Positions 1 through 64,000 of a stretch of DNA of 64,000 bases are shown here, piece by piece. How positions within the stretch are numbered: the first letter of the stretch is position 1; the number at the start of each line of letters is the position of its first letter. The notes beneath the pieces were generated by a model. The model searched no databases. It was given only the letters and a program-made list of their open reading frames with translations, and had not been told where the DNA came from. This DNA is from Deltaproteobacteria bacterium (GTDB taxonomy: Bacteria; Desulfobacterota; RBG-13-43-22), in contig JACQYK010000175.1 in NCBI GenBank assembly GCA_016208255.1, positions 3,944-67,943 on the forward strand. Reading direction: 5' to 3'. The translations under genes and the position numbers were made by a program.

Positions 1-2
1 GC

Positions 3-287
3 GGACACCAGGTCCTGGCCGGGGTGGGTTATGAGGTGGACCGGGGGCTTCTGCCCCTCTTTTCCAGAAGGGGGAAGACCAAGCAGCTCTATCTGGGTGA
101 TTCCGATTTTTATCTGGAAAAACTGATGCAGGACGTTGAAAAATGGCCCGCACCCGAAAAATTCAGAGGAAAAGCCCTGGGTATTTTTGACATCCCCAGG
201 GAGAAACAGATACCCTACTGGCAGCCCTGGAGGGAACGCTGGGAAGCCATTGAGAAGAGGAAAAAAGAAAGAAAAAAGAAAAAATAA
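3..287 (+). CDS. C-terminal end of an unidentified protein entering from the left edge (Lys-rich tail)
   Basis: The frame is open from nt 3 (GHQVLAGVGYEVDRG...) to TAA at 285-287. ORF-track entry 24..287 is its tail. No family recognised. Confidence 0.4.
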   Translation, partial: GHQVLAGVGYEVDRGLLPLFSRRGKTKQLYLGDSDFYLEKLMQDVEKWPAPEKFRGKALGIFDIPREKQIPYWQPWRERWEAIEKRKKERKKKK

Positions 288-307
288 GGTTCAAGCGAAT
301 CGAAGAA

Positions 308-331
308 GCCGGGTCCTCTGGACCCGGCTTT
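308..331 (+). terminator. Candidate hairpin terminator
   Basis: GCCGGGTCC-tct-GGACCCGGC followed by TTT, 20 nt after the stop of the edge ORF. The T-tract is short. Confidence 0.45.
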
Positions 332-599
332 CCACCTCAATATCTGCTGATTATCCCTCCCAAGAAATTCGACGACCACAAATAGAAGCTATCCCCGTTT
401 GGGAAGAAAGGATGGAAATAAATAACAGAGGTTGACTTTAACCATTTGTTATGGTTAATATTATAAAAATTTGATTTTGGCTTTAATGATTCCGGCAACC
501 CATAACCGAAAGGCTGGTCCATGAAGTAGTTCGACAAGGCATTCTTATTAAAAAGAAGGGCCTGTCCTCCCATTTTCATGTTTTATCTGAAGGTTCTTA

Positions 600-3284
600 A
601 TGACTGAAAATGAATGGAAAACCAGAAAAGAGAGAATCGATAAAAAGCTAAAAGCCCTCAGTCCTGCCTGGAAAATCATCAAATATTTCAATGAACTGGA
701 TACTAAGGGCCTCAACGGATACGCTGTCGAAGAATTTCCTACCGCCAACGGTCCGGCCGATTACGCCCTTTTTGTGAAGGGGATGTGTCTTGGTATCATA
801 GAGGCAAAAAAGGTCGGCGTTGGTCCATACAATGTACTCGAACAGGCCAAGCGGTACGCCAGAGGGGTCTTCCAGGGTATCGGAAATTGGGACGGGTATC
901 GGGTTCCCTTTCTATACGCCACGAATGGAGAGGTGATCTGGCACATTGATGTCAGGGATGAGAAAAACCTATCCCGCCAAATATTCCATTTCCATACCGC
1001 CGAGGCCCTCAAAGAATTCCTGGAGAACGACGGCGCCAACCTATACGTTCTTCTGAGAGATACCCCCATCGACATCGAGGGGATACGACCATATCAGAAA
1101 AAGGCCATCGAGGCCATCGAAACGGCCATCAGCCAAGGCAAGCGGGCCATGCTCGTGGCCATGGCCACCGGAACGGGCAAGACCTTTCTCACCGTCTCTC
1201 AAATCTATCGTCTCCTCCAGGCCAAATGCGCCAGACGGGTTCTTTTTTTGGTCGATCGCCGGGCACTGGCAGCCCAGGCGGTTCGAGAGTTCGCTTCCTT
1301 CAATACCCCTGGAGGGCATAAGTTCGATCAGGAATATGAGGTCTACAGCCAGCGCTTCCGACGTGAAGATTTTGATGAAGACCAACCTTTCGATCCCAAG
1401 GTGCTGCCCAATGCCTATCTGACTGCTCCGCAGGCCTCCCATACCTTTGTCTACGTCTCCACCATCCAGCGGATGGCCATCAATCTCTTTGGGTTTGAAT
1501 CCGCTTTTTCTCAAAGCCGGAGTGATCCCGATTATGAAGACGAGGCGGATAAACTGGACATCCCCATTCATGCTTTTGATCTGATTATCGCCGATGAATG
1601 TCACCGCGGATACACGGCCAGGGATGATGCCGTCTGGCGAGGTGTTATGAATCATTTCGACGCCGTGAAAATCGGCCTAACGGCCACCCCGGCCCTCCAC
1701 ACTCTGTCTCTTTTCAATGAAGTAATCTACCGTTACTCAATGGAAGAGGCCGTGCTTGACGGCTGGCTGGTGGATTATGAGGCGGTAAAGATCAGGTCCG
1801 ACGTGCGTATGCAAGGGGCCTTCCTCAAAGAGGGTGAGCAGGTGGGTTTCATCGACACGGAGACGGGAAAGGAGACTTTCGACCATCTCGAGGATGAGCG
1901 ACAGTTTGGCACGGAAGAAATCGAGGTAAAAATTACTTCCCCGGACAGCAACCGCAAGATTATCAAAGAGCTTGCCCGATATGCTTTTGCTCACGAAAAG
2001 GAAAACGGCCGTTTCCCTAAAACCCTCATCTTTGCCGCCAACGACCTGCCCCACACCTCTCATGCCGACCAAATCGTTCGAATCTGCCGGCAGGAATTCG
2101 GTCAGGGTGACAGTTTTGTTCAGAAAATCACCGGAAGTCCCACGGTGGACAGACCCCTTCAGAAGATACGGGAGTTCAGGAACAGGCCGAATCCCAAAAT
2201 CGTGGTGACTGTTGATATGCTCTCCACCGGTGTCGATATTCCTGCTCTGGAATTCATCGTTTTCCTGCGCCCTGTCAAATCAAGGATCCTTTGGGTGCAG
2301 ATGCTCGGCCGGGGTACGAGAAAATGCGACCTCATCAATAAAGAGAAATTTGTCATCTTCGATTGTTTCGACGGCACATTGATTGAGTATTTCAAGAACA
2401 CTACCGATTTTGACGTCCAGGTATCCAGCCAAGAACCTCTGCCTATCGATCAGGTCATTGAAAACATCTATCAGAACATCGACCGGGACTACTATACCAA
2501 GGTCCTGGTTAAGCGGCTTCACCGCATTGACCGCACCATGAGCGGTCAGGCCCACGAGCAATTCAGAGCTTTCATCCCTGAGGGTGACCTCGGTAAATTT
2601 GCCAAAGAATTGCCGGAAAAGATCAAGAACGATTTTACCAATACTCTGGCCCTTCTTCGTCAGAAAGACTTTCAGGACCTCTTGGTCAATTATGAACGGG
2701 CTAAAAGGACCTTTGTTGTGGGATATGAGGTTGAGGATACCGTGTCATCGGAGGTCATGATCCGTCTCGGCTCCGACTATCAGAAACCGGAAGATTATCT
2801 GGAGGCCTTTGCCCGTTTCGTCAAAGAAAATCCGGAGCAGATCGAGGCCATCAAAATCCTCATGGAAAGGCCGAAACAGTGGAACGCCAAGGCGCTTACC
2901 GAGTTGAGGGCGAAATTAAATCTCAATAAATTTCCTGAGAAGGAGCTACAAAAGGCCCATCAACTGGTTTATAAAAAGGCCCTGGCCGACATCATCTCTA
3001 TGGTAAAACACGCCGCCAGGGAGGAAGAGCCGATTACCTCGGCCCAGGAGCGGGTTGACCGGGCCGTGGCCAAAGTTACAGCAGGGGTTCCCATGACCGA
3101 CGAACAACAAAAATGGCTGGAATATATTCGAAATCATCTTATTGAGAACTTGACCATCGACCTTAATGATTTTGACACCCTGCCTGTCTTTGAACGGCAT
3201 GGTGGACGTAACCGGGCCAATACGGTTTTTAATAATGAATTGGAAAGATGGATAAACGACATCAACTATGCGGTGGCCGCATAG
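600..3284 (+). CDS. hsdR: Type I restriction enzyme R subunit (HsdR)
   Basis: 894 aa. HsdR-type N-terminus (MTENEWKTRKERIDKKL), Walker A MATGTGKT, DEAH-type IIADECHRG and helicase motif VI QMLGRGTR. The C-terminal ~150 aa look like the EcoEI-type R C-terminal domain (from memory). It is the first gene of an R-M-S operon. Confidence 0.93.
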   Translation: MTENEWKTRKERIDKKLKALSPAWKIIKYFNELDTKGLNGYAVEEFPTANGPADYALFVKGMCLGIIEAKKVGVGPYNVLEQAKRYARGVFQGIGNWDGYRVPFLYATNGEVIWHIDVRDEKNLSRQIFHFHTAEALKEFLENDGANLYVLLRDTPIDIEGIRPYQKKAIEAIETAISQGKRAMLVAMATGTGKTFLTVSQIYRLLQAKCARRVLFLVDRRALAAQAVREFASFNTPGGHKFDQEYEVYSQRFRREDFDEDQPFDPKVLPNAYLTAPQASHTFVYVSTIQRMAINLFGFESAFSQSRSDPDYEDEADKLDIPIHAFDLIIADECHRGYTARDDAVWRGVMNHFDAVKIGLTATPALHTLSLFNEVIYRYSMEEAVLDGWLVDYEAVKIRSDVRMQGAFLKEGEQVGFIDTETGKETFDHLEDERQFGTEEIEVKITSPDSNRKIIKELARYAFAHEKENGRFPKTLIFAANDLPHTSHADQIVRICRQEFGQGDSFVQKITGSPTVDRPLQKIREFRNRPNPKIVVTVDMLSTGVDIPALEFIVFLRPVKSRILWVQMLGRGTRKCDLINKEKFVIFDCFDGTLIEYFKNTTDFDVQVSSQEPLPIDQVIENIYQNIDRDYYTKVLVKRLHRIDRTMSGQAHEQFRAFIPEGDLGKFAKELPEKIKNDFTNTLALLRQKDFQDLLVNYERAKRTFVVGYEVEDTVSSEVMIRLGSDYQKPEDYLEAFARFVKENPEQIEAIKILMERPKQWNAKALTELRAKLNLNKFPEKELQKAHQLVYKKALADIISMVKHAAREEEPITSAQERVDRAVAKVTAGVPMTDEQQKWLEYIRNHLIENLTIDLNDFDTLPVFERHGGRNRANTVFNNELERWINDINYAVAA

Positions 3285-3296
3285 AAAGGACCGGTC

Positions 3297-4712
3297 TTGA
3301 CGGATATTGTCAATAAACTCTGGGGATTTTGTCACACTCTACGGCATGACGGCGTGGATTACGGCGATTACATCGAACAGCTTACCTATCTGCTTTTTCT
3401 TAAAATGGCCGACGAAAAAGGGATCACCATCCCTAAGGGTTGTACCTGGGAGGCCTTGAAGAAAGAGTCCGGCCCGGCCCTGATCGATCTCTATTCGGAG
3501 ATACTGCGCAAATTGCGTGATGAAAAGGGCCTGCTCGGCGACATCTTTACCCAGTCAGTGCCCCGCTTTAATAATCCCGTAAATCTAAAACGTCTCATTA
3601 CCATGATCGATGAAGAAGAATGGTCGGCCCTTGATGTCGATGTCAAAGGGGCGGCCTTTGAAGGGCTATTGGAAAAAGCGGCCAGCGAAGGGAAAAAGGG
3701 CGCCGGGCAATACTTCGCCCCCAGGGTCCTGATCAAGTCCATTGTCCGGGTCATGAGGCCCGATCCCCGGACAAACGCGGAATTTACCATCTGCGATCCG
3801 GCCTGCGGCACCGGAGGCTTTCTGATGTGCGCCTATGAGTGGCTGATGGAGATCACCGGCGGGGCCATCGAACGGGATATTGCCAAACGGGTAAAGACCA
3901 AAACCTATTATGGACAGGAACTGGTGCCCCGCCCCAGACGTCTTTCCCTGATGAATCTCTTTCTCCACGGTCTGGAACCCCATATTTATTTGGGCGATGC
4001 CATCTATGAACCCTACCGGGGAAAACTGCATAGTTGCGTCCTGACCAATCCACCCTTCGGCACCAAGGGGGCCAATCAAGCCCCGGAGCGGGATGACTTT
4101 ACCATTGCCACCAGCAACAAACAGCTCAATTTCGTCCAGCACGTCATGAATATCCTCAAGGAAGGAGGCCGGGCGGCCATTGTCCTGCCTGACAACTGTC
4201 TCTTTGAAGACAAAGCGGCCGAGGTCTTTGAAATCCTTATGCAGGACTGCAACCTCCACACGATCCTCCGCCTGCCCAGAGGGACCTTCACCCCCTACAG
4301 CCCCGGCGTGAAAGCCAATGTCATCTTTTTCCAGAAAGGCATGAAAACCGAACAGGTCTGGATATTCGATGCCCGCTCCAATGTGCCGGGCATCACCAAG
4401 AAGGAACGCCCCCTAGGACCCGAACATTTTACCGAATTCGAGGCCGCCTACGGCAAAGACCCCAACGGGCAAAGCAAAAGAAAGGATACCGGCGAACAGG
4501 GCCGGTTCAGACGATTTCATATCAAAGACATCAAAGACCGCTCCTACAAGCTCGACATCACCTGGCTCAGAGACGAATCCCTCGAAGACGCCAATGACTT
4601 GCCCGAGCCGCAGGATTTAGCCGCTGAGGCGATTACGGAATTGGAAGCGGTGGTAGATAGTCTGAGGGATATTGTAGAGTTGCTGGAGAAGGAAGAAGGT
4701 GTGGAGGAGTGA
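3297..4712 (+). CDS. hsdM: Type I R-M N6-adenine DNA methyltransferase (HsdM)
   Basis: 471 aa with a TTG start 12 nt after hsdR. HsdM N-domain (LWGFCHTLRHDG...YLLFLKM), motif I DPACGTGGF and motif IV LTNPPFG. Confidence 0.95.
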   Translation: MTDIVNKLWGFCHTLRHDGVDYGDYIEQLTYLLFLKMADEKGITIPKGCTWEALKKESGPALIDLYSEILRKLRDEKGLLGDIFTQSVPRFNNPVNLKRLITMIDEEEWSALDVDVKGAAFEGLLEKAASEGKKGAGQYFAPRVLIKSIVRVMRPDPRTNAEFTICDPACGTGGFLMCAYEWLMEITGGAIERDIAKRVKTKTYYGQELVPRPRRLSLMNLFLHGLEPHIYLGDAIYEPYRGKLHSCVLTNPPFGTKGANQAPERDDFTIATSNKQLNFVQHVMNILKEGGRAAIVLPDNCLFEDKAAEVFEILMQDCNLHTILRLPRGTFTPYSPGVKANVIFFQKGMKTEQVWIFDARSNVPGITKKERPLGPEHFTEFEAAYGKDPNGQSKRKDTGEQGRFRRFHIKDIKDRSYKLDITWLRDESLEDANDLPEPQDLAAEAITELEAVVDSLRDIVELLEKEEGVEE

Positions 4713-6142
4713 GAGAAGAGTTGCCACGAGGATGGAGTATGGCAGAATTAGAGAGCGTTGCCGAACTTGTCAGCGGGGCTGGTTTTCCTTTGAACCTCCA
4801 AAGCCAGACAGGATTTACTTTCCCGTTTTTTAAAGTTGGAAATTTGAAGGATGTAGCTTCAGGAAAACCTTTAGTCTCTTCCGAACACACGATTTCTGAA
4901 AGAGCCGCCTACTCGCTCCGGGCTAGGATTATCCCAGAGGAAGCCACTGTGTTTGCAAAAATCGGCATGGCTATAAGCTTAAACCGAAGACGTCTGATTG
5001 GAAGGCCTGCTTGTATTGATAACAACATGATGGCTGCTATACCAAACGAGGCTATACATCCCAGTTATCTCTTACGCTTTCTTGAGACGGTTGATTTTAT
5101 GCCTTTAACTCAAGCTACAACAGTTCCGAGTCTTCGGAAGGGCAATATAGCAAAGATTCTGGTTCCACTGGCACCTTTGGAGGAACAGCGCCGTATCGTG
5201 GTAAAGCTGGAAAAACTTTTGGAGAAAGTCGAATCCAGCCGGACACGTCTTGAAAAGATTCCCGTCGTCCTCAAACGCTTTCGCCAATCCGTCCTCGCCG
5301 CCGCCTGCTCTGGCCGTCTCACTGCCGATTGGAGGGAGCAATCAAAACAATCAATCGAACATATCATCAGAGATAACAATACTGCCCTGCCTGAAATTCC
5401 CGAAAGTTGGCGATGGGTAAAACTTCCGGATACAGGGGAAATGAGTCGTGGAAAGTCGCGGCATAGACCAAGAAATGAGCCTTCATTATTTGATGGACAA
5501 TACCCTTTCATCCAAACTGGTGATATTGCCCAGTCAGGGGGTAGAATTACCTCCCATAAGCAAACTTATAATGAGGCAGGTCTTGCCCAGAGCCGTCTTT
5601 GGCCAGCTAACACCATTTGCATCACGATCGCTGCGAACATTGCTGAGTCGGCCATTTTGACCTATCCAGCATGTTTTCCCGACAGCATTGTCGGGATCAT
5701 TGCAAATTCTGTGGTCTGTTTGGCAGAGTATGTTGAATTTTTCATCCGGGTAGCGAAAACAGATCTATCGACATTTGCCCCTGCGACGGCCCAGAAGAAC
5801 ATCAATATTGCCATTTTAAATGAGGTGGCTGTCCCTCTCCCCCCTCTAATAGAACAACATGAAATCGTCCGCCGTGTGGAAGAACTCTTTGCCCTTGCCG
5901 ACCAGATCGAAGCCCGTTACCAGAAAGCAAAAGCCCATGTGGACAAACTCACCCAATCCATCCTGGCCAAAGCCTTCCGTGGCGAACTCGTCCCCCAAGA
6001 CCCAAACGATACACCTGCGATAATTTTGTTGAGTGAAATTGATATTGGCAAGAAATACTTTAAAAACACCCTTCTCAAAAGATCAAAGATGAGAGAAAAA
6101 CATAAAATAAAAACTAGAGAGGGAACACATGGAGGCGAATGA
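4709..6142 (+). CDS. hsdS: Type I R-M specificity subunit (HsdS)
   Basis: 477 aa with a GTG start overlapping the hsdM stop (GTGA). Two variable target-recognition regions are separated by conserved repeats (LAPLEEQRRIVVKLEKLL and LPPLIEQHEIVRRVEELFALADQIE). Confidence 0.9.
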   Translation: MREELPRGWSMAELESVAELVSGAGFPLNLQSQTGFTFPFFKVGNLKDVASGKPLVSSEHTISERAAYSLRARIIPEEATVFAKIGMAISLNRRRLIGRPACIDNNMMAAIPNEAIHPSYLLRFLETVDFMPLTQATTVPSLRKGNIAKILVPLAPLEEQRRIVVKLEKLLEKVESSRTRLEKIPVVLKRFRQSVLAAACSGRLTADWREQSKQSIEHIIRDNNTALPEIPESWRWVKLPDTGEMSRGKSRHRPRNEPSLFDGQYPFIQTGDIAQSGGRITSHKQTYNEAGLAQSRLWPANTICITIAANIAESAILTYPACFPDSIVGIIANSVVCLAEYVEFFIRVAKTDLSTFAPATAQKNINIAILNEVAVPLPPLIEQHEIVRRVEELFALADQIEARYQKAKAHVDKLTQSILAKAFRGELVPQDPNDTPAIILLSEIDIGKKYFKNTLLKRSKMREKHKIKTREGTHGGE

Positions 6143-7016
6143 TAATCTTGAAATTAAATTCAGGCTGGAGGGTCCGATTTTCCAAACTGGTATTCCTTTA
6201 TTAGAGACAATCGTAGCCTTACAAGAATTTCATTTTATTATTGATAAAGCATACTCTGCGAATTTTAATATCGCAAAATTAACAAAGAAAGAGAGACAAC
6301 ATTATAGCATTATTGCACAGAATTTTCAGAAAGGATCATTTGAGGCCGATTTGATGTTCGTCATCGCATCTGGCACTCAATTGCTTCTCCCAAGCATTCA
6401 AGCATTTGGCCCGAAAGAACTGTGGGATCTCGTTAAAGCATCGTTCTCCTTTTTGAAAGCAATTATTACCGCAAGGAATTCAGAGACCGAACCCACTGTC
6501 AATATTGAAGGACACGGCAACCATGTCTATATTATGAACGATAATGTGATTAAAATAAGCCAACATGTTTATAATGCTGCAGACTTGTCAGAACCGCATT
6601 ATAAGAAGCTTACTTCTGTTATTGAAAAAAATAAAATTGATTCTATCACTGGAATGGATTCGTCTGGAGAAGGGATTGAACTGACCGAGAACGAGAAAAA
6701 ACTATTTAACCCTAAGGTTACGGTGGAAAAAGAAGTTCTTAAAGTTCGATGCAGTGTCTTTCGATTCGACAAAGAAGCAAACATCGGTAAATTGCGGGTT
6801 TCTCCGGGAGAACCAGTTCCACCGGGCGAATATAATTTCAAACCTATTGCATCGGGAGATTATAGAAAATTTATAGTTGCGATGATGCATTCCTCGGTAA
6901 CATTAAACATATTGAAAGAAATTGAAGTGCATACCTCAGGCTTAAAACGTATCTCATCTTTACATGTGGTCTCATTTGAAGATTTTCAGCAAGAATCCCT
7001 ATTTTCATTGACATGA
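6129..7016 (+). CDS. Hypothetical protein, 295 aa, coupled to hsdS
   Basis: The ATG at 6129 lies inside the last 14 nt of hsdS, with a purine-rich AGAGAGGG upstream. It is a long uninterrupted ORF that is visibly AT-rich relative to hsdR/hsdM. I recognise no motif. Confidence 0.6.
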   Translation: MEANDNLEIKFRLEGPIFQTGIPLLETIVALQEFHFIIDKAYSANFNIAKLTKKERQHYSIIAQNFQKGSFEADLMFVIASGTQLLLPSIQAFGPKELWDLVKASFSFLKAIITARNSETEPTVNIEGHGNHVYIMNDNVIKISQHVYNAADLSEPHYKKLTSVIEKNKIDSITGMDSSGEGIELTENEKKLFNPKVTVEKEVLKVRCSVFRFDKEANIGKLRVSPGEPVPPGEYNFKPIASGDYRKFIVAMMHSSVTLNILKEIEVHTSGLKRISSLHVVSFEDFQQESLFSLT

Positions 7017-7070
7017 TTATTAAAGGCGGACTATAGGCAGCCCAGAATTTCAGCCGAAAGGAAAAAGGGA

Positions 7071-7099
7071 TAGATATAGTATACTCCGTGTGCTATAAT
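7071..7099 (+). promoter_or_regulatory. Candidate sigma70 promoter/operator of the abiE operon
   Basis: TATAAT at 7094-7099 with a weak -35 (TAGATA, 7071-7076) at 17-nt spacing. The perfect palindrome AGTATACT lies between them. AbiEi proteins are known autorepressors. Confidence 0.35.
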
Positions 7100-7137
7100 T
7101 CCATCCAGATTGGAACTACTGCGCAAAGGATGTACCA

Positions 7138-7947
7138 ATGAAGTCCGTTTCGGGGTTAGGAAAAGAGTCGAGAAAACAATTAACGAAGGTACTACGCGGA
7201 ACGACCGGAACGATATCGGTCGCCCAAGCTGCGAGTATTCTTAATCTCCCTTCGATCAAAGCCGCAAAACTTCTTTGGGGATGGAATGAACAGGGTTGGG
7301 TCTCCCGCGTTATGCGAGGAGTATACGTTCCTGTTCCACTCAATGCTGAATCCCCTGACGTGTCCCTCGAAGACCCTTGGATTATTGCCGAAAAATTATT
7401 CTCACCTTGTTATATCGGAGGGTGGAGCGCCGCTGAACATTGGGGTCTTACCGAGCAAATTTTTCGGACAGTAGTTGTTTTGACAACTCGGAAACCAAGA
7501 AACCGCAGTCCTAAAATCAAGGGAACCGATTTTTTGTTGCGAACCATATCGCCTAAGGCTATGTTCGGCCTCAACCCGGTCTGGAGAGGACAGGTTAAGG
7601 TAGCTGTATCCGATCCGGCACGAACGATTGTTGATATGTTGGATAACCCTCAGCTCGGGGGAGGTATGCGTACAGTTGTCGATATCCTTCGGAACTACCT
7701 GAAGTCTGAGACCGAGGATTCTGCGCGTCTGATTGGATACGCCAAACGATTGGGCAATAGCGCTGTCTTTAAGCGCCTTGGTTTTCTCCTGGAATCTGTC
7801 GCACCGGAAGAGGCGGAAGCCATTAAAACCTGCCTTCTCAACATGAAAACAGGAAAAGTCAAGTTTGACCCAGACCTTCAATCCGAAAGATTGGTCACCC
7901 GATGGAAGTTGTGGGTTCCAAAGAATTGGAAGCAGGCTAAGAAATAG
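7138..7947 (+). CDS. abiEi: AbiEi-family antitoxin/transcriptional regulator (type IV TA)
   Basis: 269 aa. N-terminal wHTH-like segment (ISVAQAASILNLPSIKAAKLLWGWNEQGWVSRVMRGVY) and GGWSAAEHWGLTEQ, typical of the AbiEi_4 type. It sits directly upstream of a DUF1814 NTase. Confidence 0.85.
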   Translation: MKSVSGLGKESRKQLTKVLRGTTGTISVAQAASILNLPSIKAAKLLWGWNEQGWVSRVMRGVYVPVPLNAESPDVSLEDPWIIAEKLFSPCYIGGWSAAEHWGLTEQIFRTVVVLTTRKPRNRSPKIKGTDFLLRTISPKAMFGLNPVWRGQVKVAVSDPARTIVDMLDNPQLGGGMRTVVDILRNYLKSETEDSARLIGYAKRLGNSAVFKRLGFLLESVAPEEAEAIKTCLLNMKTGKVKFDPDLQSERLVTRWKLWVPKNWKQAKK

Positions 7948-7959
7948 AGGATATTTTCG

Positions 7960-9390
7960 TTGATCAGCCGTCAAGAAATAATGGATTTTTCGAGAGAGTT
8001 CGGACTTGCGCCGAATGTGATCGAAAAGGACTATGCCCTCGGATGGGTGCTTGCCGGAATTGCAAATACCGAAGGACTTGGTACTGTCTGGGTTTTTAAA
8101 GGCGGGACCGCTCTCAAGAAATGTTTCTTTGAAACCTATCGATTCTCGGAGGACCTGGATTTTACAGTCACTGAGGAAAAGTATCTGGACCCAGACTCTC
8201 TGACCGAGATATTTCGCAAGATTGGTGATTGGGTATACGAACAGGCAGGCCTTGAGATTCCTAGAGATACAATTCGCTTTGAAAGCTATACTACCCCACG
8301 GGGAAAAACCTCTGTTCAGGGACGCATCGGCTATCGAGGGCCCCTGAAGCCGGGCGGGGATCTGCCTCGTATAAGATTTGACCTAACCAAAGATGAATTG
8401 GTAGTTTTAAATCCGGAGATGAGAGAAGTACACCATCCTCATTCCGATTCACCGACTGATGGTATCCACGTTTTATCCTATTGTTTCGAAGAAGTTTTTG
8501 CCGAGAAGATTCGTGCCTTGGCTGAAAGGGAAAGGCCCCGCGACCTTTATGACGTGATCCATCTCTTCAGACATTCCAATGAAGCGGTGGATAGACCACT
8601 TTTGGTGAAAACGTTGGAGAAGAAGTGCGCATTTAAAGGAATACCTCTGCCTTCCTTTGACACCCTGGCCACCAGTCCTGAGTATAGTGAACTTAAATCG
8701 GAATGGCAAAACATGTTGGCCCATCAATTGCCGGTTTTGCCTCCCTTTGAACAATTTTGGAACGAGCTTCCCGACATGTTTAACTGGCTGTATGGGAAGG
8801 TAGAGAAGGTGGTTCAACCGGTGATTCCGTCCATTGGAATTCCCGGTGATGATCGATGGCGAGCGCCCACTATGGCAACGGCCTGGCACTCCAAAGTGCC
8901 GATTGAAGTCATTCGATATGCCGGGGCGAATCGTCTTTGTGTTGACTTGCAGTATCAAGGAAACAAGAGACTTATTGAGCCCTATTCTTTGCGTCGTTCC
9001 CGCGAAGGGAATTTGCTCCTGTACGCAGCAAAGCATATATCGGGAGAACCAAGAGCATACAGAGTGGATCGTATTGAAGGAGCCGCCGTAACCAATAAAC
9101 CCTTTACTCCTCGTTATACTATTGAATTCTCAGAATCTGGTTCCATTTCCGCACCACCCATTAGCCGAAATCCTGAAATTTATCGCCCAACTAAGACGAG
9201 AAGCCCCTTGACAATTGGTTTTGGAACTAAGCGGCTTGCTTCAGGGTATGGCCCAAAATATATTTTCGAATGTCCAATTTGCGAAAAGAAGTTTACCCAT
9301 AGATCATACGATGCATCACTGCGTCCTCATAAAGATAAGGACGGATATCCATGTGGAGGTCGGCTTGGGATCTACATTGATACGAAATGA
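7960..9390 (+). CDS. abiEii: AbiEii/DUF1814 nucleotidyltransferase toxin with a C-terminal WYL-like domain and Zn-ribbon
   Basis: 476 aa. N-terminus IEKDYALGWVL...FKGGTALKK...RFSEDLDF is the AbiEii hallmark. aa ~313-385 are WYL-like (RLIEPYSLRRSREGNLLLYAAKHISGEPRAYRVDRIEG). aa 434-470 read CPIC...H...CGG. The start may be TTG at 7960 or ATG at 7981. Confidence 0.85.
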   Translation: MISRQEIMDFSREFGLAPNVIEKDYALGWVLAGIANTEGLGTVWVFKGGTALKKCFFETYRFSEDLDFTVTEEKYLDPDSLTEIFRKIGDWVYEQAGLEIPRDTIRFESYTTPRGKTSVQGRIGYRGPLKPGGDLPRIRFDLTKDELVVLNPEMREVHHPHSDSPTDGIHVLSYCFEEVFAEKIRALAERERPRDLYDVIHLFRHSNEAVDRPLLVKTLEKKCAFKGIPLPSFDTLATSPEYSELKSEWQNMLAHQLPVLPPFEQFWNELPDMFNWLYGKVEKVVQPVIPSIGIPGDDRWRAPTMATAWHSKVPIEVIRYAGANRLCVDLQYQGNKRLIEPYSLRRSREGNLLLYAAKHISGEPRAYRVDRIEGAAVTNKPFTPRYTIEFSESGSISAPPISRNPEIYRPTKTRSPLTIGFGTKRLASGYGPKYIFECPICEKKFTHRSYDASLRPHKDKDGYPCGGRLGIYIDTK

Positions 9391-9402
9391 CGAGGAAGAT
9401 AA

Positions 9403-10062
9403 ATGAAACGGGTCAAAGATATTCCAAAAGATGAAAGGCCGAGGGAAAAGCTGGCCAAGAAAGGACCGCAAGCGTTATCCGATGTGGAACTGATTGCTAT
9501 TCTCCTTGGCCGGGGCATAGAAGGGCATGATGTGATGTCCGTGGCAAATCAGGTCTTGATCGCCATTGATTCCAACGGGGGAACGCCCGATTGTGCGGCG
9601 CTTCAGAATATCGCCGGCATGGGACCGGCCAAGGCTACCCTGATTGCCGCTGCCCTTGAGTTTGCCCGAAGAAGGATCAAGCCGGAAGGATTTAAAATAG
9701 CTTTTCCATCTGACGTGCTCCCTTTGATTCAGCATTATGCCGACAGGAAGCAGGAACATTTCCTCTGCGTTTCTCTAAACGGTTCCAATGAAGTCATAGC
9801 CGTGAGGGTCATCTCTGTTGGGCTGGTCAATAAGACCCATGTTCACCCCCGCGAGGTTTTTGCCGATGCCATAACGGACCGGGCCAGCGCGATCATCGTC
9901 GCTCACAACCATCCTTCGGGAAATGTGGAACCAGGCAAGGAAGACCTTGAAATCACCAAACAGCTTAAATCAGCAGGGGAGATCCTGGGCATCAAACTCC
10001 TCGATCATATTATTTTCAATAGGACGAGTTATTACAGCCTTCTTGAAAAGAACGAAATATGA
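9403..10062 (+). CDS. radC: RadC-like JAB/JAMM domain protein
   Basis: 219 aa. HhH-like N-terminus (LSDVELIAILLGRG) and JAMM motif AHNHPSGNVEPGKED. It starts 12 nt after abiEii. Confidence 0.9.
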   Translation: MKRVKDIPKDERPREKLAKKGPQALSDVELIAILLGRGIEGHDVMSVANQVLIAIDSNGGTPDCAALQNIAGMGPAKATLIAAALEFARRRIKPEGFKIAFPSDVLPLIQHYADRKQEHFLCVSLNGSNEVIAVRVISVGLVNKTHVHPREVFADAITDRASAIIVAHNHPSGNVEPGKEDLEITKQLKSAGEILGIKLLDHIIFNRTSYYSLLEKNEI

Positions 10063-10221
10063 CCAGGGAGTAGTGGCTAAGATTAACCGAGGAAGTATTT
10101 ATGCATTGGATTGGAATGGATTCAGATCAGCCAAACGGGTGGAAAAGGGTTGTATGGAATCCCACTTTGCAGGATTGGACCAGGGAATTTCAATAGCATT
10201 TAAAATCCACGAGTTCGATTG

Positions 10222-11506
10222 TCACTTGACTGCCATGATCCGCGCCCAGCAGGGATTGACAACCGGGATGCGGACTTTTCCGCCGCGGATCGGAAACCGG
10301 TCGCCCTGGTTCAGCAGATCAATCAACTGCTTCTTGTCCGGCTCCGGAACCGGTAAATCCAGGGGAACCGGTTTGTCCGCGGCGTTAACGGCCACAATGA
10401 CACATTCTTCCGGCGTCTGCCGGGCAAAGGCCATTTGCTCGGACTTGACTAAGAGGGGGCGATAAAGGCCATAGCGCAGGGCCTGGGAGTGATGCCGGAT
10501 TTGAGCCAGGCGGTTTAGGACACCGGGCAAATCCGGGTGCGGGCTGTTCTGAGAGATCTGGGAATAATCGAGACAGGGTCGAAGGGCCCGGTCGCTTCGG
10601 CTGCTTCTTTTCCCGGCGATTCCCCATTCACTTCCATAGTAAATGGAAGGGATACCCGGCATGGTAAACAACAGGCTGTAAAGCGGGTAGAGATGGGCCG
10701 GGTTTTTGAGCTGGCTGGCCACGCGATGGACATCATGGTTGTCGGCGAATGAATAGAGGAGGAGATCCCGATAGATCCCCTTTTCTCCAAACTGCCGATT
10801 CAGGGTGTGGGCCAGTTCAAAATAATTCCGGTCGGCGTGGCTTGAGTATAAACCCTTGTAACCGACATAGTTGGTGACCGAATCCAGGGTTTCCGGGTTG
10901 ACCCATTTCCGGTAATCGCCGTGGATCACTTCGCCCATCAACCAGAAATCGGCCCGGCGGGTCTTACAAAAAGACCTTAAGTCTTTTAAAAAAGAAAGAT
11001 CGAGACTGTCGGCTACATCCAGTCTCAGTCCATCAATATTAAATTCCCGAATCCATGATTCGATGGCCTGAAAAAGATGGGCCTTAATCGAGGGATTAAG
11101 TAAATTGAGCTTAACCAGGCTGCAATGGCCGTTCCAGTTATCGTAGGTGAAGGGATCATTATAGGGGCTGCGCTTGCTGAAGTCGAGCCCCTGAAACCAG
11201 TCGAATTCCCTTTTGATGGAGACGGGTGCTCAGGTCTGTCAAAGTTTTATTGCTTCCCAGCCGGCGGTCCACCTGAAAATAATCGGCTGTGTCATAGCCA
11301 TGGGAAGTGGATTCAAATAATGGTCCCAGATAAAGGGCATTCACTCCCAATTGCTTTAAATGGTCTATCCAGGGATACAATTGTTCCAGCCGAGGTTCGG
11401 GTGGGGAGCAGAAGTCATTCTCAAAAGGAGCGCCACAGAACCCGAACGGATAAATGTGATAAAAAAACGCATCATATGCCCAATGCGCCAAGAAAAACCT
11501 CCTCAA
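10222..11506 (-). pseudogene. GH13 alpha-amylase-family glycosidase, disrupted by an internal deletion and frameshift
   Basis: The N-terminal fragment 11159..11506 (HWAYDAFFYHIYPFGFCG...NALYLGPLFES..HGYDTADYF) and the C-terminal part (...NIDGLRLDVADSL..., FADNHDVHR) are in different frames. The expected ~30 aa after HQKGIRL (VLDGVFNH...) are missing near 11200. Confidence 0.8.
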
Positions 11507-11653
11507 AAAAGATACTAATTCTATTTGATAATTTCTATTTTTCTCATAGATTATATAAAAAGAAGCCGATCATTCACTACCAGGCATTTTATGGATTCCC
11601 TAAGGATCTTTACACCATTCCGGTCTATTATCAGCAGGCTAAGTCCTCTTTAG

Positions 11654-11735
11654 TTCGAAAATAGGATCCGAGCCTACGAGACTATTTCCATGTCTGGTGG
11701 TGCCACGCCCCAAAAGGCGGGGGATGGCGGTTTAA
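11654..11735 (+). repeat. Family B intergenic repeat, copy B1
   Basis: TTCGAAAATA-N22-TTCCATGTCTGGTGGTGCCACGCCCCAAAAGGCGGGGGATGGCGGTTTA. It overlaps the marR stop codon. Confidence 0.7.
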
Positions 11736-12175
11736 CACAATTTTGGAGCAATGTTTCTAACTGTCTGCAAAGCTTTATATAGGGATTCGATGTCCTCATC
11801 ACTCAATTCCGACAGGTTTATACGAACGATATTTTTTAGGCCCAGCATACTCTCTTTTAAAAACCTAATTCCCTTTTCGGTTATTAGGACATTTATGACT
11901 CGTCTGTCGTTGGCATCGTATCTCCGTTCAACCAGTCCGTCTTTCATAAGTTTGTCGACGATAGTGGTCATGTTTTGTTTGGCAATAATCAGTTGCCTTC
12001 CGACGGCTGACAGAGAAAGCGGACCGCTTCTTTCCAATATTCGAAGGATAGAGTAGGTTTGATTTCTTAATGGGGCAAGCGCTGGGTCACTGGGATCAGC
12101 ATTGAAAAGTCGTTTCAGTAAAGGGAAGAGTTGAAGCGCGCTTTCAGAGATACCGTCGATTTGTTTTTCCCGCAT
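11732..12175 (-). CDS. MarR-family transcriptional regulator
   Basis: 147 aa. wHTH region with LSLSAVGRQLIIAKQNMTTIVDKLMKDGLVERRYDANDRRV, typical of MarR. Confidence 0.9.
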   Translation of the reverse strand: MREKQIDGISESALQLFPLLKRLFNADPSDPALAPLRNQTYSILRILERSGPLSLSAVGRQLIIAKQNMTTIVDKLMKDGLVERRYDANDRRVINVLITEKGIRFLKESMLGLKNIVRINLSELSDEDIESLYKALQTVRNIAPKLC

Positions 12176-12360
12176 AATTACTCCTTAAGTCGAAGTATAA
12201 ACCCCGGCTCTCTGGGCCAGGTCAGAGTCAAACGGCTATGCCGCTTGGGCTTTTTTTGAAATCGCGGCGCTGAAGCCATAAATCGGCCCTATAGCCGGGG
12301 CGAAGAGCCCGGATGGGTTGATTCAAGCGATCTTTTTTCTTTTATAATGGTATATATTTA

Positions 12361-12401
12361 TGATAGTAATATATAATTACCTGTTATTCTTATAAAGTCA
12401 A
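12361..12401 (-). promoter_or_regulatory. Candidate sigma70 promoter with a TACTATCA operator box upstream of marR
   Basis: The minus strand reads TTGACT-N17-AATTAT-atat-TACTATCA. The same architecture recurs at 21167-21221. Confidence 0.4.
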
Positions 12402-12478
12402 ACATTTTTTGATATAAATAGTCGAGAAATAAAATATCTTAATAATTTTTAACATTAGTTATCAATCAAATTGTATTA

Positions 12479-12724
12479 CTATCCATTAGGACAGATTCCT
12501 CTTGCGGAACCCATTCCTTCGGTAGGCCGGTAAAGCTGCAGCACGCCTCGGGCCGTGGTGGATTTCCCGCAGCCGCTTTCCCCGACCACCCCCAGGGATT
12601 CCCCGGGGAAAAGGGCGAAAGAGATATCCCGGACCGCGTTCAATGTGCCATCGCGGAGGTAGAATTTAACATCCAGTCCCTCCACGTCCAGAATGGGTTT
12701 TTTTATGGTTTGTGTCGTTTCCAT
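12479..12724 (-). pseudogene. Truncated ABC ATPase (DppD/OppD-like N-terminal 70 aa only)
   Basis: 81 aa. It reaches Walker A (GESGCGKST) and ...LQLYRPTEG, then diverges and stops. It overlaps the dppC-like stop (ATGA). An AT-rich non-coding region follows. Confidence 0.75.
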
Positions 12725-13707
12725 TATCGCCTGAGTCTCCCCAATCTCCCTAATCTCATTCCGCCGGTCAGCTTGGGATCCAGCAGGTCCCGCAGGGCAT
12801 CTCCCAGCATGTTAAAACCGAATACCCCGGCGCTGATGGCCAGGCCGGGGAAGATGGCCAACCAGGGGCTTTTGAGCATGTAAGCCATCCCGTCTCCGGT
12901 CAACATCCTTCCCCAGGAGGGCGCCGGCGGCGGAACACCCAACCCGAGAAAGCTGAGGGCGGCTTCAGCCAAGATGATATTCCCCAGGCCAAGGGTAGAA
13001 AGAACGATAATAGGGGCGGCCACATTAGGAAGGATATGTCGGACCAGAATCGTTAGATCCTTGCATCCAACTGACTTGGCGGCTGTCAGGTAGTCACTCT
13101 CTTTGATGGCCAGGACCGCGCTGCGGACAACACGGGAGGCCCCGGCAAATCCCCCCAGGGCCAGGGCCAGGATGAGATTGAGCATGCCTGGCCCCAAGAC
13201 GGCCATTACAGTCAGCATGATGACCAGCCAGGGGAAGGACATGACGGCATCCACGATCCTTTGGGTGATCGTATCAAATAGGCCTCCAAAATAGCCGGAC
13301 AAGATTCCGATAAGCGTTGACAAAATTGTACTCAGACCGATAGCGCCTAAGCCTACAGTCAAGGAGACCCGAGCCCCGTAAACAATACGGCTGAAGACGT
13401 CTCGGCCCAGGGAGTCCGTGCCCATATAGAAACTGCCGCCGGGGGGGACGAGAATTTTCTCATCAAGGATATCATTCGGGGAATAGGGGGCAATAATCGG
13501 GGCAAAAAAGGCCATTATCAACATAACCATTATCAGGACTCCGCCAAAAGCCCCCAGAGGCTTGGTTTTTATTAGTTGCAGGAACAGATCGAGGATCCAA
13601 TGGTGCCTGGTTATAGGCTTGTTGGATTGTTCGATGATGTCCGGCGGGGCTCCAGTCAGGTTTTTTTCTATCGGGTTAAAATCCATGCTTTGTCCTTTTC
13701 TTTTCAA
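12724..13707 (-). CDS. ABC transporter permease (DppC/OppC-like)
   Basis: 327 aa, multi-TM. BPD-transporter EAA-type loop (AAKSVGCKDLTILVRHILPN). Confidence 0.9.
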   Translation of the reverse strand: MKRKGQSMDFNPIEKNLTGAPPDIIEQSNKPITRHHWILDLFLQLIKTKPLGAFGGVLIMVMLIMAFFAPIIAPYSPNDILDEKILVPPGGSFYMGTDSLGRDVFSRIVYGARVSLTVGLGAIGLSTILSTLIGILSGYFGGLFDTITQRIVDAVMSFPWLVIMLTVMAVLGPGMLNLILALALGGFAGASRVVRSAVLAIKESDYLTAAKSVGCKDLTILVRHILPNVAAPIIVLSTLGLGNIILAEAALSFLGLGVPPPAPSWGRMLTGDGMAYMLKSPWLAIFPGLAISAGVFGFNMLGDALRDLLDPKLTGGMRLGRLGRLRR

Positions 13708-13719
13708 GCTCGATTTGGA

Positions 13720-14670
13720 TTATTTACGGTAACGGATTCTGGGGTCCAGCAATCCATAGAGTGAGTCCACCAGCAGATTGATGGTGATGATCCAGATACA
13801 GATAAACAGATTGATGCCCTGTATGGCGGGATAATCGCGCCAGATAATGGCATCGAGGAGATATTTCCCCATGCCCGGCAGGACGAAGATACTTTCCATG
13901 ATCACCGTTCCCCCGATTAGATAGGCTATCTGAATACCCATTATGCTTAGAACGGGGATCAGGGCATTTTTCAGGGCATGCCGGGTAATCACCACCCAGC
14001 GGGAAAGCCCCTTGGCCCGGGCCGTTCGTATATAGTCTTCCTTCAACACTTCCAGCATCATGGTTCTGGTCATCCGCATGATGCTGGCCGAAAGGTGAAC
14101 AGCCAAGATCAGTGAGGGAGCCAGAAGCTGAGAAAGACTCTTGACCGGACTTTCCAGGAAAGGGATGTAATCCATGGGTGGGACCCATTTGAACCAGATG
14201 GAGCCGAAAATGAGGACCAAAATGGCGATCCAGAACCCGGGAATGGAAAGTCCGGCTATAGCTAAACTTCGAATTACATAATCCAACCACCTGTCCTGGT
14301 AGAGGGCGGAAATAATTCCTATGGGCACTCCCAGGAGGAAGGTCCAAAAAAGGGCCATGAGCCCAAGACGAATGGTAATAGGCAGACGCCTGAAGATTTC
14401 CTCACGGACCGGTTCCCCGCTCCAAAGAGATATACCCAAGTCGCCTTTTAAGACATTTTTCAGGTAAAAAACATACTGGATGACCAGCGGTTTATTCAGA
14501 CCAAGTATTTCTCTCATTTCTTCTTTGTCTTTGGCAAAGCCATGATCGGCCATCATAATCGTGACCACATCCCCTGGCAGAAGACGCACGATACTGAAGA
14601 CAAAAAAAGAAACCAACAGGAGGGTCGGAATAATCAGCAATATTCTCCTCAAGAGATATCTTCGCAGCAT
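13720..14670 (-). CDS. ABC transporter permease (DppB/OppB-like)
   Basis: 316 aa. N-terminus MLRRYLLRRILLIIPTLLLVSFFVF and YIRTARAKGLS, typical of DppB/OppB. Confidence 0.9.
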   Translation of the reverse strand: MLRRYLLRRILLIIPTLLLVSFFVFSIVRLLPGDVVTIMMADHGFAKDKEEMREILGLNKPLVIQYVFYLKNVLKGDLGISLWSGEPVREEIFRRLPITIRLGLMALFWTFLLGVPIGIISALYQDRWLDYVIRSLAIAGLSIPGFWIAILVLIFGSIWFKWVPPMDYIPFLESPVKSLSQLLAPSLILAVHLSASIMRMTRTMMLEVLKEDYIRTARAKGLSRWVVITRHALKNALIPVLSIMGIQIAYLIGGTVIMESIFVLPGMGKYLLDAIIWRDYPAIQGINLFICIWIITINLLVDSLYGLLDPRIRYRK

Positions 14671-14736
14671 GGATGTTTTCCTTTTAGATTAAAACAGGCT
14701 ATGGGCAACAGGCGATAGTCCGAAACCCGATTTATA

Positions 14737-16395
14737 TTAATGTTTTTCCATCCAAAGATATTCCCCATACAATGGTTGATAATCAAGCTTGTACCGCTTG
14801 AGGGCATGAACATAAGGTTTTCGAACGGAAAACCGGATTGGGGTATAGAGGCAGACGAAAGGGGAGTCCTCCAGGAGTTTCAATTGGATGTTTCTGATCA
14901 GCGCCTTCCGCTTTTTCACATCCAGGATATTGGATTGTTTTTTGATCATCTTCCAGATTTCCGGGTTGCTCCACTTATAGACGGTGGATTCGTTCACCTG
15001 TCCGAAATAGGGGGTCAGCCAATCCTCCGGATCAACCCCGGCGGTGGTGACATGAAAAGATAAATCATAATCGAACCGGTAAGCGCGGTTTAAGTACTGA
15101 GCCAGTTCCAGAAGGGTCAGCTTGGCCTCGATACCGACGTCTTTAAGCATCTTCTGGATAACCTGGACCGGTGCGGTCATATACGGCAGATTCCAGGTCA
15201 AAAGCTCGACCGAAAAACCATTGGGATACCCGGCTTCGGCCAGAAGTTTTTTGGCCATTTGAGGATTGAATTTCACCTGATCGCTTTCTTTGAGGGAATA
15301 CTCCAAAACTGGGGGTATGGGTCCGATCCCAAGTCTTCCATGTCCTCCCATAGCCAATTTCAGTAATTTTTTCTTGTCAATGGACATGGCCAGGGCCTGT
15401 CTTACTTTTTTATTATCAAAAGGTGGCTTGAGGGGTTTTTCCCCTTCGATCCAGGGCTGAATCCGCAAGACGAACATATGGACGCTCGGGAAAGTTTCGA
15501 TAACAGTATCCGGGGCCGCTTTCTTGATTGTTTCAATATTCTGGTGATAGGTCGAGGTTCCATCCAGCCTTCCGGCTATGAAGGCGGAAAGGACACTGGA
15601 GGGATCCGGCATGACCTTGAAATGAATACCGTCCACGAACGGCAATCCTTTTTTCCAATAACCGGGGTTTTTCACCAGGGTAAAGTGCGAGCCTTTGACC
15701 CATTCCTTGAGGATAAAGGGACCGGTCCCAATGGCTCGAGTCTTCAAATCTCCGAACTTGTCGACTACTTCTTTGGGCACAATGGCGCACCAGGGAGAGG
15801 AAAGGTGTCTAAGGAAGGAAGCATAGGGCTCTATGGTTTTAAAAATGATGGTGTATTTATCCGGTGTTTCAATTGACTTGATCTTTCCTGCGAAGTACCA
15901 GTTATGCTTAAAATCATTTTTGCGTCCGTGCACACCGGCCATGCGTTCGATGCTGTATTTAACGTCTTCGGAGGTCAGTTCCCGCCCATTGACCGGAGGA
16001 ATGTTTTGAAAAAATACCCCTTGATGGATCTTGAATTCATAGGTCGTATCGTCGATCTGTTTCATGCTTTTGGCCAAATCCAGTTCCCAGCCGGTCATCT
16101 CCGGGTTGAATCGCAGAAGATTGTTATAGGTATTGGTGGTGACCAGGGTCGTACCGACAGAGACCTCCATATGGGGGTCCAGGGACCTGGGATCGGCGGA
16201 TAAGGCCGACCTGAATATTCCTCCATATTGCGGCTTGATCGCATCGGCAGCCTTGGTTTGTTTCTTGGGCTGGGGTTGTTTGGTGGCTGCCATGGCAACT
16301 GAGACGAGAATCATTAAAAAAATAACACTTAATACCATCGGCCATAAAAACCGTTCCCCAAATTGCAACCCTTGTTTCCTTTTTGTCATTTTCAT
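14737..16395 (-). CDS. ABC transporter substrate-binding protein, family 5 (peptide/nickel type)
   Basis: 552 aa with a signal peptide. Its size and position upstream of the dppBC-like permeases fit the call. Confidence 0.88.
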   Translation of the reverse strand: MKMTKRKQGLQFGERFLWPMVLSVIFLMILVSVAMAATKQPQPKKQTKAADAIKPQYGGIFRSALSADPRSLDPHMEVSVGTTLVTTNTYNNLLRFNPEMTGWELDLAKSMKQIDDTTYEFKIHQGVFFQNIPPVNGRELTSEDVKYSIERMAGVHGRKNDFKHNWYFAGKIKSIETPDKYTIIFKTIEPYASFLRHLSSPWCAIVPKEVVDKFGDLKTRAIGTGPFILKEWVKGSHFTLVKNPGYWKKGLPFVDGIHFKVMPDPSSVLSAFIAGRLDGTSTYHQNIETIKKAAPDTVIETFPSVHMFVLRIQPWIEGEKPLKPPFDNKKVRQALAMSIDKKKLLKLAMGGHGRLGIGPIPPVLEYSLKESDQVKFNPQMAKKLLAEAGYPNGFSVELLTWNLPYMTAPVQVIQKMLKDVGIEAKLTLLELAQYLNRAYRFDYDLSFHVTTAGVDPEDWLTPYFGQVNESTVYKWSNPEIWKMIKKQSNILDVKKRKALIRNIQLKLLEDSPFVCLYTPIRFSVRKPYVHALKRYKLDYQPLYGEYLWMEKH

Positions 16396-16531
16396 CTGGT
16401 TCTCCTTGTCAGGTCCTTAGGGTTATACGCTGCTGGGTTGCTAAACTGCCAGCATCCTCTTTTTAACCAAATACTAACCAAAGATATTTGAAATTTAGGT
16501 GGCCAGGGATCTTGTTTTTGAAATTGTCCAT

Positions 16532-18079
16532 TTAATTCGATTTCTCCCCAGCCGAAGCAGCTTTCTCGTCTTTGTCCTGGCGCCGGTGAGAGTCGAACCA
16601 GTCAAATACCTCTTTAAAAGTCTGCAGCGCTACCGAGTCATGATCTCCGTCGGGAATTTCGAAGTACTTCAATTTTACGTTTAACTTTTGGGCCGCTTCT
16701 ACCATCTGACGGGATCTTTCAACAGAAACGATTTGGTCTTTTTCTCCATGAACGACCAGTTGGGGGATGTGAGCTATCTTACCCATTCGCCCTGGGTTTC
16801 CGCCACCGGCGACCGGTGCCAAGGCAGCAAATACTTGCGGGTGATTCATGGCCACAGACCAGGTTCCAAACCCTCCCATGGAATGTCCGGTCAGATAGAT
16901 TCTGTTTTCATCGATGTGGTAAGCCTTTTTGGCTTCGGCGATCACATCCATTATATCTTGCTCTGCCGGGCCAAGGTACATGGAGGCCGGTTGGCGACCC
17001 TTGGGACAAGCCACCAGGTACCCTCGTTCTTCCGCTTCGATCTTGAAGGCCCCTGAGCCATATTCTTCGAAATAACTGTTCTCATCTCCGCCCACCCCGT
17101 GGAGGGAAATGATCAGGGGAAACGCTTTAGAACCATCATAGGTTGAGGGAATAAATATACGATAGGGCTGCAGCGTATGGTCCACATTGGATAGATAAGC
17201 CTTACGAAAATCTCCCCGACGGGAAGCGAACGGATCGCGCCCGGCTTCAAGTTCGTCGAGGATTGTGTTGGCTTCTCTGAGTTCATTTCTAAAATTCAGT
17301 CGTTCATGGTTGATTTCTCCGGCATTGGCCTTATCGATCAGATCTATTTGATAACGGGCCGATCGCAGGGCCGTTAGAATCGAACCCTTACCGGTGACTG
17401 GCGGCTCCTTTTCGATCTTGACCCATCGGTCCTTGGCGGTCTTTAAAGAGGCGATAAGCCCTCCCTCGATATGAACGATGACGATTTTGGTTATGGACCC
17501 GGCCGAAGTCACTAGTTTCAGCTTGAGCCGAAGGCGGTATTTGCCCGGTTCCATTTCGGGTACGGTCACTTCTATAACCAGAGGATGAGCAAAGAAATCA
17601 GGCTCTAAGGACTCAATGGTTTTTATGGTCTTCAGAGACTTATCTCCTCCCATGGCCAGCAAATCGATCGAACCGCTTATTTTACCTGGAACCTTCTCAT
17701 CCAATACGAAAATCTGCCCCAGATGGAGTTTTAGAGAATCCGATGGTTCGATCACCAGCCGATCCGCCTTGAAGGAAAGTGCACTGGACAGGGCCGATTC
17801 AGGAGTCCACACCGAGCCCCGCAGAAGCGTAATCGCCTGATAGTAATATTTGAGCGCGTCTCCGTACTTGCGGGCGCCGGTGGCTTCCTTAGCCAATTGG
17901 CCAAGTTTTTCAACCTCGGGGCGCTTTTCCGGATCCAGCTTTTCAGCGGTCTTCTTTAAATTGTTATATCCTATTGAAAGGCGGAGCACCTGCCCGGCAT
18001 CCTGGGCGGCGACGGGGGCTACAAAGACCATCAACCCTATTATGGAAAAGACAAGGGGCCGTTTAAATCGTGAAATCAT
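16532..18079 (-). CDS. Secreted alpha/beta hydrolase (esterase/peptidase-type C-terminal domain) with an unknown N-terminal domain
   Basis: 515 aa. Signal peptide, nucleophile elbow LTGHSMGGFGTW and a later HGEKD/GDHD. The first ~250 aa are unassigned. Confidence 0.8.
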   Translation of the reverse strand: MISRFKRPLVFSIIGLMVFVAPVAAQDAGQVLRLSIGYNNLKKTAEKLDPEKRPEVEKLGQLAKEATGARKYGDALKYYYQAITLLRGSVWTPESALSSALSFKADRLVIEPSDSLKLHLGQIFVLDEKVPGKISGSIDLLAMGGDKSLKTIKTIESLEPDFFAHPLVIEVTVPEMEPGKYRLRLKLKLVTSAGSITKIVIVHIEGGLIASLKTAKDRWVKIEKEPPVTGKGSILTALRSARYQIDLIDKANAGEINHERLNFRNELREANTILDELEAGRDPFASRRGDFRKAYLSNVDHTLQPYRIFIPSTYDGSKAFPLIISLHGVGGDENSYFEEYGSGAFKIEAEERGYLVACPKGRQPASMYLGPAEQDIMDVIAEAKKAYHIDENRIYLTGHSMGGFGTWSVAMNHPQVFAALAPVAGGGNPGRMGKIAHIPQLVVHGEKDQIVSVERSRQMVEAAQKLNVKLKYFEIPDGDHDSVALQTFKEVFDWFDSHRRQDKDEKAASAGEKSN

Positions 18080-18106
18080 TTCACCCTCCTTTTTATCAAA
18101 TCGCTT

Positions 18107-19267
18107 TTATCTCTGGTCAAACCTCCTCCCCAGCATGGCCGAGGCGATGTTGATCCGTTGAATCTGAACCGTTCCGCCGGCCAGAGGCCAGCCGCGGCTG
18201 TCCCGCAGCATCCTTTCTATGGGGTACTCTTTCGAGTAGCCATAACCCCCGAAGATCTGCAGGGCCATGTCCGTGACCTCCTTGCCGATCTCATTGGCAA
18301 AGCATTTGGCCACGGAGGATTCGAAGACCGAGGGCAATCCATTACCGGCATTAACTACGGCCCGGTAGATCAGGAGCCGGGCGGCCTCGACCTTCATGGC
18401 CATGTCGGCCAGGAGTAATTGAATAGCCTGAAATTCACAGATGGGTTTTCCGAAAGCCATTCGTTCTTTGGAATATTTTTTGGCCGCTTCCAGGGCCCCC
18501 CAGGCGATCCCCAGAGATTGGGTGGCGTTCCCGCAGCGTTCCACGTCAAAGGCCTGCATCAATTTAGCGAAGCCGCCTTCCGGAATAATCAGATTCTCTT
18601 TGGGGACCAGACAATCCTCGAAGATAAGATCGCAGCTGTGCATGCCGTGGAGTCCCATGAATTCTTCCTGTTTCCCGAAAGTGAATCCCGGGGAGCCCTT
18701 TTCGGCCACAATCCCGCCGATTCCCTTGTGTCCTTTACGATCGCTCAGGCGAACATAAACCATATACCAGTCCGAATGACCTCCTCCGGAAATAAATCTT
18801 TTTTGACCGTTGAGCACATAGTGATCTCCTTTTAGGATAGCCCGAGTTGTTAAATCGGTCAGGGCCGATCCGGCCCCCGGTTCGGTCATGCCTACCGACA
18901 TGAACTTCTCCCCTCGCGCACAGGGGGGAATAAATCGTTGTTTTTGTTCTTCCGTGCCGAATTTCTCTACGGCCCGGATCGGACCGAAACTGCTCTCCAT
19001 GACCACCCCGGAGGCTCGGGTTGTGACCCGGGCCAATTCTTCCATGGCCAAAATGGCATAAATGGCCGGCAGCTCCTGGCCGCCGTATTGTTCCGGCAGA
19101 GTGATGCCTAATAAGCCTAACTCCCGGTATTCGGCGATCAGATCCCTGGGGGCCAGGGAAAGATCTCCTTTTTCCCAGAAATCGACTATTGGTGCGATGC
19201 GGGTATCGGCAAAATCATGTACGGTTTGTTTGAAAATATTTTGTTCTTCGGTCAATTGAAAATCCAT
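18107..19267 (-). CDS. Acyl-CoA dehydrogenase
   Basis: 386 aa. Typical ACAD N-terminus (DFQLTEEQ...), a central MTEPGAGSA and a C-terminal IFGGYGYSKEYPIERMLRD. Confidence 0.93.
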   Translation of the reverse strand: MDFQLTEEQNIFKQTVHDFADTRIAPIVDFWEKGDLSLAPRDLIAEYRELGLLGITLPEQYGGQELPAIYAILAMEELARVTTRASGVVMESSFGPIRAVEKFGTEEQKQRFIPPCARGEKFMSVGMTEPGAGSALTDLTTRAILKGDHYVLNGQKRFISGGGHSDWYMVYVRLSDRKGHKGIGGIVAEKGSPGFTFGKQEEFMGLHGMHSCDLIFEDCLVPKENLIIPEGGFAKLMQAFDVERCGNATQSLGIAWGALEAAKKYSKERMAFGKPICEFQAIQLLLADMAMKVEAARLLIYRAVVNAGNGLPSVFESSVAKCFANEIGKEVTDMALQIFGGYGYSKEYPIERMLRDSRGWPLAGGTVQIQRINIASAMLGRRFDQR

Positions 19268-19300
19268 TTTTTCTCCTTCCTATTTTAAAAAATCTTTGTT

Positions 19301-19463
19301 GACAGGATTAACAGGATTTACATGATTTTTGCTCAGGCTCCAGAAGACCCTGAGCAACTTTAATCCGCTTTCAGCGGAGACTTGGGCTTCGTCTGTAGGA
19401 CGATTCTCCTTTGCCTTTCTTCCGGAAAGGCAAAACAATCCAGATTATCCTGTAAATCCTGTC
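19301..19463 (+). repeat. Family A TIR-bounded multi-hairpin element, copy A1
   Basis: Runs GACAGGATTAACAGGATT ... AATCCTGTAAATCCTGTC and fills the ligase-ACAD intercistronic gap. Confidence 0.85.
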
Positions 19464-19467
19464 TAAA

Positions 19468-21093
19468 TTAGTTCTTTTCCCCAAATTGTTCGACGAGTTT
19501 ATTCTTCATCACCTTTCCCCCCGGATTGGTCGGCATCTCCGATAAAAAGAAAACCTTTTGAGGTATTTTATAAGAGGCTAACTGATCCCGGCAGTACTCC
19601 TTTATTTCTTCCAGGGTAATTTTTCCGGCGCCCGGCCGGGGGACGACGGCACAGGCCACCCTACCGCCCATGACCGGATCGGGCAGGCTGAAAACCGCCA
19701 CATCCAGAATCTTGGGGTGGAGATGGAGGACGTTTTCCACCTCGACCGGATAGACATTTTCCCCTCCACGGTTGATCATCTCCCGGCTGCGTCCCACCAG
19801 ATAGAGGAATCCATCCTTATCCTGATAGGCCATGTCGCCGGTATAAAACCATCCCTGTTGAAATACTTTGGCGGTTTCTTCGGGTACTTTATAATACCCT
19901 TTGGTGACCAGCGCACCGCGCACCGCCAGTTCACCGACGGCATTCGGGCCCAATTCTTTCCTGGTCAGGAGATCGACGATTTTAACTTCGGTACACAAGT
20001 TCGGTTTTCCTACGGAGGTGGGGTGAGTTTCCAGGTATAAATCCGGTAGCGCGCTGATGGAGGGGGCCTCCGTCATCCCATATCCATTCCTGAGGCGGGC
20101 CGAGGGAAAAACTTCTTTAAGTTCTTTTAACAGATCGGGGGCCATGGGGGCCGCACCAAAACCAAGCCTCCGGATACTGTCCACCCTGGAACCGCGAATG
20201 GCCGTTTTATTAAGCAGCAGCCAATACATGGTCGGTGTTCCGGTTAAACCAAAAAGTTCCCCCCGGTTTATGAGATCCATAATTTCCTGGGGGTTGAAAG
20301 AGGCCAGCAGAATACTGCCACGTCCTAGAAATACGGCTGCTACCATCTGCTCAATAGCCATGATGTGAAAAAGGGGAGCGACGATCAACATATATTGCTT
20401 TTGAGGCAGTTCCGGGGCTGGGGAACCTGAAGAGGCCGACAGGGCCAATCCTCGAGCGATCGTTGCCCCGGACCTGAAGGCACAAGTAATGATGTTGCGA
20501 TGAGTGAGCATGACCCCTTTGGGTATTCCGGAGGTCCCGGAGGTGAATAGGATGAAGGCCGTATCTTCTTCGGAAATTAGCTCTGCCGGCCCGGTTTGTT
20601 TCCCGGCAGGCAGGTCCCTTATCCAACCATCTCCAAGTACAAACTGCTGGAAGGTAAGGTTCTCGGAAGGCAGTTCTCTTAACTTTTCCGACATCAGCAG
20701 TGAAGAAATTAACAGCTTAAGATCTGAAAATTGTAACTGTCGTTCCAGTTCCGGAGTGGCTAATCGGGTATTAAAAATGACCGCCGTGGCTCCCAGGTTC
20801 TGGATAGCCCAGAAGGAGATAACAAAACCGATGGAATTCTCCATCAGGATGCCAACTTGGTCCCCTGGACCGGCCTCGGCCTTCTCTTTGATACGGGAGG
20901 CCAGCCTGACCGCCAGGTCCGCAGCCTGGCCGAATGTGATCCGGTTTTGTTCCTCGATCAGATAAATTTCATCCTTATAAGTGATGGTGCTTTGAAGAAA
21001 CATTTCCCACATATTTCGGAAACGGTTCTTGAAGGTCTGTATCGGATAACCTCCCACCTCAACGGTTTCTAATGAAAAATCATCAGTCAACAT
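19468..21093 (-). CDS. AMP-dependent acyl-CoA synthetase/ligase
   Basis: 541 aa. AMP-binding motif FTSGTSGIPKG, plus YGMTE and a C-terminal GKVMK. Confidence 0.92.
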   Translation of the reverse strand: MLTDDFSLETVEVGGYPIQTFKNRFRNMWEMFLQSTITYKDEIYLIEEQNRITFGQAADLAVRLASRIKEKAEAGPGDQVGILMENSIGFVISFWAIQNLGATAVIFNTRLATPELERQLQFSDLKLLISSLLMSEKLRELPSENLTFQQFVLGDGWIRDLPAGKQTGPAELISEEDTAFILFTSGTSGIPKGVMLTHRNIITCAFRSGATIARGLALSASSGSPAPELPQKQYMLIVAPLFHIMAIEQMVAAVFLGRGSILLASFNPQEIMDLINRGELFGLTGTPTMYWLLLNKTAIRGSRVDSIRRLGFGAAPMAPDLLKELKEVFPSARLRNGYGMTEAPSISALPDLYLETHPTSVGKPNLCTEVKIVDLLTRKELGPNAVGELAVRGALVTKGYYKVPEETAKVFQQGWFYTGDMAYQDKDGFLYLVGRSREMINRGGENVYPVEVENVLHLHPKILDVAVFSLPDPVMGGRVACAVVPRPGAGKITLEEIKEYCRDQLASYKIPQKVFFLSEMPTNPGGKVMKNKLVEQFGEKN

Positions 21094-21166
21094 AATGGTA
21101 AACCTCCTAACTCTTTTCTATGGGAAGGTATTATCTTTAGAGATTATCTTTAATAGTTATTATATA

Positions 21167-21221
21167 TGATAGTATGTTTTATTGATAGTAAAAAAATATT
21201 ACTTTAAAAAAATAAAGTCAA
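21167..21221 (-). promoter_or_regulatory. Candidate sigma70 promoter with two TACTATCA boxes upstream of the ligase operon
   Basis: The minus strand reads TTGACT-N17-TATTTT-ttt-TACTATCA-N8-TACTATCA. It shares TTGACTTTAT and the boxes with 12361-12401. Confidence 0.4.
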
Positions 21222-21309
21222 GCGATTTTTTTCAATAATCTTATTGTGGAGAAAAGAACCAGATAGGGACAGCAAGGAGAGAAATGAATGCAGTATGTTA
21301 TTGCAATAA

Positions 21310-21705
21310 TAGAATCCGTGACCAAGAGGGGTTGACAGGATTAATAGGTGCTTTCCCGTCACGGACCGGAAATCAATCACCCTGTTTTAGAAGATCGACC
21401 AACACACCTCCAACCTTTATTGGTAAGATTAATTCTCAGGGAACCGGTTTGTCCGGGGCGTTGACGGCCACGATGACATCTTCTTCGGGGGTTTCCCGGG
21501 CGAAAGCTAATTGCTCGGACTTAACCAGAAGCGGACGATAATCGCCGGGGCGCAGGGCAGGGGAGTGGAGCCGGATATGAGACAGGCGGCTGGTGATCCA
21601 GCCAAGGATTAACGGGAGAGCAAAAGTCATTTTTAGGAGGAGCCCCGCAAAAACCAAACGGATAAATGTGATAGAAAACCGAATCAAAAGCCCAGTGATC
21701 CAATA
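21310..21705 (-). pseudogene. Remnant of a second GH13 paralogue (N-terminal ~40 aa joined to C-terminal ~90 aa)
   Basis: HWAFDSVFYHIYPFGFCGAPPKNDFCSP and YRPLLVKSEQLAFARETPEEDVIVAVNAPDKPVP match the two ends of the 10222-11506 gene. DNA identity is roughly 75-80% by eye over ~100 nt. Confidence 0.7.
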
Positions 21706-21755
21706 TCAATTTCCTTTGTACTATTTTAATGGGACTCCACCACCCCAATACAAAC

Positions 21756-22460
21756 TTACAAATATTCTTCTAACTCTTGTTTGAGTTTGGCAATCTGACT
21801 CATCGCTTCATCCGCTAACGCCTGATGGCTGTGATGATGATTGGCATAAATCGGCTTTCCAAAACTCACAATCAATTTTTTAAATTTTCCGATATGTCCT
21901 GAATTGTGAATGTACATGGGAAGAATAGGGGCGCCGGTTTTTTGGGCCAGGAGACCCAGGCCCGCCTTGGCCGGCTGAAAGTGATCGGTTTTGCCGCGTC
22001 CCCCTTCCGGGAAAATAATCAACGCCCCATTTTTTGAGAGAATTGCCACTGACAACCGAAGGGCCGCGATATCTCCCCCTCGACGCTTCAGCGGATGAGC
22101 ATTGCATTGGGTGATGATCCAACCAAAAGGTCGGAATCTAAAAAGCTCTTCTTTGGCCAGAAAATGAACCGGGCGGGGGATGGTTATTCCAACGACTTGC
22201 GGATCGGCATAGGATTTATGGTTGCTGGCAATAATGAGCGACCCTTTTAGGGGAACACGTTCAGCATGCCTTATTTGCAATCTCCAGACGATTTTATATA
22301 CCCAATAAAAAAGGAAGCGGCTGAGCCGATAGACAAATCTTAATTCATTAGGGTCCCGGTCCAAGACTGACTTTTTCATCACACCGATATTAATTTCCTG
22401 AGATTTGACCAAAATGTCGGAAAAGAAAGGTCGCTGCTTGCCAAGGTTTAATGCCTTCAA
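21756..22460 (-). CDS. plsC: 1-acyl-sn-glycerol-3-phosphate acyltransferase
   Basis: 234 aa. HX4D motif NHKSYADP and FPEGGRG. The TTG start overlaps the upstream stop; an alternative ATG is at 22379. Confidence 0.88.
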   Translation of the reverse strand: MKALNLGKQRPFFSDILVKSQEINIGVMKKSVLDRDPNELRFVYRLSRFLFYWVYKIVWRLQIRHAERVPLKGSLIIASNHKSYADPQVVGITIPRPVHFLAKEELFRFRPFGWIITQCNAHPLKRRGGDIAALRLSVAILSKNGALIIFPEGGRGKTDHFQPAKAGLGLLAQKTGAPILPMYIHNSGHIGKFKKLIVSFGKPIYANHHHSHQALADEAMSQIAKLKQELEEYL

Positions 22461-23455
22461 TGATGAGCGCCTCTTGGTTCTTTTTGATAAAAGAAGATCC
22501 GCCCATTTATTTGACTCCTTCCAATTTTTCCCTCTTTTTCCAGTTGCAGCAAATGAACATAGGTTTCATTGAAGGCCAGGCCCTGGTCAAAACCGGAAAG
22601 GGAGTCCCCGAAAATCCTTTTTGATATTTCGGAGGTCAGTTGGGGAGTATTAGAAACGGATCGCCAGGTCAAATCTTTTCTCTGGATATGATGCTCGATA
22701 ATTTCTTTCACCCGCCCGGGGAGATCCTCAAAAGGCTCCCCATGGGCGGGATAGACCGTCTTGACCGGCAAGGCCCTGATCCGCTCCAACGACCCTATGA
22801 AATTTTCCAGGGGGAGGAAGGTCGGACAGGCCGGGTCCGGACTCAGGTTTGGGGTTATATGGGGCAGGATACAATCCCCGGAGAGAAAGATTTGTTCTTC
22901 CGGTAAATAAAAGGAAAGATGACCCCGGGTGTGGCCCGGAGTAAAGAGGGCGCAAAAGGTCCTGCCTCCAATTTTTATCAATGCTCCGTCATTCAAAAAA
23001 TGATTGGTGAGGAATGGGGCAGTGGCCGAAGTGAAAGCGTCTAATACGGTGCTAAAGGCAACGATGGTTTTTTCATCCAGTCCATACTGCCGCCAAAAGT
23101 TTCCGATTGACTCAATTTTTCGATGATCCCGATGAGCCCGGGTAATGGCCTCGAATTCTACCTCAGACAAAAAGATACGGGCTTCTGAGATTTCTTTGAT
23201 TCGTCCGGCGAATCCGCAATGGTCCACATGGGAATGGGTGATGAAAATCCGGTCCACATCCTCGATAGACCGCCCGATGCGGGCTAAAGCGCTTTTATAC
23301 ATGGAAAAGCTGGAAGGGAGGGAGGGCCCGGTATCGAAAAGGGCGACCCGATCCTGTTCCAAAGCGGCATAGGTATGGACAAAATCAAGTCCAAAGGCCA
23401 GTGGGATGCTGATCCGGTATAGCCCCGGGGCGATTTCTTGAACGGTTTCTTTCAA
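22457..23455 (-). CDS. MBL-fold metallo-hydrolase
   Basis: 332 aa. HxHxDH motif THSHVDHCG, and a later GHTRGH. Confidence 0.85.
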   Translation of the reverse strand: MKETVQEIAPGLYRISIPLAFGLDFVHTYAALEQDRVALFDTGPSLPSSFSMYKSALARIGRSIEDVDRIFITHSHVDHCGFAGRIKEISEARIFLSEVEFEAITRAHRDHRKIESIGNFWRQYGLDEKTIVAFSTVLDAFTSATAPFLTNHFLNDGALIKIGGRTFCALFTPGHTRGHLSFYLPEEQIFLSGDCILPHITPNLSPDPACPTFLPLENFIGSLERIRALPVKTVYPAHGEPFEDLPGRVKEIIEHHIQRKDLTWRSVSNTPQLTSEISKRIFGDSLSGFDQGLAFNETYVHLLQLEKEGKIGRSQINGRIFFYQKEPRGAHH

Positions 23456-23482
23456 TGGGTACCTTTATTGCGCAGGTCGTTG

Positions 23483-24304
23483 TTATTTTTTCCCGCCTCT
23501 AAGTCTGGTCATGGACGCTTTCATGGCATCTTGACTGTCTTGGGTGGTACGAATCACTCCCATATGGGATGAGATCATATCCAGGGCCGTCCGCAAATCA
23601 ACACGACTGCTCTGATAGACGGCGCGTTTGATCAGTTGAATGACCTTGGTCGGTCCGTCGGCCAACTGCCGGGCAAATTGGTAGGTCTCTTCCATCAATT
23701 GGTTGTCGGGGAAGACCTTATTGACCATTCCGATACGCTCCGCCTCCGGCGCGAAAATAAAGTCACCGGTCATCAGAAGCTCCAGGGCTTTGGCAACCCC
23801 GACCAGTCTGGGCAGATAGTAAGCCCCTCCGTCTCCGGGGACAAATCCGACCTTGACGTATCCTTCCGAAAACCTGGCCGACTCGGCGGCAAAGCGGATA
23901 TCGCACATCAGGGCCATGTCCAGCCCGGCGCCGACGGCCACACCGTTTAAGGCGGCGATGACCGGTTTATCCGTATCCTCCAGGGTCAGGGGAATACGGT
24001 GGATCCGTTCCCATAAGTTGCTTTTGTGATCAAAGGCCGTCGGGGCCGCGGTGGCCCCCTCTTGAGCCGGCGCAAAATAGGCACCGGCGCAGAAAGAATC
24101 GCCGCTCCCCGTCAGGACAATGACCTTGACCTCCGGGTCGGTACGCCATTCCTGCAGGGCATTGGCCCATTGGTCAATCATGTCCATGGAAAAGGAGTTT
24201 TTCCTCTCGGGGCAATTTAAAGTAATCGTGGCAATCCCATTCTCTTTTTTAAATAAAATCTCCGGCTTGTTCATGATTAGTCCTTTCTCTCTTGATTTGA
24301 CCAT
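23483..24304 (-). CDS. Enoyl-CoA hydratase/isomerase (crotonase family)
   Basis: 273 aa. Crotonase pattern ITLNCPERKN...FCAGAY...AALNGVAVGAGLDMALMCD. Confidence 0.9.
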   Translation of the reverse strand: MVKSREKGLIMNKPEILFKKENGIATITLNCPERKNSFSMDMIDQWANALQEWRTDPEVKVIVLTGSGDSFCAGAYFAPAQEGATAAPTAFDHKSNLWERIHRIPLTLEDTDKPVIAALNGVAVGAGLDMALMCDIRFAAESARFSEGYVKVGFVPGDGGAYYLPRLVGVAKALELLMTGDFIFAPEAERIGMVNKVFPDNQLMEETYQFARQLADGPTKVIQLIKRAVYQSSRVDLRTALDMISSHMGVIRTTQDSQDAMKASMTRLRGGKK

Positions 24305-24434
24305 TCAAATTTTCTTTAGGCCTTGCCGTCTCACCTGCAAAAATTTTATTTACCTTATAACTACCTCAGATTGAATTTATGTCAAGTGATTCTTGAACGG
24401 CCCGCAAAAGAGGAACAGGGGCTGATCATAATTT

Positions 24435-24464
24435 TTGACATTAGTGCGGGTCTCATTGTAATAT
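24435..24464 (+). promoter_or_regulatory. Candidate sigma70 promoter
   Basis: TTGACA (24435-24440), an 18-nt spacer, then TAATAT (24459-24464). It lies ~120 nt upstream of the MoaD/ThiS-like reading frame. Confidence 0.45.
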
Positions 24465-24583
24465 CAAGCGGAACCGGAACATGATCATCCCCCTCTTTTT
24501 CCCTTTAGGATACCTGGTTGGATACATCTGACTGGTAAAAGGGGATCAGGGAGGCAACCTCTTTTTCAGGCGAAGTCTTCTTT

Positions 24584-24822
24584 ACGAACGTCACCGTTAA
24601 ATTATTCGGGACCTTGAGTGACCTTTTCCCGGAGTATGATTTTGAGAAAGGTCTGGAATTGGATCTGCCCGAAGGCTCGAAAGTGGCCGATCTTTTAACC
24701 CTTCTGGATATTTCCGATGACCGGGGGGAACGGTATTGATGGGCAGCCGGTTTTTGTCCAGGGAGGAAAAGGTGTTCCCCGGATCACAGGTCCTCATTTT
24801 TCAAGCCCTGAATGGGGGGTGA
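24584..24822 (+). pseudogene. MoaD/ThiS-family sulfur-carrier (beta-grasp, C-terminal GG), frameshifted with no start codon
   Basis: (T)NVTVKLFGTLSDLFPEYDFEKGLELDLPEGSKVADLLTLLDISDDRG is in one frame. TVLMGSRFLSREEKVFPGSQVLIFQALNGG* is in the -1 frame. The junction is the G6 run at 24723-24728. ACG occupies the position where ATG is expected. Confidence 0.6.
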
Positions 24823-24829
24823 AATCCTA

Positions 24830-25100
24830 ACCCACCCTGACCCTCCCAACTTGGAGGTTGTGTCGCAATGGCAATTCTTTCATTCCTTGCAGCGAAGCGC
24901 GAGACGGAATCCTGTATTTTTAGGAAGTTCTGGATACCGGCTTTCGCTCGACCTCCTTTGGAGGTCTCTTAATTGAGGTCGGTATTCGGCATCCGAATGG
25001 ATGCCTCTTCAAAAGCTCGATGAAATCGAGCGGCCCGACCGACCGGTATGACGGTTTTGCTGGCACTTTTAGTATTTACGGCACACCCTCTTGCGGGGGA
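24830..25100. repeat. Composite repeat-rich spacer
   Basis: Contains the module CCTCTTCAAAAGCTCGATGAAATCGAGCGGCCCGACC (25004-25040), which recurs at 48758-48794, and a degenerate family-C-like CTGGATACCGGCTTTCGC. Confidence 0.5.
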
Positions 25101-25130
25101 GGGAGGTAATGGCAGTTATGGAGTTAAGGT

Positions 25131-26024
25131 ATGTTAGGTGCCGGTATTGCGCTGCTCACGTCGCTGGCCTGGTCGATAAGCAGTATCTGTGTCAAGCTGG
25201 TGGCTGACAGAGTTGAGTCGCTGATCATCAACACCCTTCGCACCTGGGTCGGTTCGGCCCTGCTCATCTCCTTAGTCATGGTTACCGGCCGCTATGAGAC
25301 TCTTTCCCAAATTTCTTGGGAATCATTCGTCTATGTGGTCAGCTCCGGTATTCTGGCCATGGCCATCGGGGACACGATCTATATTAAAAGTGTATCCCTT
25401 TTGGACGTCTCCATCGCCTTTCCTCTCTCCCAGTGCGCTTTCATCCTTTTAACGGTCCTGTCGGCGATTTTATTTTTAGGAGAACAGTTTACCTGGATCA
25501 CCATCACCGGGGGCGTTTTGGTGGTTCTGGGCATTTACTTGATGACCTCATCCCGGGGCCGGGGAGGCGTCCCAACGGATAGAAAACGGGTCAATCCCAA
25601 GGGTTTGTTTTTCATTCTGATCGCCATTCTGGCCTGGACCGGGGCCACCCTCTTATTGAAAATCGGGGTCACTGGAGTGGACCCTTTTATCGCCGCCTGT
25701 TTGAGAATATCCACTTCGGCGATTGTTTTATTCTTTTTTTTCCATTCCAGGCCGAACAAGGAAAACACCCCATTGAGGCAGATCAGCAAAAAAAACCTGG
25801 CCCTGGTGGCCTCCGCCGGGTTTCTCACTTACGGTGTGGCGGCGGTAGGATACATATCGGCCATTCAATTGATCGGCGCGGGGAAAACGGTGCTTCTGAC
25901 CGCCATTGCCCCCATCTTCGCCTTGCCTTTTGCCATCTTCATCCTCGGTGAAAAACCTACGAGATATACCCTGTTGGGAGTCATGATCAGTGTCATCGGT
26001 GTTTGGCTGGTGGTGGTTAAATAA
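25131..26024 (+). CDS. EamA/DMT-family transporter
   Basis: 297 aa with ~10 predicted TM helices in two EamA-like halves. Confidence 0.85.
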   Translation: MLGAGIALLTSLAWSISSICVKLVADRVESLIINTLRTWVGSALLISLVMVTGRYETLSQISWESFVYVVSSGILAMAIGDTIYIKSVSLLDVSIAFPLSQCAFILLTVLSAILFLGEQFTWITITGGVLVVLGIYLMTSSRGRGGVPTDRKRVNPKGLFFILIAILAWTGATLLLKIGVTGVDPFIAACLRISTSAIVLFFFFHSRPNKENTPLRQISKKNLALVASAGFLTYGVAAVGYISAIQLIGAGKTVLLTAIAPIFALPFAIFILGEKPTRYTLLGVMISVIGVWLVVVK

Positions 26025-26047
26025 CGGCTCTGAAAAGAAGTGACTTG

Positions 26048-26386
26048 TTATCCCTGCAGATCTTGAATATCCAAAGCAATACTGAGGGCACGATTAAGCT
26101 CTTCGATCTTTTGCGGGGAAAGCGACCCAACGAAGTTCGTTAGAATCGACTTGGGCAGACTTACCAGTTCATCACAATGGATACTGCTGTCGTGCTTTAA
26201 CCCATCTTTTACACCAACCGAGACTTGAGTGGAAAGGCTGTCATGAACAGAATAAATTGGAGCACAGACAACCGTGGAGAAACGCGAATCTATGAGAACT
26301 TGGCGGCTAACAATAACAAATACTCTGGATTTTTTGGGATCCTTGGCTGAAGGATTAGCCACACGATACAGTTCCCCACGTTTCAC
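26048..26386 (-). CDS. mazF: MazF/PemK-family type II toxin (endoribonuclease)
   Basis: 112 aa. MKRGELYRV...RVFVIVSRQ...VVCAPIYS is typical of PemK/MazF. It overlaps the upstream RHH gene by 4 nt. Confidence 0.88.
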
Positions 26387-26613
26387 AGATCCACCTGATA
26401 GCCAAGGACTTCCTTTGCTTCCTGATTTAGATAATCCGCGCGTCGATCGATTATTTCAAGGTCTCTGGCTTCCTGCTGACGACGAATCAACAGCTTGATA
26501 AAAAACCTGATCGCCTCCTCGATGAACTCGGAGCGATTATTGTACTCCCTTGCGTATTCATCAATCGCTTTCAATAAGTCCCCAGATAGTGTTATAGATG
26601 TCTTTACTTTCAT
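26383..26613 (-). CDS. Ribbon-helix-helix (CopG/MazE-like) antitoxin
   Basis: An internal ATG at 26613 gives 76 aa beginning [38 protein letters not shown] (RHH fold pattern). The longer track ORF (to 26712) would overlap purA. Confidence 0.75.
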
Positions 26614-26708
26614 ACTACTTTTATACTCCGTTAAGAATACTTTGTCAAAGAGAAAAATTAATATTGTTTTTCGCCCGTTTTTATTTGTCTCAAGGATAAA
26701 AGTCCTCT

Positions 26709-28019
26709 TCACACACAGGCCTTGTTCTGAAAGATGGCTTCCCGTTCAGGTCCGACTGAAATCCAGCGAATGGGCACTTCGATCAGCGCCTCGATGCGTC
26801 GGATATAGGTTCTAGCTTCAGTTGGAAGATCCCTTAAAGACCTCGCTCCGGAAATATCTGTTTTCCAACCGGACAGAAATTCATAGAGCGGCTTAGCCCT
26901 TTCCAGAATCGCCGAAGGGGGAAAGTCATTTGTTGTCTGGCCGTCTATGGCATAGGCGGTACAGATGGGTATTTCATCCAGAAAACCCAGGACATCCAAC
27001 ATAGAAAGGGCGACCTCGGTCGCCCCCTGGAGGCGGCAGCCATAGCGAGTAGCCACGACATCGAACCAGCCTATCCGTCTGGGCCGTCCGGTAGTGGCCC
27101 CGTATTCCCCGGCATCGCCGCCGCGCTCTCTAAGCCTTTCCGCCTCGGAACCGAATATTTCCGTAATAAAAGGGCCGTCTCCCACACAGGTTGAATAGGC
27201 TTTGGTGACCGCGACAACCTCCCCGATAGCCCCGGCCGGCAGCCCCGCTCCCACGCTGGCGAATCCGGCCAGGGTCGAAGAGGAGGTGGTGAAAGGATAG
27301 ATGCCGTGATCGGGATCTCTGAGGGCTCCCAGTTGTCCTTCAAGAAGGATGCTTCTGTTTTGCGCCAAGGCTTCATCAAGCAGAGATGAGCTGTCACAGA
27401 CAAAAGGAGCCAGCTTTTCCCCGGCCTGGATCAAATCAGATATCAGTTCATCGGCGGAAAGAGTGGGGCGGCCGTAAAGATATTTTAGGAGGATATTTTT
27501 GGGGGTCAGACTCTGATCGATCCGCCGCCGGAGCCTTTTCCTATCGAATAAATCCGCTACCTGGATTCCCAACTTCCCGTATTTATCGCTATAAAAGGGG
27601 GCTATACCGGCTAAAGTGGATCCGAAACAATTTCGTCCCAGACGTTCTTCTTCATATTGGTCAAGCAGGACATGATAGGGCATGACAATCTGGGCCCGGT
27701 TGGATACCTGAACCTTGGGCTGGGGTACTCCCTGTGCCGCCAGATCGGCCAGTTCATCAAAAAAACACTGAAGGTCCAGGGCCATTCCCGATCCTAATAT
27801 ATTCCTCACCTGGGGATAAAAGACCCCGGATGGCAGAAGATGCAGAACGTTCTTTCCGTATTGGTTGATGATCGTGTGTCCGGCGTTGCGCCCTCCCTGA
27901 TAGCGAACGACGAAGTTCACCTGACCGGCTAAAAAATCGGTTATTTTCCCTTTGCCCTCATCCCCCCAATTGGCTCCGACCACCGCTTGAACCGGCATGG
28001 TTGCACCTCCTAAGGTCAT
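26709..28019 (-). CDS. purA: Adenylosuccinate synthase
   Basis: 436 aa. P-loop GANWGDEGKGK, plus GATTGRPRR. The start may instead be the ATG at 27998. Confidence 0.95.
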   Translation of the reverse strand: MTLGGATMPVQAVVGANWGDEGKGKITDFLAGQVNFVVRYQGGRNAGHTIINQYGKNVLHLLPSGVFYPQVRNILGSGMALDLQCFFDELADLAAQGVPQPKVQVSNRAQIVMPYHVLLDQYEEERLGRNCFGSTLAGIAPFYSDKYGKLGIQVADLFDRKRLRRRIDQSLTPKNILLKYLYGRPTLSADELISDLIQAGEKLAPFVCDSSSLLDEALAQNRSILLEGQLGALRDPDHGIYPFTTSSSTLAGFASVGAGLPAGAIGEVVAVTKAYSTCVGDGPFITEIFGSEAERLRERGGDAGEYGATTGRPRRIGWFDVVATRYGCRLQGATEVALSMLDVLGFLDEIPICTAYAIDGQTTNDFPPSAILERAKPLYEFLSGWKTDISGARSLRDLPTEARTYIRRIEALIEVPIRWISVGPEREAIFQNKACV

Positions 28020-28129
28020 TCCTGGATAAAGCCATTCTGGTTAAGAAAAATTCACTTGCATTGTGAAAATAAACCGGTTTATAGTATAAATCAAATTAAT
28101 AATTATTATAGAATAGATAAGAAAAAATT

Positions 28130-29035
28130 ATGATAATTAGTACCGAACAACTCAACACTTTTTACGCCGTCGCCCTGGAAAAAAACTTTTCCCGGGCTGC
28201 TGAAAAGTTGTTTCGAACCCAGCCTGCGGTGAGCCAGTCCATCCATTCCCTGGAAGATCAATTAGGCCAGCCCTTGTTTTTGAGACAAGGCCGGACCACT
28301 ACCCTGACCCAGGCCGGGCAGATCTTATTGGAACATGTGGAAGAGGTTTTTGAAACTCTGGAAAGAGGGCGTTTTCGCCTGGAGACCTTGAAGGACCTTA
28401 AGGGAGGGCGGCTGACCATCAGTACCAGTGACACCACTGCCTGCTATCTTTTGCCCGAAGTGCTGTCTGCTTTCCGGAAAGGTTATCCGGAAGTGGAGGT
28501 CAACATCCGCTGTAAGCCGTCGCCCCTGGTCGCCGAACAGGTCTTGTCCCATGAAGCCGATATCGGAATTGTCACCCTACCTTTAGAACATCCCAAGCTG
28601 GCCTCGGAGCATTTGATCATCCGGGAAGATGTAGCGATTTGCTCGCCGGATAATCCGCTGCGCGGTCGGAGCAGGATATCCTTTGCCGAACTGGTCCATT
28701 ACCCTCTTCTGCTTCTGGATCGAGGATCGAATACCCGGTCTTATATTGACCAACGACTTAATGAAACCGGGCTTAAACCGAGAATTACCATGGAATTAGG
28801 CAGTATCGAGGTCGTCAAAAGGCTGGTTCAGCTTGACTTTGGGGTTTCCATTGTCCCCCGCATTTCAGTGAGGGAGGAATTAGAGAGGGGAACACTCGCG
28901 GCCATGACTATTTTTAAAAAAAAAGAATGCCGTACCCTGGGAATGGTCTATCCGGCCAAAGGTATTTTCTCCCCGGCGGCTCAAGTTTTCGTGAATATGC
29001 TGAAAGATTATTTCCGGCAAAAAGACTCGACTTGA
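28130..29035 (+). CDS. LysR-family transcriptional regulator
   Basis: 301 aa. N-terminal HTH (LNTFYAVALEKNFSRAAEKLFRTQPAVSQSIHSLE) and a LysR substrate-binding domain. It is divergent from purA. Confidence 0.92.
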   Translation: MIISTEQLNTFYAVALEKNFSRAAEKLFRTQPAVSQSIHSLEDQLGQPLFLRQGRTTTLTQAGQILLEHVEEVFETLERGRFRLETLKDLKGGRLTISTSDTTACYLLPEVLSAFRKGYPEVEVNIRCKPSPLVAEQVLSHEADIGIVTLPLEHPKLASEHLIIREDVAICSPDNPLRGRSRISFAELVHYPLLLLDRGSNTRSYIDQRLNETGLKPRITMELGSIEVVKRLVQLDFGVSIVPRISVREELERGTLAAMTIFKKKECRTLGMVYPAKGIFSPAAQVFVNMLKDYFRQKDST

Positions 29036-29352
29036 GAAAAGATATATTAGTTGGTGACGGCATCTTTCCCCACATTTTTTAAAGAAAAATATTCCTCTTC
29101 GTTTTTTCTTTCATTTTCTTTGAATTCTTGAACCCTGGATCGCCTGCAACTCTTTTGGAGAGGATCCATAAATAACAGGTTACCGGTTAACGGAATTTTA
29201 AAAATTAATGGTAGAAAAAATATTGCAGGCCTGATAACATCAGGCTGAATAGATAAGAAGTTGAAAAAAATAAATAATCCAATTCGGCAAATGGGCTTTG
29301 TTTAAAAGCCGGCGAACTGACCGGCAAAAGGGGACGAAGGGGTTAAGAGTTT

Positions 29353-30399
29353 ATGAAGAAATGGAAATTTCGGGGATTGGTACTATTGGTAGTCCTGGCC
29401 GGGGGAATTTATCTGGCCCATTATTTTATCCGTTCCCTTTCTCACGAGAAGGTGGACGACGCCCATGTGGCCGGGACTATTGTCCCCATCGCCTCCGAGG
29501 TCAGAGGACGAGTGGTTAAAATTCACTTTAAAGATCACCAATCGGTCGAAACCGGAACCCCTTTGTTCGAAATAGCCCCTGATGATTTCACTTCGGTATT
29601 TCAGGAAAAAAAGGAAACGGTTGCCCGCTTGAAAGCGGAAGAACAGGAAATCAAGGCAGCTATTGAGGAAAAAAAACGGGGTCTTTTACAGGCCCAGGCC
29701 AGTTTGAATGCCAGTCTATCCGAGGAAATTCTGGCCGGTAAAGAATTGGGACGGAGTAAAAATCTGTATAAAGAAGGGTTGGTCACTACCAGTCAATTTG
29801 AACACGCAGAGTCCCTTTTGAATGTGGCCCGGGCCCGAAAAGAAGCAGCGGCAGCGGCGGTGGCCGGAGCGGAAACCGCGATCAAAACCCTGGAGTCCCG
29901 CTTGATCACCCAGAATTTCAGGATCAGGGAGGCCGCCATAACCCGGAGCAGGGCCGAATCGGATTTATCAAAAACGGTGGTCATGGCCCCCATTTCGGGT
30001 ATCATCGCCATGAAAAATATTGATGTGGGGAAATACGTTCAAGCCGGCCAGACCCTGCTTTCCATCATCCAGGAGAACACCTGGGTGGTGGCCAATTTTA
30101 AGGAAACCCAAATTAAAAAAATGGCGGTTGGCCAGCCGGTCCGGATAAAAGTCGATGCCTACCCCGGGAAGATTTTTAAGGGACATGTCGAAAGTCTCCA
30201 ACCCGGTACCGGGTCGGTCTTCAGCCTGCTCCCCCCTGAGAATGCGACCGGAAATTTTATCAAGGTCGTTCAGCGCAGCCCGGTGAAAATCGTTAGCGAA
30301 ACCCCCTTTGACCCTGATTATCCCCTGTGGCCAGGCATGTCCGTTGTTCCGGATGTGGATGTGAGCCGTCAAACCGGTTCCAAACTTACCCAAAAATAG
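29353..30399 (+). CDS. HlyD/EmrA-family membrane fusion protein
   Basis: 348 aa. N-terminal TM helix, a coiled-coil and a barrel-sandwich hybrid pattern (VAPISGIIAMKNIDVGKYV). It lies upstream of an MFS pump. Confidence 0.9.
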   Translation: MKKWKFRGLVLLVVLAGGIYLAHYFIRSLSHEKVDDAHVAGTIVPIASEVRGRVVKIHFKDHQSVETGTPLFEIAPDDFTSVFQEKKETVARLKAEEQEIKAAIEEKKRGLLQAQASLNASLSEEILAGKELGRSKNLYKEGLVTTSQFEHAESLLNVARARKEAAAAAVAGAETAIKTLESRLITQNFRIREAAITRSRAESDLSKTVVMAPISGIIAMKNIDVGKYVQAGQTLLSIIQENTWVVANFKETQIKKMAVGQPVRIKVDAYPGKIFKGHVESLQPGTGSVFSLLPPENATGNFIKVVQRSPVKIVSETPFDPDYPLWPGMSVVPDVDVSRQTGSKLTQK

Positions 30400-30406
30400 A
30401 GATCTC

Positions 30407-31960
30407 GTGGACGAAAAACAGGAAAGTCCGATTCAGAAGTGGATGATCGCCCTGTCGATGATGACCGGCAGCCTCATGGTGGGCATCAACGGCAGTATTG
30501 TCAATGTGGCCTTGCCCCATATGCGGGGAACACTGGGGGCCTCGGTTGAGGAAATTGCCTGGGTCCCAACCGGTTTCATTATCTCCAGCGTCCTCATCAT
30601 GCCCCTCGTGGCCATGTTGAGTTCCCGGTTCGGAAGGAAACGGTTCCTCATTTTTTCGGCCATGCTCTTTGCCTTCTCTTCCATGCTTTGCGGATTGGCC
30701 TGGAATCTGGAATCCCTGATATTTTTCCGGGTTTTTCAAGGGTTAGGCGGCGGCCCCTTGATGCCGCTGGCCCAGGCCATTCTTAGAGAGACTTTTCCTC
30801 CTAAAGAACAGGCCCGAGCTATGGGTATCTACGGGCTGGGGGTTATTCTGGGGCCGGCTTTCGCCCCCACCCTGGGAGGGTGGATAACCGACAACTATTC
30901 CTGGCCCTGGGTCTTTTATGTCAGCGTGCCGGTCAGTATCATCAATATCCTTCTGGTTACCCGCTTCATCAAAGACCCGCCTTATCTTATCCGGGAAAAA
31001 GGAAAAATGGACTTCAGCGGCCTGTTCTTCCTCTGCGCCGGTCTGGGGGGGCTTCAGATCCTGTTGGAAAGAGGCCAGCAGAAAGATTGGTTTTCATCCG
31101 ATTTTATCATCCTGCTGGCCATTGTTTCCGGTTTAGGCCTCATCCTTTTCATCTGGAGGGAGTTGACCACTGATAAACCGGCCGTTAACCTGCGCATTAT
31201 GAAGGACCTTAATTTCACCGCGGGCGCCCTACTGATGGCAGTCCTCAGTCTGGCCTTTATGGGCGGTCTTTTCATCCTGCCCCTCTTTTTGCAGCAGCTC
31301 CTGAATTACCCGGCCTATCATTCCGGACTGGCGGTTCTTCCCAGAAGTATTGCCATGGCCTTCGCTATGCCGGTCAGCGGCCGTCTTTACAATCATATAG
31401 GACCGCGATGGCTGGTCGGAACCGGTCTTTTTGTGGTGGCGGTTTCCTTATACCAATTTTCCCGCCTTTCGCTGGTGGTCGGGTATTGGGATATTTTTTC
31501 CATCCAGTTCCTGCAGGGGGCCGGATTCGGGTTTATTTTTGTTTCGCTGAGCACGGCCTCTCTGTCGACGATCGCCAATCCCATCATGACCCAAGCCACC
31601 GGTCTTTTCAATGTCATCCGCCAGGTATTCGGGAGTATCGGCATTGCCGTTTCCGCCACCCTGTTATCCTGGGGGCAGACCCGGAACCGGTCCGTGCTGA
31701 TAGAACACATTAATCCTTTCAGGGACATCACCGGTGATCTGTTAAACAACCTTTCATCTTACTTTATGTTACGGGGGTTTGACCAGATAGGTGCGGAAAA
31801 ACGGGCCTTAAAATTACTGGAAGGGATCATCCTCCGCCAATCAACTATGATGGCTTATAATTACATCTATCTGATCCTGGCGGTCATGTTCCTGTTTTCT
31901 ATTCCTTTGGTCTTTTTTATTAAAGATATAAGAATTTCCGGTTTTAAGGAGGATTTATGA
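30407..31960 (+). CDS. MFS transporter, DHA2/EmrB type (14 TM)
   Basis: 517 aa. MFS motif A-like LSSRFGRKR, and the length fits a 14-TMS drug/H+ antiporter. Confidence 0.9.
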   Translation: MDEKQESPIQKWMIALSMMTGSLMVGINGSIVNVALPHMRGTLGASVEEIAWVPTGFIISSVLIMPLVAMLSSRFGRKRFLIFSAMLFAFSSMLCGLAWNLESLIFFRVFQGLGGGPLMPLAQAILRETFPPKEQARAMGIYGLGVILGPAFAPTLGGWITDNYSWPWVFYVSVPVSIINILLVTRFIKDPPYLIREKGKMDFSGLFFLCAGLGGLQILLERGQQKDWFSSDFIILLAIVSGLGLILFIWRELTTDKPAVNLRIMKDLNFTAGALLMAVLSLAFMGGLFILPLFLQQLLNYPAYHSGLAVLPRSIAMAFAMPVSGRLYNHIGPRWLVGTGLFVVAVSLYQFSRLSLVVGYWDIFSIQFLQGAGFGFIFVSLSTASLSTIANPIMTQATGLFNVIRQVFGSIGIAVSATLLSWGQTRNRSVLIEHINPFRDITGDLLNNLSSYFMLRGFDQIGAEKRALKLLEGIILRQSTMMAYNYIYLILAVMFLFSIPLVFFIKDIRISGFKEDL

Positions 31961-32598
31961 AGGAGAAAAAACCTGTGGTTATTACCGTATCGAGACAAAT
32001 AGGCAGCGGGGGTTCTTATATCGGCTATTTGGCGGCCAAAGAACTCGGGTTCAACTACATTGACCGCGAAATTTTACGCCAGGCCGCTGAACGTCTGGGC
32101 ACGGATCCCGGGGCCTTGGAATATCTGGATGAAAGATCTCCCGGCCTGATCGAGAAGCTTACCAAAGGGTTTTCTTTCGGCATGCCGGAAATATCCGTCC
32201 CCCTTCCCCAGAAACGAACGGTGGATCATAGGGAATTGTTTGCACTGGAGGGTAAAATCATGAATGAAATTGCCGACCGGTATAATGCCGTGATCGTCGG
32301 CCGGGGAGGATTTTATGCCCTGAAAGATCGGCCGGAGGTGTTGCGGATCTTTATCCATGCTCCTCAGGAATTTCGGGTCAAAAGAATCCTGGAAGCCCAA
32401 AAAAATAACGATATAAAGAAAATACAGGCCAGAGTTAAAGAATCGGATCAGATCCGGGCAAGATTTATTCGAGAAATGACCGGAGTGGATTGGACAGACG
32501 CACGGAATTATCACCTGTGTATCGACTCCAGCAGTCTGGATTTTTCCTCCATAACGGCCATGATCATCAAGTTGGTTGAGCAGAAGAATACCTCTTAG
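31957..32598 (+). CDS. Cytidylate-kinase-like family protein
   Basis: 213 aa. VITVSRQIGSGGSYIGYLAAKELGFNYIDREILRQAAERLG is characteristic of the Cytidylate_kin2 family. The ATGA start overlaps the MFS gene stop. Confidence 0.75.
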   Translation: MKEKKPVVITVSRQIGSGGSYIGYLAAKELGFNYIDREILRQAAERLGTDPGALEYLDERSPGLIEKLTKGFSFGMPEISVPLPQKRTVDHRELFALEGKIMNEIADRYNAVIVGRGGFYALKDRPEVLRIFIHAPQEFRVKRILEAQKNNDIKKIQARVKESDQIRARFIREMTGVDWTDARNYHLCIDSSSLDFSSITAMIIKLVEQKNTS

Positions 32599-32613
32599 GA
32601 ATTCTCGATCCTT

Positions 32614-34856
<2,243 letters not shown>

Positions 34857-34910
34857 CAAACTGTGAAAGTGACGAATGACGAGTTAGGTCATCGTCTGAC
34901 TATTTAAGAG

Positions 34911-34950
34911 AAAAACCCCGGCGGTCGGATGACCACCGGGGTTTTGTTAT
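34911..34950 (+). terminator. Rho-independent terminator after ahcY
   Basis: AAAACCCCGGCGGT-cggatga-CCACCGGGGTTTT followed by GTTATTT. Confidence 0.7.
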
Positions 34951-34984
34951 TTAGTAATACTTTAGACGTATGAAAAGATTTTCT

Positions 34985-35146
34985 GACAGGATAACAGGAT
35001 TTACACGTTTATTACTCAGGCTCCGGTGATACTGAGCACCTTAGCTCCATCCCAGCGGAAGGAAGGGCCTTTCTCCGCAGGATGATTTGGTTTGTGCCTT
35101 TCTTCTGGAAAGGCACAAAAATCCAGGTAATCCGGTAAATCCTGTC
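34985..35146 (+). repeat. Family A element, copy A2
   Basis: GACAGGATAACAGGATTT ... AATCCGGTAAATCCTGTC, with the same internal hairpin modules as A1. Confidence 0.85.
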
Positions 35147-35261
35147 GGATAAAAGATTGGATGTTCAAAGAGCTAAATTGACACGTTATTTATTAGATTG
35201 AAAAAATGAGTGGCTGAATTCGATTTATGATCCCCACTGCTGCTTCAAAGTAAAATCTATT

Positions 35262-35432
35262 TCAACATGGCTCGGAGGCCGGAGAGCAGACCGTAAATCC
35301 TTCACCATACCAGGAATCTTTATAGTCTATAAGAGTTTGATTAAATAGATCTTTCTCCTGTTTATTATAAACGAACTCGATGCCTTGTAAATGCAAGATT
35401 TCATCTTCTTCTCTTGGTTCATCCAGAACCAT
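35262..35432 (-). CDS. Small ORF (56 aa) resembling the C-terminal half of HesB/IscA-like proteins; possibly a fragment
   Basis: My own translation, below the ORF-track cutoff: MVLDEPREEDEILHLQGIEFVYNKQEKDLFNQTLIDYKDSWYGEGFTVCSPASEPC. The LDE...G..FV......L....IDY....G.GF pattern is IscA/HesB-like. The upstream part is AT-rich and does not continue the fold. Confidence 0.3.
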   Translation of the reverse strand: MVLDEPREEDEILHLQGIEFVYNKQEKDLFNQTLIDYKDSWYGEGFTVCSPASEPC

Positions 35433-35617
35433 TGCCAATCTAAGGATAGAAATCAGGTGTTGAACAACTAAATTAAAATAATAATATCAAATAAATATGG
35501 TTGAATTATTTATGGTTGAATGATCAATATTAAAATTTCTTGGTAATTGAAAAGAAACTATTCAATATATTGTTGGGCTGCTTGCCAATACGATTTTGTT
35601 CACGGAGGATGAATTAA

Positions 35618-36184
35618 ATGAGTGAAATTGATAAAGACGAGATTGTTCGCCTGACAGAAGAATATGGAGGACAATGGGGCATCAACCACACACGTCGACT
35701 TTTGGAATTGATTTCAGTTATTGGTAAAGACCGGCAATATAATGCCGAAGTGATTTGGGTTGCAGCTCATTTGCATGATTGGGGAGGCTATCCCAAGTGG
35801 ATGCAAGCAGGCGTGGATCATGCATTACGATCCCGGCAAGTCGCTGAAGGGTTTCTGGTAGAAAGGAGTTTTGCTCCCGAACTCTTGACGCCAACCTTGG
35901 AGTGCATCGAATATCATCATGGCAGCGATCCAACCCGCCGGATAGAAACTATTCTGCTGAGCGATGCTGATGCGCTGGACTTCTTAGGAGTCGTTGGTGT
36001 GTTGCGTGATTTTTCAAAGAAGCCCAGTGATTTACGGAAAGCCTATGAAGTAGTGCAAAACCGAAAAGAGAAGCTGCGCCAGTCCATCTGCCTGGAGACA
36101 TCCAAGACAATCGCAGTGCAGCGATTGGAGAAGATGGAAAGACTGTTGGAAGCTTTTGAAGAAGAAACCTTTGGATACTTCTGA
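35618..36184 (+). CDS. HD-domain phosphohydrolase
   Basis: 188 aa. HLHDWGGY, EYHHGSDP and LSDADALDF form an H...HD...D arrangement. Confidence 0.85.
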   Translation: MSEIDKDEIVRLTEEYGGQWGINHTRRLLELISVIGKDRQYNAEVIWVAAHLHDWGGYPKWMQAGVDHALRSRQVAEGFLVERSFAPELLTPTLECIEYHHGSDPTRRIETILLSDADALDFLGVVGVLRDFSKKPSDLRKAYEVVQNRKEKLRQSICLETSKTIAVQRLEKMERLLEAFEEETFGYF

Positions 36185-36199
36185 GTAACAAGGTGGGCG

Positions 36200-36332
36200 G
36201 CAGCCCAACACAGCCTGCACCTGACTGGCGGGTACGTGCCGCGTTTTCAAGCATTTTCTTGGCTTCAGGCCTATACTGCTCCCAAGCGTTATCTCACCAA
36301 TCCCGCCAGCAGGTAACGCATACCGTTATAGC
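36200..36332 (+). other. attC-like imperfect palindrome downstream of the HD gene
   Basis: GCAGCCCAAC (36200-36209) is the inverse of GTTGGGCTGC (35572-35581). A 12-bp stem pairs 36220-36232 with 36302-36313, with one bulged base (A36224). The structure ends ...ACCGTTATAG (36326-36332). Confidence 0.4.
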
Positions 36333-36349
36333 AAAAGCGAAGAGGAATT

Positions 36350-36900
36350 ATGGATGTTAAACTGATTCCGGTGATTTCAATCATAATATCTGCTTTGGCA
36401 TTTGTCGTGTCCGCTTTGACGGCTTGGGTTTCTTTGTTTCATCGAGGCACGATTAGGATGACCCAACCCACAATATTCTTTTTCGGCCCCGACGGTCTTC
36501 TGATCCTCCGAAGATATTTCTGAGAACCTTGCTCTTTAGCACCTCGAAGAAAGGCCGCATTTTAGAAAACATGTTTGTCAGGCTTCAGAGAGGAGAGTCC
36601 GTGCAAAATTTCAACATCTGGGTATATGGTGATAAAGAAACTCTCGCACGGGGTAGCGGTCTGTTTGTAGGCAGAGAGGGAATAGCCTGCAATCACCACT
36701 TCTTGCTTCCCAAAGACGGCACCAAATATACTTTCCTGCCCGGCGAATATAGTCTGGAGCTCTTCGGCTCATTGCTTGGAGAAGGACGCGCCGTGCCTCT
36801 TTTCGCACAGAAGCTTTTTCTTTCGAAGGAATTCGCTGAAGAGATTAACAACGAGAAATCGGGTATGACGCTTGCTATGCCGCCCTGGCCCAGGATATGA
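36350..36900 (+). pseudogene. Membrane-anchored hypothetical protein split by a frameshift near 36490-36500
   Basis: A 57-aa ORF at 36350..36523 (MDVKLIPVIISIIISALAFVVSALTAW..., one TM helix) continues in another frame as ...SSDPPKIFLRTLLFSTSKKGRILENMF... (track ORF 36529..36900). Confidence 0.5.
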
Positions 36901-37101
36901 AAGGAGTCTGGCTAACCTTTGACTCTAAAGCCCATAAGACGATACAACGGGAGAAGGTTTCCTTTTTTCTGAAAAAGGGCATGCCTCCTTATTGGGCGGA
37001 GGCCTGATAAGATTGGTATGTTTAATGTTTGGTTTTTAATCTTGATTTCTTAATTTCCCCTGAATAGTATGTAAAAAAGTCATTTAACCAGGAGGTGGGT
37101 T

Positions 37102-37371
37102 ATGGATGCTAAACTGACGGTCAAGTCGGTAAAGGGATTTTGCGCGGCCGGATACCAGGTGGGGGATTTTTTTCAGGTCAAAGGCGGGTTGATGATTGAA
37201 GCGGGCAAACCGCAGGGGATTTGTATGTATGCTCTGCCGGCCCTTATTCCTTACCTGACTGCCTATTGCCGCGAAACCTCTCCGGATGATTGGATCAATC
37301 TGAAAAAAGAACTCCAATGCCCGGATAATACCAATACGGTTATTTTCGGATTGGAACGCGTAAAGGGTTAA
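37102..37371 (+). CDS. TIGR04076-family small Cys-containing protein
   Basis: 89 aa. C..G..VGD.F......... P.GIC..AL..L.P......... CPD pattern recalled for TIGR04076. Confidence 0.7.
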   Translation: MDAKLTVKSVKGFCAAGYQVGDFFQVKGGLMIEAGKPQGICMYALPALIPYLTAYCRETSPDDWINLKKELQCPDNTNTVIFGLERVKG

Positions 37372-37406
37372 TCTTGAATGAATCCTAAATAACCGGCACT
37401 TTTTTT

Positions 37407-37500
37407 CGTCATTCCCGAACGTCTTTATCGGGAATCCAGTTTTAAAAAAATGAGCAATCAAAATCCCTGGATTCCGGCTAAGAACTTGCCGGAATGACGG
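37407..37500. repeat. Family C paired hairpin repeat (CGTCATTCC...GGAATCCAG type)
   Basis: CGTCATTCCCGAacgtctttaTCGGGAATCCAG, ~35 nt, then CCTGGATTCCGGCtaagaacttGCCGGAATGACG. The two units are mutually inverted. Confidence 0.75.
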
Positions 37501-37568
37501 ATAAGGAAGCGCATTAGAAAATAACCATCGATAAAATTTTTATCGATGTACATTTAACATGCGATTTT

Positions 37569-39521
37569 TTGATCACTGAAAGGATGAATTCTGTGGAAAA
37601 TGAATATGGTTATGCTGGTAAAATTTTGAGAGTCAACCTGTCCACAGGACAGATCAGCACCATTCCCACAGCCCAATATGCCGACCGTTTTATCGGAGGT
37701 CGAGGCCTGGCCGCCAAAATCTATTGGGACCTGGTGCCGCCGGAAGCGGATGCTTTCGATCCCAGGAATTGTCTGATATTTGTCACCGGACCCCTGGCCG
37801 GCTTCGGCGGCCTGTCCGGATCACGCTGGCAGGTCTGCTCAAAATCACCGTCTGCCGATCCCCATACTTTCAGCTATTCCAATATGGGGGGACACTGGGG
37901 GGCCCAGCTCAAGTTCGCCGGATATGATGGATTGGTGGTAGAAGGGGCTGCCGATAAACCGGTCTTTATGGTGATCGAAAACGGTAAAGCGGAAATTAAA
38001 GATGCCTCTAATCTGTGGTTGAAAACAGCCCTGGAGGTTCGTCAAACCCTCAAAGAGGATTTGGGCCGGGAAGTACGGGTCCTGGCCACCGGGCCGGCCG
38101 GGGATAACCGGGTGGTCTTTGCCGGTCTCCTGGCCGACAATGACGCCAGTGGTTCCAGCGGATTCGGAGCGATCATGGGCTCAAAGAAGCTGAAGGCCAT
38201 TGTCGTTCATGGTGAACAGAGGGTCCGGGCCGCGGACCCGGAAAAACTAAAGGAACTGACCGACTATGTGCGGCAGCTTAAAAAATTGAAACCCGGAACT
38301 CTCGAAAAACTGATGCCGGAGGGCTCCGGGTTGAAAAGGGAGGCCTGTTTCGGTTGTATCGGGTCCTGCATCGGAAGGATGGTGTATCGGGCCGAGGACG
38401 GCACACGGGGAAAGGTCATGTGTCAATCGGGGATGTATTACGCCCGGGCGGCCTGGAAATATTATGGGAAACGGACGGAAGTCCCCTTCTTCGCCAACCG
38501 TATCGCTGACCGTTACGGATTTGACACGATGGTTGTGGATTCGATCATCACTCTACTTTTTAAAGGCCACAGGACCGGTATATTTACGGATGAAAACACC
38601 GGTCTGCCCCTGGCTCAAATCGGCAGCCTGGAATTCATGGAAGCTCTGGCTAAAAAAATTTCTTTTCGTGAAGGAATCGGGGATATCCTGGCCCAGGGAA
38701 CTACCCGGGCGGCGAAAATAATAGGGCAGGGGGCACCGGAGTTGATAGCCGACCAGATTTCTATTGCCGATCATGGTCCGGCTTATTGCCCCCGCATGTA
38801 TATCACCACCGGGATTTTTTATGCCACCGAACCCCGGCAGCCGATTCAAAACCTTCATGCTATCAGCCGTCCCACCCTCAAATGGGTGAGCTGGCTGGGG
38901 GGCAATCCCGATTCCCATATGACCACCGATCTGGTCCGCTGGATCGGAAAGAACTTTTGGGGTGGTGAAGAAGGGGCCGATTTTTCGACTTATGAAGGGA
39001 AAGCGCTGGCGGCCAAAAAAATCCAGGACCGGGAATATGCCAAGGAAAGCCTGATCCTTTGCGATTTCGCCTGGCCGATCACCGATGTGGATTGTTCAGA
39101 AGATCATAAAGGTGATCCTGCAGTGGAGAGTCGGCTTTACTCGGCGGTGACCGGCCGGGAAACCGACGAGGCCGGTTTGAATGAAATCGGAGAGCGGGTC
39201 TTTAACTTACAAAGGGCCATTTTGACCCGGGAAGGGCATGTTGGCCGGGATGCCGACCGGGTCCACGAAATGTTTTACACAGTGCCTTTAAAAGAGGCCT
39301 TCCTGAACCCCGAATGCCTGGTCCCCGGCCCGGGAGGTGAAACGATCAGCAAAAAAGGGGCTGTTTTCGACCGGGAGAAATTCGAGTCTATGAAAACGGA
39401 GTATTACCGGTTGCGGGGCTGGGATCCGGATACCGGACTACAGACCAGGGATAAACTTAATCAACTGGGGTTGGAGGATATCACCGGGGATCTGGCGGTA
39501 AGAAAAGTTTTGGCTGTTTAG
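37569..39521 (+). CDS. aor: Aldehyde:ferredoxin oxidoreductase family (tungstopterin enzyme)
   Basis: 650 aa. AOR N-domain GYAGKILRVNLSTGQIS...RFIGGRGLAAKIYWD and the 4Fe-4S motif CFGCIGSC (CxxCxxxC). The start is uncertain (TTG 37569 or ATG 37584). Confidence 0.9.
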   Translation: MITERMNSVENEYGYAGKILRVNLSTGQISTIPTAQYADRFIGGRGLAAKIYWDLVPPEADAFDPRNCLIFVTGPLAGFGGLSGSRWQVCSKSPSADPHTFSYSNMGGHWGAQLKFAGYDGLVVEGAADKPVFMVIENGKAEIKDASNLWLKTALEVRQTLKEDLGREVRVLATGPAGDNRVVFAGLLADNDASGSSGFGAIMGSKKLKAIVVHGEQRVRAADPEKLKELTDYVRQLKKLKPGTLEKLMPEGSGLKREACFGCIGSCIGRMVYRAEDGTRGKVMCQSGMYYARAAWKYYGKRTEVPFFANRIADRYGFDTMVVDSIITLLFKGHRTGIFTDENTGLPLAQIGSLEFMEALAKKISFREGIGDILAQGTTRAAKIIGQGAPELIADQISIADHGPAYCPRMYITTGIFYATEPRQPIQNLHAISRPTLKWVSWLGGNPDSHMTTDLVRWIGKNFWGGEEGADFSTYEGKALAAKKIQDREYAKESLILCDFAWPITDVDCSEDHKGDPAVESRLYSAVTGRETDEAGLNEIGERVFNLQRAILTREGHVGRDADRVHEMFYTVPLKEAFLNPECLVPGPGGETISKKGAVFDREKFESMKTEYYRLRGWDPDTGLQTRDKLNQLGLEDITGDLAVRKVLAV

Positions 39522-39552
39522 TTCGAAAATATTTAAAAACTCAAAGTCGTTT

Positions 39553-39766
39553 ATCTCTCGCCCGCTTCGCTCGAGAGCGCAGAGGACCCAGAGAGACCAT
39601 TAACAGGTCTGAATCCCTGAGAAGGGGATTAAGACCCCGGACTCAGCCTCCGGTAAAGATCGCAGCAGCGCTGGACCGGTTTTTCATTGCGGTCCTCTCA
39701 ACCGCAATGAAAAAATTAATTCGTCCTCAGTGATCTCTGTGGGCTCTAGCGGAGCGGGCGAGAGAT
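39553..39766. repeat. Family D: 214-bp element bounded by ~24-bp terminal inverted repeats
   Basis: ATCTCTCGCCCGCTTCGCTCGAGAGC (left) versus GCTCTAGCGGAGCGGGCGAGAGAT (right). An internal 8-bp-stem hairpin is CATTGCGGtcctctcaaCCGCAATG. Confidence 0.75.
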
Positions 39767-39777
39767 CGAGCTTTAGT

Positions 39778-39850
39778 TGGGAGTTCGGAGAACCCCAATT
39801 TTCATGTTTCGTGGTGCCCCCCAGGGGCATGAGGGCTTAATACGAAAATA
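39778..39850 (+). repeat. Family B repeat, copy B2
   Basis: GGGAGTTCGGAGAACCCCAATTTTCATGTTTCGTGGTGCCCCCCAGGGGCATGAGGGCTTAATACGAAAATA. Confidence 0.7.
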
Positions 39851-39874
39851 TTTCCGGAAGGGATATGATTTAAT

Positions 39875-40336
39875 ATGGAGAAGAGTATCGGTTTCCTGGA
39901 GGGGGTCAGCGGACATACGTACGATATAATTTACGATCTTCTTTTCACAACGGAAAGGGTCATAGCCCTCAATATCCAACACCCATCCGAGGTACCTTAC
40001 AATTTTGGGGTCAAAGAGTTACTTTTTGGCGGACTGCTGACCAAGCAAAGGGAGCGATTTGATAGGAAGAAATCTGCTGAGGAACGATTGCGCGCTTACG
40101 AGGAAAAGGGTTTTGATGAGTTATTGGCCGGCCATCGTTTCAACTTCGAGATTCCCTACCAGGTGGTTAATTCTGTTGAAGTAAACCGTGGATGGTTTCA
40201 AACGCGTTTGAAATTCCATCTCAACAGTCCATCCCTCGCCGGGCCCACCCTCCATTTCACCCTCACCAAAGATCAGGTTCCCGATGCCCAAAAGCTGTTA
40301 AAGCTGGCCTTGCCTTTAAAGATCAAGGGGAAATAA
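39875..40336 (+). CDS. Hypothetical protein (153 aa)
   Basis: Long ORF with an ATG start and no recognised motif. It is convergent with the PEP-CTERM gene. Confidence 0.55.
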   Translation: MEKSIGFLEGVSGHTYDIIYDLLFTTERVIALNIQHPSEVPYNFGVKELLFGGLLTKQRERFDRKKSAEERLRAYEEKGFDELLAGHRFNFEIPYQVVNSVEVNRGWFQTRLKFHLNSPSLAGPTLHFTLTKDQVPDAQKLLKLALPLKIKGK

Positions 40337-40369
40337 ATCCTTTTGATTAGAATTTACTTTTTGATGGTA

Positions 40370-40403
40370 AAATAAAAAAGGCCGGGTTGTCTCTTACCCG
40401 GCC
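40370..40403 (-). terminator. Rho-independent terminator of the PEP-CTERM gene
   Basis: The minus strand reads GGCCGGGTaagagacaACCCGGCC followed by TTTTTTATTT. Confidence 0.65.
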
Positions 40404-40430
40404 TGCTTGAAACTATAAGGTCCCCTGTTT

Positions 40431-41135
40431 TTACTTCCTGAATTTCCTGCTAAGTGCCGCCAAACCGATTAAGCCGGAACCGAGAAGGAGCATAGTAAGG
40501 GGTTCGGGGACTCCCAAAGGGGGATCACTTTGGGCGTCGTGCGAAAAAGGAGCAAAAACCTTATCGTTTTTAAAAAGGTCAAAATGAAGGGTAACATCGT
40601 TGCTCAAGTCGGTTGTATCAATAGTGAACGCGGCAAAATAGAGACCGGTACTCGTGGAAAAGCTGCTGAACTGGCCGGGTTTATCCTGAGTGTTATATAC
40701 ACCGGCCTGATCATGGGGATTAAAATTAAACTCGTAGGTCAGGAAATAAGTATCGAATACCCCATGGCCGGGGAGGCCCGGATCACCATAGCGCATGTCT
40801 TGGGTATTCTTTACTGTTCCATTAAGACTGAAAGACCCGTAGTCGGGGACCGGGGATGCTCCTTCAAGGCCCGGATACAAGGCTATACTCAAATAGTAAT
40901 CATTAGACAAAGAAGTCTTTTGGCTTTTCTGCATCAGGGCATAAAGAGTGAATACGTTTCCGGGAGCCACAATCGTTTCAGGATCAAAGAGAGGATTATA
41001 CGCCGGATGATTAGAGGCCGGATTATAATACCCTCCCTCGATATCCAGTTGTAAAACCGGAACGGCCAAAACAGGCAGACTCCATCCAAACAGAAATAAA
41101 CAGATCAGTGAAATTAATCTTTTTTTCAAAAGCAT
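40431..41135 (-). CDS. PEP-CTERM sorting-domain secreted protein
   Basis: 234 aa. Signal peptide, with a C-terminal VPEPLTMLLLGSGLIGLAALSRKFRK (PEP motif, TM helix and basic tail). Confidence 0.88.
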   Translation of the reverse strand: MLLKKRLISLICLFLFGWSLPVLAVPVLQLDIEGGYYNPASNHPAYNPLFDPETIVAPGNVFTLYALMQKSQKTSLSNDYYLSIALYPGLEGASPVPDYGSFSLNGTVKNTQDMRYGDPGLPGHGVFDTYFLTYEFNFNPHDQAGVYNTQDKPGQFSSFSTSTGLYFAAFTIDTTDLSNDVTLHFDLFKNDKVFAPFSHDAQSDPPLGVPEPLTMLLLGSGLIGLAALSRKFRK

Positions 41136-41167
41136 TCCTTTCTTTAATTTCTTTTTACCTGTATAGT

Positions 41168-41183
41168 TGCAATTTTTAAGCCA
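41168..41183 (-). promoter_or_regulatory. Candidate sigma54 (-24/-12) promoter
   Basis: The minus strand reads TGGCTTAAAAATTGCA, matching TGGCAC-N5-TTGCW with correct GG/GC spacing. It lies 33-48 nt upstream of the PEP-CTERM ATG. Confidence 0.55.
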
Positions 41184-41425
41184 ATCAAATTTTTTTAATC
41201 AGAACATAAAAATATATAGTTATTTAATTTAGTTATATATCATAAGCGTTTGTTTCCCCCAAAGGCCTCTTGATTGTTTCGTGCCAAAAATTGCTCTATT
41301 TATTACATTACTTTACTAATTTAATTTACTCTTAACTTCCCTTCCCTTTCTCTTATTGGAAAGGCCCCGTTAAGCTATTCCGGCTTTTGGGCCTCGGGCA
41401 GGATTCGACCTGAGGGCCCCCCAAT

Positions 41426-42721
41426 TCAGGCTGATTTATCTGAATGCCAGAGGGTCATATGGTTGGCATGGGTCTCCAAGTAAGCTCCGGGCTTGTAGAA
41501 ATGGTCATAAAAATCCAGGTCCAGGTGATGCGCCTGCAGATACATGATGAGGAACATGGAGGGTACGGTACCAGGGAACTTGCCAAAGGTGTCATATACA
41601 TACTGGGCTTGTAAGGCGACACACTCCCTGAATCTTTCGTCGTGTAATTGCGCGGCCGAACGAACTTTGCGACTGTCTTTCCACGGACCGGGAGTGTCGG
41701 GATGAAAAGGCCCTCCGGGGCCGAACTTGCGCTCGCAAAGCGCCTCCACGGCGGCTCGCATATCCGGGTGATGGGGCGGGCAGTAGCCTTCCATCACTCC
41801 TTCCAGTCCAGTGGGATTCGGGTAAGGCCAGCGTTCATCCTGGTCATAGCGGAATCCCAAGCCCGGCAAATCGGGATTGCCGCTGGCGCCAAGCAGGGAA
41901 AAGGAATCAATCCCGTTGAACATCCAGCCACCAAGACCCATGGCCTGAAGCATCAACGCACCGGCATAACAGCTGGTCCCCAGTTCCACGGTCAGCTCTG
42001 AAAGTGACCATTGTTCCAAAAAGGTGATAGGCCAGGCGTTGGCACTGTCTACCATTTCTCCAAACTGCTCGATGCCCGGAATGGAGCATTGGTTGATGTC
42101 ATCGCGCAGTACCAGACCGTTCTGAAGCATATAACAAATATTGAGCAGGACGTGCTGCGAAAGATCTCCAACGGGGATGACAACCAGGGTAGACGGTTTG
42201 TTAAATACCCAGGTGTTATGGGCCTCGGTGTACGGAACTTCGGAAGAAAACCGAAGGCGCCTGTCCCGGAGTTTACGTATCCGTTTTTGGACATTAGCAA
42301 CAAAGGCCTCCGCACTCAATGATCCGTCTTCGGCACGGTCATCAAAGGCCGGCGCGTCACGCATATCCAACAGGTATAGGCCTTCGTCATCCGTAAAGAA
42401 GGTCTGGCTGGTGTGAAATCCCGCTGATGATGGAAAGACCCGACCGCCGGCAGATCCGGCGTAATTGGCCAGGTGGGGGGCGTAGCGGGCTGCACGGGAA
42501 ATCAGGTGATGCCAGGAGGTATTGCCCCCGCAAGCGGAAACCACCAGCATTTTTTCAAGATCGGTTAACGGTAATGCTTTGTGGCCCGACTTATAAGCGA
42601 ACACTCCGTCGGGAATTTCTGCTCCCATAAAGAATCTGCGGGACCGACGGCCCAAAAGGGCTTCCAGGAGAGGAAAGGATAGCAGGCTCTGAAAACCCGG
42701 GGGAGTTGTTATTTTTTTCAT
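41426..42721 (-). CDS. Hypothetical protein with a nitroreductase-like N-terminus (431 aa)
   Basis: LLEALLGRRSRRFF...PLTDLEKMLVVSACGG resembles the start of nitroreductase/SagB-type folds. The remainder is unassigned. Confidence 0.55.
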   Translation of the reverse strand: MKKITTPPGFQSLLSFPLLEALLGRRSRRFFMGAEIPDGVFAYKSGHKALPLTDLEKMLVVSACGGNTSWHHLISRAARYAPHLANYAGSAGGRVFPSSAGFHTSQTFFTDDEGLYLLDMRDAPAFDDRAEDGSLSAEAFVANVQKRIRKLRDRRLRFSSEVPYTEAHNTWVFNKPSTLVVIPVGDLSQHVLLNICYMLQNGLVLRDDINQCSIPGIEQFGEMVDSANAWPITFLEQWSLSELTVELGTSCYAGALMLQAMGLGGWMFNGIDSFSLLGASGNPDLPGLGFRYDQDERWPYPNPTGLEGVMEGYCPPHHPDMRAAVEALCERKFGPGGPFHPDTPGPWKDSRKVRSAAQLHDERFRECVALQAQYVYDTFGKFPGTVPSMFLIMYLQAHHLDLDFYDHFYKPGAYLETHANHMTLWHSDKSA

Positions 42722-42999
42722 AGGTTTCTCCTTTCATGGCCAGGAGGTTTTGTGGCCCTGCCTATCTATAGCGTTTAGAAATTTTTTCTCCAGGCTCAAT
42801 TTATTTTAAAAAATTGGTAAAATAAATAATAGGGAACGGGTATCTTGCTCAAAAAAAGACAGTATTTTTACCTGAGCCGAATGGACCAGGCTGTCCGGAA
42901 GAAAGGGGGGTGGCGAGGATAGATGACAGGAATGGCTTCCCGGGAAAGACCAAGTGAGAACTTGATCGATTTTGAATTTTATTTAAGAAAACAGGACTG

Positions 43000-43930
43000 T
43001 TAATTTACAGGAAATAACCAATCTTTGAATCGGGCATCCTTTCCTCTGACGATAGTATCGAGGAGTGCCGCCATCTTTTGGGTTACTGGTCCCGGTACCT
43101 TGGGCAGCACCCGGTCCTCGATTTTTCTGATGGGCAAAACTTTCAGGGGGCTGCATGAAAAAAACATTTCTTCAGCCTCGTAAAGCAGCTCGGGATCCAG
43201 CCGGCCTTCAAAGGTCGGGATACCATCGGCTTCCGCAGCCTGAAGGATAGACCTGCGGCTGATGCCTGCCAGCACCGTCCCCAGGGACGGGGTCATCAGT
43301 TGACCGGCTTTAACCAGAAAGAAAGATTCAGCAGCGCCTTCGGCGATAAACCCCTGGGTATCGAGCAGAAGGGCATATTCAAATCCACGTTTTCCGGAAT
43401 CCACGTTTTCCGGCTTCAATCCGAGCCACCATGCCGTTGAGATAATTGGCGGCGGCCTTGGCCGGCACCGGGACCGTTTGAGGGTCAAGCTTACGCCATT
43501 TACTGATAGCGACCGTTGTTGAGGGTCCTTTCTTAAATCCTTCCGCTATATCCTGGGCCGGATCGAGGGAAAAGATGGAGACATCCAGTAGCTGGTGGGG
43601 GGGAAGGACTTGAACGGAAAACTGAGGATAAAAACAGATGATCTTTATGAAGCCCTGGTTGAGTTGGTTGCGCTTAACCGTCTCCGCCGCCGCCTGGTAG
43701 AATTCCGCCGGGGACAGGGGAAGCTTCATATCCAGAAACTCCGCGGTTTTAAAAAGTCGTTTGATGTGTTCCTCGAGTCGAAAAATGACCGGTCCGGAAT
43801 CGGTGGCGTGGAAGCTGATAACTTCAAAAATAGCCGATCCCCGGCCAAAACTGTGAGACATAATGTGAACCGTGGCCTGCTGCCAGGCAATAAATTCCCC
43901 ATTCAGGTAAACGATACGGGTTTCAAGCAT
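43000..43930 (-). pseudogene. Class IV (branched-chain/D-amino-acid) aminotransferase, frameshifted by a 16-bp tandem duplication
   Basis: Track ORFs 43379..43930 (YLNGEFIAWQQATVHIMSHSFGRGSAIFEVI...) and 43000..43488 (...GFEYALLLDTQGFIAEGAAESFFLVK...) overlap at the duplicated GKRGF codons. Confidence 0.85.
43382..43413. repeat. Perfect 16-bp tandem duplication AATCCACGTTTTCCGG x2
   Basis: Read directly: 43382-43397 equals 43398-43413. Confidence 0.95.
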
Positions 43931-43992
43931 TTTCTCTCCTGCCTTTCACGGAAATTAAGAAATCACTTCATTCTTATGAAAATAAATTATCT

Positions 43993-44188
43993 GACAGGAT
44001 TAACAGGATTGACATCTACTTTGCTCAGGCTCCGGACGACCCTGAGCAAACTCAATCCGCTCTCAGCGAAAATTAAGACCGTCCGAAGGACGATTCATTT
44101 TGTGCCTTTCTTCCCTATGCTTGTCTGTTTTATTGCATGCAGACAAGTCGAAAGGTACAAAAATCATAGTAATCCTGTAAATCCTGTC
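43993..44188 (+). repeat. Family A element, copy A3 (with an extra nested hairpin)
   Basis: GACAGGATTAACAGGATT ... AATCCTGTAAATCCTGTC. The last hairpin is expanded by CTTGTCTGttttattgcatgCAGACAAG. Confidence 0.85.
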
Positions 44189-44302
44189 TAAGATAAGTAT
44201 TTAAATTTCAAAAAGCAAAACTGATATGAAAAAAAATCCCCTGAAAAAAAACCAAAAATGTAGGTAAAGGCCCGGGTAAATTTTCCCTGGGCCTGGTTGG
44301 GG

Positions 44303-45844
44303 CTATTTCTTGGCCGTCAAAGCGATACTTTCATAGGACGTATCGATAGGGGGCATTTTTACGAAATCCGTCCTCAGCGGCAGCTTTCCATAGACGGGAT
44401 GATCCTGCCAACCGTCAACGCGGGCCGCCCGTTTGGCCGCGGATTGGAATCTTTTCCAATCGGCGCTGGTATAGAGAAACATCTCCTGGGCGGCCATGGA
44501 TCCTTCGCCGTGAATGGTATCGACCTCCCAGTGATTCCCGGTGTAGTCCTTGATCAGGCGCAATATGCGAATCCGGTCCTCGGTCGACACCCCGTCCTTG
44601 GCCGCCAGATATTTTTCGATGTAGGGCTGCAGGGCCGGATTTTTCCAGTCCCGGTAGGCCGGCACCGTGGTGGTCAATCCCCCTCCGATATCCTGCATGT
44701 GCTGGACCATCTGGTGAAAGTTGCTGGCATAGGTGAACTTCGAGGCATTAATGGCCATGCGGTTAGGCATCATGACGTCCATTCCGAATTCGGTCACCGG
44801 GTCCTGACAGGCCTGTTTCCCCAACATCTGTACCGTTTCGGTGATCATGGCCATCCAGGCCAGCTTTTTCCGGACGTGCGGGACATTCTGGACCCCGTTA
44901 TATTCGGCGATCAGACTCGCCGCCCCGGTCATGGTCTCGAGCGTTCCGGTCATCTTGCAGGTGCCGAAGAGGCGGTGATAACTGGCGAAGGCATAGGCCA
45001 GGATCTGGGAGAATTCCCATTCTCCGCACATGAAAACCCGTTCCCAGGGCACAAAGACGTTATCGAAGATGATTAAAGATTCCGAAGGCTGCATATGGTC
45101 CGACATAGGATAGTCGAATTCACATTCCTCCCCATAGAGCCGGACATTCGGCTCGACCCCCAAAAGCTTGACCCCGGGCGTGCTGACCGGTACGGCAAAA
45201 CCCAGGGCATAGTCCTGGTCGGCTTCCCCGTGGGTGCGGCAGGGCAGGCAGAGCAACTCATTGGCGCAGGGAGAGGCGCTGATATGCACCTTGGCGCCCC
45301 GGACCACGATGCCGTCTTTCTGCCGATCCACGACCTTCAGGTAAAAGTCCTGGTGCTGTTTCTGTTTGGAGGGATGAAGGCTTCGGTCCCCCTTGACATC
45401 GGTAATGGCCCCGGTGATGGCCAGGTCGTTCTTTTGCAGATGCTTGCGGTACTGTTCGACACGCTCCCTATACCGGGTTCCCAGCTTGCTGTCCATAACC
45501 TGGGCGGCCACGCTAAAGGCGGCCAGGGCGTCGGCGCCCATGCAGTGGACGATGACTCCTCCGCCGGATCTGATCCCGACCGTATAGCATTCCCGCCGGC
45601 GCAGGAGGTCTTCCGGCGTTTTCGGAGAGGTCAGTAAAAAATTGATGTCTTCGCCGTCTTCATTCCGGGTCACAAAGAGGTCCCGATAATCCGGATGATT
45701 GGGCAGGACGTAATCCATGCAGGCCGTTCTGATGATGGTGCTCACCGTCGGATGGGTCCGGACATCCTTCACTTTCTCGCCCAGGCACCAGACTTCCCGT
45801 CCGTCATCCAAGCTTTCCAGATACTGTTCCACTGTTTTTATCAT
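44303..45844 (-). CDS. 4-hydroxybutyryl-CoA dehydratase / HpaB-family protein
   Basis: 513 aa. The N-terminus TVEQYLESLDDGREVWCLGEKVKDVRTHP and overall length are typical of the AbfD/4-HPA-hydroxylase superfamily. I cannot separate the subfamily by eye. Confidence 0.8.
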   Translation of the reverse strand: MIKTVEQYLESLDDGREVWCLGEKVKDVRTHPTVSTIIRTACMDYVLPNHPDYRDLFVTRNEDGEDINFLLTSPKTPEDLLRRRECYTVGIRSGGGVIVHCMGADALAAFSVAAQVMDSKLGTRYRERVEQYRKHLQKNDLAITGAITDVKGDRSLHPSKQKQHQDFYLKVVDRQKDGIVVRGAKVHISASPCANELLCLPCRTHGEADQDYALGFAVPVSTPGVKLLGVEPNVRLYGEECEFDYPMSDHMQPSESLIIFDNVFVPWERVFMCGEWEFSQILAYAFASYHRLFGTCKMTGTLETMTGAASLIAEYNGVQNVPHVRKKLAWMAMITETVQMLGKQACQDPVTEFGMDVMMPNRMAINASKFTYASNFHQMVQHMQDIGGGLTTTVPAYRDWKNPALQPYIEKYLAAKDGVSTEDRIRILRLIKDYTGNHWEVDTIHGEGSMAAQEMFLYTSADWKRFQSAAKRAARVDGWQDHPVYGKLPLRTDFVKMPPIDTSYESIALTAKK

Positions 45845-46035
45845 TTTGATCTCTCCTTTTCTTTATAAATAAAAAAATTTCCTTCTGACGCCGAATTATA
45901 AAATAATGGTAGCTGGTATGTCAAAAGGGAAAACCGATTCAAATTGCTTTTTAATGTGGAGAGTATAAAATAAGAATAAAAGGATCAAGAAGAAAATCGA
46001 GGAAATCCTGATTGAGAAAAGAAAGTTTGAAAACC

Positions 46036-46064
46036 CCTGGACCCCGGTTTTCACCGGGGTGACG
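46036..46064. repeat. Family C-like single hairpin unit
   Basis: CCTGGACCCCGGTtttcACCGGGGTGACG. Confidence 0.5.
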
Positions 46065-46100
46065 ACTTATTAGGATGCCGTCTTAAAAAAGGAGATAAAC

Positions 46101-47540
46101 ATGGGGAATTTAGAAGAATTATGGTGGCTGGACGCCACCGCCCTGGCGGGACTGATCAGCAAAAAGGAGATCACTCCTCTGGAACTGGTGGACATCGCCA
46201 TCCGGCGTATAGAACGGCTGAATCCAAGATTAAACGCGGTGGTCACCCCCCTCTTTGATCAAGCCCGGAAAACCGCCTCCGCCGATATTCCGGCCGGGCC
46301 TTTTAAGGGGGTGCCTTTTCTCATGAAGGATATCGGGGCCGGGCTGGCCGGCGTCCCCATGTCTATGGGTACGGCCTTATTAAAAGACTACATCCCGGAC
46401 CATGACAGCGAACTGACCATTCGCTATAAAAAGGCCGGTTTAATAATTTTAGGAAAAACCAATACCCCCGAGTTGGGATTGATTCCGACCACGGAACCCC
46501 GGCTTTTCGGCCCGACCCGAAATCCCTGGAATACGGAAAGGACTACCGGCGGTTCCAGTGGCGGGGCGGCCGCGGCGGTCGCCTCCGGAATGGTGCCTTT
46601 GGCGCATGGGAATGACGGGGGCGGTTCCATACGAATTCCTTCCTCCTGCTGTGGGTTGTTCGGGCTAAAACCAACCAGGGCCCGTAATTCATTAAGCCCT
46701 GATTTTGGTGACATTTTCTCCGGTCTGGTTTGTGAGCATGTCCTGACCCGATCGGTGAGAGACAGTGCGGCCATGCTCGATTGGACCGCCGGACCGGTCA
46801 GCGGCGATCCCTACTGGGCCCCCCCTCAGCAGAGACCTTTCCTGCAGGAGGTGGGAGCTGATCCCGGACAGTTGCGCATTGCTTATTCCAGATATTCCGC
46901 TATGGAAGAATTTCTCCATCCTGACTGTAGACATGCCGTGGAGGAAACGGCCAGACTTCTTGAAGGCCTGGGTCATATAGTAGAGGAGGCAACACCGGAA
47001 TTAACGCTGGAACCGGAAGCGATAGGGCAGGCTTTTACGGCGGTCTGGCAAGCCGGTTGCGCCTCAACCATCGACCTGATCATGCAGGTTGCCGGGATAC
47101 CGGCTCAACCCGATCTTTTTGAACCCCTGACCTGGTTTCTATATGAACGCGGCCGAAAGGTCACGGCCTCGGAATATTTGCGGGCTGTTACTATCATCCA
47201 ACGCCTGACCCGCGAAATCGCCGCCTTTCATCAGAAATATGAAGTAATGCTGACTCCTGTTCTGGCACAGCCGCCAGTGCCTATAGGGACCTTCGATGTC
47301 CGGGAGGGCGAAGATCCCGCGGAGGCTTGGGGACGTATTGCGGCTTTTGCCCCCATTACACCTTTGCAGAACTCTACCGGCCAACCGGCCCTGTCGATTC
47401 CCCTGTTTTGGAACCAGGATGGGCTTCCCATCGGTTCCCATCTGGTCGGTCGGTTCGGTGACGAAGCCACACTTTTTCGATTGGCCGCGCAGCTTGAAGA
47501 AGCACAGCCCTGGGCCGACAGACGACCTCTGATATCCTGA
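46101..47540 (+). CDS. Amidase (amidase-signature family)
   Basis: 479 aa. [12 protein letters not shown] and [12 protein letters not shown]. Confidence 0.92.
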
Positions 47541-47602
47541 CTTTTAATAAAGTCTGAAAGGCTTGTCCCATTTATTGGTTAGGAGTAATTCTGCAGTTTA
47601 AT

Positions 47603-47693
47603 CTCAAACTAAGCCTTCATGCCCCCGCGGGGAGCGATGAATCATGAAAAAGGGGTTCGCCTTACGCTAACGCCTAACGTATTTTCGTATTAA
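47603..47693 (-). repeat. Family B repeat, copy B3 (inverted)
   Basis: The reverse complement reads CTTAATACGAAAATAcgttaggcgttagcgtaaggcgaaccccTTTTTCATGATTCATCGCTCCCCGCGGGGGCATGAAGGCTTAG. Confidence 0.7.
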
Positions 47694-47710
47694 GAAAGGA
47701 GATCAAAATC

Positions 47711-48517
47711 ATGGAAACATATGGCCATTATGAATTCATTAAGGTCGAAAAAGAGGGCAAGCTGGTTACCTTAACCCTAAACCGTCCGGACTCCCTGAAC
47801 GCCATCCACTCTCAATTTCACCGCGAGCTTGAAAACATTTGGATCGATGTGGCCCGGGATGGTGATGTCAACGCCATTATTCTGACCGGCGCCGGAAAAG
47901 CATTCAGTGCCGGTGGAGATGTGAAGGGAATGGATTCCCGAAGTGATCCCGACCAAGCCAAGCGCTATTCCCTGATGACCGTGGCCAATGCCCGCAGACT
48001 GATTCAAAATATGTTGGCGGTCGAACAGCCGATCATCGGGGCCATCAACGGGGATGCGGTGGGGCTGGGGGCCACCATCGCCCTCTTCTGTGATGTGGTG
48101 ATAGCAGCGGAAAAGGCCCGTTTTGGAGACCCCCACGTCAAGGTCGGCATCGTTGCCGGAGATGGAGGAGCGATTATTTGGCCGGCACTGATCGGCGTTT
48201 CCAGGGCCAAAGAGTTTCTAATGACCGGAAAACTGATTAATGCGGTTGAAGCGGAGCGGATCGGCCTGGTCAACCACGCCGTTCCCCAGAGTGAGGTCCT
48301 TCCCAAAGCCAGGGATCTGGCCCAGGAACTGGCCGAGGGGCCCACCTGGGCCATTCGCTACACCAAAATAGCGGTCAATAAATGGTTAAGTCATCAAGTC
48401 AATTTGATCCTTGACGCTTCGCTCGGCCTGGAAATGCTCACTTTTAACACCGAGGATCACAAAGAGGCCACCCGCGCCTGGGTGGAGAAAAGAAAACCCC
48501 AATTTAAAGGATTCTAA
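47711..48517 (+). CDS. Enoyl-CoA hydratase/isomerase
   Basis: 268 aa. LTLNRPDSLNA...FSAGGD...GAINGDAVGLGATIALFCD. Confidence 0.92.
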   Translation: METYGHYEFIKVEKEGKLVTLTLNRPDSLNAIHSQFHRELENIWIDVARDGDVNAIILTGAGKAFSAGGDVKGMDSRSDPDQAKRYSLMTVANARRLIQNMLAVEQPIIGAINGDAVGLGATIALFCDVVIAAEKARFGDPHVKVGIVAGDGGAIIWPALIGVSRAKEFLMTGKLINAVEAERIGLVNHAVPQSEVLPKARDLAQELAEGPTWAIRYTKIAVNKWLSHQVNLILDASLGLEMLTFNTEDHKEATRAWVEKRKPQFKGF

Positions 48518-48544
48518 ACCGTCAGGCCACGCTATTTGTGGCCT

Positions 48545-48833
48545 GACAGGATTTATCGGATTACCCGGATTTTTGTGCCTTTCGACTTGTCTGCATGCAA
48601 GCAGACAAGCAAGGGGAAGAAGGGCACAAGCCAAATCGTCCTGCGGGTCAAGCATTGGTTCCGGCTGAAAATGGATTGAGGTTGCTCAGGGTCTTCAGGA
48701 GCCTGAGCCAGGTATCTGAAAATCCGTTCGGTCGGCTCATTGGCTCCCCAAGGGGAGCCTCTTCGAAAGCTCGGCAAAGCCGAGCGGCCCGACCTCAAAA
48801 AAGGTTCCCTTTTGGGAACCGCTTGATCCTGTC
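48545..48833 (-). repeat. Family A element, copy A4 (inverted, with a ~100-bp composite insertion)
   Basis: Begins GACAGGATTTATCGGATTAC and ends GATCCTGTC. It is collinear with the reverse complement of A3 up to ~48720, then carries extra hairpins including the 48758-48794 module shared with 25004-25040. Confidence 0.8.
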
Positions 48834-48840
48834 AAATTAT

Positions 48841-48882
48841 TTTTTCATATTTCGTAGTGCCTCGAAAGGGAATAAGCCTTAT
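48841..48882 (+). repeat. Family B repeat, partial copy B5
   Basis: TTTTTCATATTTCGTAGTGCCTCGAAAGGGAATAAGCCTTA, abutting the SDR stop codon. Confidence 0.5.
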
Positions 48883-49646
48883 TATAACCCATGCCACTGG
48901 ATGATCTCTTCGTCCCGGGCCACACATCCGGTAACGCCCCGGGCGTCTTGTTGAGCCAGGAAGAGAGCCGCTTTGACCATTTTCTCCGGCCCTATCAACC
49001 GTGACTTGTCATAGTCGGGTGGCAAATTGAACACAAACCCTTCTGTGGCCACTCCCTGGGCCGGTTTATAGCAGTTGACGGCAATATTATAGGGTCCAAG
49101 TTCAGCGGCCAAACTGCAAGTGAAATGTTCGATCGCCGCCTTGGCCGTGCCGTAGGCAATGCCGGTGACCCCGTAGACCCTGCTGTCAGCCGCTCCGGAA
49201 CTGGTATTGATAATGCTCCCGCTTCTTTCCTCCATCATAGAGGGAAGGACGGCTTTAGTACAAAGGAAAGTTCCCAGAAGGTTAACCCCGATGACCAGAT
49301 TCCAACGGCGGGTCGTGGTCTCGACCAAGGGGCCGGGGGCGGCTACTGCTGCATTGTTAACCAGGATATCGATCTTGCCCCACTCTCTCAGCACCTTTTG
49401 GACCATGTCCTGGACTTCGCCTTCGATCAAGACATTAGTTGGTATGGCTAAAACCTTACCGCCGGCGGCTTTAAGTAGATCGGCGGTTTCAAGAATGGTG
49501 CCGGATAAACCGGTCTTGAGCGGCTCGACCGTTCTCCCGATAACCGCTACGCTGGCCCCTTCCCTGGCGAATTCAACGGCGACCGCCTTGCCGATCCCCC
49601 TGCTGGCGCCTGTGACTATCGCCACTTTTCCATTAAGTTTTCCCAT
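48882..49646 (-). CDS. SDR-family oxidoreductase
   Basis: 254 aa. TGASRGIGKA, NNAA and YGTAK (YxxxK). Confidence 0.92.
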   Translation of the reverse strand: MGKLNGKVAIVTGASRGIGKAVAVEFAREGASVAVIGRTVEPLKTGLSGTILETADLLKAAGGKVLAIPTNVLIEGEVQDMVQKVLREWGKIDILVNNAAVAAPGPLVETTTRRWNLVIGVNLLGTFLCTKAVLPSMMEERSGSIINTSSGAADSRVYGVTGIAYGTAKAAIEHFTCSLAAELGPYNIAVNCYKPAQGVATEGFVFNLPPDYDKSRLIGPEKMVKAALFLAQQDARGVTGCVARDEEIIQWHGL

Positions 49647-49670
49647 GGTGAACTCCTTTCTCCCTCAGGT

Positions 49671-49719
49671 TTACGTATTAAGGGTTTCATATAGTCTCGA
49701 ACATTTTGGTTTGCCTTAG
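49671..49719 (+). repeat. Degenerate family B-like copy (B6)
   Basis: TTACGTATTAAGGGTTTCATATAGTCTCGAACATTTTGGTTTGCCTTAG. The CTTAATACG motif (gene sense) lies ~25 nt upstream of the SDR ATG. Confidence 0.4.
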
Positions 49720-49820
49720 ATTGGAGACGAGGGGAATTTATCTTAGTCAATATTCTGTGGAGACCCTTAATACAGCAGTGAAAATGAAAAGAATATAGAG
49801 ACACTTTTTATTTTAAATAG

Positions 49821-51272
49821 TTATTTCGAATAGCTCGCTTTTCGGTCCAGGAATTCGTGATAGCCGATAAACCGGCTGAGGGCTTTGGCCGCCGAAGGGA
49901 CGCTGGGATAGACCGGGATCCCTGCCTCCAGGCATTTTTGTTGGGCCTGAAGAACGGCATTGATCGTTTCCGCCCGTCCCCCGGCATAAAGGACGATGAC
50001 CAGGGGCTTGGACAGTTGTTTGGACAGCTTGAGGAGGATGCTGATGGTTTCGTCCAGAGACTGATTTAATCGCTGACCGGTCCCCCCATAGATATCGATC
50101 CCGAGATGGGTTAATATGATATCAATACCCGGATCCCTTTCAATGGCTTTCAGTCCTTCTTCATAAAAGGCGGCCCAGGCGGCCAATCCCTTGTCCGGTT
50201 CCACCGGATTCCGCGCGCTGGTCCCGGCGTCAGGGATCCGCTGCTCCAAGCGGGTTTGGGTGTCCGGGTGAAAGGGAGGGACCTTTAATCCCGCTTTTTC
50301 GCACATGTCCGTAGCCACCACCCCCAGTCCCCCGCCCCGGCCGACAATGCCAACGCGCCGCCCGGCCGGACGATGGAGATGGATGAAGGCCATGGCCACA
50401 TCCAGCAGTTCTTCCAGATCGTCGACCCGGATAACTCCGGTCTGTCTGAAAAAGGCCTCCCAGATGATTTCCGAACCGGCCAGGACCGCGGTGTGAGAGG
50501 CCGCTGCCCGGCTGCCGCCTTCGGTGATACCGGCTTTTAAGGCTATGACCGGTTTCCGTTCGGTGCATTCCCGGAGTACCTTGAGGTATCGCCGGCCATC
50601 CTTAACCCCTTCAAGATAAGAGGTGATCAAACGGGTCTCCGGATCGGTCGACAGATATTCGACGAAATCCGTTCCGTCGAGGTCAATGGCGTTTCCGTAA
50701 CTGACCACCTTGCTGAAATAAATACCCCTTTCATTCCCCTGGGCCACCACCCGGGAAGCCGAAGCCCCACTCTGGGAGACAAAGGCTACCGTACCCGGTT
50801 TCCTGGACAGGAACCGGCCGAAGGTGAGCCCCCCCTGGGGATAATAAAGACCCATACAATTGGGCCCGATCACCCTTATCCCCGCTTCCCTGGCAATCCT
50901 TTCTATTTCGTTCTGGAGCCTGATCCCTTCCGGCTTTCCGGTCTCACTGAAGCCGGCGGTGTAAACATGCACAAACTTGACCCCCTTGGAGGCACAATCA
51001 GACATGACCTGGTCCGACACCCGGAAGGGGACATTAAAGATAGCCAGATCCACCGGGCCGGGAACATCCTTTATGTTTGGATAAGCTTTGAGGCCCATGA
51101 TTTCGCCGGCTTTAGGATTGATCGGAAAGATTTTTCCGGAATAACCAAAGTCGATCAAGCGGGACACCCAGCCGTCGTTTTCCAGCGATTCGTTCGACCG
51201 GGCGCCAATGACAGCAATCGATCCGGGGTGAAATATTTCATCGATTACATCTTTCGATTCTGAAATAGTCAT
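49821..51272 (-). CDS. ADP-forming acyl-CoA synthetase, alpha part (CoA-binding plus CoA-ligase domains)
   Basis: 483 aa. SIAVIGARSN..., GPNCMG and FVSQSGA motifs are typical of the NDP-forming acyl-CoA synthetase/SucD-like superfamily. No ATP-grasp part is present. Confidence 0.82.
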   Translation of the reverse strand: MTISESKDVIDEIFHPGSIAVIGARSNESLENDGWVSRLIDFGYSGKIFPINPKAGEIMGLKAYPNIKDVPGPVDLAIFNVPFRVSDQVMSDCASKGVKFVHVYTAGFSETGKPEGIRLQNEIERIAREAGIRVIGPNCMGLYYPQGGLTFGRFLSRKPGTVAFVSQSGASASRVVAQGNERGIYFSKVVSYGNAIDLDGTDFVEYLSTDPETRLITSYLEGVKDGRRYLKVLRECTERKPVIALKAGITEGGSRAAASHTAVLAGSEIIWEAFFRQTGVIRVDDLEELLDVAMAFIHLHRPAGRRVGIVGRGGGLGVVATDMCEKAGLKVPPFHPDTQTRLEQRIPDAGTSARNPVEPDKGLAAWAAFYEEGLKAIERDPGIDIILTHLGIDIYGGTGQRLNQSLDETISILLKLSKQLSKPLVIVLYAGGRAETINAVLQAQQKCLEAGIPVYPSVPSAAKALSRFIGYHEFLDRKASYSK

Positions 51273-51383
51273 GATCTTCCTCTTGTTTGGTTATTAATAA
51301 TTATCATAGGGTAATTAAAAGTGTCAAGGCAGCCAAAGGTCTACCCGGCCCCTTAGGGTTCCCATATATTGTCTTATATCACA

Positions 51384-51470
51384 TTTAATACGAAAATAGA
51401 GTTCGGCGTCAAATGAACTCTGTTTTCATGTCTGGTGGTGTCACGTCCCTGTCGGGGCATGACGGTTTAG
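51384..51470 (+). repeat. Family B repeat, copy B4
   Basis: TTTAATACGAAAATAgagttcggcgtcaaatgaactctgTTTTCATGTCTGGTGGTGTCACGTCCCTGTCGGGGCATGACGGTTTAG. Confidence 0.7.
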
Positions 51471-51561
51471 GTTTGACTTGTCAGTCTAAGGAAGATATAC
51501 AAAAAGATAATCCGATCGGGCCAGATACAGCCTGATCACCAAAACACAATGGAGGAAAACG

Positions 51562-52761
51562 ATGACCGACCACCTGCCTTTTGCCAATCCTCAGGAAGTG
51601 GGGATGTCTGCGGAACGTTTGAAACTTATCCGGCCTATGATCCAAAAATATAAGGATCTGCAGTGGATCCCCGGCGCGGTCACCATGGTTGCCCGTCAGG
51701 GGAAAATCGTTCATTTTGAGGTTCAGGGTTTTCAGAATATTGAAAAGCAGATCCCCATGACCAGGGACACCATTTTTCGCATGGCTTCGATGACCAAGCC
51801 GATAACTTCCGTGGCCTTGATGATGTTGTATGAACAGGGCAAATTTCAGCTGGGAGATCCCATTTCCAAATGGCTTCCGGCTTTTAAGGAAATGAAAGTG
51901 GCCGTTTATAAAAATGGAAGAGGGTATGATCTGGTGCCGGCCGACCCTCCCATCAATGTCTGGCATATCCTGACCCACACGGCCGGTTTTGCCACCGAAT
52001 ACAATCCTAAAAACCTGGAGATTTACAAGGAAGCCACAAAATTCCGCAGCCGTAAAGAGGTCATCGGCGATTTTGTGGACCGGATGGCCACGGTTCCCCT
52101 TAACAATCACCCCGGGACTATGTGGGATTATTCCCGGGCAACCTGTGTGGTGGGCCGCCTGGTCGAGGTATTATCCGGACAAACCCTGGCCGATTTTTTT
52201 AAAGAGCATATTTTCGAGCCATTGGGCATGGTGGATTCTTATTTTTTTCTGCCGGAAGAAAAACTGTCCCGCTTTGCCGTGGCCTACACGCCGGGGGAGG
52301 ATAAAAAAATCATCGTGACCGATCCTGATACGACGGAGAGTTTTTGGCTCAGCAAACCCGGCATTTATTATATGGGCTCCGGCGGACTGGTCTCGACCGC
52401 CTCAGATTATTTTCGCTTCGCCAATATGCTGATGAACTGGGGAAAGCACGGAGAGAAGCGGATTCTGGGCCGGAAAACCATTGAATTGATGACCAGGAAT
52501 CATATCGGGAATAGACCGATCTGGCTGACAGGCCCGGGGCATGGCTTCGGCCTGGGGTTCGGGGTTTCTTTGGACCGGGGGGAAACCCATAATATGGTCA
52601 GCGAAGGCACCTATACCTGGGGCGGCGCCTTTTGTACCTATTGGTGGAACGATCCCCAAGAAAAATTATTCGGCATGGTTCTTACCCAGGTGCGCCCCTA
52701 CGATCATCTTAATATCCGGGCGGATATGCAGACGATGGCCACCCAGGCCATAGATGATTGA
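51562..52761 (+). CDS. Serine hydrolase, beta-lactamase/esterase (class C-like) family
   Basis: 399 aa. The S-x-x-K motif is ASMTKPITS, and a G-x-G-G occurs later. Confidence 0.88.
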   Translation: MTDHLPFANPQEVGMSAERLKLIRPMIQKYKDLQWIPGAVTMVARQGKIVHFEVQGFQNIEKQIPMTRDTIFRMASMTKPITSVALMMLYEQGKFQLGDPISKWLPAFKEMKVAVYKNGRGYDLVPADPPINVWHILTHTAGFATEYNPKNLEIYKEATKFRSRKEVIGDFVDRMATVPLNNHPGTMWDYSRATCVVGRLVEVLSGQTLADFFKEHIFEPLGMVDSYFFLPEEKLSRFAVAYTPGEDKKIIVTDPDTTESFWLSKPGIYYMGSGGLVSTASDYFRFANMLMNWGKHGEKRILGRKTIELMTRNHIGNRPIWLTGPGHGFGLGFGVSLDRGETHNMVSEGTYTWGGAFCTYWWNDPQEKLFGMVLTQVRPYDHLNIRADMQTMATQAIDD

Positions 52762-52933
52762 ATGTTTCGGGCCGGAGCGCTGCATGTTCGAAAGCAATTT
52801 CCCGGTGGATAAGCTTTCTCTGTCTTACCCGGTGGTCTGGAATGCCTTCAAAAAAATGGTAGCCGACTTTACCGAGCCAGAAAAAGACGCCCTTTTCCGG
52901 GGGACGGCAACAAAGGTTTATCGTCTAGCTTAG
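52754..52933 (+). pseudogene. 3' remnant of an amidohydrolase-2 family gene (last ~55 codons)
   Basis: My own translation: FGPERCMFESNFPVDKLSLSYPVVWNAFKKMVADFTEPEKDALFRGTATKVYRLA*. This is the typical C-terminus of PF04909-type amidohydrolases. No upstream body is present. Confidence 0.6.
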
Positions 52934-52967
52934 GAAGCTCGGGATCATCTTTTTTTAATATTTATCA

Positions 52968-53030
52968 GACAGGATTTACAGGATTACCTTGATTTTGTGC
53001 CTTTCGACTTTTCTGCCTGAAAGCCGCAGT
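52968..53030 (-). repeat. Family A element, truncated copy A5
   Basis: GACAGGATTTACAGGATTACCTTGATTTTGTGCCTTTCGACTT... matches the same end of A3/A4, but the rest is missing. Confidence 0.7.
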
Positions 53031-53065
53031 CCTCTAACCCATTTTTTTCTTTAGACTGATGATTA

Positions 53066-55852
53066 TTACTTTTTCTTTTTCTTATCCATCTTTTCTTGGA
53101 TGGCCGCCTGGGCCGCGGCCAGGCGGGCGATGGGTACCCGGAAGGGGGAACAGCTCACATAATCCAAATTGAGGGAATGGCAGAAGGCTACCGATTTCGG
53201 TTCTCCTCCGTGTTCCCCGCAGATCCCGATTTTCAGAGTCTTCTTGACCTTCCGGCCTTTTTCAACGGCTATTTTCATAAAGGCTCCAACCCCATCCAGG
53301 TCGATGGTGATAAAGGGATCATCGGGGAGAATCCGCTGTTCCTGGTAAAAGGGCAGGAACCGGCCGGCATCGTCCCTGGACAACCCGTATACGGTTTGAG
53401 TCAGGTCATTGGTGCCGAAGGAATAAAAGTCGGCCTGAACAGCCACTTCATCAGAGGTGATGCAGGCCCTGGGAAGCTCGATCATGGTTCCCACCAGGTA
53501 GTTGACCTTGACCTTGCTTTCTTTCCGGACGGCTTCGGCGGTCTGGATGGTCAGCTTGCGCATGGATTCCAGTTCATTGACATGACCGACCAGGGGAATC
53601 ATGATTTCCGGAATGACTTTGGTCTTTTTTTGAGTCAATTCGCAGGCCGCCTCCATAATGGCCTGGACCTGCATTTCATAAATTTCCGGGAAGGTAATAC
53701 CCAGCCGGCAGCCCCGGTGGCCGAGCATGGGATTGAATTCGTGGAGGGATTCATTTTTGGCCTTCAGTTGCGTAAAGGGGATATTCATTTCCCGGGACAG
53801 TTCCTGGAGTTCCTCACTGGTTTTGGGCAAAAATTCGTGCAAGGGCGGGTCCAAAAGCCGGATGGTCACCGGAAGGCCCTCCATGGCCTGGAAGATCCCG
53901 ATAAAATCCCCTCTTTGCATGGGCAGAAGTTTGGCCAGGGCCTTTTGGCGCCCTTCCAAGGTATCGGACAGGATCATCTCCCGTACCGACCGAATCCTTT
54001 CGGTGTCGAAAAACATATGTTCCGTACGGCACAACCCGATGCCTTCGGCCCCGAAAGAGCGGGCGATACTGGCGTCCTCCGGCCGGTCGGCATTGGTCCT
54101 GATTTTTAATTTTCGGTTTTGATCGGCCCATTTCATCATTTTCAGATACCAGGGATTACTGGCCGGATCGGCCGGCAATAATTTGAGCTGGCCTTCAAAG
54201 ACCCGACCCCTGGTGCCGTCCATGGTGATCCAATCCCCTTCCCGGAGTATTCGGCCGTTGACTCGAATTATTTTTTCATGGGCATCGATATCCAAGGCAT
54301 TGGCCCCGACCACGCAGCATTTTCCCCAACCCCGGGCCACCAGGGCGGCATGACTGGTCATACCCCCTTTGGCGGTCAGAATGGCCTGGGCGGCATGCAT
54401 CCCGTGGACATCCTCGGGAGAGGTTTCATTTCGGACCAGGATCACCTTTTTCCCCTGTTTGTTCCAGGCCTCGGCGGCATCGGCGGTAAAAACGATCTGC
54501 CCGACGGCCCCACCCGGACCGGCCGGGAGCCCCTTGACTAATTCCAGGGCCTTTTTTCCGGCTTCCGAATCAACACTGGGATGCAGGAGCTCGTCGATCT
54601 GATCGGGATTGACCCGGAGAAGGGCCGTTTCCTTGCTGATCAACCGGGACTCAGCCATTTCCACGGCCATTCGGATGGCCGCCTGACCGTTTCTTTTTCC
54701 GGTACGGGTTTGAAGCATCCAGAGTTTGCCATCTTCGATGGTGAACTCGATATCCTGCATATCGGTATAATGTTTTTCCAGCCTCTTCTCAATTTTGAAT
54801 AATTGTCGGTATATATCCGGCATCATTTCTTCCAGGGAAGTAAGATGGCGGGTATCCGAGGTCTTTCCCGCCTTATTGACCGGATTGGGGGTACGGATGC
54901 CGGCTACCACATCTTCTCCCTGGGCATTGGGCAGCCACTCGCCGTAGAACATATCTTCACCGGTGGCCGGATTCCTGGTAAAGGCCACCCCCGTCGCCGA
55001 AGTATCACCGGTATTGCCGAAGACCATGGCCTGGACATTAACCGCCGTCCCCCAGTCTTCCGGAATCCCCTCAATCTTACGATAAGAAACCGCCCTTTTC
55101 CCCATCCAGGATTGAAAGACCGCTCCTATGCCACCCATCAGTTGCTTTTGGGGATCATCGGGAAATTCCTCTTTAAGAGTATCCTTGATGATGGTTTTGA
55201 AGTCTTCACACAATATTTTAAGGTCCTCTGAAGTCAGGTCCGTATCCTGATGGACCCCTTTCTTATCCTTCATCCGGTCCATGGCCTGGTCCAATTGGTG
55301 TCGGATTCCCTGTCCATCGGCCGGTTCGATGCCGGCGGCCTTTTCCATGACCACATCGGCATACATCATCAACAGGCGGCGATAAGCATCGTAGACAAAG
55401 CGCGGGTTCCGGGTTCTTTTGATCAGGCCGGGAATAGTTCTGGTGGTCAGCCCCAGGTTAAGGACGGTTTCCATCATGCCGGGCATGGATCTTCTGGCCC
55501 CGGAGCGGACGGACAGCAGTAGAGGGTCTTCAGGGTCTCCGTATTTCCGGCCCATAATCTTTTCCACCCTGGCCAGGGCGGTATTGATTTGTTGAGGCAG
55601 TTCCCTGGGATAAGTTTGTTGGTGTTGATAGTAATAAGTGCAGACCTCGGTCGTTAAGGTAAACCCGGCCGGAACCGTGACCCCCAGGTTGGTCATCTCA
55701 GCCAGATTGGCCCCTTTGCCTCCCAGCAGGTTTTTCATATCGGCATTCCCGTCGGCCTTGCCATTCCCGAAGAAATAGACATATTTTTTAGATCTGACGG
55801 GCTTGGATGATTTCTTAGCTATGTTTTTTCCTTTTCCTTTGTTTTTAATCAT
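53066..55852 (-). CDS. ppdK: Pyruvate, phosphate dikinase
   Basis: 928 aa. N-terminal GGKGANLAEM, phospho-His loop GGMTSHAALVARGWG and a C-terminal PEP-utilising TIM-barrel motif (GICGEHGG). Confidence 0.96.
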   Translation of the reverse strand: MIKNKGKGKNIAKKSSKPVRSKKYVYFFGNGKADGNADMKNLLGGKGANLAEMTNLGVTVPAGFTLTTEVCTYYYQHQQTYPRELPQQINTALARVEKIMGRKYGDPEDPLLLSVRSGARRSMPGMMETVLNLGLTTRTIPGLIKRTRNPRFVYDAYRRLLMMYADVVMEKAAGIEPADGQGIRHQLDQAMDRMKDKKGVHQDTDLTSEDLKILCEDFKTIIKDTLKEEFPDDPQKQLMGGIGAVFQSWMGKRAVSYRKIEGIPEDWGTAVNVQAMVFGNTGDTSATGVAFTRNPATGEDMFYGEWLPNAQGEDVVAGIRTPNPVNKAGKTSDTRHLTSLEEMMPDIYRQLFKIEKRLEKHYTDMQDIEFTIEDGKLWMLQTRTGKRNGQAAIRMAVEMAESRLISKETALLRVNPDQIDELLHPSVDSEAGKKALELVKGLPAGPGGAVGQIVFTADAAEAWNKQGKKVILVRNETSPEDVHGMHAAQAILTAKGGMTSHAALVARGWGKCCVVGANALDIDAHEKIIRVNGRILREGDWITMDGTRGRVFEGQLKLLPADPASNPWYLKMMKWADQNRKLKIRTNADRPEDASIARSFGAEGIGLCRTEHMFFDTERIRSVREMILSDTLEGRQKALAKLLPMQRGDFIGIFQAMEGLPVTIRLLDPPLHEFLPKTSEELQELSREMNIPFTQLKAKNESLHEFNPMLGHRGCRLGITFPEIYEMQVQAIMEAACELTQKKTKVIPEIMIPLVGHVNELESMRKLTIQTAEAVRKESKVKVNYLVGTMIELPRACITSDEVAVQADFYSFGTNDLTQTVYGLSRDDAGRFLPFYQEQRILPDDPFITIDLDGVGAFMKIAVEKGRKVKKTLKIGICGEHGGEPKSVAFCHSLNLDYVSCSPFRVPIARLAAAQAAIQEKMDKKKKK

Positions 55853-55982
55853 GCTTTGGCACCTCCTTAAGTTGAATAATTAGAAAACAAAAAAAGGCAG
55901 GGAAAGTGACGGATGTTAAGCGGCAAGAAAGGCTGAAAAAAGTCCATCAATGGTTATCTCGTCACCGTCACCTTTTATTTCT

Positions 55983-56966
55983 TTACCACCGAATAAGGGC
56001 GCTGCCCCAGGTCAGGCCTCCGCCAAAGGCGGTCAGCAAAACCAGGTGTCCTTTGTGAATGGCCCCGCTGCGGACGGCCTCATCCAGGGCAATGGCTATG
56101 GAGGCCGAAGAGATGTTGCCGTACTTCTGGATGGTCATGAAAAATTTCTCCATCGGCAGGTCCAGACGTTTGGCCAAAGACTGGATCATGCGCAGATTGG
56201 CCTGATGAGGAATGACCCAATCCACGTCTTTAATGGAAAATCCATTGGCCTCCACCGCCTCATGACAGGCATCGGCAAAATGCTTGACCGCCACCCGAAC
56301 CGAAGCGCTGGCTTCGATCAGTTTGAGGGTATGAAGATCTTTGTCCACACTTTCGTGAGAGATAGGGGTGGTCTTGGAACCCCCTCCGGGCATCAATAGA
56401 TTGGTTCCATTGGCCCCATCGGTATGGATGTGGCTGGAAAGGATTTCGGAACCGGTTCCCTTTCCTGAAAGTAAGACCGCCCCGGCCCCGTCCCCCCAAA
56501 GGATGGCGGTGGCCCGATCTTTCCAGTTCAAAGTCCTGGTCATAATTTCCGAGGCCACGACCAGGACGTTGTTGACTGTTCCGGCCTTTAAATATTGTTC
56601 GGCCACGTTGAGGCCAAAAATAAAACCGGAGCAGGCCGCGGTGACATCAAAAGTGACCGCCTGGGGGGCGTCCATTTTAGCCTGAAGCCAGTTGGCGCCG
56701 GCCGGACAATGGGTATCGGGGGTTATGGTGGCCATAATGATCAACTGGACTTCTTCGACTTTTACCTGAGCCATTTCCAAGGCTGAGCGGGAGGCCTCCA
56801 GGGCCAGGTCGGAAGCGGCAATCTCCGGCTCGGCCATTCGTCTTTCATGGATCCCTGTTCGTTGGGAAATCCATTCATCCGTGGTGTCTAAAATAGCTTC
56901 AATATCTCGGTTGTGAAGGATTCGGGGCGGCAAATAGCTTCCTGTTCCCAGGATATGAATCGACAT
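55983..56966 (-). CDS. fabH: Beta-ketoacyl-ACP synthase III
   Basis: 327 aa. Active-site AACSGF, plus HQAN and AFGGGLTWG. Confidence 0.94.
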   Translation of the reverse strand: MSIHILGTGSYLPPRILHNRDIEAILDTTDEWISQRTGIHERRMAEPEIAASDLALEASRSALEMAQVKVEEVQLIIMATITPDTHCPAGANWLQAKMDAPQAVTFDVTAACSGFIFGLNVAEQYLKAGTVNNVLVVASEIMTRTLNWKDRATAILWGDGAGAVLLSGKGTGSEILSSHIHTDGANGTNLLMPGGGSKTTPISHESVDKDLHTLKLIEASASVRVAVKHFADACHEAVEANGFSIKDVDWVIPHQANLRMIQSLAKRLDLPMEKFFMTIQKYGNISSASIAIALDEAVRSGAIHKGHLVLLTAFGGGLTWGSALIRW

Positions 56967-57135
56967 AGCGCGTTAACTCCTTAACAGATAGAGACGTTTT
57001 GGCCTGTTGAATTACAATGATCGGTTAGGCCCCGACTTTGAAAGACCAGGAAAATAACGAATTGATTGAGATTACAGAATCATGGGTAATCTGTCAACAC
57101 CCTAATCGTTAAATTATTTTTATTTTTTGTCTGAA

Positions 57136-58239
57136 TTACCAGCGGGCCTTGAATCCCCTGGTGTCGATGTGGATCGAAGGGCCGTCCCTTCCCCGGTCAA
57201 AAATTCCCACTCCTCCCGGCAAGCCGGTTATTATTTCAATTTCCTCAATAAATTTGAACAGGACCATGAGGTCATCCCGGTCCAGGCGACCATCCCGATT
57301 CAAGTCATCCATCCGGTTGTCCTTAGGTGAGAGGTCGACAATAATATCGGCGGCATCGCCGTAAATATGCCTGCTCCAAAGGGCTCCGGAAACCGATTGA
57401 TTGTAGCGGGGAGGGCGAAATCCGCTGAGAATGGTTAAACGGGCCTCCGGGTTTTGAGAATAATGTTTCAGAAATAAGGTCATCCATTCCAATTTCAGCA
57501 GAAGGGCAGGGGAAAGGGCGATAAATTGAGGGAAAGGAAGGCTGAGGTGGCAGATAAAATCCTGCAAACGATAATGTTGAGAAAGGAACGCTTCCCGGTT
57601 TAAGTTTGTGACTTCGATAAATCCTTTTGGGGGCAGATAACAGGATCGGGCGGTTTTGGGGATAACCTTCTCCGGGGCCCCTTCGGGATTGGGGTAGAAA
57701 CCTAAAGGGTACTGATCAAGAAACCCGTTTTTGATTCTGGAAAAAGGGTGAAGGACGATGACCAGCAGGGTAGGCCCGGTTTTTTCTCCTTCGGTCCTTT
57801 GGCTGAAATCAGAAGATCCGGATTTCTGATTCAGGATCTGCCGGCTTATAATTTTCAAGGGATAAAAACCAGGATCTTTGGGAACGGTCCCTGAATAGCG
57901 GTTATTGGCTTCCGGTTTCATGGGATTCCCGTTAAAAAAAACGGACCAGTATTCGGTTTCCGACCGAAAATTGAACTGATTTCCGCCCGCCGTTGGAATT
58001 TCAGTCTGGATTCGGATGACCAGGGGATCTCCGGGAAGCAAAAACAGCGTGGGAACCAGAGGAGAAATCTTCTGGCCGTTAACCTCTATTCGCATACCGG
58101 GAAATTCCGGCAGCGGAAGACCCTGAGGAAGCGGAATCGGTGGAGGTTTATAGGCCACTTTTTTTTTGGCGCAGCCGATCAATAAAAATAAAAAGAAGAA
58201 GGGCAATAAAAGAAGGATGCTTTTGGATTGCTTGGGCAT
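57136..58239 (-). CDS. Lipoprotein with a C-terminal peptidase M15A (YcbK/DUF882-like) domain
   Basis: 367 aa. Lipobox LLIGCA, then SGFRPPRYN...SRHIYGDAADI...IHIDTRG (H/D/H zinc pattern). An inserted EF-hand/dockerin-like loop reads DLNRDGRLDRDD. Confidence 0.72.
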   Translation of the reverse strand: MPKQSKSILLLLPFFFLFLLIGCAKKKVAYKPPPIPLPQGLPLPEFPGMRIEVNGQKISPLVPTLFLLPGDPLVIRIQTEIPTAGGNQFNFRSETEYWSVFFNGNPMKPEANNRYSGTVPKDPGFYPLKIISRQILNQKSGSSDFSQRTEGEKTGPTLLVIVLHPFSRIKNGFLDQYPLGFYPNPEGAPEKVIPKTARSCYLPPKGFIEVTNLNREAFLSQHYRLQDFICHLSLPFPQFIALSPALLLKLEWMTLFLKHYSQNPEARLTILSGFRPPRYNQSVSGALWSRHIYGDAADIIVDLSPKDNRMDDLNRDGRLDRDDLMVLFKFIEEIEIITGLPGGVGIFDRGRDGPSIHIDTRGFKARW

Positions 58240-58538
58240 ATGGACTATCGGTTCTAAAATCGCTCGGATGCCTAAGTCTAAAATATGAAAAATTTGAGGT
58301 CAAGCCGAAAACAACTTACAAAAAAGTTTTCATATTTTTAGCGCGTGGCTTATAATAGCCAGCAGGTCTGAAAAAAAGGTGACCCGCCCTCCGACCCCAG
58401 GCCCGACCTTATCTTGTTTACCTTACAGAGGATCGGCAATAAGGAGGATATTGGACTTACGGATAGCGGACGGCTATCAGCCAATAGTAGACAGCTTAAA
58501 GCACTATAAAAAAGGTTTCGCTAAAAGCTGAGCGCTAA

Positions 58539-59176
58539 TTGCTGATGGCTGAAGTAAGGCAGGGAGCAATGCCGATGAACAATCACCCGGGGTACAGCAG
58601 AGGACCGTGGAGAAAAATAATCTTCTTTATTTATTGTTTCTGCCCGGTTACGGCCTGGGTTTTTCTTTTAAGTGCCTGTCCGGTCCGGGCCGAAATAAGG
58701 CTGGAGACCATCAAACTCCCGAAGGGCTTTTTAATCGAGCTCTATGCCGGGAAAGTTGAAGGGGCCCGTTCCCTGACCCTGGGACCCAAAGGGGTCGTCT
58801 TTGTCGGCAGCCACAGGCCGGGTAAGGTTTACGCCCTGCTGGACCGGAACGCCGATCAGCGGGTCGAGGAAGTGATTACCCTGGCTGAGGGTCTGGAATC
58901 GCCCAACGGGGTGGCCTTTCGCCAGGGGTCCCTTTACGTAGCCGAGATTTCCAGGATACTTAGATTTGAGGATATCGTTAATCGCCTCCATAATCCCCCC
59001 AAGCCGGTTGTGGTCAATGACACTTTTCCCAGAGACAGACACCACGGCTGGAAATTCATCGCCTTCTGGCCTGGGGAAGGCCGGTGGATATCCTGGTTAT
59101 GCCCGACGGCGCCCTCCTGGTCTCCGACGACAAGGCCGGTGCCGTTTATCGCATCAGCTATAAAAAACCCCGTTAA
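58539..59176 (+). pseudogene. PQQ-dependent sugar/sorbosone dehydrogenase family gene with a large internal deletion
   Basis: The N-terminal ~175 aa (...LESPNGVAFRQGSLYVAEI...RHHGWKFIAF) are joined out of frame near 59066-59080 to the last ~31 codons (PVDILVMPDGALLVSDDKAGAVYRISYKKPR*, stop at 59174-59176). About 200 aa of the beta-propeller are missing. Confidence 0.72.
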
Positions 59177-59236
59177 CTTTTCAATGGGGGTGCTGTGAAC
59201 TGAGCCAGGTCAGCCAGGCCTAATTCACCCTCGATT

Positions 59237-59863
59237 TCACTTATCTGCCTCGACCTTTTCAAAGCCGTCTTCGCCAAACTGCTGGTGCTCGATATCTTCA
59301 AATTTTTCATTCATCTCATCGAGTTGTTTGGCGGTCAGAATCTGCTTCCAGGCCGGAAAAACGATGGTATCTTCTCTGGCCGCATGGGGCCGGTACATTC
59401 GCGCCAGGGACTCCAGGGCCAGGGCCAATGGCTTTGTATTGTTAGCCTCCAATTTGGTTCCCTGTGTTAATTCAAGAATATAATCGGTTATCTCGCGTCC
59501 TCGTTGATGTTGCGTGATAAGGATGTCAGGGTAGTTGGCTGCTTCACCGCCTGCATTCTTGACTGCCGGGAAGATGTAGGCCTCTTCCAATTTCTTTTCG
59601 TGATACTCTTCACCGAAGTCACAAAAGAGCCTGGCGGTTTTCTGGAGGCTCGCAGGTGAAACAGAGGAGGAATCGTTCCGGAGTCTAAGGGCTGCCTCAC
59701 TGTAAATGAATAAGGCCCTCCGCAAGATCCCATGCTCACGCATGAGATCTTCACTCGCGGTAACCTCTTCGCTCCCTTCCTTCTTTGCACACCCTCCCAG
59801 AATAACCCCGAGGCTTGATGCACCAGCACCTGCTATGAATTGTCGTCTTGAAAGTTTACCCAT
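59237..59863 (-). CDS. Hemerythrin-like domain protein with a Tat/lipoprotein signal
   Basis: 208 aa. SRRQFIAGAG...LGGCAKK, then MREHGILRRAL and an HHE-type helical repeat. Confidence 0.78.
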   Translation of the reverse strand: MGKLSRRQFIAGAGASSLGVILGGCAKKEGSEEVTASEDLMREHGILRRALFIYSEAALRLRNDSSSVSPASLQKTARLFCDFGEEYHEKKLEEAYIFPAVKNAGGEAANYPDILITQHQRGREITDYILELTQGTKLEANNTKPLALALESLARMYRPHAAREDTIVFPAWKQILTAKQLDEMNEKFEDIEHQQFGEDGFEKVEADK

Positions 59864-59928
59864 GTCGTGTCCCTCCTTTCGTCAGATTGGGATTGTGGAA
59901 TTCTGTCTTTTTGTTATTGACCCATCCT

Positions 59929-60261
59929 CTATCTCAGTATCCATTGATGAACCAAGGCCGCTCCCGTCCACACACCAAAACTCACAGCCAGAACGAAAGT
60001 CAGGGGAAGTTGCTTCTTGAAACAAATAAAAGCCACCAGAAAGAAAAGGATGCTTGGCAGAATCCCCCAAAGAGCACCCTTGGTAAATTCCTGCATGACC
60101 GCAGGATCCCCTTTGTTTTCCAGATACATCCATACAAGAATCAGGGCGCCTGTAAGAGGCATGACACCGATGAGGCCGGAGGCGGAGGGGATTTTCTTCC
60201 CGATGGCCGTGGCAACAAGAATGACGGCTACGCTGATCAGCGTTTTAATCAGAATCTGCAT
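59929..60261 (-). CDS. Small 4-TM membrane protein (DUF3147-like)
   Basis: 110 aa and very hydrophobic. The family is recalled from the MQILIKTLISVAVILVATAIGKK pattern. Confidence 0.65.
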   Translation of the reverse strand: MQILIKTLISVAVILVATAIGKKIPSASGLIGVMPLTGALILVWMYLENKGDPAVMQEFTKGALWGILPSILFFLVAFICFKKQLPLTFVLAVSFGVWTGAALVHQWILR

Positions 60262-60309
60262 TTCATTCCTTCCTGCCCGACGAACGAGGAATTTAAAAAT
60301 TCTTCTCTC

Positions 60310-61821
60310 TTAAAAAACATATTGAAAACGGGAAAAAACCATATCTTCCTTATCCAGGTTCACACCGTTGACGGTGATCTGGTCTTCAAACCAGGTATGA
60401 GAATAATTGATCTGAAAACGGACATGCTTATTCCAATACCAATTGAGCCCTAAGGTGGCGATCTGGGCCCGGTCCGTCCCCACGGCCAATCCTTTATTGA
60501 GCAGATCGGAATCGGTTTCAATAAACTGGTAACGGCCTAAAGCCTGGAAGGCCCCCCAGCCTCCTTTGGCCGGATCAAAATCGCGCCTGGGCTTTATGGA
60601 GGAATTTTGCGGCCAGTCCTCTCCGGTCAAAACATAACCGGCGGTTAAGTATCCGCCCCGGAGATCGAGCTTGGCCCGGGCCGTATCTTTGTTAATCCGG
60701 TCGAATTGTCCTTGCAAATATTCCGCCTTTAACCCGAAGGGACCGACTCCATAGTCCAGCTCCAGGCCCCAGCGGGTCAGGCGGCCGTCCTGATTTACCC
60801 CGGATTGAATGTCAAGAAAGGTAGATGTCCCCTCGGTTTTGAGATCAAAACCGCTTAAGTCCTGCTTGTTGTCTCCGGTGCTGAAGGAGCCTCCGAAATT
60901 AAATTTTTTTAAAGCCGGTAAGGAGGCAGTGTGAATAAAGGGGGAAAAGGATAGACGAACGGTGAAATCCTTATCATCGACCACAGCCTCCCGGTTGCGT
61001 CCCTGGCCGTTAAAAAATCCCAGGCCGTATTCCAGCCGGTTATCAAGAACCTTGCCCAAGAACATGATGCCGATATCTGTCTGGGGGGAAAGGGTGTTGA
61101 CGATCAGTGCCCGCTCCATAAAATCGAGCCACAAGATGGAGTAGTTGGCTTCTAAGCTGAAGGGCTCAAAGACCTGACCGGCCCGGACCCGGAAGGAAGG
61201 GTATTTCCGATATTCCAACCAGCCTTCCTGCAGGACGCCGGTTCCGACGAAGGTGGCGTAGAGACGGTAGGCCCAGTCGTTTTCCAGGACCCCCCGGATA
61301 TCCAAACGGGCATTGCGGATAAGAAAGGTATTGCTTTTATGTTGATCGCTATCCAAAAACCAGCGGACGTCGCCCTGGAGCCAGCCGCCGATCCGCAACT
61401 GGTCGTCCTTTCCCTTTAAATAAAATCCTTCATCATAAACGGTCATGGCTTCTTTGTCGGCCGGGGTTTCCTTGGCCTCAGTTAAGCGGTAATCCGACAT
61501 TATATCCCGAATCAAGGCATGGTGCTCGGGCTGATTAATGACATTCTGGACCTTGGCCTCGACGGCCTCGTTTTGCCTTTTGAGTTCGGTTTTTACCTGA
61601 TTCAGTTCCTTTTCATACCCCTCGAGCAATCGTTTTTGTTCCTGGATGATCCCCTCCAGTTTTTCGACGCGCTGACTCAAGTCCTTGTCCGGTCCCTGGG
61701 CCAGTGCCCAAAGGGGGCATTGAAAAAATAAAAAAGTCGAAATTAAATAAAGTCTTAGAGCCAATCTTTTCGGAATATCTTTTTTCATAAGGAATGCCTC
61801 TTTAATCAATTTATGAATCAA
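60310..61821 (-). CDS. Outer-membrane porin, OprO/OprP (phosphate-selective) family with an N-terminal coiled-coil
   Basis: 503 aa. Signal peptide, a coiled-coil (EKLEGIIQEQKRLLEGYEKELNQVK), beta-strand-rich body and a C-terminal ...SRFQYVF. Confidence 0.82.
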   Translation of the reverse strand: MIHKLIKEAFLMKKDIPKRLALRLYLISTFLFFQCPLWALAQGPDKDLSQRVEKLEGIIQEQKRLLEGYEKELNQVKTELKRQNEAVEAKVQNVINQPEHHALIRDIMSDYRLTEAKETPADKEAMTVYDEGFYLKGKDDQLRIGGWLQGDVRWFLDSDQHKSNTFLIRNARLDIRGVLENDWAYRLYATFVGTGVLQEGWLEYRKYPSFRVRAGQVFEPFSLEANYSILWLDFMERALIVNTLSPQTDIGIMFLGKVLDNRLEYGLGFFNGQGRNREAVVDDKDFTVRLSFSPFIHTASLPALKKFNFGGSFSTGDNKQDLSGFDLKTEGTSTFLDIQSGVNQDGRLTRWGLELDYGVGPFGLKAEYLQGQFDRINKDTARAKLDLRGGYLTAGYVLTGEDWPQNSSIKPRRDFDPAKGGWGAFQALGRYQFIETDSDLLNKGLAVGTDRAQIATLGLNWYWNKHVRFQINYSHTWFEDQITVNGVNLDKEDMVFSRFQYVF

Positions 61822-62008
61822 GCATTTTTTGAGGAAGCTTAGATTTCACCTTCTTTCTGCAACTATAATCGGCCGAGTAAGTGGAGATAGTAGGTAGTGG
61901 CCAAGGCGGCTGAGAATGAAAAAAATAATGTGATTTGTAGAGCGTCCTTGGGCAACTATCTTTTTAAGATTTTTAAACTATATTCTACGAAGTGGAATAA
62001 TAGAAAGA

Positions 62009-62284
62009 ATGTATTTTCAGGTCGTAAAGTATGTATTTTCCGGGGCTCTTAGGTCTGAATAGGAAATCAGTCCGGGGACTTTATACCCGCTACTGGCAAG
62101 GCTTGAAGTGCTTGGCTGGCTTGATTGCAAAACTGATCCTGATGGCGGACTTCGGGCAAAAAAGGAGTACGTTTTGACCCGCAAAGGCAAAAAGGCGCTT
62201 TCTTTCCTGAAAAATCAGATTGAAGAACTCCACGGCGAGGTGGTTGTGGGCGAAGGCAAAGAGGGACCGCTCCATGGACTATGA
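62009..62284 (+). pseudogene. PadR-family regulator remnant with an in-frame TAG
   Basis: My own translation: MYFQVVKYVFSGALRSE-TAG(62060-62062)-EISPGTLYPLLARLEVLGWLDCKTDPDGGLRAKKEYVLTRKGKKALSFLKNQIEEL... The winged-helix core is clearly PadR-like. The helix-1 region lacks a start codon. Confidence 0.5.
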
Positions 62285-62317
62285 GTTCATGACAAGACAT
62301 CCCTTTAAACAATAAAA

Positions 62318-63121
62318 GTGATAGGAATATCTATGGACTTTTTTATCGTTGCCTTAGCCGCGGTTTTCGTCTCAGGCCTGACGCTTTTCTCGGGCTTCGG
62401 TCTGGGTACACTCCTCATGCCTGTCTTTGCTCTATTCTTCCCGGTAGAGGTTGCCATCGCCTCCACTGCGATTGTCCACAGCGCGAATAGCATCTTCAAA
62501 ATCAGTCTGGTTGGGAAAAAAGCAGACAAAACACTGGTTATTCTTTTCGGCCTCCCTGCCATTATCGCTGCCTTCGCCGGTGCCGTCACACTGGGTTTTG
62601 TATCACACTTTGGAGAGATCGCCAGGTACCCCATAGGATCACGGACAGCGGTGATTACTCCCATCAAGCTCATCATGGGGGTGCTGATGCTTATTTTTTC
62701 TTTTTTCGAGCTATTACCAGGATTGCGAGAACTGAAATTCGACAGGAAATACTTGTTGATAGGTGGTATCCTATCTGGATTTTTCGGGGGTTTCTCCGGG
62801 CATCAAGGCGCTCTTCGCTCGGCTTTCCTCGCTAAAACGGGAGTCTCAACCCAGGCCTTTGTGGGAACAAATGCCGTTATCAGCTTCTTGGTGGATATAG
62901 CGCGAATCGCAACTTACGCGGGCACCTTCCTGGTGGCAAAGACAACCAGCCCTCTCGGCCCCAACCAATGGCCGCTGGTTTTTACCGGCGTTCTTGCAGC
63001 CTTCACCGGCGTTATGATCGGTAAGCAATTCCTGCACCAGATTACCATGAAGGTGGTTCAGAACCTGACCGGCCTTCTTTTACTGGGAATCGCCTTGGCT
63101 CTGGGTACAGGAATCGTCTGA
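62318..63121 (+). CDS. TauE/SafE-family anion exporter (DUF81)
   Basis: 267 aa, 7-8 TM. GLTLFSGFGLGTLLMP is typical. A likelier start is the ATG at 62333. Confidence 0.86.
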   Translation: MIGISMDFFIVALAAVFVSGLTLFSGFGLGTLLMPVFALFFPVEVAIASTAIVHSANSIFKISLVGKKADKTLVILFGLPAIIAAFAGAVTLGFVSHFGEIARYPIGSRTAVITPIKLIMGVLMLIFSFFELLPGLRELKFDRKYLLIGGILSGFFGGFSGHQGALRSAFLAKTGVSTQAFVGTNAVISFLVDIARIATYAGTFLVAKTTSPLGPNQWPLVFTGVLAAFTGVMIGKQFLHQITMKVVQNLTGLLLLGIALALGTGIV

Positions 63122-63139
63122 ATCAATTTTTATGATAAG

Positions 63140-63976
63140 TTACCAGGTGATATAAGGGCTGTTGATCAATCCGCCGAAGAGCAGAAACAGTCCCACGGCC
63201 ATGGCGGCAAAGCCGATGAGATAAAAGACGATCTGCCGGGCCGGAACGGCCTCGGAAACCGTCAAGGTCTGGAGGACCCCTTTGCTTTCCAGTCGGCTGA
63301 TCCAGGCCGGTTTTTCATGGCGGGCGGCGGTCAGATCGGCGCTTCCTTCGAAGATGGTCCGATCCATGGGAAAATTATGGCGGCGTAAGTGGCCGATAAA
63401 AAAATGGATAATAAAGACATGGCCCATGGCCAGGATGGCCTCGATCCGGTGGATCCAAAATAGAACGTTCAGAGTCCATCCCGGTAAAAGACGACTGGCG
63501 GCCAGGGGATAGGCCATTAGCAGCCCGCTGCCACCCAAAATGACCATCCCCCAAAAGACGGCCCAATAATCGAATTTTTCCCAATAGCCCCAACGGTCGA
63601 ACTCCGGGGCCCGGGACAGGCCCAGGAACCAGCCTATATGTTGAAAAAACTGACTCAGATCCGCCCAGCGGGGGAGCAGGGAATCGGGGCTGTCCAAAAG
63701 CTTATGCAAGTTTTTCCAGTCGATAGCGAAAGAAAGATAAATTAGGTGCCCGAGAAACAGGAGTAATAGAAAAATTCCTATCCAGATATGGATGGTCAGG
63801 GCCTTTTCATAACCGCCGAAACAGGCGGCCAAAAATTGACCCCATCCGGTTTCAATATACATACGGGACAGGCCCGTTGCCCCCTGGATCAAAAAAAACA
63901 ACAGGAGAAGGAAATGGAAAAGACGCTGGGGCGGGGTGAAACGTTTAATCCTCATTCTTGGCGGTTGTCCGGCCAT
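63140..63976 (-). CDS. Cytochrome b-type membrane protein (Ni/Fe-hydrogenase/FDH gamma-like)
   Basis: 278 aa. KRFTPPQRLFHFLLLL, TM helices with conserved His (HIWIG, HRIEAILAMGHVFIH). Confidence 0.72.
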   Translation of the reverse strand: MAGQPPRMRIKRFTPPQRLFHFLLLLFFLIQGATGLSRMYIETGWGQFLAACFGGYEKALTIHIWIGIFLLLLFLGHLIYLSFAIDWKNLHKLLDSPDSLLPRWADLSQFFQHIGWFLGLSRAPEFDRWGYWEKFDYWAVFWGMVILGGSGLLMAYPLAASRLLPGWTLNVLFWIHRIEAILAMGHVFIIHFFIGHLRRHNFPMDRTIFEGSADLTAARHEKPAWISRLESKGVLQTLTVSEAVPARQIVFYLIGFAAMAVGLFLLFGGLINSPYITW

Positions 63977-64000
63977 TTTTTTTCTCCCTGCTTAAAAACT

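Follow-up and report, generated by a model that had tools for sequence, protein, structure and literature searches.

Broken genes confined to one draft Desulfobacterota genome: probably a mixture of many assembly errors and some ordinary pseudogenes

The 64,000-nucleotide stretch analysed here (the window) comes from a scaffolded short-read metagenome-assembled genome (MAG) of 355 contigs. The bin contains 53 runs of N, each 1-127 nt long, its shortest contig is 2511 nt and its CheckM-type contamination is 7.5%. As the initial annotation had it, the window is an otherwise gene-dense piece of chromosome, with ORFs of at least 100 aa covering 86% of it versus 83% of the genome. About 12 decayed genes had been listed in this stretch. 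Ten of the 12 are borne out at the positions given below by comparison with Pfam, PDB and up to 12 congeners (among them G012, G011, G009 and G004); the putative transmembrane (TM) protein and the PQQ-type gene are candidates only. The congeners available per lesion number 12 for metK and gyrB and one to four for the other clean deletions. Congener G011 is the aquifer MAG RBG_13_43_22. The broken genes are present in the deposited sequence and are confined to this one draft MAG.

Two of the lesions affect GH13 alpha-amylase-family genes. The first gene (10225-11569, minus strand) has a frameshifting deletion of 92 nt near 11195-11202, and its Pfam Alpha-amylase matches (positions 25-84 and 153-364) lie in two frames. 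The junction reads GGAATT/CGACTGG, the conserved DGVFNH region is gone, and the missing 92 nt are kept in three congeners (G012, G009 and G004). The second copy is a remnant (21301-21724, minus strand) that has lost about 930 nt, joining residues 1-44 to 355-453 of a 453-aa orthologue. It occupies the ancestral GH13 position and is far more diverged than the other copy, with a protein identity to orthologues of just 58-66%. Gene order at 10-12.5 kb of the contig is unlike that of every congener. Here a stump of dppD' (12482-12811, minus strand) matches ABC_tran positions 2-40 of 137 only, and synteny places it where the dpp operon meets a displaced GH13/marR-like segment; a paralogue on contig C35 is full length. 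A census of PF00005 across the genus was of no use for counting fragments, the best 150 matches listed being all full-length.

The metK gene (32614-33579, plus strand) lacks its promoter, ribosome-binding site (RBS) and codons 1-82. Comparison with congeners puts the junction at about 32649/32650 and the loss at about 320-355 nt. This is the sole copy in the assembly, and its frame has 326 aa versus 377-409 aa for the full-length protein in 12 of 12 congeners. Throughout the assembly neither a MetK N-domain nor an archaeal-type SAM synthetase that could act as a back-up was found. In ahcY (33580-34856, plus strand) the RBS and the first 13 codons have been swapped for GGTTCAA-type repeat sequence; the deletion is about 99 nt, and no canonical start codon precedes the ATG at 33672. 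A conspecific 1.6-kb contig from another metagenome (97.7% nucleotide identity) carries an intact metK of 391 aa and an intact ahcY start. The word spanning the metK junction had no match in JGI public metagenome contigs. A 309-aa MetK on a 189-kb ENA contig was considered as evidence of a second assembly of the strain and rejected, being a different gene that is C-terminally broken, apparently in a long-read assembly. Outside the window the sole copy of gyrB is split into frames of 514 and 270 aa, with part of the TOPRIM motif gone. The 86-88 nt missing from this MAG are present in all 12 of the congeners that matched.

The remaining lesions of the window are more varied. A MoaD/ThiS-like carrier gene (24584-24827, plus strand) has, by comparison with congeners, a start codon changed from ATG to ACG and a loss of 1 nt in the G-run at 24723-24728; it is intact in G009 and G004, where the protein has 79-80 aa and ends in GG. 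A HesB/IscA-like gene (35265-35445, minus strand), a selenoprotein in congeners, is left with about 60 C-terminal codons. AT-rich DNA has taken the place of the 5' half together with its TGA, and the insert adjoining the stump carries genes of its own. The putative membrane-anchored TM protein (36332-36897, plus strand) is, judging by the reading frames, a candidate for a break near 36457-36520 that leaves it in two frames; searches for a family, a paralogue and a counterpart in congeners found nothing. The class IV aminotransferase (43003-43945, minus strand) had been counted as deletion-type decay, which is not the case: comparison with congeners shows a frameshift at about 43398-43429, where a 16-nt unit (CCGGAAAACGTGGATT) has been duplicated exactly and stands in two tandem copies. 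An Amidohydrolase_2 stump (52754-52933, plus strand) retains the last 57 of about 340 residues (Pfam positions 233-289 of 289). Its deletion spans 939-1075 nt and, judged from G009, lies between two copies of ATTGAATG, with an 8-nt microhomology or direct repeat at the junction. A possible beta-propeller of the PQQ/GSDH-like kind (58539-59198, plus strand; weak DUF7133 match, E 0.0013) is a candidate for an internal deletion and frame change near 59021-59080. A congener match for this gene was sought and none was found, and other homologue and family searches added nothing. A PadR-family gene (62063-62284, plus strand) has lost about 40 N-terminal codons and matches profile positions 28-73 of 75, or residues 44-106 of a 113-aa PadR.

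For this window the description of the lesions as clean deletions rather than stop codons holds. Among the genes of the window that can be compared with congeners there is no nonsense lesion and one frameshift of 1 nt. A few STOP flags were raised in the control regions, of which that in mlaE was examined individually. The clean deletions measure 86-88, about 88 (a suhB-like gene), 92, about 99, 110, 144, 145, 212, 244, about 340, about 620 and about 940 nt, with none at 22-85 nt. Microhomology at the junctions is at most 3 nt, with one exception, and no IS insertions were seen.

Abundant short repeats had been proposed as drivers of the deletions, a role that the junctions do not support. Repeats lie at about two of the ten junctions examined in detail, namely that of ahcY and the left-hand one of the deletion in the amidohydrolase gene. 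The junctions in GH13, metK, gyrB, an HdrA-like gene and a gene for a 602-aa protein have unique flanks and 0-3 nt of homology. A MITE-like element of 184 nt (reference copy 19284-19467; other copies 34959-35177, 43964-44235 and 48545-48725; partial copy 52961-53024) has 86 near-full-length copies in the MAG. It is not found at the GH13, metK or aminotransferase lesions, and the partial copy closely follows the amidohydrolase stump on its downstream side. Bacterial genomes reportedly show a deletional bias and microhomology-mediated deletion, as Mira, Ochman and Moran are said to have described in 2001, and small events predominate in natural deletion spectra. The present lesions agree with such a bias in that deletions outnumber insertions and one 8-nt direct repeat occurs (amidohydrolase). 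They differ from it in the lack of events at 22-85 nt and in the 3 nt or less of homology at most junctions.

The deletions are spread through the genome. Sampling covered five regions of 144 kb in total (the window and four random 20-kb regions) and revealed about 11 deletions, or about one per 13 kb; on the approximately 86 kb that we estimate to be alignable to congeners this becomes about one per 8 kb. Three of the four random regions have deletions of this kind. The window is not an outlier, and a paralogue-based count of fragment loci agrees (five in the window versus 4.2 expected from 418 genome-wide). A rough extrapolation outside housekeeping genes suggests several hundred gene-cutting deletions in the genome. 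When the same 42 genes are compared, 8-9 are lesioned in this MAG versus 0-2, all doubtful, in G012 and G011. G009 and G004 were dropped as controls of lesion load, their many single-frame shifts looking like long-read errors.

Housekeeping genes are several-fold depleted in deletions. In 98 conserved orthologues (118 kb of coding DNA) two deletions were found, which we report as about one per 59-82 kb, and none of the clean kind lies in the 20-kb dcw cluster or on the rpoB-rpoC-fusA contig. Yet the sole copies of gyrB and metK are disrupted. The depletion has the look of real mutations under purifying selection. Random error by itself does not explain it; a technical cause would need to depend on local strain diversity, and a biological component stays alive.

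Relaxed selection or a small effective population size had been offered as an explanation, and for the clean deletions it fares poorly: they are absent from every congener compared, metK and ahcY are whole in the conspecific contig, coding density is ordinary and the sole copies of metK and gyrB are cut. The N/S ratio is the same on the branches leading to this MAG and to G012 in GH13 (0.42 versus 0.37), metK (0.10 versus 0.14) and the 602-aa gene (0.16 versus 0.25). In the HdrA-like gene it is higher in this MAG, 0.58 versus 0.38, a difference that is not significant (p=0.11). In ahcY it is raised (11/37 versus 2/47), and some of its nonsynonymous differences may fall at the 5' edge that was replaced. 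Relaxed selection across the lineage has no good evidence behind it.

Mycobacterium leprae and Sodalis glossinidius have the pseudogene-rich genomes of recently host-restricted bacteria. Their lesions have become fixed and are common to the lineage, many are nonsense mutations and frameshifts of 1-2 nt, indispensable genes are spared and coding density is lowered. The MAG resembles them in its many inactivated genes in a gene-dense chromosome, its abundant repeats and the youth of the lesions. In contrast, its clean deletions are not shared with the relatives compared and are most likely not fixed, the mutations compared in the window do not form a mixed, nonsense-rich spectrum, ORF coverage stands at 83-86% and gyrB and metK are hit.

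The other suggestion of the initial annotation, an artefact of MAG assembly, is favoured for the clean-deletion class, the MAG being a scaffolded short-read assembly whose joins are measurably wrong. Sequences on the two sides of N-runs overlap by 110 nt (contig C141), 38 nt (C332) and 25 nt (C102). At 23 places in the MAG, moreover, unique sequence is duplicated exactly and in tandem (units of 16-75 nt), which is supportive, if not overwhelming, as a signature of artefact. The overlaps and the duplications are independent evidence that joins were mis-estimated. The lesions are moreover found in a single assembly and include two, in gyrB and metK, that are incompatible with viability. The truncated proteins occur in the MAG's own NCBI record only, not in JGI, ENA or Logan assemblies, and an exact look-up of these proteins revealed no second assembly of the same strain. 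A scan for the strain with a neighbouring beta-lactamase-like protein returned other species only, at 90% identity or less. No duplicates of at least 90% identity and at least 1 kb, as haplotigs would give, occur within the bin.

Chen, Anantharaman, Shaiber, Eren & Banfield (2020, Genome Res., PMC7111523) describe local assembly errors as a prominent feature of IDBA-UD scaffolds, where they corrupt the calling of genes; the worked example there, a curated MAG, had 13 errors in 1.13 Mb. The lesions described here are like those errors (PMC7111523) in being confined to a single assembly, in corrupting gene calls, in the short N-runs and unrecognised overlaps that accompany them and in striking essential genes. 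They are unlike that example in their density, which outside housekeeping genes is about 7- to 10-fold higher. They would also have to avoid housekeeping genes, unlike errors that are blind to gene function, given two deletions in 118 kb of housekeeping genes versus about 11 in 144 kb sampled.

The reading that we prefer, with a probability of about 0.5, is a composite in which assembly or curation artefacts, or unfixed variants, are superimposed on ordinary pseudogenes of the accessory DNA. Assembly errors would probably account for many of the breaks and ordinary dead genes for some, and the breaks are not evidence of a decaying lineage. A first class would be formed by the deletions that are clean, sharp at the junction, 86 to about 940 nt long and specific to this MAG. 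Most likely they are local errors made in assembly, scaffolding or curation, at best unfixed variants, and would not be mutations that became fixed in a viable organism. The members of this class in the window would be the GH13 deletion (92 nt), those of ahcY (about 99 nt) and metK (about 340 nt) and probably the duplication in the aminotransferase. Membership of the 939-nt amidohydrolase deletion is doubtful because its 8-nt microhomology is typical of natural deletion; it may be real. The likely mechanism would be that contigs were joined on distances estimated from paired ends, overlaps going unchecked, or that flagged regions were re-assembled. Too small an estimate would lose sequence at the join, and too large an estimate would create a duplication or N padding. 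IDBA-UD reportedly trims by an estimated negative distance without checking for overlap, which is a lead only, as the assembler of this MAG may differ.

The second class would consist of ordinary pseudogenes and remnants in accessory, repeat-rich and rearranged DNA: the MoaD-like gene, the GH13 remnant, dppD', the HesB-like selenoprotein and PadR, perhaps also the TM and PQQ-like genes. From their sequences, four of these look like true pseudogenes: the MoaD-like gene has two defects independent of each other, the GH13 remnant is diverged, dppD' lies at a rearrangement joint and foreign DNA has replaced part of the HesB-like gene. Some observations sit uneasily with the composite. Deletions of 340-940 nt exceed the join errors that were directly measured (about 120 nt at most), and G011, which is probably from a similar pipeline, is without such lesions. 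The clean deletions are non-randomly placed, and the amidohydrolase junction has its 8-nt microhomology.

A doubtful but serious alternative is real, recent and strain-specific decay, in which a burst of medium-sized deletions of the end-joining type, for the most part independent of microhomology, took place under relaxed selection or a bottleneck and most became fixed, leaving only gyrB, and perhaps metK, as errors at the usual MAG rate of about one per 80-90 kb. Selection predicts the several-fold sparing of housekeeping genes, and the error rate of the curated MAG (13 in 1.13 Mb, PMC7111523) matches the one per 59-82 kb found in them. The amidohydrolase microhomology also counts in favour of such decay, as does the occurrence of a lost start codon, a 1-nt frameshift and remnants alongside the deletions. 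However, the deletions in gyrB (86-88 nt) and the suhB-like gene (about 88 nt) share size and form with that in GH13 (92 nt), which would be an odd coincidence if some were errors and others real. The lack of deletions of 22-85 nt, and of nonsense mutations in the congener-compared genes of the window, is unlike the natural pseudogene spectra known to us. In addition, GH13, metK and the 602-aa gene show no relaxation of N/S and the rise in the HdrA-like gene is not significant, metK is gone without a replacement, the closest relatives have nothing similar and coding density is normal.

It is improbable, in our view, that the deletion alleles are real and unfixed, carried by a population or a polyploid cell with many variants, the assembler having followed the deletion alleles and the intact segments having been dropped at binning in contigs shorter than 2.5 kb. 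Such alleles would explain why essential genes are hit and at the same time depleted, recessive or low-frequency lethal alleles being rarer there. The 2511-nt minimum would remove small alternative contigs, and the intact conspecific metK does lie on a 1.6-kb contig, in another metagenome. Nonetheless, the bin has no alternative haplotype contigs, and public metagenome contigs gave no match to the metK junction. Unusually dense structural polymorphism would be required together with an assembler bias towards minority alleles. We think it just as unlikely that the deletions are real DNA molecules of a strain, possibly polyploid or genetically heterogeneous, with an exceptionally high rate of end-joining-type deletion (minimum about 86 nt, little microhomology), selection clearing housekeeping genes and lethal gyrB and metK alleles persisting only beside intact copies in the cell or population. 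Least credible is assembly artefact, or chimeric joining of co-occurring congeners, as the source of essentially every listed lesion, remnants and 5' truncations included: the two GH13 copies are 74-79% identical, a typical distance between species of the genus, gene order at 10-12.5 kb differs from all congeners and contamination is 7.5%, but the start-codon point mutation and homopolymer indel of the MoaD-like gene are no join error, the strongly diverged GH13 remnant sits exactly at the ancestral site and the HesB-like truncation adjoins a distinct AT-rich insert with its own genes.

The suggestions of the initial annotation thus part company, the assembly or MAG explanation being favoured for the clean-deletion class and neither relaxed selection or a small effective population nor repeats as the driver being supported for it. 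Were the deletions real and fixed, it would be extraordinary for metK and gyrB to have been lost, and a claim of that kind therefore needs reads first. The main value is as a warning that genes appearing broken, truncated or split in this MAG should not be taken for biology without read support. The truncated products sit in NCBI nr, where they can mislead annotation and pangenome work for the genus.

The draft genome under study, G000, measures 6.35 Mb in 355 contigs (N50 26.5 kb, GC 49.7%), with an estimated completeness of 96% and contamination of 7.5%; the window spans C132:3944-67943. From its contig count and N50, its shortest contig of 2511 nt and its 53 N-runs of 1-127 nt each, it is a scaffolded, binned short-read metagenome-assembled genome (MAG). 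The comparison set comprised thirteen congeneric genomes with approximately 72-92% nucleotide identity to the draft, the closest being G012 (approximately 90%). The twelve broken genes of the initial annotation were checked by Pfam coverage and by alignment with the syntenic loci of G012, G011, G009 and G004. The highly contiguous G009 and G004 carry many single-frame shifts in genes unbroken in G000, G012 and G011 (loci L089-L097, L190 and L191; for example ahcY in G004 and a 928-aa gene in G009), which look like long-read indel error.

Ten of the twelve lesions were confirmed. The GH13 gene (10225-11569) is missing 92 nt including the DGVFNH region, with a change of frame, and the GH13 remnant (21301 onward) has residues 1-44 fused to 355-453. 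At metK approximately 320-355 nt are gone, comprising the promoter, RBS and codons 1-82, and ahcY lacks its RBS and first 13 codons, its earliest canonical start being an ATG at 33672. The amidohydrolase retains its last 57 residues (939-1075-nt deletion) and the HesB-like fragment (35265-35445) only the last ~60 codons, and of the dppD' ABC ATPase domain just positions 2-40 are left. PadR is missing approximately 40 N-terminal codons. The MoaD/ThiS-like gene, unbroken in G009 and G004 (79-80 aa, C-terminal GG), has its start ATG changed to ACG and is one G short in a G-run. The class IV aminotransferase lesion proved to be an exact 16-nt tandem duplication and no deletion. No homologue or family was found to confirm a lesion in the split TM protein or the PQQ-type gene. 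The description of the damage as clean deletions, not scattered stops, is right for the window, where genes comparable with congeners contain no nonsense lesion; a few STOP flags occur in the control regions.

The gene order in G009, G004 and G012 is GH13, the genes of window positions 22457-24304, the marR-like gene (11732-12175) and MoaD. The order in the draft differs (10225-12175 versus 21301-24827): a GH13 copy and the marR-like gene adjoin the truncated dpp operon, and the old GH13 site is marked by the decayed remnant. The two GH13 copies are 74-79% identical. Beside ahcY, the HesB/IscA-like gene of congeners (G012 locus L099, C203:122-335; G009 C10:~1657251-1657481) is probably a selenoprotein because an in-frame TGA occupies the exact place of the family's cluster-binding Cys (…QQGYG[TGA]TGPRLAMVLDEP…). 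The TGA-bearing half is gone from the gene of the draft.

The window is not unusual within the draft. ORFs of at least 100 aa make up 86% of the window versus 83% of the genome, and a paralogue-based count of gene-fragment loci (418 genome-wide) predicts 4.2 in the window, where 5 were found. Similar deletions occur in three of four other 20-kb regions. In C7:40001-60000 a 1476-aa HdrA-like gene lacks 110 nt and a separate deletion takes 144 nt, both with the agreement of four congeners. In C286:60001-80000 a 602-aa carboxyltransferase-like gene is missing 212 nt, and there is a 5' truncation of ~620 nt. C264:20001-40000 has lost 145 nt at one site (three congeners in support) and 244 nt at another (four). 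No G000-specific deletion was found in C276:20001-40000 by congener comparison. Separately, G012 (C31:~12037-12127) has 93 nt more than G000, G009, G004 and G011 in an otherwise collinear block; therefore indels of such scale are not confined to the draft.

The lesions are not features of the lineage, as a reading by relaxed selection or a small effective population would have it, and are peculiar to the draft among the congeners compared. Eight to nine of 42 genes are broken in the draft; the same genes in G012 and G011 show no breaks, or doubtful start-site differences only. The metK frame is full length in 12 of 12 congeners. A 1632-nt JGI contig, 97.7% identical, carries an unbroken 391-aa metK and an unbroken ahcY start, therefore both lesions are younger than approximately 2% divergence. 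The truncated proteins are on record solely from the MAG's own NCBI entry. In three-taxon counts GH13, metK and the 602-aa gene have no nonsynonymous excess along the G000 branch; the HdrA-like gene has more nonsynonymous change there than along the G012 branch, not significantly (p=0.11).

Two of the genes cut are indispensable. The metK of the window is the sole copy in the assembly, in which neither its missing 5' part nor an archaeal-type SAM synthetase was found elsewhere. The only gyrB (C46:4728-7023, outside the window) is split into 514 and 270 aa by the absence of 86-88 nt that are present in all 12 matching congeners; these nucleotides code for DGSHIRTLLLTFF..., which belongs to the TOPRIM metal-binding motif. 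Neither lesion could be a fixed allele in a haploid, clonal organism. Three congeners have a second metK-like gene (41% identical) with one in-frame TAG (G002:C270:33350-34330, G005:C86:13159-14133, G008:C30:30389-31366), which may reflect either recoding at a conserved site or a pseudogene that the three have in common.

The size spectrum of the G000-specific deletions is odd. They measure 86-88, ~88, 92, ~99, 110, 144, 145, 212, 244, ~340, ~620 and ~940 nt, with none of 22-85 nt and a single 1-nt frameshift. Small events predominate in natural pseudogenes. Junctions share 0-3 nt of microhomology, the exception being the amidohydrolase with 8 nt (ATTGAATG). Short repeats had been proposed as a possible driver. 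A MITE-like 184-nt element (window copy 19284-19467) has 86 near-full copies in the draft and is found in all congeners, and tandem arrays of seven-nucleotide units are frequent in intergenic DNA. Repeat-type sequence borders the deletions at just two places, the ahcY junction and the amidohydrolase deletion's left end. All other junctions fall within unique coding DNA; therefore repeats do not explain the deletions.

The joins of the assembly are themselves unreliable. Several N-runs have flanks that share sequence, with overlaps of 110 nt (C141:24194, 13 N), 38 nt (C332:4169) and 25 nt (C102:30159); therefore the scaffolder left overlaps unchecked and was wrong about distances by over 100 nt. 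Unique sequence is also duplicated in exact tandem at 23 sites of the draft, in units of 16-75 nt (for example C4:27334, 57 nt; C85:14140, 75 nt; C123:20313, 38 nt), the aminotransferase lesion among them; these duplications may be untrimmed contig overlaps. A distance estimate that is too small would be the mirror-image error and would delete sequence at the join. Such local errors are prominent in IDBA-UD scaffolds and cause wrong gene calls (Chen et al. 2020, PMC7111523), although IDBA-UD may not be the assembler used here.

Housekeeping genes are largely spared. Of 98 conserved genes with orthologues among the housekeeping and biosynthetic genes of E. coli (~39,500 aa, 118 kb), two are broken, gyrB and a suhB-like gene of the inositol monophosphatase family (C209:1290-1915; the frameshifting ~88-nt deletion). 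Single full-length matches include dnaE, ileS, carB, secA, fusA, glmS, pnp, ftsH and the mur genes, and the rpoB-rpoC-fusA contig is unbroken. When the 20-kb dcw cluster was compared at the DNA level, only intergenic MITE-like insertions were seen and no deletion specific to G000. One of its G000-specific insertions (C281:4955-5133) matches dispersed repeat copies in congeners; two further insertions, one of 322 nt and one of about 200 nt, sit at different block boundaries (C281:3384-3707, ~12331-12580). The window and the four other regions hold approximately 11 deletions in 144 kb, ~86 kb of it estimated alignable to congeners; at this rate ~14 are expected in the housekeeping set versus 2 observed.

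A purely technical cause does not account for this sparing. The alternatives are selection acting on real mutations and a technical process tied to some difference between classes of genes, local strain diversity for instance; an error-fixing step that operates wherever perfect read pairs fail to map would spare housekeeping genes likewise. Real strain-specific decay, for which selection would account for the sparing, is a less likely reading. Real deletion alleles in a heterogeneous or polyploid population, where the metK and gyrB lesions need not be fixed, are improbable.

We favor, with a probability of about 0.5, a composite in which sharp deletions overlie a background of ordinary pseudogenes. 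The latter would be the MoaD-like, GH13 remnant, dppD', HesB-like and PadR lesions, in accessory, rearranged DNA. The 16-nt aminotransferase duplication probably belongs with the sharp deletions. These deletions, of at least 86 nt, most likely come from assembly, scaffolding or curation, or else are unfixed variants, and would not be a fixed property of a living lineage.

Follow-up and report, generated by a model that had tools for sequence, protein, structure and literature searches.

A gene overlapping hsdS of a type I restriction–modification operon encodes a candidate anti-phage protein with a predicted OB-fold

In a 64,000-nucleotide stretch of a deltaproteobacterial contig (hereafter, the window), the three genes of a type I restriction–modification (R-M) operon are followed by an open reading frame that starts inside hsdS. 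The question raised by this arrangement is whether the product of the additional gene belongs to the R-M enzyme, as proposed in a preliminary description that called it a candidate fourth component of the locus, or whether the gene is an independent unit for which hsdS is one of several places of residence.

The ORF overlaps hsdS at the end of the hsdRMS operon

All genes of the operon lie on the forward strand: hsdR (600–3284; Pfam ResIII, HSDR_N and EcoEI_R_C, the latter an EcoEI-type C-terminal domain), hsdM (3297–4712; N6_Mtase and HsdM_N) and hsdS (4709–6142), the 477-residue product of which contains two target-recognition domains and is matched by Methylase_S in two stretches. The additional gene, which we refer to as the ORF (6129–7016, forward strand, ATG start), encodes a cytoplasmic protein of 295 residues and two domains, a member of an uncharacterised family. 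As the hsdS stop codon TGA (6140–6142) is located inside the ORF and the ATG of the latter is at 6129, the two genes overlap by 14 nucleotides, in agreement with the preliminary description.

A purine-rich, Shine–Dalgarno (SD)-like sequence GAGAGGGA (6117–6124) is positioned inside hsdS to serve the ORF, and a G-rich SD is present in all five loci of the clade of its closest homologues. No σ70-like site separates hsdS from the ORF, nor is the ORF followed by a terminator-like site; the next sequence resembling a promoter (TAGATA-17-TATAAT, 7071–7099) is located ahead of abiEi. Transcription of the ORF must come from the operon of the upstream hsdR and hsdM genes, and the overlap, the SD-like site and the lack of an intervening promoter-like site support the earlier suggestion that the ORF is co-transcribed with and translationally coupled to hsdS. 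Among the relatives, the spacing between hsdS and the ORF homologue ranges from a 4-nucleotide overlap to a 63-nucleotide gap, with an ATGA overlap at locus L068.

The ORF belongs to a conserved, rare protein family

The GC content of the ORF is 37.2% (GC3 34%) versus 49.8% for the window, which matches the 35–38% previously estimated by eye. A phmmer search against 1.84 billion representative sequences returned 219 clusters at E ≤ 1e-3 and 143 at E ≤ 1e-10, with homologues that are nearly all 280–300 amino acids long and align end to end. The dN/dS ratio is 0.12 in a single unsaturated pair and 0.08 in a second pair, the dS of which is near saturation (2.5). The ORF is a real, conserved gene and more than a chance reading frame.

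The family is rare, patchily distributed and single-copy, and its members are found across phyla. A scan with the close-clade alignment identified three loci in metagenomes and none in GTDB genomes or IMG/VR, and the hand-made degenerate pattern FDFNK..GK retrieved 18 true loci from GTDB genomes and none from IMG/VR. In a phage collection, 4 of 50,697 records carry a family member.

Pfam, NCBIfam, PADLOC and PDB sequences were searched with the single sequence and with an 89-sequence profile, neither of which gave an identification. The ORF protein matched no Pfam family (OB and AAA/ABC families included), no NCBIfam family, no PDB sequence and none of the PADLOC-DB v2 families (0 at E ≤ 1, with the PD-T4/T7/lambda, PDC and HEC models included). 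The sole library match is PHROG 33593, of unknown function (E = 2.6e-24; ORF residues 1–255 versus profile positions 7–272 of 302). PADLOC v2, a main defence catalogue, lacks this family owing to its rarity and to the position of its members, which are found at operon ends and not embedded. The lack of a PADLOC v2 match, together with that of a motif pointing to an activity, speaks against an anti-phage role.

The ORF protein sequence contains no Walker A ([AG]xxxxGK[ST]), HNH or CxxC motif and, with a maximum 19-residue hydropathy of 1.48, no transmembrane segment, which the preliminary description had also noted. Its further statement that no motif can be placed stands for Walker A and HNH and needs amending for the R-x4-H pattern, since one such string, RISSLH (residues 274–279), does exist. 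This string is not a HEPN motif because it is located in the last β-strand (β5) of an OB-fold and other family members do not share it; as it is the only RxxxxH in the protein, the conserved R-x4-6-H in an all-α domain that characterises a HEPN RNase is absent. A loose D...ExK string (residues 170–191) maps onto a helix, and a PD-(D/E)xK or HNH nuclease was rejected in view of the missing HNH pattern and the lack of a nuclease match in Pfam, the PDB and Foldseek. The conserved residues of the family fit no known catalytic signature.

Predicted structure of the ORF protein

The AlphaFold model of the full-length ORF protein is confident (pLDDT 91) and contains two domains. The N-terminal α/β domain (6129–6722; residues 1–198), modelled separately with a pLDDT of 92 and a pTM of 0.89, carries the best-conserved residues G15, D39, Y42, R56, G69-S70, W99, L109 and F193. 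In Foldseek searches of the PDB, this domain had no solved relative (best E 0.14, TM < 0.25), and its top matches, protein kinases with a TM of about 0.16, were dismissed as noise. The N-terminal domain appears to be distantly related to Pfam DUF7946 (PF25678), nearly the whole model of which is covered by about 180 N-terminal residues of family members. All matches score below the curated gathering threshold of 27 bits, that of the Javan169 prophage homologue (residues 25–195 to profile positions 16–180 of 183, E = 1.3e-5) reaching 25.8 bits; weak matches were found in 7 of 89 members and none in the window protein itself. We found no mention of DUF7946 in the literature.

The C-terminal domain (6738–6989; residues 204–287) has the exact β1-β2-β3-helix-β4-β5 element order of an OB-fold, with a pLDDT above 90 over residues 200–285. 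When the whole model and the N-terminal domain were compared with the PDB, OB-folds were the only matches retained. The matches comprise SilF/CusF, SSB, Rim1 and cold-shock domains (probability up to 1.0, TM to target 0.5–0.76, E about 1e-2), the best PDB match of the model being a metal chaperone. The ORF protein shares the five-stranded topology of these proteins, and the β1-β2 hairpin F-x-F-[DN]-K-x4-G-K-L of the family is reminiscent of the cold-shock-domain arrangement W-F-N-x-x-K-G-F-G-F, but the ORF protein belongs to no Pfam OB family at the sequence level and the Foldseek E-values do not go beyond about 1e-2. Proteins, metals and sugars are further ligands of OB-folds. The family motif of this domain is F-x-[FY]-[DN]-K-x4-G-[KR]-L, with Y235, F237 and E264 also conserved. 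Judging by the conserved K215, K221, Y235 and F237, the OB-fold would most likely bind single-stranded DNA or RNA, or a similar ligand. Two members carry the module as a C-terminal fusion to REC and VWA domains, the arrangement expected of an output or effector module.

Full-length structural likeness was found to three uncharacterised phage proteins, A0A8S5T657, Q6NE06 (Leptospira phage LE1) and A0A8S5QA00 (E 1.7e-7 to 9e-6), with TM-scores of only 0.33–0.41.

The hsdS tail and the ORF form a discrete cassette

The last 123 nucleotides of hsdS have a GC content of 30.9% versus 48% for the remainder of the gene, and the AT-rich block therefore begins about 110 nucleotides before the ORF, within hsdS. 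It starts right after a conserved stretch that codes for FRGELVPQDPND. In the close clade (61–69% identity), the conserved C-terminal tail of HsdS is encoded directly upstream of the ORF homologue in five of five loci. Two of these, L005 and L001, share 89.8% DNA identity over 1065 nucleotides, from 54 codons before the end of hsdS to exactly the stop codon of the ORF, whereas their flanks outside this block are unrelated. Furthermore, the HsdS tail of L001 is grafted onto a non-HsdS protein, the body of hsdS being gone. Considering the exact boundaries of the shared block and the tail on a non-hsdS gene in L001, the hsdS tail and the ORF constitute a discrete cassette.

In the window, a conserved 3′ anchor of hsdS (5942–6010, forward strand; encoding ..LTQSILAKAFRGELVPQDPNDTPA) is the only upstream DNA that can still be aligned by blastn with the cassettes of L001 (78% over 68 nucleotides) and L006 (87% over 60 nucleotides), and the anchor peptide ends the upstream ORF of every close-clade homologue. 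The anchor is a probable site of homologous recombination. The HsdS C-terminal extension that follows it (6011–6142, forward strand; 31% GC, rich in Lys and Arg) belongs to the cassette by its composition and contains the SD-like site of the ORF. Neither flanking repeats nor a second hsdS anchor of the kind expected of a shufflon or an integron-like site occur in the window beyond chance. The idea that L005 is the same locus, with AbiE inserted later, was abandoned, as its downstream MPN-like gene and RadC of the window show no similarity.

Whatever the ORF does, the exact limits of this block illustrate how the conserved hsdS 3′ terminus can serve to anchor recombination, by which accessory genes are able to move from one R-M locus to another and even become joined to unrelated genes. 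A bolder and decidedly unlikely reading is that the cassette is a portable guardian of type I enzymes that recombines onto any compatible hsdS 3′ end, with the OB-fold protein, coupled to the enzyme in fixed stoichiometry, monitoring the enzyme itself, or the ssDNA or anti-restriction mimics that arise when it is subverted, and triggering abortive infection via a new DUF7946-like effector fold. If so, relatives that adjoin Gabija, AbiE, TIR and STAND genes could represent a general class of add-on guards serving other defence systems.

Genomic neighbourhoods of the family

Seven independent loci (the window, L005, L006, L135, the remnant L001, L068 and L160) have a family member immediately 3′ of hsdS and in the same orientation. 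They represent three deep lineages that share only 24–26% identity with each other, two of these being represented by L068 and L160. In L160, a full hsdR-hsdM-hsdS-ORF operon has the gene order of the window, and all four proteins show a similar degree of divergence (23–30%). The recurrent link to hsdS or other defence genes that the preliminary description proposed to look for is supported. Nonetheless, hsdS is directly upstream in only 7 of about 35 independent loci examined, and about four fifths have no hsdS nearby. Without a consistent co-occurrence with hsdS, hsdM and hsdR, the ORF product does not look like an obligate fourth R-M subunit, and the rank of fourth component is unsupported.

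A functional partnership with the type I enzyme could take one of two forms: a guardian that is silent on the intact enzyme and arrests growth when a phage inhibits restriction, following the logic of PrrC and PARIS, or a modulator that adjusts restriction or modification once the operon has moved into a new host. The seven loci in three lineages speak for such a partnership, as do the order and even divergence of the L160 operon, which fit long co-inheritance, and the tight translational coupling, which would give a fixed stoichiometry with HsdS; RM guardians are furthermore an established concept (PMC12707154). We nevertheless regard it as unlikely, since most members have no hsdS nearby, the L001 cassette persists under purifying selection though the hsdS body is gone, and a PADLOC scan revealed no similarity to PrrC, RloC or PARIS proteins. 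Placement after hsdS in three lineages could still mean a real tie to type I R-M, which would count against an autonomous gene.

Most other members are solitary, adjoin defence or toxin–antitoxin genes, or occupy prophage accessory slots. AbiEi and AbiEii genes adjoin the ORF in the window and its homologue in L064; one chromosomal homologue precedes gajA and is co-oriented with gajAB, which encode GajA and GajB. Other direct neighbours encode TIR/SEFIR, two STAND-like NTPases, putAbiC, Schlafen-AlbA_2, an AAA_15/21 ATPase, DuOB, MazEF, BrnA and SocA_Panacea, and in the L001 island an Hma-like helicase-methylase-ATPase trio and an MNT-HEPN pair are found a few genes away. No recurrent neighbour family emerged from blastp comparisons among 141 neighbours, and a supposedly conserved partner gene of ~343 residues was dismissed when all-against-all blastp showed the candidates to be unrelated (AbiEi_2, putAbiC and unknown proteins). 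Its neighbours change from locus to locus, and the gene acts as a unit in itself.

The 8-kb neighbourhoods of the motif-selected subfamily in GTDB genomes contain mostly housekeeping genes and few PADLOC matches, and defence enrichment is therefore stated qualitatively and not as a computed score. These housekeeping neighbours, the loci L161 and L136, which have no clear defence island, the REC fusion, which looks like a response regulator with the module as its output, and the lack of a toxic or enzymatic signature would agree with a non-defence nucleic-acid-binding protein, for instance one with a regulatory function or a housekeeping function in mobile elements, whose gene resides in variable regions simply because they tolerate insertions. 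This explanation also appears improbable: patchy, single-copy spread across phyla, an AT-rich, horizontally transferred cassette and immediate proximity to no fewer than ten different defence or toxin–antitoxin modules as well as prophage accessory slots are typical of conflict genes and not of regulators, and the protein has no HTH in Pfam and the family no cognate conserved neighbour by blastp.

Some members occupy the accessory slot of prophages that is flanked by the late regulator and terS, and one is at the end of a Mu-like element. This presence in temperate phages and a Mu-like element, the match to PHROG 33593 and the full-length structural likeness to uncharacterised phage proteins raise the possibility of an anti- or counter-defence protein of phage origin, for instance an inhibitor of neighbouring systems, that has been captured by chromosomes. 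Such an origin is highly improbable given the small number of phage records with a member and the absence of members from IMG/VR with the probes used, the lack of resemblance to anti-defence proteins with a PDB structure and the chromosomal location of the ORF, co-oriented and co-transcribed with the very hsdRMS genes of the host whose products an inhibitor would disable.

A proposed role for the ORF

The explanation we favour, to which we give about an even chance, is that the ORF encodes an autonomous, independently acting accessory anti-phage protein, an OB-fold passenger that is coupled to hsdS and is not a restriction subunit. Its relatives repeatedly follow hsdS or adjoin anti-phage genes, which makes it a good candidate defence factor, and the scatter of hsdS-linked members over three deep lineages speaks for autonomy. 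The family would comprise rare passenger genes of defence islands and prophages that repeatedly hitch-hike on hsdS. In this genome, an AT-rich cassette composed of the hsdS 3′ tail and the ORF probably arrived and recombined onto the conserved hsdS end, and would thereby have acquired transcription from the hsdRMS operon and translational coupling to hsdS. In the self-contained cytoplasmic protein, the OB-fold would bind single-stranded nucleic acid or a similar ligand, and the DUF7946-like N-terminal domain may have an effector activity; the protein would most likely serve as an abortive-infection-like or exclusion factor, a second layer of defence co-expressed with the type I R-M system. Should the ORF protein prove to be anti-phage, the defence repertoire would gain a family whose N-terminal fold has not been seen before.

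Comparison with known systems

The anticodon nucleases PrrC, embedded in the EcoprrI type IC locus, and RloC combine an NTPase head of the ABC/Rad50 type with a tRNase domain at the C terminus. Like these proteins, the ORF product is encoded by an extra gene within or bordering a type I R-M operon, is co-expressed with the hsd genes and is plausibly a second line of defence (PMC12707154). The preliminary description saw no resemblance to either protein, and we concur: the ORF protein has no Walker A motif, no AAA/ABC Pfam match and a different fold, and the PADLOC-DB v2 scan that rejected PrrC/RloC membership returned 0 families at E ≤ 1. In addition, the ORF is located after hsdS and not between hsd genes, and most of its relatives are not linked to R-M.

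Since one homologue precedes gajA, a Gad1-like anti-Gabija function was also entertained and then rejected. The structure of the Gad1 complex has been solved, and neither the full-length model nor the N-terminal domain has a significant PDB match, the homologue being furthermore chromosomal and co-oriented with gajAB. One of the three phage proteins described above, A0A8S5QA00, is annotated as DUF6575, a domain listed among those of the PD-series defence systems of E. coli (PMC9519451). We treat this link between the ORF family and the PD systems as a lead, with the difference that no PADLOC PD-system model matches the ORF.

Uncharacterised genes nested in or attached to defence operons often represent independent systems (10.1101/2024.01.29.577857; PMC11411939), and PADLOC v2 includes 145 ‘guilt-by-embedding’ candidates (Payne et al. 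2024, 10.1101/2024.01.29.577857). The ORF differs from the HEC and PDC families in that it matches none of their models (PADLOC v2, E ≤ 1), and lies at the operon end, after hsdS, where it is not embedded in the strict sense, but it follows the same genomic logic as the HEC/PDC families of R-M, BREX, DISARM and Hma loci and as TgvAB of Vibrio cholerae VPI-2.

An overlapping gene at the end of the hsd operon

The plus-strand genes hsdR (600-3284), hsdM (3297-4712) and hsdS (4709-6142) all give strong Pfam matches and are followed by a 295-aa ORF (6129-7016, plus strand), the ATG of which precedes the hsdS stop codon (TGA, 6140-6142), resulting in a 14-nt overlap. The start is preceded by GAGAGGGA at 6117-6124; no promoter-like site was found between hsdS and the ORF, and no terminator-like site after it. 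The next promoter-like site, at 7071-7099, is that of abiEi downstream. The overlap, the upstream GAGAGGGA and the lack of an intervening promoter-like site bear out the preliminary description: as read from its sequence, the ORF is co-transcribed with hsdS and probably translationally coupled to it. Its GC content is 37.2% versus 49.8% for the window, within the 35-38% previously estimated by eye, and the drop starts about 110 nt 5′ of the ORF, within the last 41 hsdS codons (30.9% GC).

The ORF (locus tag HY787_19170, from a Deltaproteobacteria MAG) is a genuine gene, and dN/dS is 0.12 for one pair of its close homologues. A TM segment, Walker A (P-loop), HNH and CxxC are absent from the protein, the first three as already described. 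The reported lack of a HEPN Rx4-6H motif holds for the motif but not for the string: the sole RxxxxH is unconserved, lies in a β-strand and was rejected.

A rare protein family with a C-terminal OB-fold

The ORF protein has no match in Pfam, NCBIfam, PADLOC or PDB sequences, and matches PHROG 33593 (function not annotated) with an E-value of 2.6e-24. Nine relatives came from a word-indexed search that covered 5.8 billion proteins. Exhaustive phmmer recovered 219 clusters from 1.84 billion cluster representatives, 143 of them at E<=1e-10; nearly all are 280-300 aa long and collinear with the ORF protein. The family, which is nearly missing from viral collections, is rare and uncharacterised. 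Few positions are invariant in an 89-sequence alignment, where conservation reaches 90% or more at G15, R56, S70, W99, G220 and F237, and 85% or more at D39, Y42, G69, L109, F193, Y235 and E264.

This alignment served as input for a whole-protein AlphaFold2 model (pLDDT 91, pTM 0.84), in which residues 204-287 form a canonical OB-fold (β1-β2-β3-helix-β4-β5) that Foldseek matched to SilF/CusF, Mycoplasma SSB, Rim1, the Lin28/YBX1 cold-shock domains and the anticodon-binding OB of LysRS (probability up to 1.0, TM to target up to 0.76, E ~1e-2). The β1-β2 hairpin holds the family motif F-x-[FY]-[DN]-K-x4-G-[KR]-L, and the OB half has a basic pI (8.1, versus 5.7 in the N-terminal half). The modelled domain would be expected to bind single-stranded nucleic acid.

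Residues 1-198, modelled separately (pLDDT 92, pTM 0.89), gave nothing significant against PDB structures (best E 0.14, TM<0.25), and the predicted fold of this N-domain is absent among solved structures. Profile searches, proposed earlier together with the modelling, assigned no mundane family. Among predicted viral structures, the whole protein matched three phage proteins (E 1.7e-7 to 9e-6, TM 0.33-0.41); all are uncharacterised, and one is annotated DUF6575. Residues 25-195 of a prophage homologue align to positions 16-180 of the 183 in DUF7946 (25.8 bits versus a cut-off of 27), and 7 of the 89 family members match it weakly; by sequence, the N-domain is a sub-threshold relative of this Pfam family, of which we found no mention in any paper. 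The N-domain may act as an effector or in oligomerisation. Two members bear N-terminal fusions, as would fit a module with an output or effector role: a 538-aa VWA fusion in an Anaerolineales genome (P0160; locus L136, 10001-11617) and a 438-aa fusion to a response-regulator receiver domain on a short contig (P0037).

The gene is inherited together with the hsdS 3′ end

Homologues at least 61% identical occur at five loci (the window, L005, L001, L006 and L135), each directly downstream of an ORF that ends in the conserved HsdS C-terminus ..AFRGELVPQDPND(E/T)PA.. and a tail rich in Lys and Arg. The family gene, with a G-rich SD ahead of it, comes 15-40 nt after this tail, or overlaps it by 14 nt in the window. 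L005 and L001 share a 1065-nt block (89.8% DNA identity) that starts 54 codons before the hsdS end and finishes exactly at the stop codon of the family gene, outside of which the contigs are unrelated. At L001 the upstream gene (9182-9973) is a 263-aa chimera in which a 54-aa HsdS tail, 81% identical to that of the genuine L005 HsdS, is attached to a body with weak similarity to DprA/SLOG (DNA_processg_A in Pfam, E 3e-3); its sequence marks the chimera as a relic of recombination at the 3′ end of hsdS. Considering (i) the block bounds and (ii) the HsdS tail on a non-HsdS body, the inherited unit comprises the hsdS 3′ end and the ORF, which by its sequence entered the window as an AT-rich cassette along with the hsdS tail. 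The only upstream DNA alignable between diverged cassettes is 60-70 nt coding the FRGELVPQDPND region (78-87% identity; 5942-6010, plus strand, in the window), a likely homologous-recombination anchor.

The L001 island (1-9101), whose homologue is 68% identical, opens with three consecutive genes, for a PLD-SNF2 helicase, an MmeI-type methylase and a KAP NTPase, followed by one for an AAA_15/21 ATPase; it also carries an MNT-HEPN pair. The opening trio is reminiscent of Hma, the helicase-methylase-ATPase arrangement that Payne et al. (10.1101/2024.01.29.577857) described.

The linkage extends beyond these loci, as the preliminary description had suggested checking. In a Betaproteobacteria MAG (L068), the hsdS stop and the start of a 26%-identical homologue form ATGA, and a Schlafen-AlbA_2/HATPase_c_4 gene follows. 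At L160, hsdR(EcoEI_R_C), hsdM, hsdS and a homologue (26-28% identical) are ordered as in the window, with all three Hsd proteins just 23-30% identical to the window's. In a neighbour-joining tree of 30 context-known members, the hsdS-linked ones fall in three separate deep lineages. This independent occupation of the same position favours a functional tie to type I R-M, in which the protein would act as guardian or modulator by analogy with PrrC and PARIS (PMC12707154); we nevertheless regard such a tie as unlikely.

Defence genes adjoin many family members

No recurrent partner gene emerged by blastp among the other members, whose neighbours vary. Many directly adjoin defence genes, the other linkage raised earlier: GajA-GajB (L008/L009), AbiEi_2 (L064), TIR/SEFIR (L036), STAND-like NTPases (L026, L118) and putAbiC (L070). 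Further direct neighbours are an AAA_15/21 ATPase (L135), DuOB (L099), MazEF and BrnA (L014/L139), DUF3800 (L006), SocA_Panacea (L160, L161) and a REP-associated tyrosine transposase (L004/L140). In a Geobacteraceae MAG (L008, 10001-13660; likewise L009), a 41%-identical homologue precedes the co-oriented gajA-gajB by 40 nt and is itself preceded by an 800-nt gap; given this spacing, a three-gene Gabija operon may start with it. The transposase (IS200/Y1-like; L004 9501-10019, L140 368-1006) precedes the gene in a clade of 48-53% identity, its end overlapping the homologue start by 19 nt at L004.

In the window, the ORF is directly followed by an AbiE toxin-antitoxin/abortive-infection pair (7138-9390): abiEi (7138-7947) and abiEii (7960-9390). 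In the AbiEii toxin (476 aa), a WYL domain is fused C-terminally (Pfam WYL, residues 317-376), an unusual combination that aligns end to end with PADLOC model PDLC02317. An AbiEi-type antitoxin gene also immediately follows the family gene on a Leptospira sp. contig (L064 687-2715; window 6129-7947). The types differ (AbiEi_2 and AbiEi_1, respectively) and the two lineages are only ~26% identical; the shared arrangement may have arisen by chance or reflect a second association that recurs. A RadC-like JAB/MPN gene (9403-10062) is the last of the defence cluster. The ~10-kb island ends at a minus-strand alpha-amylase fragment (10222-10941; 239 aa, matching only the C-terminal part of alpha-amylase/neopullulanase), probably the remnant of a truncated gene that marks the insertion boundary, followed by MarR, Opp transporter and fatty-acid genes. 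The window contains no tRNA genes.

In two temperate phages, the late regulator and terS flank the accessory slot that holds the gene, and a Mu-like element carries it near its end; an anti-defence role, which would suit a phage gene, is very improbable. PQ283533.1 (Enterococcus phage) and PQ554527.1 ('Acinetobacter phage D2SVT') have identical match statistics (E 2e-8 and 26.3% identity over the same query range) and nearly equal genome lengths; they may be essentially one phage, or a host may be mislabelled in one of the records.

For 18 GTDB members from a single subfamily, the more distant genes within 8-kb windows are mostly housekeeping with few PADLOC matches, and the 'islands' are therefore small. 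A nucleic-acid-binding protein with a non-defence role would be at home in such surroundings; with so many defence genes directly adjoining, we give this reading little credence. As a mobile single-gene unit, the family shows a marked preference for the hsdS 3′ end or conflict-gene neighbours, from which we infer that the ORF protein acts in phage defence. That it does so as an autonomous accessory factor has about an even chance.

Comparison with known systems

PrrC/RloC and the rlo genes follow a genomic logic like that of the locus, as do TgvAB (PMC11411939) and the candidates that Payne et al. (10.1101/2024.01.29.577857) obtained by 'guilt-by-embedding'. The ORF protein has none of their domains, and none of their models, which the searched PADLOC v2 library contains, matches it. 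It is best described as a known kind of gene, an accessory attached to an R-M operon, with a new predicted fold that is unrepresented among solved structures.

Follow-up and report, generated by a model that had tools for sequence, protein, structure and literature searches.

Whether a RadC-type protein has become the third component of an AbiE module is the question raised by this locus. In the window, a 64,000-nt stretch of a contig from a Deltaproteobacteria bacterium, abiEi (7138-7947), abiEii (7960-9390) and radC (9403-10062) follow one another on the + strand, and an earlier note had read them as a three-gene operon in which RadC is paired with the AbiEii nucleotidyltransferase (NTase). 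Here, that interpretation is partly supported: the adjacency is non-random, as RadC follows AbiEii in all the closest relatives, while a role of RadC as a partner of the NTase was not supported. Most probably, the three genes form the 3' half of a composite Type I R-M operon with seven genes, hsdR-hsdM-hsdS-orf295-abiEi-abiEii-radC (600-10062), and radC belongs to the R-M backbone, since radC keeps R-M neighbours while AbiE is replaced in sister loci.

The description of the trio itself holds in most points. The genes are tightly packed and co-oriented, and Pfam, PADLOC and NCBIfam agree on their identities; the products match MBI4766687-9 of an NCBI MAG, which bear the names hypothetical protein, AbiEii/AbiGii toxin and RadC. 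As proposed, a purine-rich, RBS-like motif precedes each start (AAAGGA for abiEi, GAGGA for abiEii, and GAGGAAG for radC). The abiEi-abiEii spacer (aggatattttcg, 7948-7959, + strand) carries the abiEii RBS, with GAGGA lying across the abiEi stop codon, and the abiEii-radC spacer (cgaggaagataa, 9391-9402, + strand) carries that of radC and forms the right-hand junction of the cassette. Consensus scanning found neither a promoter-like nor a terminator-like site in the abiEii-radC gap, and the suggested single transcript is plausible from the spacing and this lack of predicted signals. The spacers, claimed to be identical, are both 12 nt long but differ in their letters. Their equal length is treated as chance within a compact operon, because it is not kept in homologous loci: the abiEi-abiEii and abiEii-radC distances are 12 and 12 nt in L007, 12 and 13 nt in L088, and 12 and 10 nt in L089, and L090 has a 4-nt overlap of abiEi and abiEii followed by 19 nt to radC.

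The abiEi-abiEii pair is an autonomous TA/Abi cassette, served by a conserved predicted promoter that belongs to it alone. A promoter-like site, TAGATA-17-TATAAT with the TG of an extended -10 (7071-7099, + strand; 10/12 in the consensus scan), lies upstream of abiEi, and alignment indicated that the promoter block ATAGTATAYTCCGTGTGCTATAATTCC is kept in each of the six loci that bear AbiE, even at an AbiEii identity of 68%; sequence homology between these loci starts at 7048-7076. An inverted repeat, AATTCC-N9-GGAACT (7097-7117), covers the -10/+1 region, is kept in the same alignment as AATTCC-N9-GGAAYT, and is perfect in L089 (AATTCC-N9-GGAATT). By analogy with the published autoregulation by AbiEi, it is a candidate AbiEi operator. 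AbiEi, the antitoxin/transcriptional regulator (269 aa, ATG start), matches PADLOC PDLC02271 over its full length (2e-110, residues 4-266 of 269) and Pfam AbiEi_1 over residues 88-220, which fits a COG5340-type architecture of an N-terminal wHTH followed by a C-terminal AbiEi domain.

The toxin gene abiEii encodes a long form of 476 aa, and its TTG start agrees with MIxRQEIMDF, the consensus with which 27 homologues begin. The protein consists of a Pol-beta-type NTase domain (PF08843, 9.5e-36; aa 30-267, nt 8047-8760), a WYL-like domain (PF13280, 1.1e-5; aa 317-376, nt 8908-9087) and a C-terminal CCHC zinc ribbon (C438, C441, H457, and C465; nt 9271-9354), all encoded on the + strand. When the window protein was aligned with the 27 homologues (28 sequences), no variation was seen at G48-G49-T50, at D65-x-D67 (x being L66 in the window protein) or at the four Zn ligands. 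This architecture is abundant in databases, with more than 7,700 clusters at E<=1e-10 and a PADLOC profile of its own that spans NTase and WYL (PDLC02317, 8e-175 for the window protein). The AbiE module belongs to a large family, in which it is an ordinary case with existing annotation. We know of no experimental study of the long form.

The linkage was examined from the side of AbiEii in 80 species-representative genomes carrying the long AbiEii family, in which RadC adjacency was detected with a RadC profile HMM. AbiEi was upstream in 79 of the 80 genomes, but RadC was next to AbiEii in none of these 80 other loci, so that the RadC linkage expected of long AbiEii homologues was absent. The sole recurrent downstream neighbour was hsdM (6/71 loci). 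Only the five or six closest relatives (68-92% AbiEii identity) have RadC behind AbiEii, at a distance of 10-19 nt in the intact ones (L007, L088, L089, and L090), while L003-L006, at 62% AbiEii identity, have MazE/PIN downstream and no RadC.

Upstream of the trio, hsdR, hsdM and hsdS stand together in the same orientation, as in a Type I R-M system. The operon starts at hsdR, about 6.5 kb 5' of the trio, a region that the earlier note did not consider. hsdR (600-3284, + strand, 894 aa) is the first gene; its top NCBIfam matches are the type I R-M endonuclease PRK11448 (9e-178) and EcoAI-family HsdR, both under the equivalog cut-offs, and the near-identical hsdR of L007 carries Pfam HSDR_N/ResIII/EcoEI_R_C. 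The window hsdR is 87-90% identical in nucleotides to those of L092, L175 and L007. The N6-adenine methyltransferase subunit is encoded by hsdM (3297-4712, + strand, 471 aa; Pfam N6_Mtase 4.5e-58, HsdM_N 1.3e-10), whose stop overlaps by 4 nt the start of hsdS (4709-6142, + strand, 477 aa; two Pfam Methylase_S stretches, 4.3e-31). The specificity subunit can be aligned to relatives only at conserved segments (about 5161-5338 and 5852-6018), and the target-recognition domains differ. Next comes orf295 (6129-7016, + strand), an orphan, single-gene cargo that, among the compared loci, only the window has at this place: it is absent from L088, and L007 has other sequence there. The Pfam, PADLOC and NCBIfam scans returned no match for it, and only nine relatives were found in 5.8 billion clusters, two of them in other defence-island-like neighbourhoods.

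Comparison with sister loci separates the cassette from the backbone. L092 and L175 are 87-88% identical to the window in hsdR-hsdM and 79-86% in radC (nucleotides), but have AAA_21+RloB in place of orf295 and abiE, and the homology picks up exactly at 9403, the radC ATG. Other junctions hold MNT+HEPN (L118), AAA_15/DUF3696 with an unknown gene (L094), a PemK/MazF pair (L171-174) or a ParE pair (L106). An hsdS gene lies upstream of AbiE-RadC in L007, L088, L089 and L090, and even L001, seemingly devoid of R-M, retains a fused hsdR-5'/hsdS-3' remnant. As judged from these alignments, all AbiE-RadC loci trace to one R-M-embedded hsdRMS-abiE-radC ancestor; coming from one insertion event, they count as a single observation. 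In L001/L002, abiEi and abiEii are intact and radC has a 1-nt deletion at about codon 19; this frameshift in an R-M-less locus was seen only once, and a 192-aa protein might still be made from an internal start. The retention of the AbiE-RadC block in L001 after deletion of the R-M genes could also mean joint selection, against the R-M reading. Downstream of radC, the genes differ between the window, L007, L088 and L001.

From the side of RadC, 80 metagenomic loci with RadC 57-94% identical to that of the window were surveyed, covering one clade, mostly from uncultivated anaerobes, in which related contigs are not all independent. A Type I R-M ORF was present upstream on the same strand in 37 of the 41 loci with at least 2.5 kb of upstream sequence (31/37 in the gene-call version); the R-M labels came from profiles built from the same loci, with a Pfam check on a sample, and the Pfam-labelled contexts (L007, L088, and L171-L175) independently agree with the R-M-radC link. 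None of the 80 loci carried AbiEi/AbiEii of the window's family. An hsd ORF ended no more than 130 nt 5' of radC in 33/60 loci (hsdR in 28, hsdS in three and hsdM in two), and the hsd-radC gaps were mostly -4 or +4 nt; radC overlaps the hsdR stop or lies about 4 nt from it in about 25 loci, in two operon orders and with different HsdR families. The gene directly 5' of radC was not hsd in the other 27 of the 60 loci and, where annotated, was usually part of a TA/Abi-type pair. M-S-R operons carry their cargo between hsdS and hsdR, and radC is still attached to hsdR. On this comparative basis, the RadC clade (at least 57% identical) likely closes Type I R-M operons as their conserved last gene, in the orders R-M-S-radC and M-S-R-radC. 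Such a clade was not found in the literature searched, and RadC as a Type I R-M companion is absent from the PADLOC models scanned; the link between restriction and RadC seems to be undescribed.

The terminal gene radC encodes a full-length protein (219 aa, ATG start, + strand) with a UPF0758_N region (aa 4-78; PF20582, 73.8 bits against a cut-off of 27.1, 1.2e-20) and a RadC-type JAB domain (aa 102-216; PF04002, 139.9 bits against 22.1, 4.9e-41), and it exceeds the cut-off of the NCBIfam equivalog NF000642 (204 versus 180 bits). RadC N-termini are described as HhH in the literature. Within the JAMM motif E...HxH(x7)S(xx)D, the window RadC has H168, H170, D181 (nt 9904-9945, + strand) and the upstream Glu (in HPREVF), and the Ser position, occupied by Ser in PDB 2QLC (matched at 1e-22), is Gly178. 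The Ser is present in 71 of the 80 RadCs of the surveyed loci, and its replacement by Gly follows the RadC lineage, not the presence of AbiE, as L092 has the Gly and L090 does not. RadCs with 71-95% identity occur in MAGs of different phyla, including Thermodesulfobacteriota, Nitrospirota and Desulfobacca, whereas matches in Enterobacteria (presumably of the yicR type, in E. coli and Klebsiella) reach only about 34% identity; on a cyanobacterial plasmid, a 43%-identical RadC has ArdC and a MobF relaxase beside it. No second radC was seen within the 64-kb window.

These data bear on three other explanations of the adjacency. RadC might be a true third component of an AbiE variant, a three-gene Abi system in which it acts as a hydrolase reversing AbiEii auto-phosphorylation or nucleotidylation products, or as a protease on AbiEi. 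Its short distance from AbiEii in the four intact relatives and the survival of the AbiE-RadC block after R-M loss in L001 fit this proposal, and because AbiEii phosphorylation is reversible by phosphatase (bioRxiv 10.64898/2026.01.19.700257), a hydrolase role exists in principle. It is nevertheless very unlikely: apart from hsdM, the long-AbiEii loci have no recurrent third gene, MazE/PIN takes the place of RadC at 62% AbiEii identity, and the 80 close RadC relatives lack AbiE of this family and are mostly found with R-M instead. Moreover, RloAB replaces AbiE on the same backbone and the break falls precisely on the radC ATG, the AbiE-RadC loci represent one insertion event, RadC has no AbiE-specific sequence change, and the only R-M-less locus has a frameshifted radC beside an intact abiE.

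Core genes are often flanked by defence islands, and radC could be an ordinary housekeeping gene beside an integration hotspot, its adjacency being positional and not functional. The score above the general equivalog model and the common full-length architecture agree with this, and so does the lack of a second radC in the window, so that this copy could be the only one in the genome. The explanation is highly improbable, however, since radC overlaps or nearly abuts the hsdR stop in about 25 loci, which is not expected from insertion beside a core gene; furthermore, the genes 3' of radC vary among close relatives, highly similar RadCs are spread over different phyla, RadC moves together with the R-M backbone, and the enterobacterial RadCs are distant. 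That RadC is a general companion of TA/Abi cassettes (AbiE, MNT-HEPN, MazEF, ParDE, and RloAB), for example as a shared trigger/reset factor, with R-M as the landing place, would account for the TA/Abi-type pairs just 5' of radC, but is scarcely credible when radC directly follows an hsd gene with no cassette in 33 of 60 loci, and M-S-R operons keep it on hsdR with the cargo elsewhere. For AbiE, cassettes outside R-M operons lack RadC in 80/80 loci. The cassette toxins are also unrelated and differ in their targets, which makes one shared hydrolase partner hard to justify.

The composite R-M operon can be described by a proposed mechanism. abiEi-abiEii would have been inserted once between hsdS and radC, as one of several interchangeable two-gene modules at R-M operon junctions. 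As inferred from homologues, AbiEi would repress the cassette promoter and would neutralise AbiEii by making it phosphorylate itself, T50 in the invariant GGT being the probable site; freed upon infection, the NTase may add nucleotides to tRNA acceptor ends and block translation (PMC7450476; PMC10435456; bioRxiv 10.64898/2026.01.19.700257). The WYL/Zn-ribbon tail is probably a sensor of a nucleic-acid or nucleotide cue, again by analogy. Transcripts that read through into radC may start at the R-M promoter, at the abiE promoter or at both. The radC product, a predicted DNA-associated JAB metallohydrolase, would, to judge from context, serve the restriction system and not AbiE, most likely by modulating or cleaning up HsdR action on DNA, that is, by self-protection (restriction alleviation) or end processing. 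This proposed role of RadC is the weakest step. RadCs 57-95% identical occur behind very different HsdR families, which makes it less likely that RadC and HsdR co-evolve as close physical partners.

The module shares with AbiE/MenAT systems (DUF1814 NTase toxins and COG5340 antitoxins) the bicistronic abiEi-abiEii order, a PF08843 NTase with invariant GG[ST] and DxD, and a conserved promoter-like block with an inverted repeat, as would be expected of an autoregulated module, but its toxin is about 180 aa longer, owing to the WYL-like domain and zinc ribbon, and the pair is nested within a Type I R-M operon. TA/Abi nesting in such operons is already known, and the 'rlo' (restriction-linked ORF) genes belong to Campylobacter hsd loci. 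A precedent, which also includes an accessory gene associated with R-M, is the TA system DarTG2, nested in a Type I R-M system of EPEC that RptR regulates (PMC12255303); in both cases, hsdR/M/S genes hold nested two-gene TA/Abi cassettes, with RloB-type pairs in the sister loci here, but the associated gene of the window is a RadC-type JAB gene at the operon 3' end, not a 5' transcriptional repressor. A Pol-beta-fold NTase gene beside a JAB-fold metalloenzyme gene also recalls type II CBASS (CD-NTase and the Cap3 JAB isopeptidase) and other NTase+JAB pairings. This likeness is superficial: no E1/E2 (Cap2-like) or ubiquitin-like gene was found in 600-10062, the NTase is DUF1814/AbiEii and not a CD-NTase, and the pairing is not conserved across AbiEii. 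In RadC-clade JAB domains, a ubiquitin-tail groove is considered unlikely (PMC5512222).

RadC was predicted to act in nucleic-acid processing and is fused or linked to the anti-restriction proteins ArdC and ArdB (PMC3239186; PMC5512222; PMC12458937). The window RadC has the same two-domain architecture as chromosomal RadC (RadC/YicR/UPF0758; PF04002; PDB 2QLC), differing in its identity of only about 34-44% to enterobacterial and plasmid RadCs and, in its sub-lineage, in the Gly at the JAMM serine. The context of the short RadCs of mobile elements (with ArdB/KlcA or ArdC) likewise points to Type I restriction, but here RadC is encoded by the restriction system itself and not by an element evading restriction.

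A conserved-looking tight trio can stem from a single insertion within a larger operon, and neighbourhood surveys from the side of both partners resolve such cases. The R-M-capping RadC clade is a more interesting lead than the AbiE trio, with the function of RadC there being an inference: a function for RadC has been lacking for decades and its DNA-repair name is disputed, and one clade shows about 90% linkage to operons of Type I R-M, with two gene orders and several HsdR families represented. This linkage complements what is known from mobile elements, where RadC is paired with anti-restriction genes. Possibly, though we propose it only tentatively, this RadC clade (HhH + JAB) serves Type I R-M as a dedicated accessory factor, encoded by the last gene and often translationally coupled to hsdR, controlling or completing HsdR action, e.g., as a self-encoded restriction-alleviation protease or nuclease. 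If so, a mobile R-M operon could establish in a new, unmethylated host, the pairing of short RadC genes with ArdB/ArdC on mobile elements could be explained, and RadC would have its first concrete, testable function.

Seven plus-strand genes of the window form one block (600-10062), and abiEi, abiEii and radC are its 3' half. The block opens with hsdR (600-3284), hsdM (3297-4712), hsdS (4709-6142) and the 295-aa orphan ORF orf295 (6129-7016), which lie directly 5' of abiEi (7138-7947), abiEii (7960-9390) and radC (9403-10062), tightly packed on one strand. An earlier note had described the last three genes as a tight operon with identical 12-nt spacers and overlooked the four genes before them. 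The three packed, co-oriented ORFs, their families and the purine-rich ribosome-binding site ahead of each start were found as described. Both spacers are 12 nt long but differ in sequence (abiEi-abiEii, aggatattttcg; abiEii-radC, cgaggaagataa), and the equal lengths carry no signal, because homologous loci show other combinations of the two spacings (12/13, 12/10 and -4/19). AbiEi (269 aa) matches PADLOC PDLC02271 (2e-110) and Pfam AbiEi_1. AbiEii (476 aa) has a TTG start that agrees with the N-terminal consensus MIxRQEIMDF of 27 homologues, and matches PF08843 (9.5e-36) and PADLOC PDLC02317 (8e-175), with an added WYL match. All the AbiE features testable at the sequence level were found in this pair. 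RadC (219 aa) is full length, consists of UPF0758_N and the RadC JAB domain, and scores above the NCBIfam RadC equivalog cut-off; no PADLOC model matched it. The three proteins are already in NCBI (MBI4766687-9; 73.8-kb contig of a Deltaproteobacteria MAG), named hypothetical protein, AbiEii/AbiGii toxin family and RadC. A consensus scan detected a promoter-like site 5' of abiEi (7071-7099; 10/12, extended -10), and neither a promoter-like nor a terminator-like site between abiEii and radC. No terminator was predicted 3' of radC, where 10050-10230 folds no better than shuffles (z = +0.95). Two neighbouring minus-strand ORFs, 10222-10941 (239 aa) and 11159-11506 (115 aa), converge on radC and may be pieces of one disrupted gene.

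The first 14 nt of orf295 lie within the 3' end of hsdS. This ORF has no Pfam, PADLOC or NCBIfam match, and only 9 relatives were retrieved in a search of 5.8 billion clusters. One relative is clustered with an MmeI-type methyltransferase, a KAP NTPase, an AAA_15 ATPase and an MNT/HEPN pair, another lies near a ResIII helicase and ParE, and orf295 may be an undescribed defence-island gene. Its stretch is absent from one related locus (L088) and replaced by different sequence in another (L007). When hsdS was compared with four relatives whose hsdR/hsdM are 85-90% identical (L092, L088, L007 and L098), only about 5161-5338 and 5852-6018 aligned. Alignment confined to two short segments is typical of systems that have exchanged target-recognition domains; judged from it, the window's restriction-modification (R-M) system and its sisters probably recognise different sequences.

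Of 8,000 scored candidates, 7,728 clusters match the long AbiEii family at E<=1e-10. Its members are mostly 460-490 aa, and their conserved architecture combines the NTase with a WYL-like domain and, at the C-terminus, a CCHC zinc ribbon. In the NTase, G48-G49-T50 and D65-x-D67 are invariant. The zinc ribbon (C438, C441, H457 and C465), also invariant across the family, follows a variable basic linker, and the C-terminal region that holds it (398-476) lies beyond the end of PDLC02317 (396 positions). The long NTase-WYL form of AbiE is already represented by a PADLOC profile. In 80 species-representative genomes carrying long AbiEii at 43-61% identity, AbiEi is immediately 5' of AbiEii in 79. 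The linkage of RadC to long AbiEii genes, for which the earlier note had suggested a survey, was absent: a RadC profile HMM placed RadC beside AbiEii in 0/80 genomes, and the sole RadC-like ORF nearby is 4 kb off on the opposite strand. The only recurrent gene 3' of AbiEii is hsdM (6/71 loci), and a Type I R-M gene occurs within 5 kb at 14/76 loci. RadC is 3' of AbiEii only in the closest relatives (AbiEii identity 92% in L007, 82% in L088, 74% in L001/L002 and 68% in L090); at L089 (71%) the gene in this position is cut by the contig end and matches RadC, and at L003-L006 (62%) MazE/PIN is found instead. Chance adjacency of abiEii and radC was rejected, as RadC follows AbiEii in all the closest relatives. 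Two of the compared loci, L007 (1-9000) and L175 (1100-9000), come from ENA assemblies (contig_NNNN names) in which hsdR, hsdM, abiEi and abiEii are split into short ORFs; these look more like indel errors of assembly than real pseudogenes, and the gene calls are read with care.

Close relatives of RadC form more than 120 clusters at >=71% identity, versus five clusters at >=68% for AbiEii. The RadC survey covered 80 metagenomic loci with RadC at 57-94% identity to that of the window, which represent one clade, largely of uncultivated anaerobes, and include some near-duplicate contigs; AbiEi/AbiEii of the window's family was found at none of them. A same-strand Type I R-M ORF is present 5' of radC at 37 of the 41 loci whose upstream sequence extends for 2.5 kb or more, or 31/37 by a stricter gene-call count, the labels coming from profiles seeded with loci of the same analysis and checked against Pfam on a sample. 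Precomputed Pfam labels of the locus contexts agree with these profile-based labels. The ORF ending within 130 nt 5' of radC is hsdR at 28 loci, hsdS at three, hsdM at two and another gene at 27, and at most hsd-radC junctions the genes overlap by 4 nt or are 4 nt apart. The operons come in two orders, hsdR-M-S-(cargo)-radC and hsdM-S-(cargo)-hsdR-radC. Where annotated, the non-hsd genes between the R-M genes and radC are mostly defence or toxin-antitoxin (TA) pairs: AAA_21 with RloB (L092, L120/121 and L175), AAA_15/DUF3696 with an unknown gene (L094 and L096), a Pol-beta NTase with HEPN (L118), a 67-aa protein with PemK/MazF (L171-L174) and a 72-aa protein with ParE (L106), besides an MqsA-like antitoxin (L097) and an unannotated trio (L098). 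At one locus (L158, 142-4366), the genes ahead of a RadC relative (64%) encode a 768-aa HATPase_c protein, a receiver-like protein and an HNH endonuclease in place of Type I R-M, and may form a further kind of DNA-targeting system that ends in RadC. The JAMM-like motif of the window RadC is H168-N-H170...G178..D181, and PDB 2QLC has Ser at the Gly178 position. An AbiE-linked adaptation was rejected as the explanation of this Gly, because the substitution tracks RadC lineage and not AbiE presence. No relative of the window RadC was found in IMG/VR viral contigs. A plasmid collection yielded only distant RadCs (<=44% identity) in ArdC/leading-region or unrelated contexts, including one ArdC-RadC pair adjoining a relaxase on a cyanobacterial plasmid.

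The breakpoints were located by blastn of the window against its relatives. In L092 and L175, hsdR-hsdM share 87-88% nucleotide identity with the window and radC shares 79-86%, and the AAA_21/RloB pair lies in between; homology is lost at about 6009-6021, where the 3' portion of hsdS is conserved, and returns at the radC ATG (9403). The region common to AbiE-bearing loci (7048/7076-10062) begins just 5' of the abiE promoter, where the predicted promoter block ATAGTATAYTCCGTGTGCTATAATTCC, followed by an AATTCC-N9-GGAAYT inverted repeat, is kept in 6/6 loci. In the 60 nt compared upstream of radC, no recombination site was recognised at the 5' junction, conservation being confined to groups that share the upstream gene. 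L001 (4669-5033 and 7396-7640), and the same sequence in a second sample (L002), could be taken for an independent AbiE-RadC locus free of R-M; this was rejected by tblastn and blastn, which revealed, directly 5' of abiEi, a remnant in which ~160 nt from the start of hsdR are joined to ~160 nt from the end of hsdS. On this evidence, L001 is a deletion derivative of the window's arrangement. Its abiEi and abiEii are intact, and radC lacks 1 nt at about codon 19; this single case is what would be expected if the usefulness of RadC depended on the R-M genes and not on AbiE.

The reading we hold with good confidence is that RadC is part of the Type I R-M backbone, and that the autonomous abiEi-abiEii cassette entered between hsdS and radC in a single event, after which it was inherited or spread in a small clade. 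In evolutionary terms, the six AbiE-RadC loci amount in effect to one observation. The tight gene trio of the earlier note stands, plausibly as part of one operon, but the AbiE-RadC partnership read into it does not: radC as an AbiE-specific third gene is rejected by the two reciprocal surveys together with the breakpoints. It is accordingly very improbable that RadC is a genuine AbiE component, such as a hydrolase reactivating phospho-AbiEii, attractive as this is given that the toxin was reactivated by dephosphorylation in vitro (bioRxiv 10.64898/2026.01.19.700257). We give equally little credence to radC being a housekeeping gene at the edge of an insertion hotspot, which is at odds with the overlapping stop and start codons of hsd and radC, the variable genes 3' of radC, and the near-identical RadCs in MAGs of different phyla. 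A general partnership of RadC with TA cassettes is slightly less probable still, since radC is directly behind an hsd gene in 33/60 loci.

By analogy with characterised systems, AbiEi would repress the cassette promoter and would neutralise AbiEii by inducing its auto-phosphorylation at a Thr/Ser of the NTase active site. In S. agalactiae AbiEii the phosphorylated residue is T65, and free AbiEii/MenT toxins add nucleotides onto tRNA acceptor ends and stop translation (PMC7450476, PMC10435456; bioRxiv 10.64898/2026.01.19.700257); in the window AbiEii, the site would most obviously be the invariant T50 (GGT motif). A nucleic-acid or nucleotide cue is the probable ligand of the WYL/Zn-ribbon tail, as WYL domains in general would suggest. 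For RadC, comparative work predicted a nucleic-acid-processing role, noted an HhH fusion, and reported that on mobile elements it is fused or linked to the anti-restriction modules ArdC and ArdB (PMC3239186, PMC5512222, PMC12458937). From these published links, the plasmid ArdC-RadC pair and the operon data together, the best guess is that RadC either modulates the action of HsdR on DNA or cleans up after it, by restriction alleviation/self-protection or by end processing. That RadC has a real functional tie to Type I restriction is a tentative proposal, and any particular RadC chemistry is less likely than the tie itself. RadCs of 57-95% identity occur behind quite different HsdR families, which counts against a tight physical partnership.

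DarTG2 and RptR (PMC12255303) are precedents for the nesting of TA/Abi cassettes within Type I R-M operons and for a genetic tie between small accessory genes and Type I R-M. In the open-access literature searched, including from the AbiEii, hsdR/hsdS, defence-island and JAB angles, no operon joining Type I R-M to RadC was found described. The trio as first described is ordinary, and the association of RadC with Type I R-M is a modestly novel, testable lead.

Follow-up and report, generated by a model that had tools for sequence, protein, structure and literature searches.

The window analyzed here is a 64,000-nucleotide stretch of a deltaproteobacterial contig (JACQYK010000175.1, assembly GCA_016208255.1). 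It carries genes for the three type I restriction-modification (RM) subunits HsdR, HsdM and HsdS, followed in the same orientation by an unannotated open reading frame, an abiEi gene, a toxin gene of the AbiEii type and a radC-like gene (Table 1). Positions 7138 to 9390 are a predicted AbiE-type toxin-antitoxin, or abortive-infection, pair at the 3' end of the type I RM operon. Three family samples are used in what follows, namely, 120 full-length database homologues of the toxin, 80 species-level loci, and 65 sequences from distinct species.

Table 1. Genes and features at the AbiE locus (positions are those of the window)
Feature	Positions	Strand	Description and basis
HsdR, type I restriction subunit	600..3284	+	894 aa; Pfam HSDR_N, ResIII, Helicase_C, EcoEI_R_C (E 1.6e-34)
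HsdM, type I methyltransferase	3297..4712	+	471 aa; Pfam N6_Mtase (E 4.5e-58), HsdM_N; NPPFG motif
HsdS, specificity subunit	4709..6142	+	477 aa; Pfam Methylase_S (E 4.3e-31), two stretches
Unannotated ORF	6129..7016	+	295 aa; between hsdS and abiEi; low-GC stretch (GC 0.37)
Promoter-like site TAGATA-17-TATAAT, extended -10 TG	7071..7099	+	Consensus scan 10/12; pattern match only
AbiEi antitoxin/transcriptional regulator	7138..7947	+	269 aa; Pfam, PADLOC
Shine-Dalgarno GAGGA	7947..7951	+	8 nt ahead of the toxin TTG; read from sequence
Complete toxin ORF, AbiEii NTase-WYL-CCHC	7960..9390	+	TTG start; 476 aa
AbiEii/DUF1814 (MenT-like) nucleotidyltransferase (NTase) core	7960..8814	+	aa 1-285; Pfam, conservation, Foldseek
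Codon for S63, predicted phospho-acceptor	8146..8148	+	Motif position and literature
Conserved connector	8815..8901	+	aa 286-314; W300, P303, M305, A308, W309, P314; conservation
WYL domain	8902..9114	+	aa 315-385; helix and five-stranded Sm-like barrel; Pfam, PADLOC, AlphaFold, Foldseek
Disordered basic linker, Ser/Pro/Arg/Thr rich	9115..9258	+	aa 386-433
CCHC zinc-binding module (predicted)	9259..9387	+	aa 434-476; C438-x2-C441-x15-H457-x7-C465
RadC-like JAB-domain gene	9403..10062	+	13 nt past the toxin; Pfam RadC (E 4.9e-41), UPF0758_N

Between abiEi and the toxin start there are 12 nt, and the Shine-Dalgarno sequence of the toxin begins on the final nucleotide of the stop codon of abiEi. 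The AbiEi protein (COG5340) matches the Pfam AbiEi_1 C-terminal domain (E 9e-8), weakly the AbiEi_4 wHTH and, in PADLOC, PDLC02271 (E 2e-110). An AbiEi homologue lies directly upstream of the toxin gene in 73 of the 80 related loci, the other 7 being loci without upstream DNA or remnants. Type I RM genes (hsdS/hsdM) surround 22 of these 80 loci, and 58 show none within 5 kb. Operator-like inverted repeats were sought upstream of abiEi, and none was convincing. The 295-aa ORF overlaps the end of hsdS by 14 nt and matches phrog_33593, a family of unknown function (E 2.6e-24); it has no significant match in Pfam, NCBIfam or PADLOC, was not found in the 80 related loci and, like the toxin and AbiEi, had no match at all in the NCBIfam search. 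The radC gene also lies directly downstream of the toxin in a near-identical locus (L001). As a candidate third component of the system it was rejected, since it is directly downstream in just 2 of the 80 other loci and is best regarded as an occasional neighbor.

The initial annotation took the 476-aa product for an AbiEii toxin with additional C-terminal regions, and our analysis agrees, resolving the chain into the NTase (aa 1-285), the conserved connector, the WYL domain (aa 315-385), the disordered basic linker and the module bearing the zinc-binding motif. The N terminus, MISRQEIMDFSREFGL, fits the family consensus, so the TTG start call is sound. All 119 complete top database homologues are 460 to 494 aa long, nearly all of them annotated with both PF08843 and PF13280, and the nearest database relative is 82% identical. 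The AlphaFold model has a pLDDT of 79.9 and a pTM of 0.75, and the catalytic, WYL and zinc residues of the window toxin are all intact. It is extremely improbable that faulty sequencing (the objection raised in the initial annotation itself) or faulty assembly has fused two genes into one, or that the gene is a decaying pseudogene: shorter WYL-only "proteins" do occur among the database entries, one locus (L002) is annotated as two genes, and several relatives carry frameshifts or stop codons, but the window ORF is uninterrupted, the same single ORF spans aa 1-476 without interruption in 64 of the 80 species-level loci and is found in 119 of the 120 top homologues, 247 of 266 short matches are in-register fragments of the fused protein, and the L002 "split" lies inside continuous homology. 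A genuine two-gene arrangement of AbiEii plus a WYL protein was rejected on the last two points; in the candidate, L002, query aa 1-271 are encoded in frame 1 and aa 266-476 in frame 3, as expected of a frameshift. Programmed recoding at stop codons in the linker, where L006, L113 and L117 have TGA alleles, is possible but unsupported; the codon contexts differ (TGA C, TAA C, TGA T and TGA A), and L053, a close relative of L073, has a Lys codon at the position of the L073 linker stop.

The NTase core is recognized by Pfam AbiEii (PF08843; COG2253) over aa 30-267 (E 9.5e-36, 124 bits against a cutoff of 22.5) and by 38 PADLOC AbiEii profiles, among which PDLC02317 aligns with aa 1-397 (E 8e-175). 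Its motifs, K47-G-G-T50 ... R61-F-S63-E-D65-L-D67-F together with D141, K183/R185 and R194-D-L-Y-D198, are invariant or nearly so in the 120 homologues. A phmmer search of the PDB gave marginal matches only; Foldseek matched the core to MenT4 (6y56, E 1.4e-6), MenT3/TglT, JHP933 and MenT1. Phospho-acceptor residues have been described for Streptococcus agalactiae AbiEii (T65) and MenT3 (S78) (literature including bioRxiv 10.64898/2026.01.19.700257). Judged by motif, the predicted counterpart of both is S63, which sits in R-F-S-x-D-x-D and is invariant in the 120 homologues. Characterized MenT and AbiEii relatives, whose mechanism is described in PMC7450476, PMC10435456, PMC11375011 and bioRxiv 10.64898/2026.01.19.700257, modify the single-stranded 3'-CCA ends of tRNAs.

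The region that the initial annotation read as a WYL domain (aa ~313-385; the peptide quoted there begins at I315) is one. Pfam WYL (PF13280) matches aa 317-376 with 25.8 bits, or 27.9 bits when the C-terminal fragment is searched alone, above the gathering cutoff of 21.8, and PADLOC WYL PDLC01652 matches with an E value of 2e-7. The Sm-like barrel anticipated there also appears in the AlphaFold model, in which one helix (315-323) is followed by five strands (326-332, 335-347, 352-358, 364-368 and 372-381) at a pLDDT of about 91-94. In Foldseek, this fold matches DriD (7tzv_A) with a probability of 1.00 over 75 columns (rmsd 1.3 Å, 27% identity) as well as BrxR (7qfz, 2.0 Å), CapW and PafBC, with Sm proteins lower in the list. 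Basic and aromatic residues are conserved throughout the domain (R319, Y332, R337, Y342, R345, K358, H359, R365, Y367, R368 and R371), and R365-x-Y367-R368, which is 95-100% conserved, resembles at the motif level the ssDNA-contacting R204-x-W206-R207 of DriD. By sequence, a PDB search with a WYL-only family profile reached no WYL protein, DriD and CapW included, and a search with a mixed profile was swamped by zinc fingers. Counterparts of the two arginines that flank the CapW RWHVR motif are absent, the window toxin having N351-LLL-Y355, and so is the literal Trp-Tyr-Leu tripeptide on the central strand (L352-L-L-Y355). The tripeptide is degenerate in bona fide members too, being NYL in DriD and WHV in CapW, and its absence is therefore no bar to membership.

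The connector is modeled with a short helix (305-310) at moderate confidence. The linker, whose length in the family ranges from 28 to 51 residues, has a pLDDT below 50 at positions 392-428. The terminal module is modeled at a pLDDT of 85-95 as a small beta structure of short strands without a helix, and has the family signature Y-x3-C-x2-C-x-K-x-F ... L-x2-H-K-x3-G-x2-C-x-G. The CPIC...H...CGG motif noted in the initial annotation is borne out as C438, C441, H457 and C465, all of them 100% invariant in the 120 full-length homologues and in the 65 distinct-species sequences (47-62% identity), which goes far beyond chance; the other tail histidine, H447, is not conserved (51%) and is mostly Arg elsewhere. 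Of the "Zn-ribbon" proposed there, the four invariant predicted zinc ligands stand, whereas the ribbon itself is not established. A canonical ribbon has two CxxC knuckles, and a canonical C2H2 finger has C-x2-4-C-x12-H-x3-5-H in a beta-beta-alpha fold; the geometry here is neither, with a single CxxC knuckle followed by H-x7-C. The zf-C2H2 profile reaches 13-14 bits, short of its cutoff of 25.2, and neither B129_C2H2-zf nor zf-met attains its own cutoff. The family profile reaches the Gfi-1 finger at an E value of only 3e-4; in this weak, sub-threshold resemblance, Ser or Lys stands in place of the first C2H2 His, and a Cys farther downstream serves as the fourth ligand. Foldseek with a dedicated C-terminal model returned WYL matches only and none specific to the tail. 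"CCHC zinc module" is the defensible name for this putative metal-binding segment. Over the 65 species, the mean net charge is -13.7 for the core, +3.9 for the WYL domain, +5.1 for the linker and +6.2 for the tail, which makes the C-terminal 160 residues positively charged.

How common the DUF1814-WYL architecture is had been posed as a question in the initial annotation; it is widespread, with the AbiEii-WYL module present in at least 550 species genomes. The novelty that had been implied for the fusion did not survive. Makarova et al. (2014; PMC4012209) listed a fusion of WYL with an AbiGII-like NTase (DUF1814) and proposed that sensing of a negatively charged ligand regulates Abi, and the architecture is represented in PADLOC by PDLC02317. 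The window toxin is an ordinary member of a widespread, already catalogued AbiEii subfamily. Beyond the 2014 listing, we found no WYL- or zinc-bearing AbiEii in the literature, no experiment on the WYL module and no description of an AbiEii CCHC tail. The PDLC02317 profile ends at position 396, which is also where a naturally tail-less subgroup ends. Relatives without the CCHC tail, or without both WYL and CCHC, occur naturally, including within the same NTase sub-branch; neither module can therefore be essential to the AbiE mechanism.

A sister clade of at least 1,700 proteins, at 27% identity, has retained both the WYL domain and the CCHC signature, including the four ligands, and has no AbiEi gene. 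It adjoins CBASS oligonucleotide cyclases in two independent lineages only; an operon of the L090 type combines a 4TM effector, the toxin and a cyclase. Linkage to CBASS was rejected as a trait of the clade as a whole: 13 contigs represent a single mobile element, and the neighbors of seven further members are unrelated. In the window, a CD-NTase (SMODS) cyclase is not among the neighbors (HsdR/M/S, the 295-aa ORF, AbiEi and RadC), and cyclase queries against the 80 window-type metagenome and genome loci found none beside an AbiEi-linked toxin. As far as we could find, the CCHC module and this antitoxin-less, sometimes CBASS-linked clade are undescribed.

We favor, at a probability of about 0.5, a reading in which the pair at the type I RM operon encodes a tRNA nucleotidyltransferase under AbiEi-phosphorylation control, with a WYL-CCHC tail that binds single-stranded nucleic acid and gates the enzyme. 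By analogy with MenT1, MenT3, MenT4 and S. agalactiae AbiEii, the core would add nucleotides to tRNA 3' ends and so arrest translation, and AbiEi, as in characterized relatives, would bind the toxin and induce autophosphorylation of S63, turning it off. The WYL domains of DriD, CapW and PafBC bind 3-4 nt of ssDNA, and WYL1 binds ssRNA. Judging from such solved domains, the tail may bind single-stranded nucleic acid, in line with the positive charge of its segments and with the DriD-like R365-x-Y367-R368, and it is this binding that would gate the enzyme: phage infection or DNA damage would yield single-stranded nucleic acid, which would favor the active state of the toxin, either unphosphorylated or free of AbiEi. 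The effector itself would thereby become signal-responsive, in keeping with the proposal of Makarova et al. (2014). The sister clade speaks for the sensor reading: its lack of an antitoxin gene implies that such a protein can be kept inactive by means other than AbiEi, and two of its lineages adjoin CBASS cyclases. The role of the tail as a sensor is inferred, and recruitment of a tRNA or other RNA substrate is an equally natural function for a basic WYL-plus-zinc tail.

That alternative, in which the tail is an arm that takes hold of the target tRNA or RNA by its single-stranded 3' end or some other feature, thus setting the specificity or affinity of the NTase while regulation is left to AbiEi alone, is in our view possible but somewhat unlikely. 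Several observations suit it. The 3'-CCA ends targeted by characterized relatives are single stranded, and single-stranded nucleic acid is what WYL domains bind, over 3-4 nt and whatever the bases; a strongly basic tail contrasts with an acidic core; and RNA-binding appendages typically have a small zinc module on a long flexible linker. In a Pif1-family helicase, the WYL domain has been reported to bind ssDNA for substrate handling and not as a sensor. Furthermore, all window-type loci retain AbiEi; ordinary control by the antitoxin may then suffice, and the tail need not be regulatory. However, the characterized MenT and AbiEii toxins modify tRNA without such an arm, WYL-less and tail-less relatives occur in the same NTase sub-branch, DriD prefers ssDNA over ssRNA, and the antitoxin-less sister clade would need some other means of staying inactive.

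We consider it improbable that the tail is structural, mediating oligomerization or contacting AbiEi or another protein, such as the type I RM complex after the pattern of PrrC-EcoprrI, its nucleic acid-binding ancestry then being irrelevant. The embedding of the window pair and of 22 of the 80 related loci among type I RM genes would fit such docking, as would the use of WYL domains in the domain packing of HTH-WYL regulators and the conservation of W300 and W309 in the connector, but the 58 loci without nearby type I RM genes do not fit, and the sister clade retains the tail in very different gene contexts. Moreover, conservation falls mainly on surface-type Arg, Lys and Tyr within uniformly basic segments, a pattern more in line with an anionic ligand than with a protein interface.

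It is conceivable, though we regard it as a long shot, that the tail is a self-contained ligand-gated switch that can replace the antitoxin and that, in at least two lineages of the sister clade, the signal is the product of the adjacent CBASS cyclase; the sister-clade tail would then keep the NTase off until the signal is bound. If true, such toxins would form a new class of CBASS effector, that of tRNA nucleotidyltransferases activated by a cyclic oligonucleotide (or by ssDNA), and, by extension, the window toxin would be under the dual control of AbiEi-induced phosphorylation and ligand gating.

As one more member of an abundant, catalogued subfamily, the locus itself is of little import; what makes it useful is the experimental gap to which it points. 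The subfamily touches on the question of how AbiE and MenT toxins escape antitoxin-induced autophosphorylation during infection, for here the toxin itself carries a domain whose solved examples all bind ssDNA as a signal of damage or infection. The WYL-CCHC tail of our preferred reading thus bears both on the triggering of NTase toxins and on the regulation of enzymes in cis by WYL domains, beyond their role in transcription. The CCHC module and the antitoxin-less sister clade would be the more publishable part of these observations.

Among the closest known systems are the AbiE loci of Lactococcus lactis and S. agalactiae. They share with the window pair a two-gene operon with the antitoxin first, a defense-island context, an NTase of the PF08843 family whose catalytic motifs agree and in whose active site the window toxin has a predicted Ser/Thr phospho-acceptor, and an AbiEi that combines an N-terminal wHTH with a C-terminal antitoxin domain. 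In classical AbiEii proteins, which by the range stated in the initial annotation are about 250-320 aa long, the chain stops after the C-terminal helical domain of the NTase, whereas the window toxin has about 190 extra residues that make up the connector, WYL domain, linker and CCHC module; in sequence, too, it is distant from them. [quoted passage not shown] The window toxin falls in the same protein family as both the fusion recorded in 2014 by Makarova et al. and the PADLOC profile PDLC02317; the CCHC tail is described in neither.

The best structural matches for aa 1-290 are the Mycobacterium tuberculosis toxins MenT1 (8an4), MenT3/TglT (6y5u/6j7s) and MenT4 (6y56), which share the DUF1814 fold and motifs but are only 12-19% identical to the window toxin and lack both the WYL and the zinc modules. 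The working model, nucleotide addition at tRNA 3' ends that is neutralized through antitoxin-induced autophosphorylation, comes from these toxins. MenA antitoxins are diverse, and that of MenT1 is not AbiEi-like.

With DriD, PafBC, CapW and BrxR, the window toxin shares the WYL fold (rmsd 1.3-2.0 Å over 73-75 columns) and, at the motif level, a conserved R-x-aromatic-R strand. These HTH-WYL-WCX factors associate with defense loci, and their ligand is ssDNA; however, the WYL domain is all that is common, since the window toxin has no HTH, WCX or dimerization domain, and their output is promoter binding, whereas that of the window toxin would come from an enzyme within the one polypeptide. A linker and the WCX domain complete the ligand pocket of DriD and CapW. 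The window toxin has neither, so its pocket must be completed by other means, perhaps by the conserved Trp-containing connector.

A functional parallel is offered by PrrC-EcoprrI, in which an anticodon nuclease is embedded in a type I RM operon and is silenced by the RM complex itself. Like PrrC, the window toxin is a putative tRNA-targeting suicide effector in or next to a type I RM operon, its tRNA target being predicted from its relatives. The proteins are unrelated, however, one being a nuclease and the other a nucleotidyltransferase, and a dedicated AbiEi always accompanies the window-type toxin.

It is close to certain that the AbiE pair in the window is intact and that its toxin is a member of a WYL-CCHC subfamily of AbiEii nucleotidyltransferases (NTases). 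The initial annotation had described the toxin as an AbiEii protein fused to a WYL-like sensor domain and a zinc ribbon; this domain reading was largely correct, and the ORF listing returned the gene at exactly the same coordinates. Pfam assigned AbiEii (PF08843) to aa 30 to 267 (E 9.5e-36) and WYL (PF13280) to aa 317 to 376, with 25.8 bits for the full protein and 27.9 bits for the last 176 aa on their own, against a gathering cutoff of 21.8 bits; zinc-finger Pfam models fell below threshold, and nothing in NCBIfam matched. Among the 38 AbiEii profiles of PADLOC that matched the toxin, the best, PDLC02317, aligned its 396 positions to aa 1 to 397 (E 8e-175); because it reaches aa 397, the defence-system database already has a model extending across the WYL domain. 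In addition, Makarova et al. 2014 (PMC4012209) named an "AbiGII-like nucleotidyltransferase (DUF1814)" as one of the fusion partners of WYL domains and published the sensor idea as a prediction. The architecture is common and already catalogued, with a sensor role predicted in 2014; what makes the system interesting is the lack of experiments, a CCHC module that is undescribed, and an antitoxin-less sister clade.

A homologue search of 5.8 billion proteins gave 7,745 matches, the best 120 of which were analysed. Among these 120, the 119 complete sequences were all 460 to 494 aa long (58 to 82% identity), nearly all entries were pre-annotated with PF08843 and PF13280, and they bear the source name "nucleotidyl transferase AbiEii/AbiGii toxin family protein." When single genomes, one for each species, were scanned with the C-terminal module, at least 550 stretches proved to encode it. 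The 80 loci kept come from taxa that include Nitrospirota, Desulfobacterota, Gamma- and Betaproteobacteria, Acidobacteriota, Atribacterota, Spirochaetota, Actinomycetes, Planctomycetales and Elusimicrobia. AbiEi lies directly upstream of the toxin in 73 of the 80; the other 7 have no upstream DNA or are remnants. The toxin is one unbroken ORF over aa 1 to 476 in 64 of the 80 loci, the others showing contig-end cuts, frameshifts or stop codons, or remnants. Short "WYL-only" database proteins proved to be in-register fragments of the fused protein in 247 of 266 cases, and the one case on a long contig that looked like two genes (L002) is explained by a frameshift within continuous homology; the C-terminal part is therefore not a separate gene joined by sequencing error, an explanation that the 64 uninterrupted ORFs rule out. 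In the closest relative, L001 (ENA ERZ25039602 contig_18543, 453177-470148), the toxin is 92 to 95% identical and the gene order, including RadC, is the same; frameshifts interrupt each of hsdR, hsdM, abiEi and the toxin gene there, most likely as indel errors of long-read assembly, which explain the truncated 323-aa database protein P0005. In a Eubacteriales MAG (L020:4878), a TGA stop replaces the near-invariant Trp267 (FEQFW to FEQY*), either through a TGG-to-TGA nonsense mutation or with TGA decoded as Trp.

The coordinates are collected in the table below. The N-terminus of the toxin, MISRQEIMDFSREFGL, agrees with the consensus of 120 homologues, which makes the start call credible. The 295-aa ORF upstream of abiEi had no significant match in Pfam, NCBIfam or PADLOC; it matches a phage family of unknown function (phrog_33593, E 2.6e-24) and was not found beside the toxin in the 80 related loci. 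A radC gene directly follows the toxin in L001, L078 and L080 as well, and is absent from that position in other related loci; the region past radC in L001 differs from that in the window.

Features of the window and of related loci (coordinates of L-numbered loci are local to each locus)
Feature	Position or locus	Strand	Remarks
HsdR	600-3284	+	ORF listing and Pfam
HsdM	3297-4712	+	ORF listing and Pfam
HsdS	4709-6142	+	ORF listing and Pfam
Unannotated ORF, 295 aa	6129-7016	+	Between hsdS and abiEi; overlaps hsdS stop by 14 nt; in a low-GC stretch (GC 0.37)
AbiEi	7138-7947	+	Directly upstream of toxin; PADLOC PDLC02271, E 2e-110
Shine-Dalgarno GAGGA	7947-7951	+	8 nt ahead of toxin TTG; overlaps last base of abiEi stop codon
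Toxin	7960-9390	+	476-aa ORF, TTG start (ORF listing)
RadC-like JAB-domain gene	9403-10062	+	Starts 13 nt past toxin stop
Alpha-amylase-family gene, seemingly disrupted	10222-11506	-	Gap and frame change between ORFs of 115 aa (N-terminal part) and 239 aa (C-terminal part); Pfam Alpha-amylase, Malt_amylase_C
Sister-clade members	L083:2501-3895, L084:2501-3739, L086:4001-5398, L088-L094, L168-L178		
CBASS cyclase beside toxin	L084:1029-2153		Streptomyces plasmid; PDLC00776, E 3e-116
4TM CBASS effector, toxin, cyclase	L090:4175-7210 (= L091, L171-L175)		Effector PDLC00719; cyclase PDLC00769, E 2e-91
DUF3800-like neighbour	L083, L168		
BubE neighbour	L169		
DUF5677 neighbour	L178		
AAA_15/21 ATPase neighbour	L176		
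No obvious partner	L086, L170, L177		
NTase-WYL-CCHC form			The window's form; about 40/80 of metagenome sample
NTase-WYL form	L095, L098, L104, L143, L151, L162, L163		Clean end at ...PRFxVEF*, no CCHC downstream
Plain NTase form, no WYL			About 270-300 aa; about 14 of metagenome sample

An AlphaFold2 model built from the 120-sequence alignment (mean pLDDT 79.9, pTM 0.75) bore out the proposed Sm-like barrel, with a helix and then five strands across aa 315 to 381 (pLDDT about 91), a disordered linker at aa 392 to 428 and a small beta structure at aa 434 to 476 (pLDDT about 86). Foldseek searches of the PDB matched the core to MenT4 (6y56, E 1.4e-6), MenT3/TglT, JHP933 and MenT1, and the barrel to the WYL domain of DriD in its ssDNA-bound form (7tzv_A; 75 columns, rmsd 1.4 Å, 27% identity), BrxR, CapW and PafBC. 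When aa 307 to 476 were modelled alone (pLDDT 80.9), the WYL matches all had probability 1.00 (DriD rmsd 1.3 Å, BrxR 2.0 Å), with Sm proteins lower in the list, which sets aside the possibility of a region with neither a WYL nor an Sm-fold hit; in the same search, the zinc tail had no match of its own. The sole segment of the NTase core with pLDDT below 50, aa 50 to 60 (window 8107-8139), lies between the GG motif and S63, and the model is consistent with a mobile active-site loop there.

Without exception, the 120 database homologues and 65 further sequences, each from a different species (47 to 62% identity), have the four putative zinc ligands C438, C441, H457 and C465; position H447 is Arg in most homologues. 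The family profile bears a weak likeness to the classical C2H2 type (Gfi-1, E 3e-4): the CxxC hairpins match, the invariant His falls on the second His of the finger, Ser or Lys occupies the first-His position and C465 falls on the first Cys of the next finger. The motif has a single CxxC knuckle, its second half is H-x7-C and the model shows no helix, so that it fits neither the canonical zinc-ribbon pattern nor that of a C2H2 finger; CCHC zinc module is a defensible name, and we found no description of it in the literature.

In a metagenome sample picked by N-terminal NTase motifs, three toxin forms coexist within this one NTase sub-branch, always with AbiEi upstream. The NTase-WYL form fits the length of PDLC02317, which probably represents this tail-less subgroup. 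Since tail-less and WYL-less forms also occur beside AbiEi, both C-terminal modules are accretions that are not obligatory for AbiE function. Four unrelated loci have in-frame stops within the disordered linker (L006:2542, TGA; L073:5307, TAA; L113:3969, TGA; L117:2158, TGA), past which the CCHC tail is intact in the same frame. The linker makes up about 10% of the gene and holds four of six nonsense events (binomial P about 0.001, calculated by hand); no codon context is common to the four stops, which could reflect tolerated truncation to the natural NTase-WYL form or read-through.

Plasmid and metagenome searches revealed a sister clade that aligns end to end with the window toxin at about 27% identity and shares its tail signature, C-x2-C...F-x-R...L-N-x-H-K...G-x2-C-x-G-R-x-G; its WYL domain was undetected by Pfam and weakly matched a PADLOC WYL model. 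The clade, which keeps the NTase as well, is large: the search for it returned 1,705 proteins at E <= 1e-20, window-type proteins included. No AbiEi gene was present in the 12 sister-clade loci examined, and members lie within mobile elements or defence islands, beside a variety of genes. A CBASS oligonucleotide cyclase adjoins the toxin in two independent lineages, one of which (L090 and L171-L175) is a single freshwater mobile element, in 13 contigs, where the ORF of the cyclase overlaps the stop codon of the toxin; seven further members that were sampled had no cyclase neighbour. These associations are a lead, not a rule, and the sister-clade toxin may be a new CBASS-associated component.

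Two kinds of WYL-less relative, the MenT toxins and AbiEii of S. agalactiae, add nucleotides to tRNA 3' ends, and their antitoxins work through induced autophosphorylation of an active-site Ser/Thr, S78 in MenT3 and T65 in AbiEii (PMC7450476, PMC10435456, PMC11375011, bioRxiv 10.64898/2026.01.19.700257), so that AbiE falls under type VII. The toxin has the corresponding R-F-S63-E-D65-L-D67 motif, invariant in the family; by homology, it would nucleotidylate tRNA 3' ends and be controlled by phosphorylation of S63. A term search of the two newest of these papers, PMC11375011 and the bioRxiv preprint, gave no mention of WYL, and we found no experiment on a WYL-bearing AbiEii member in the literature.

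Across 65 species, the mean net charge is -13.7 for the NTase core, +3.9 for the WYL domain, +5.1 for the linker (28 to 51 residues, rich in Ser, Pro, Arg and Thr) and +6.2 for the zinc module. Based on fold, charge and conservation, we infer that the tail binds nucleic acid. We put the probability that it is a signal sensor at about 0.5. The tail might instead be a substrate arm, which we consider rather unlikely, and a docking element is improbable. Antitoxin-less proteins carry the same tail, which argues that it can help to hold the enzyme off, and the sensor reading is therefore favoured.

Conserved basic or aromatic WYL positions include R319, Y332, R337, Y342, R345, K358, H359, R365, Y367, R368 and R371, and conservation of a ligand pocket is only partly supported. 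DriD contacts ssDNA through Y168, R176, R178, Y192, K202, R204, W206 and R207 (PMC9186387), and its strand R204-x-W206-R207 resembles R365-x-Y367-R368 of the toxin. CapW uses S144, R164, R168 and R184 (PMC11662680), and the arginines that flank its WHV motif have no counterpart here. As in the window, the abiEi-abiEii(WYL) pair sits within a type I restriction-modification (RM) operon, or is joined to one, in 22 of the 80 related loci (for example, L008, L010, L015, L019, L071, L075 and L076); HsdS-like genes lie upstream, and those resembling HsdM begin at or overlap the toxin stop. This arrangement is reminiscent of other toxins that target tRNA and are encoded in type I RM loci.
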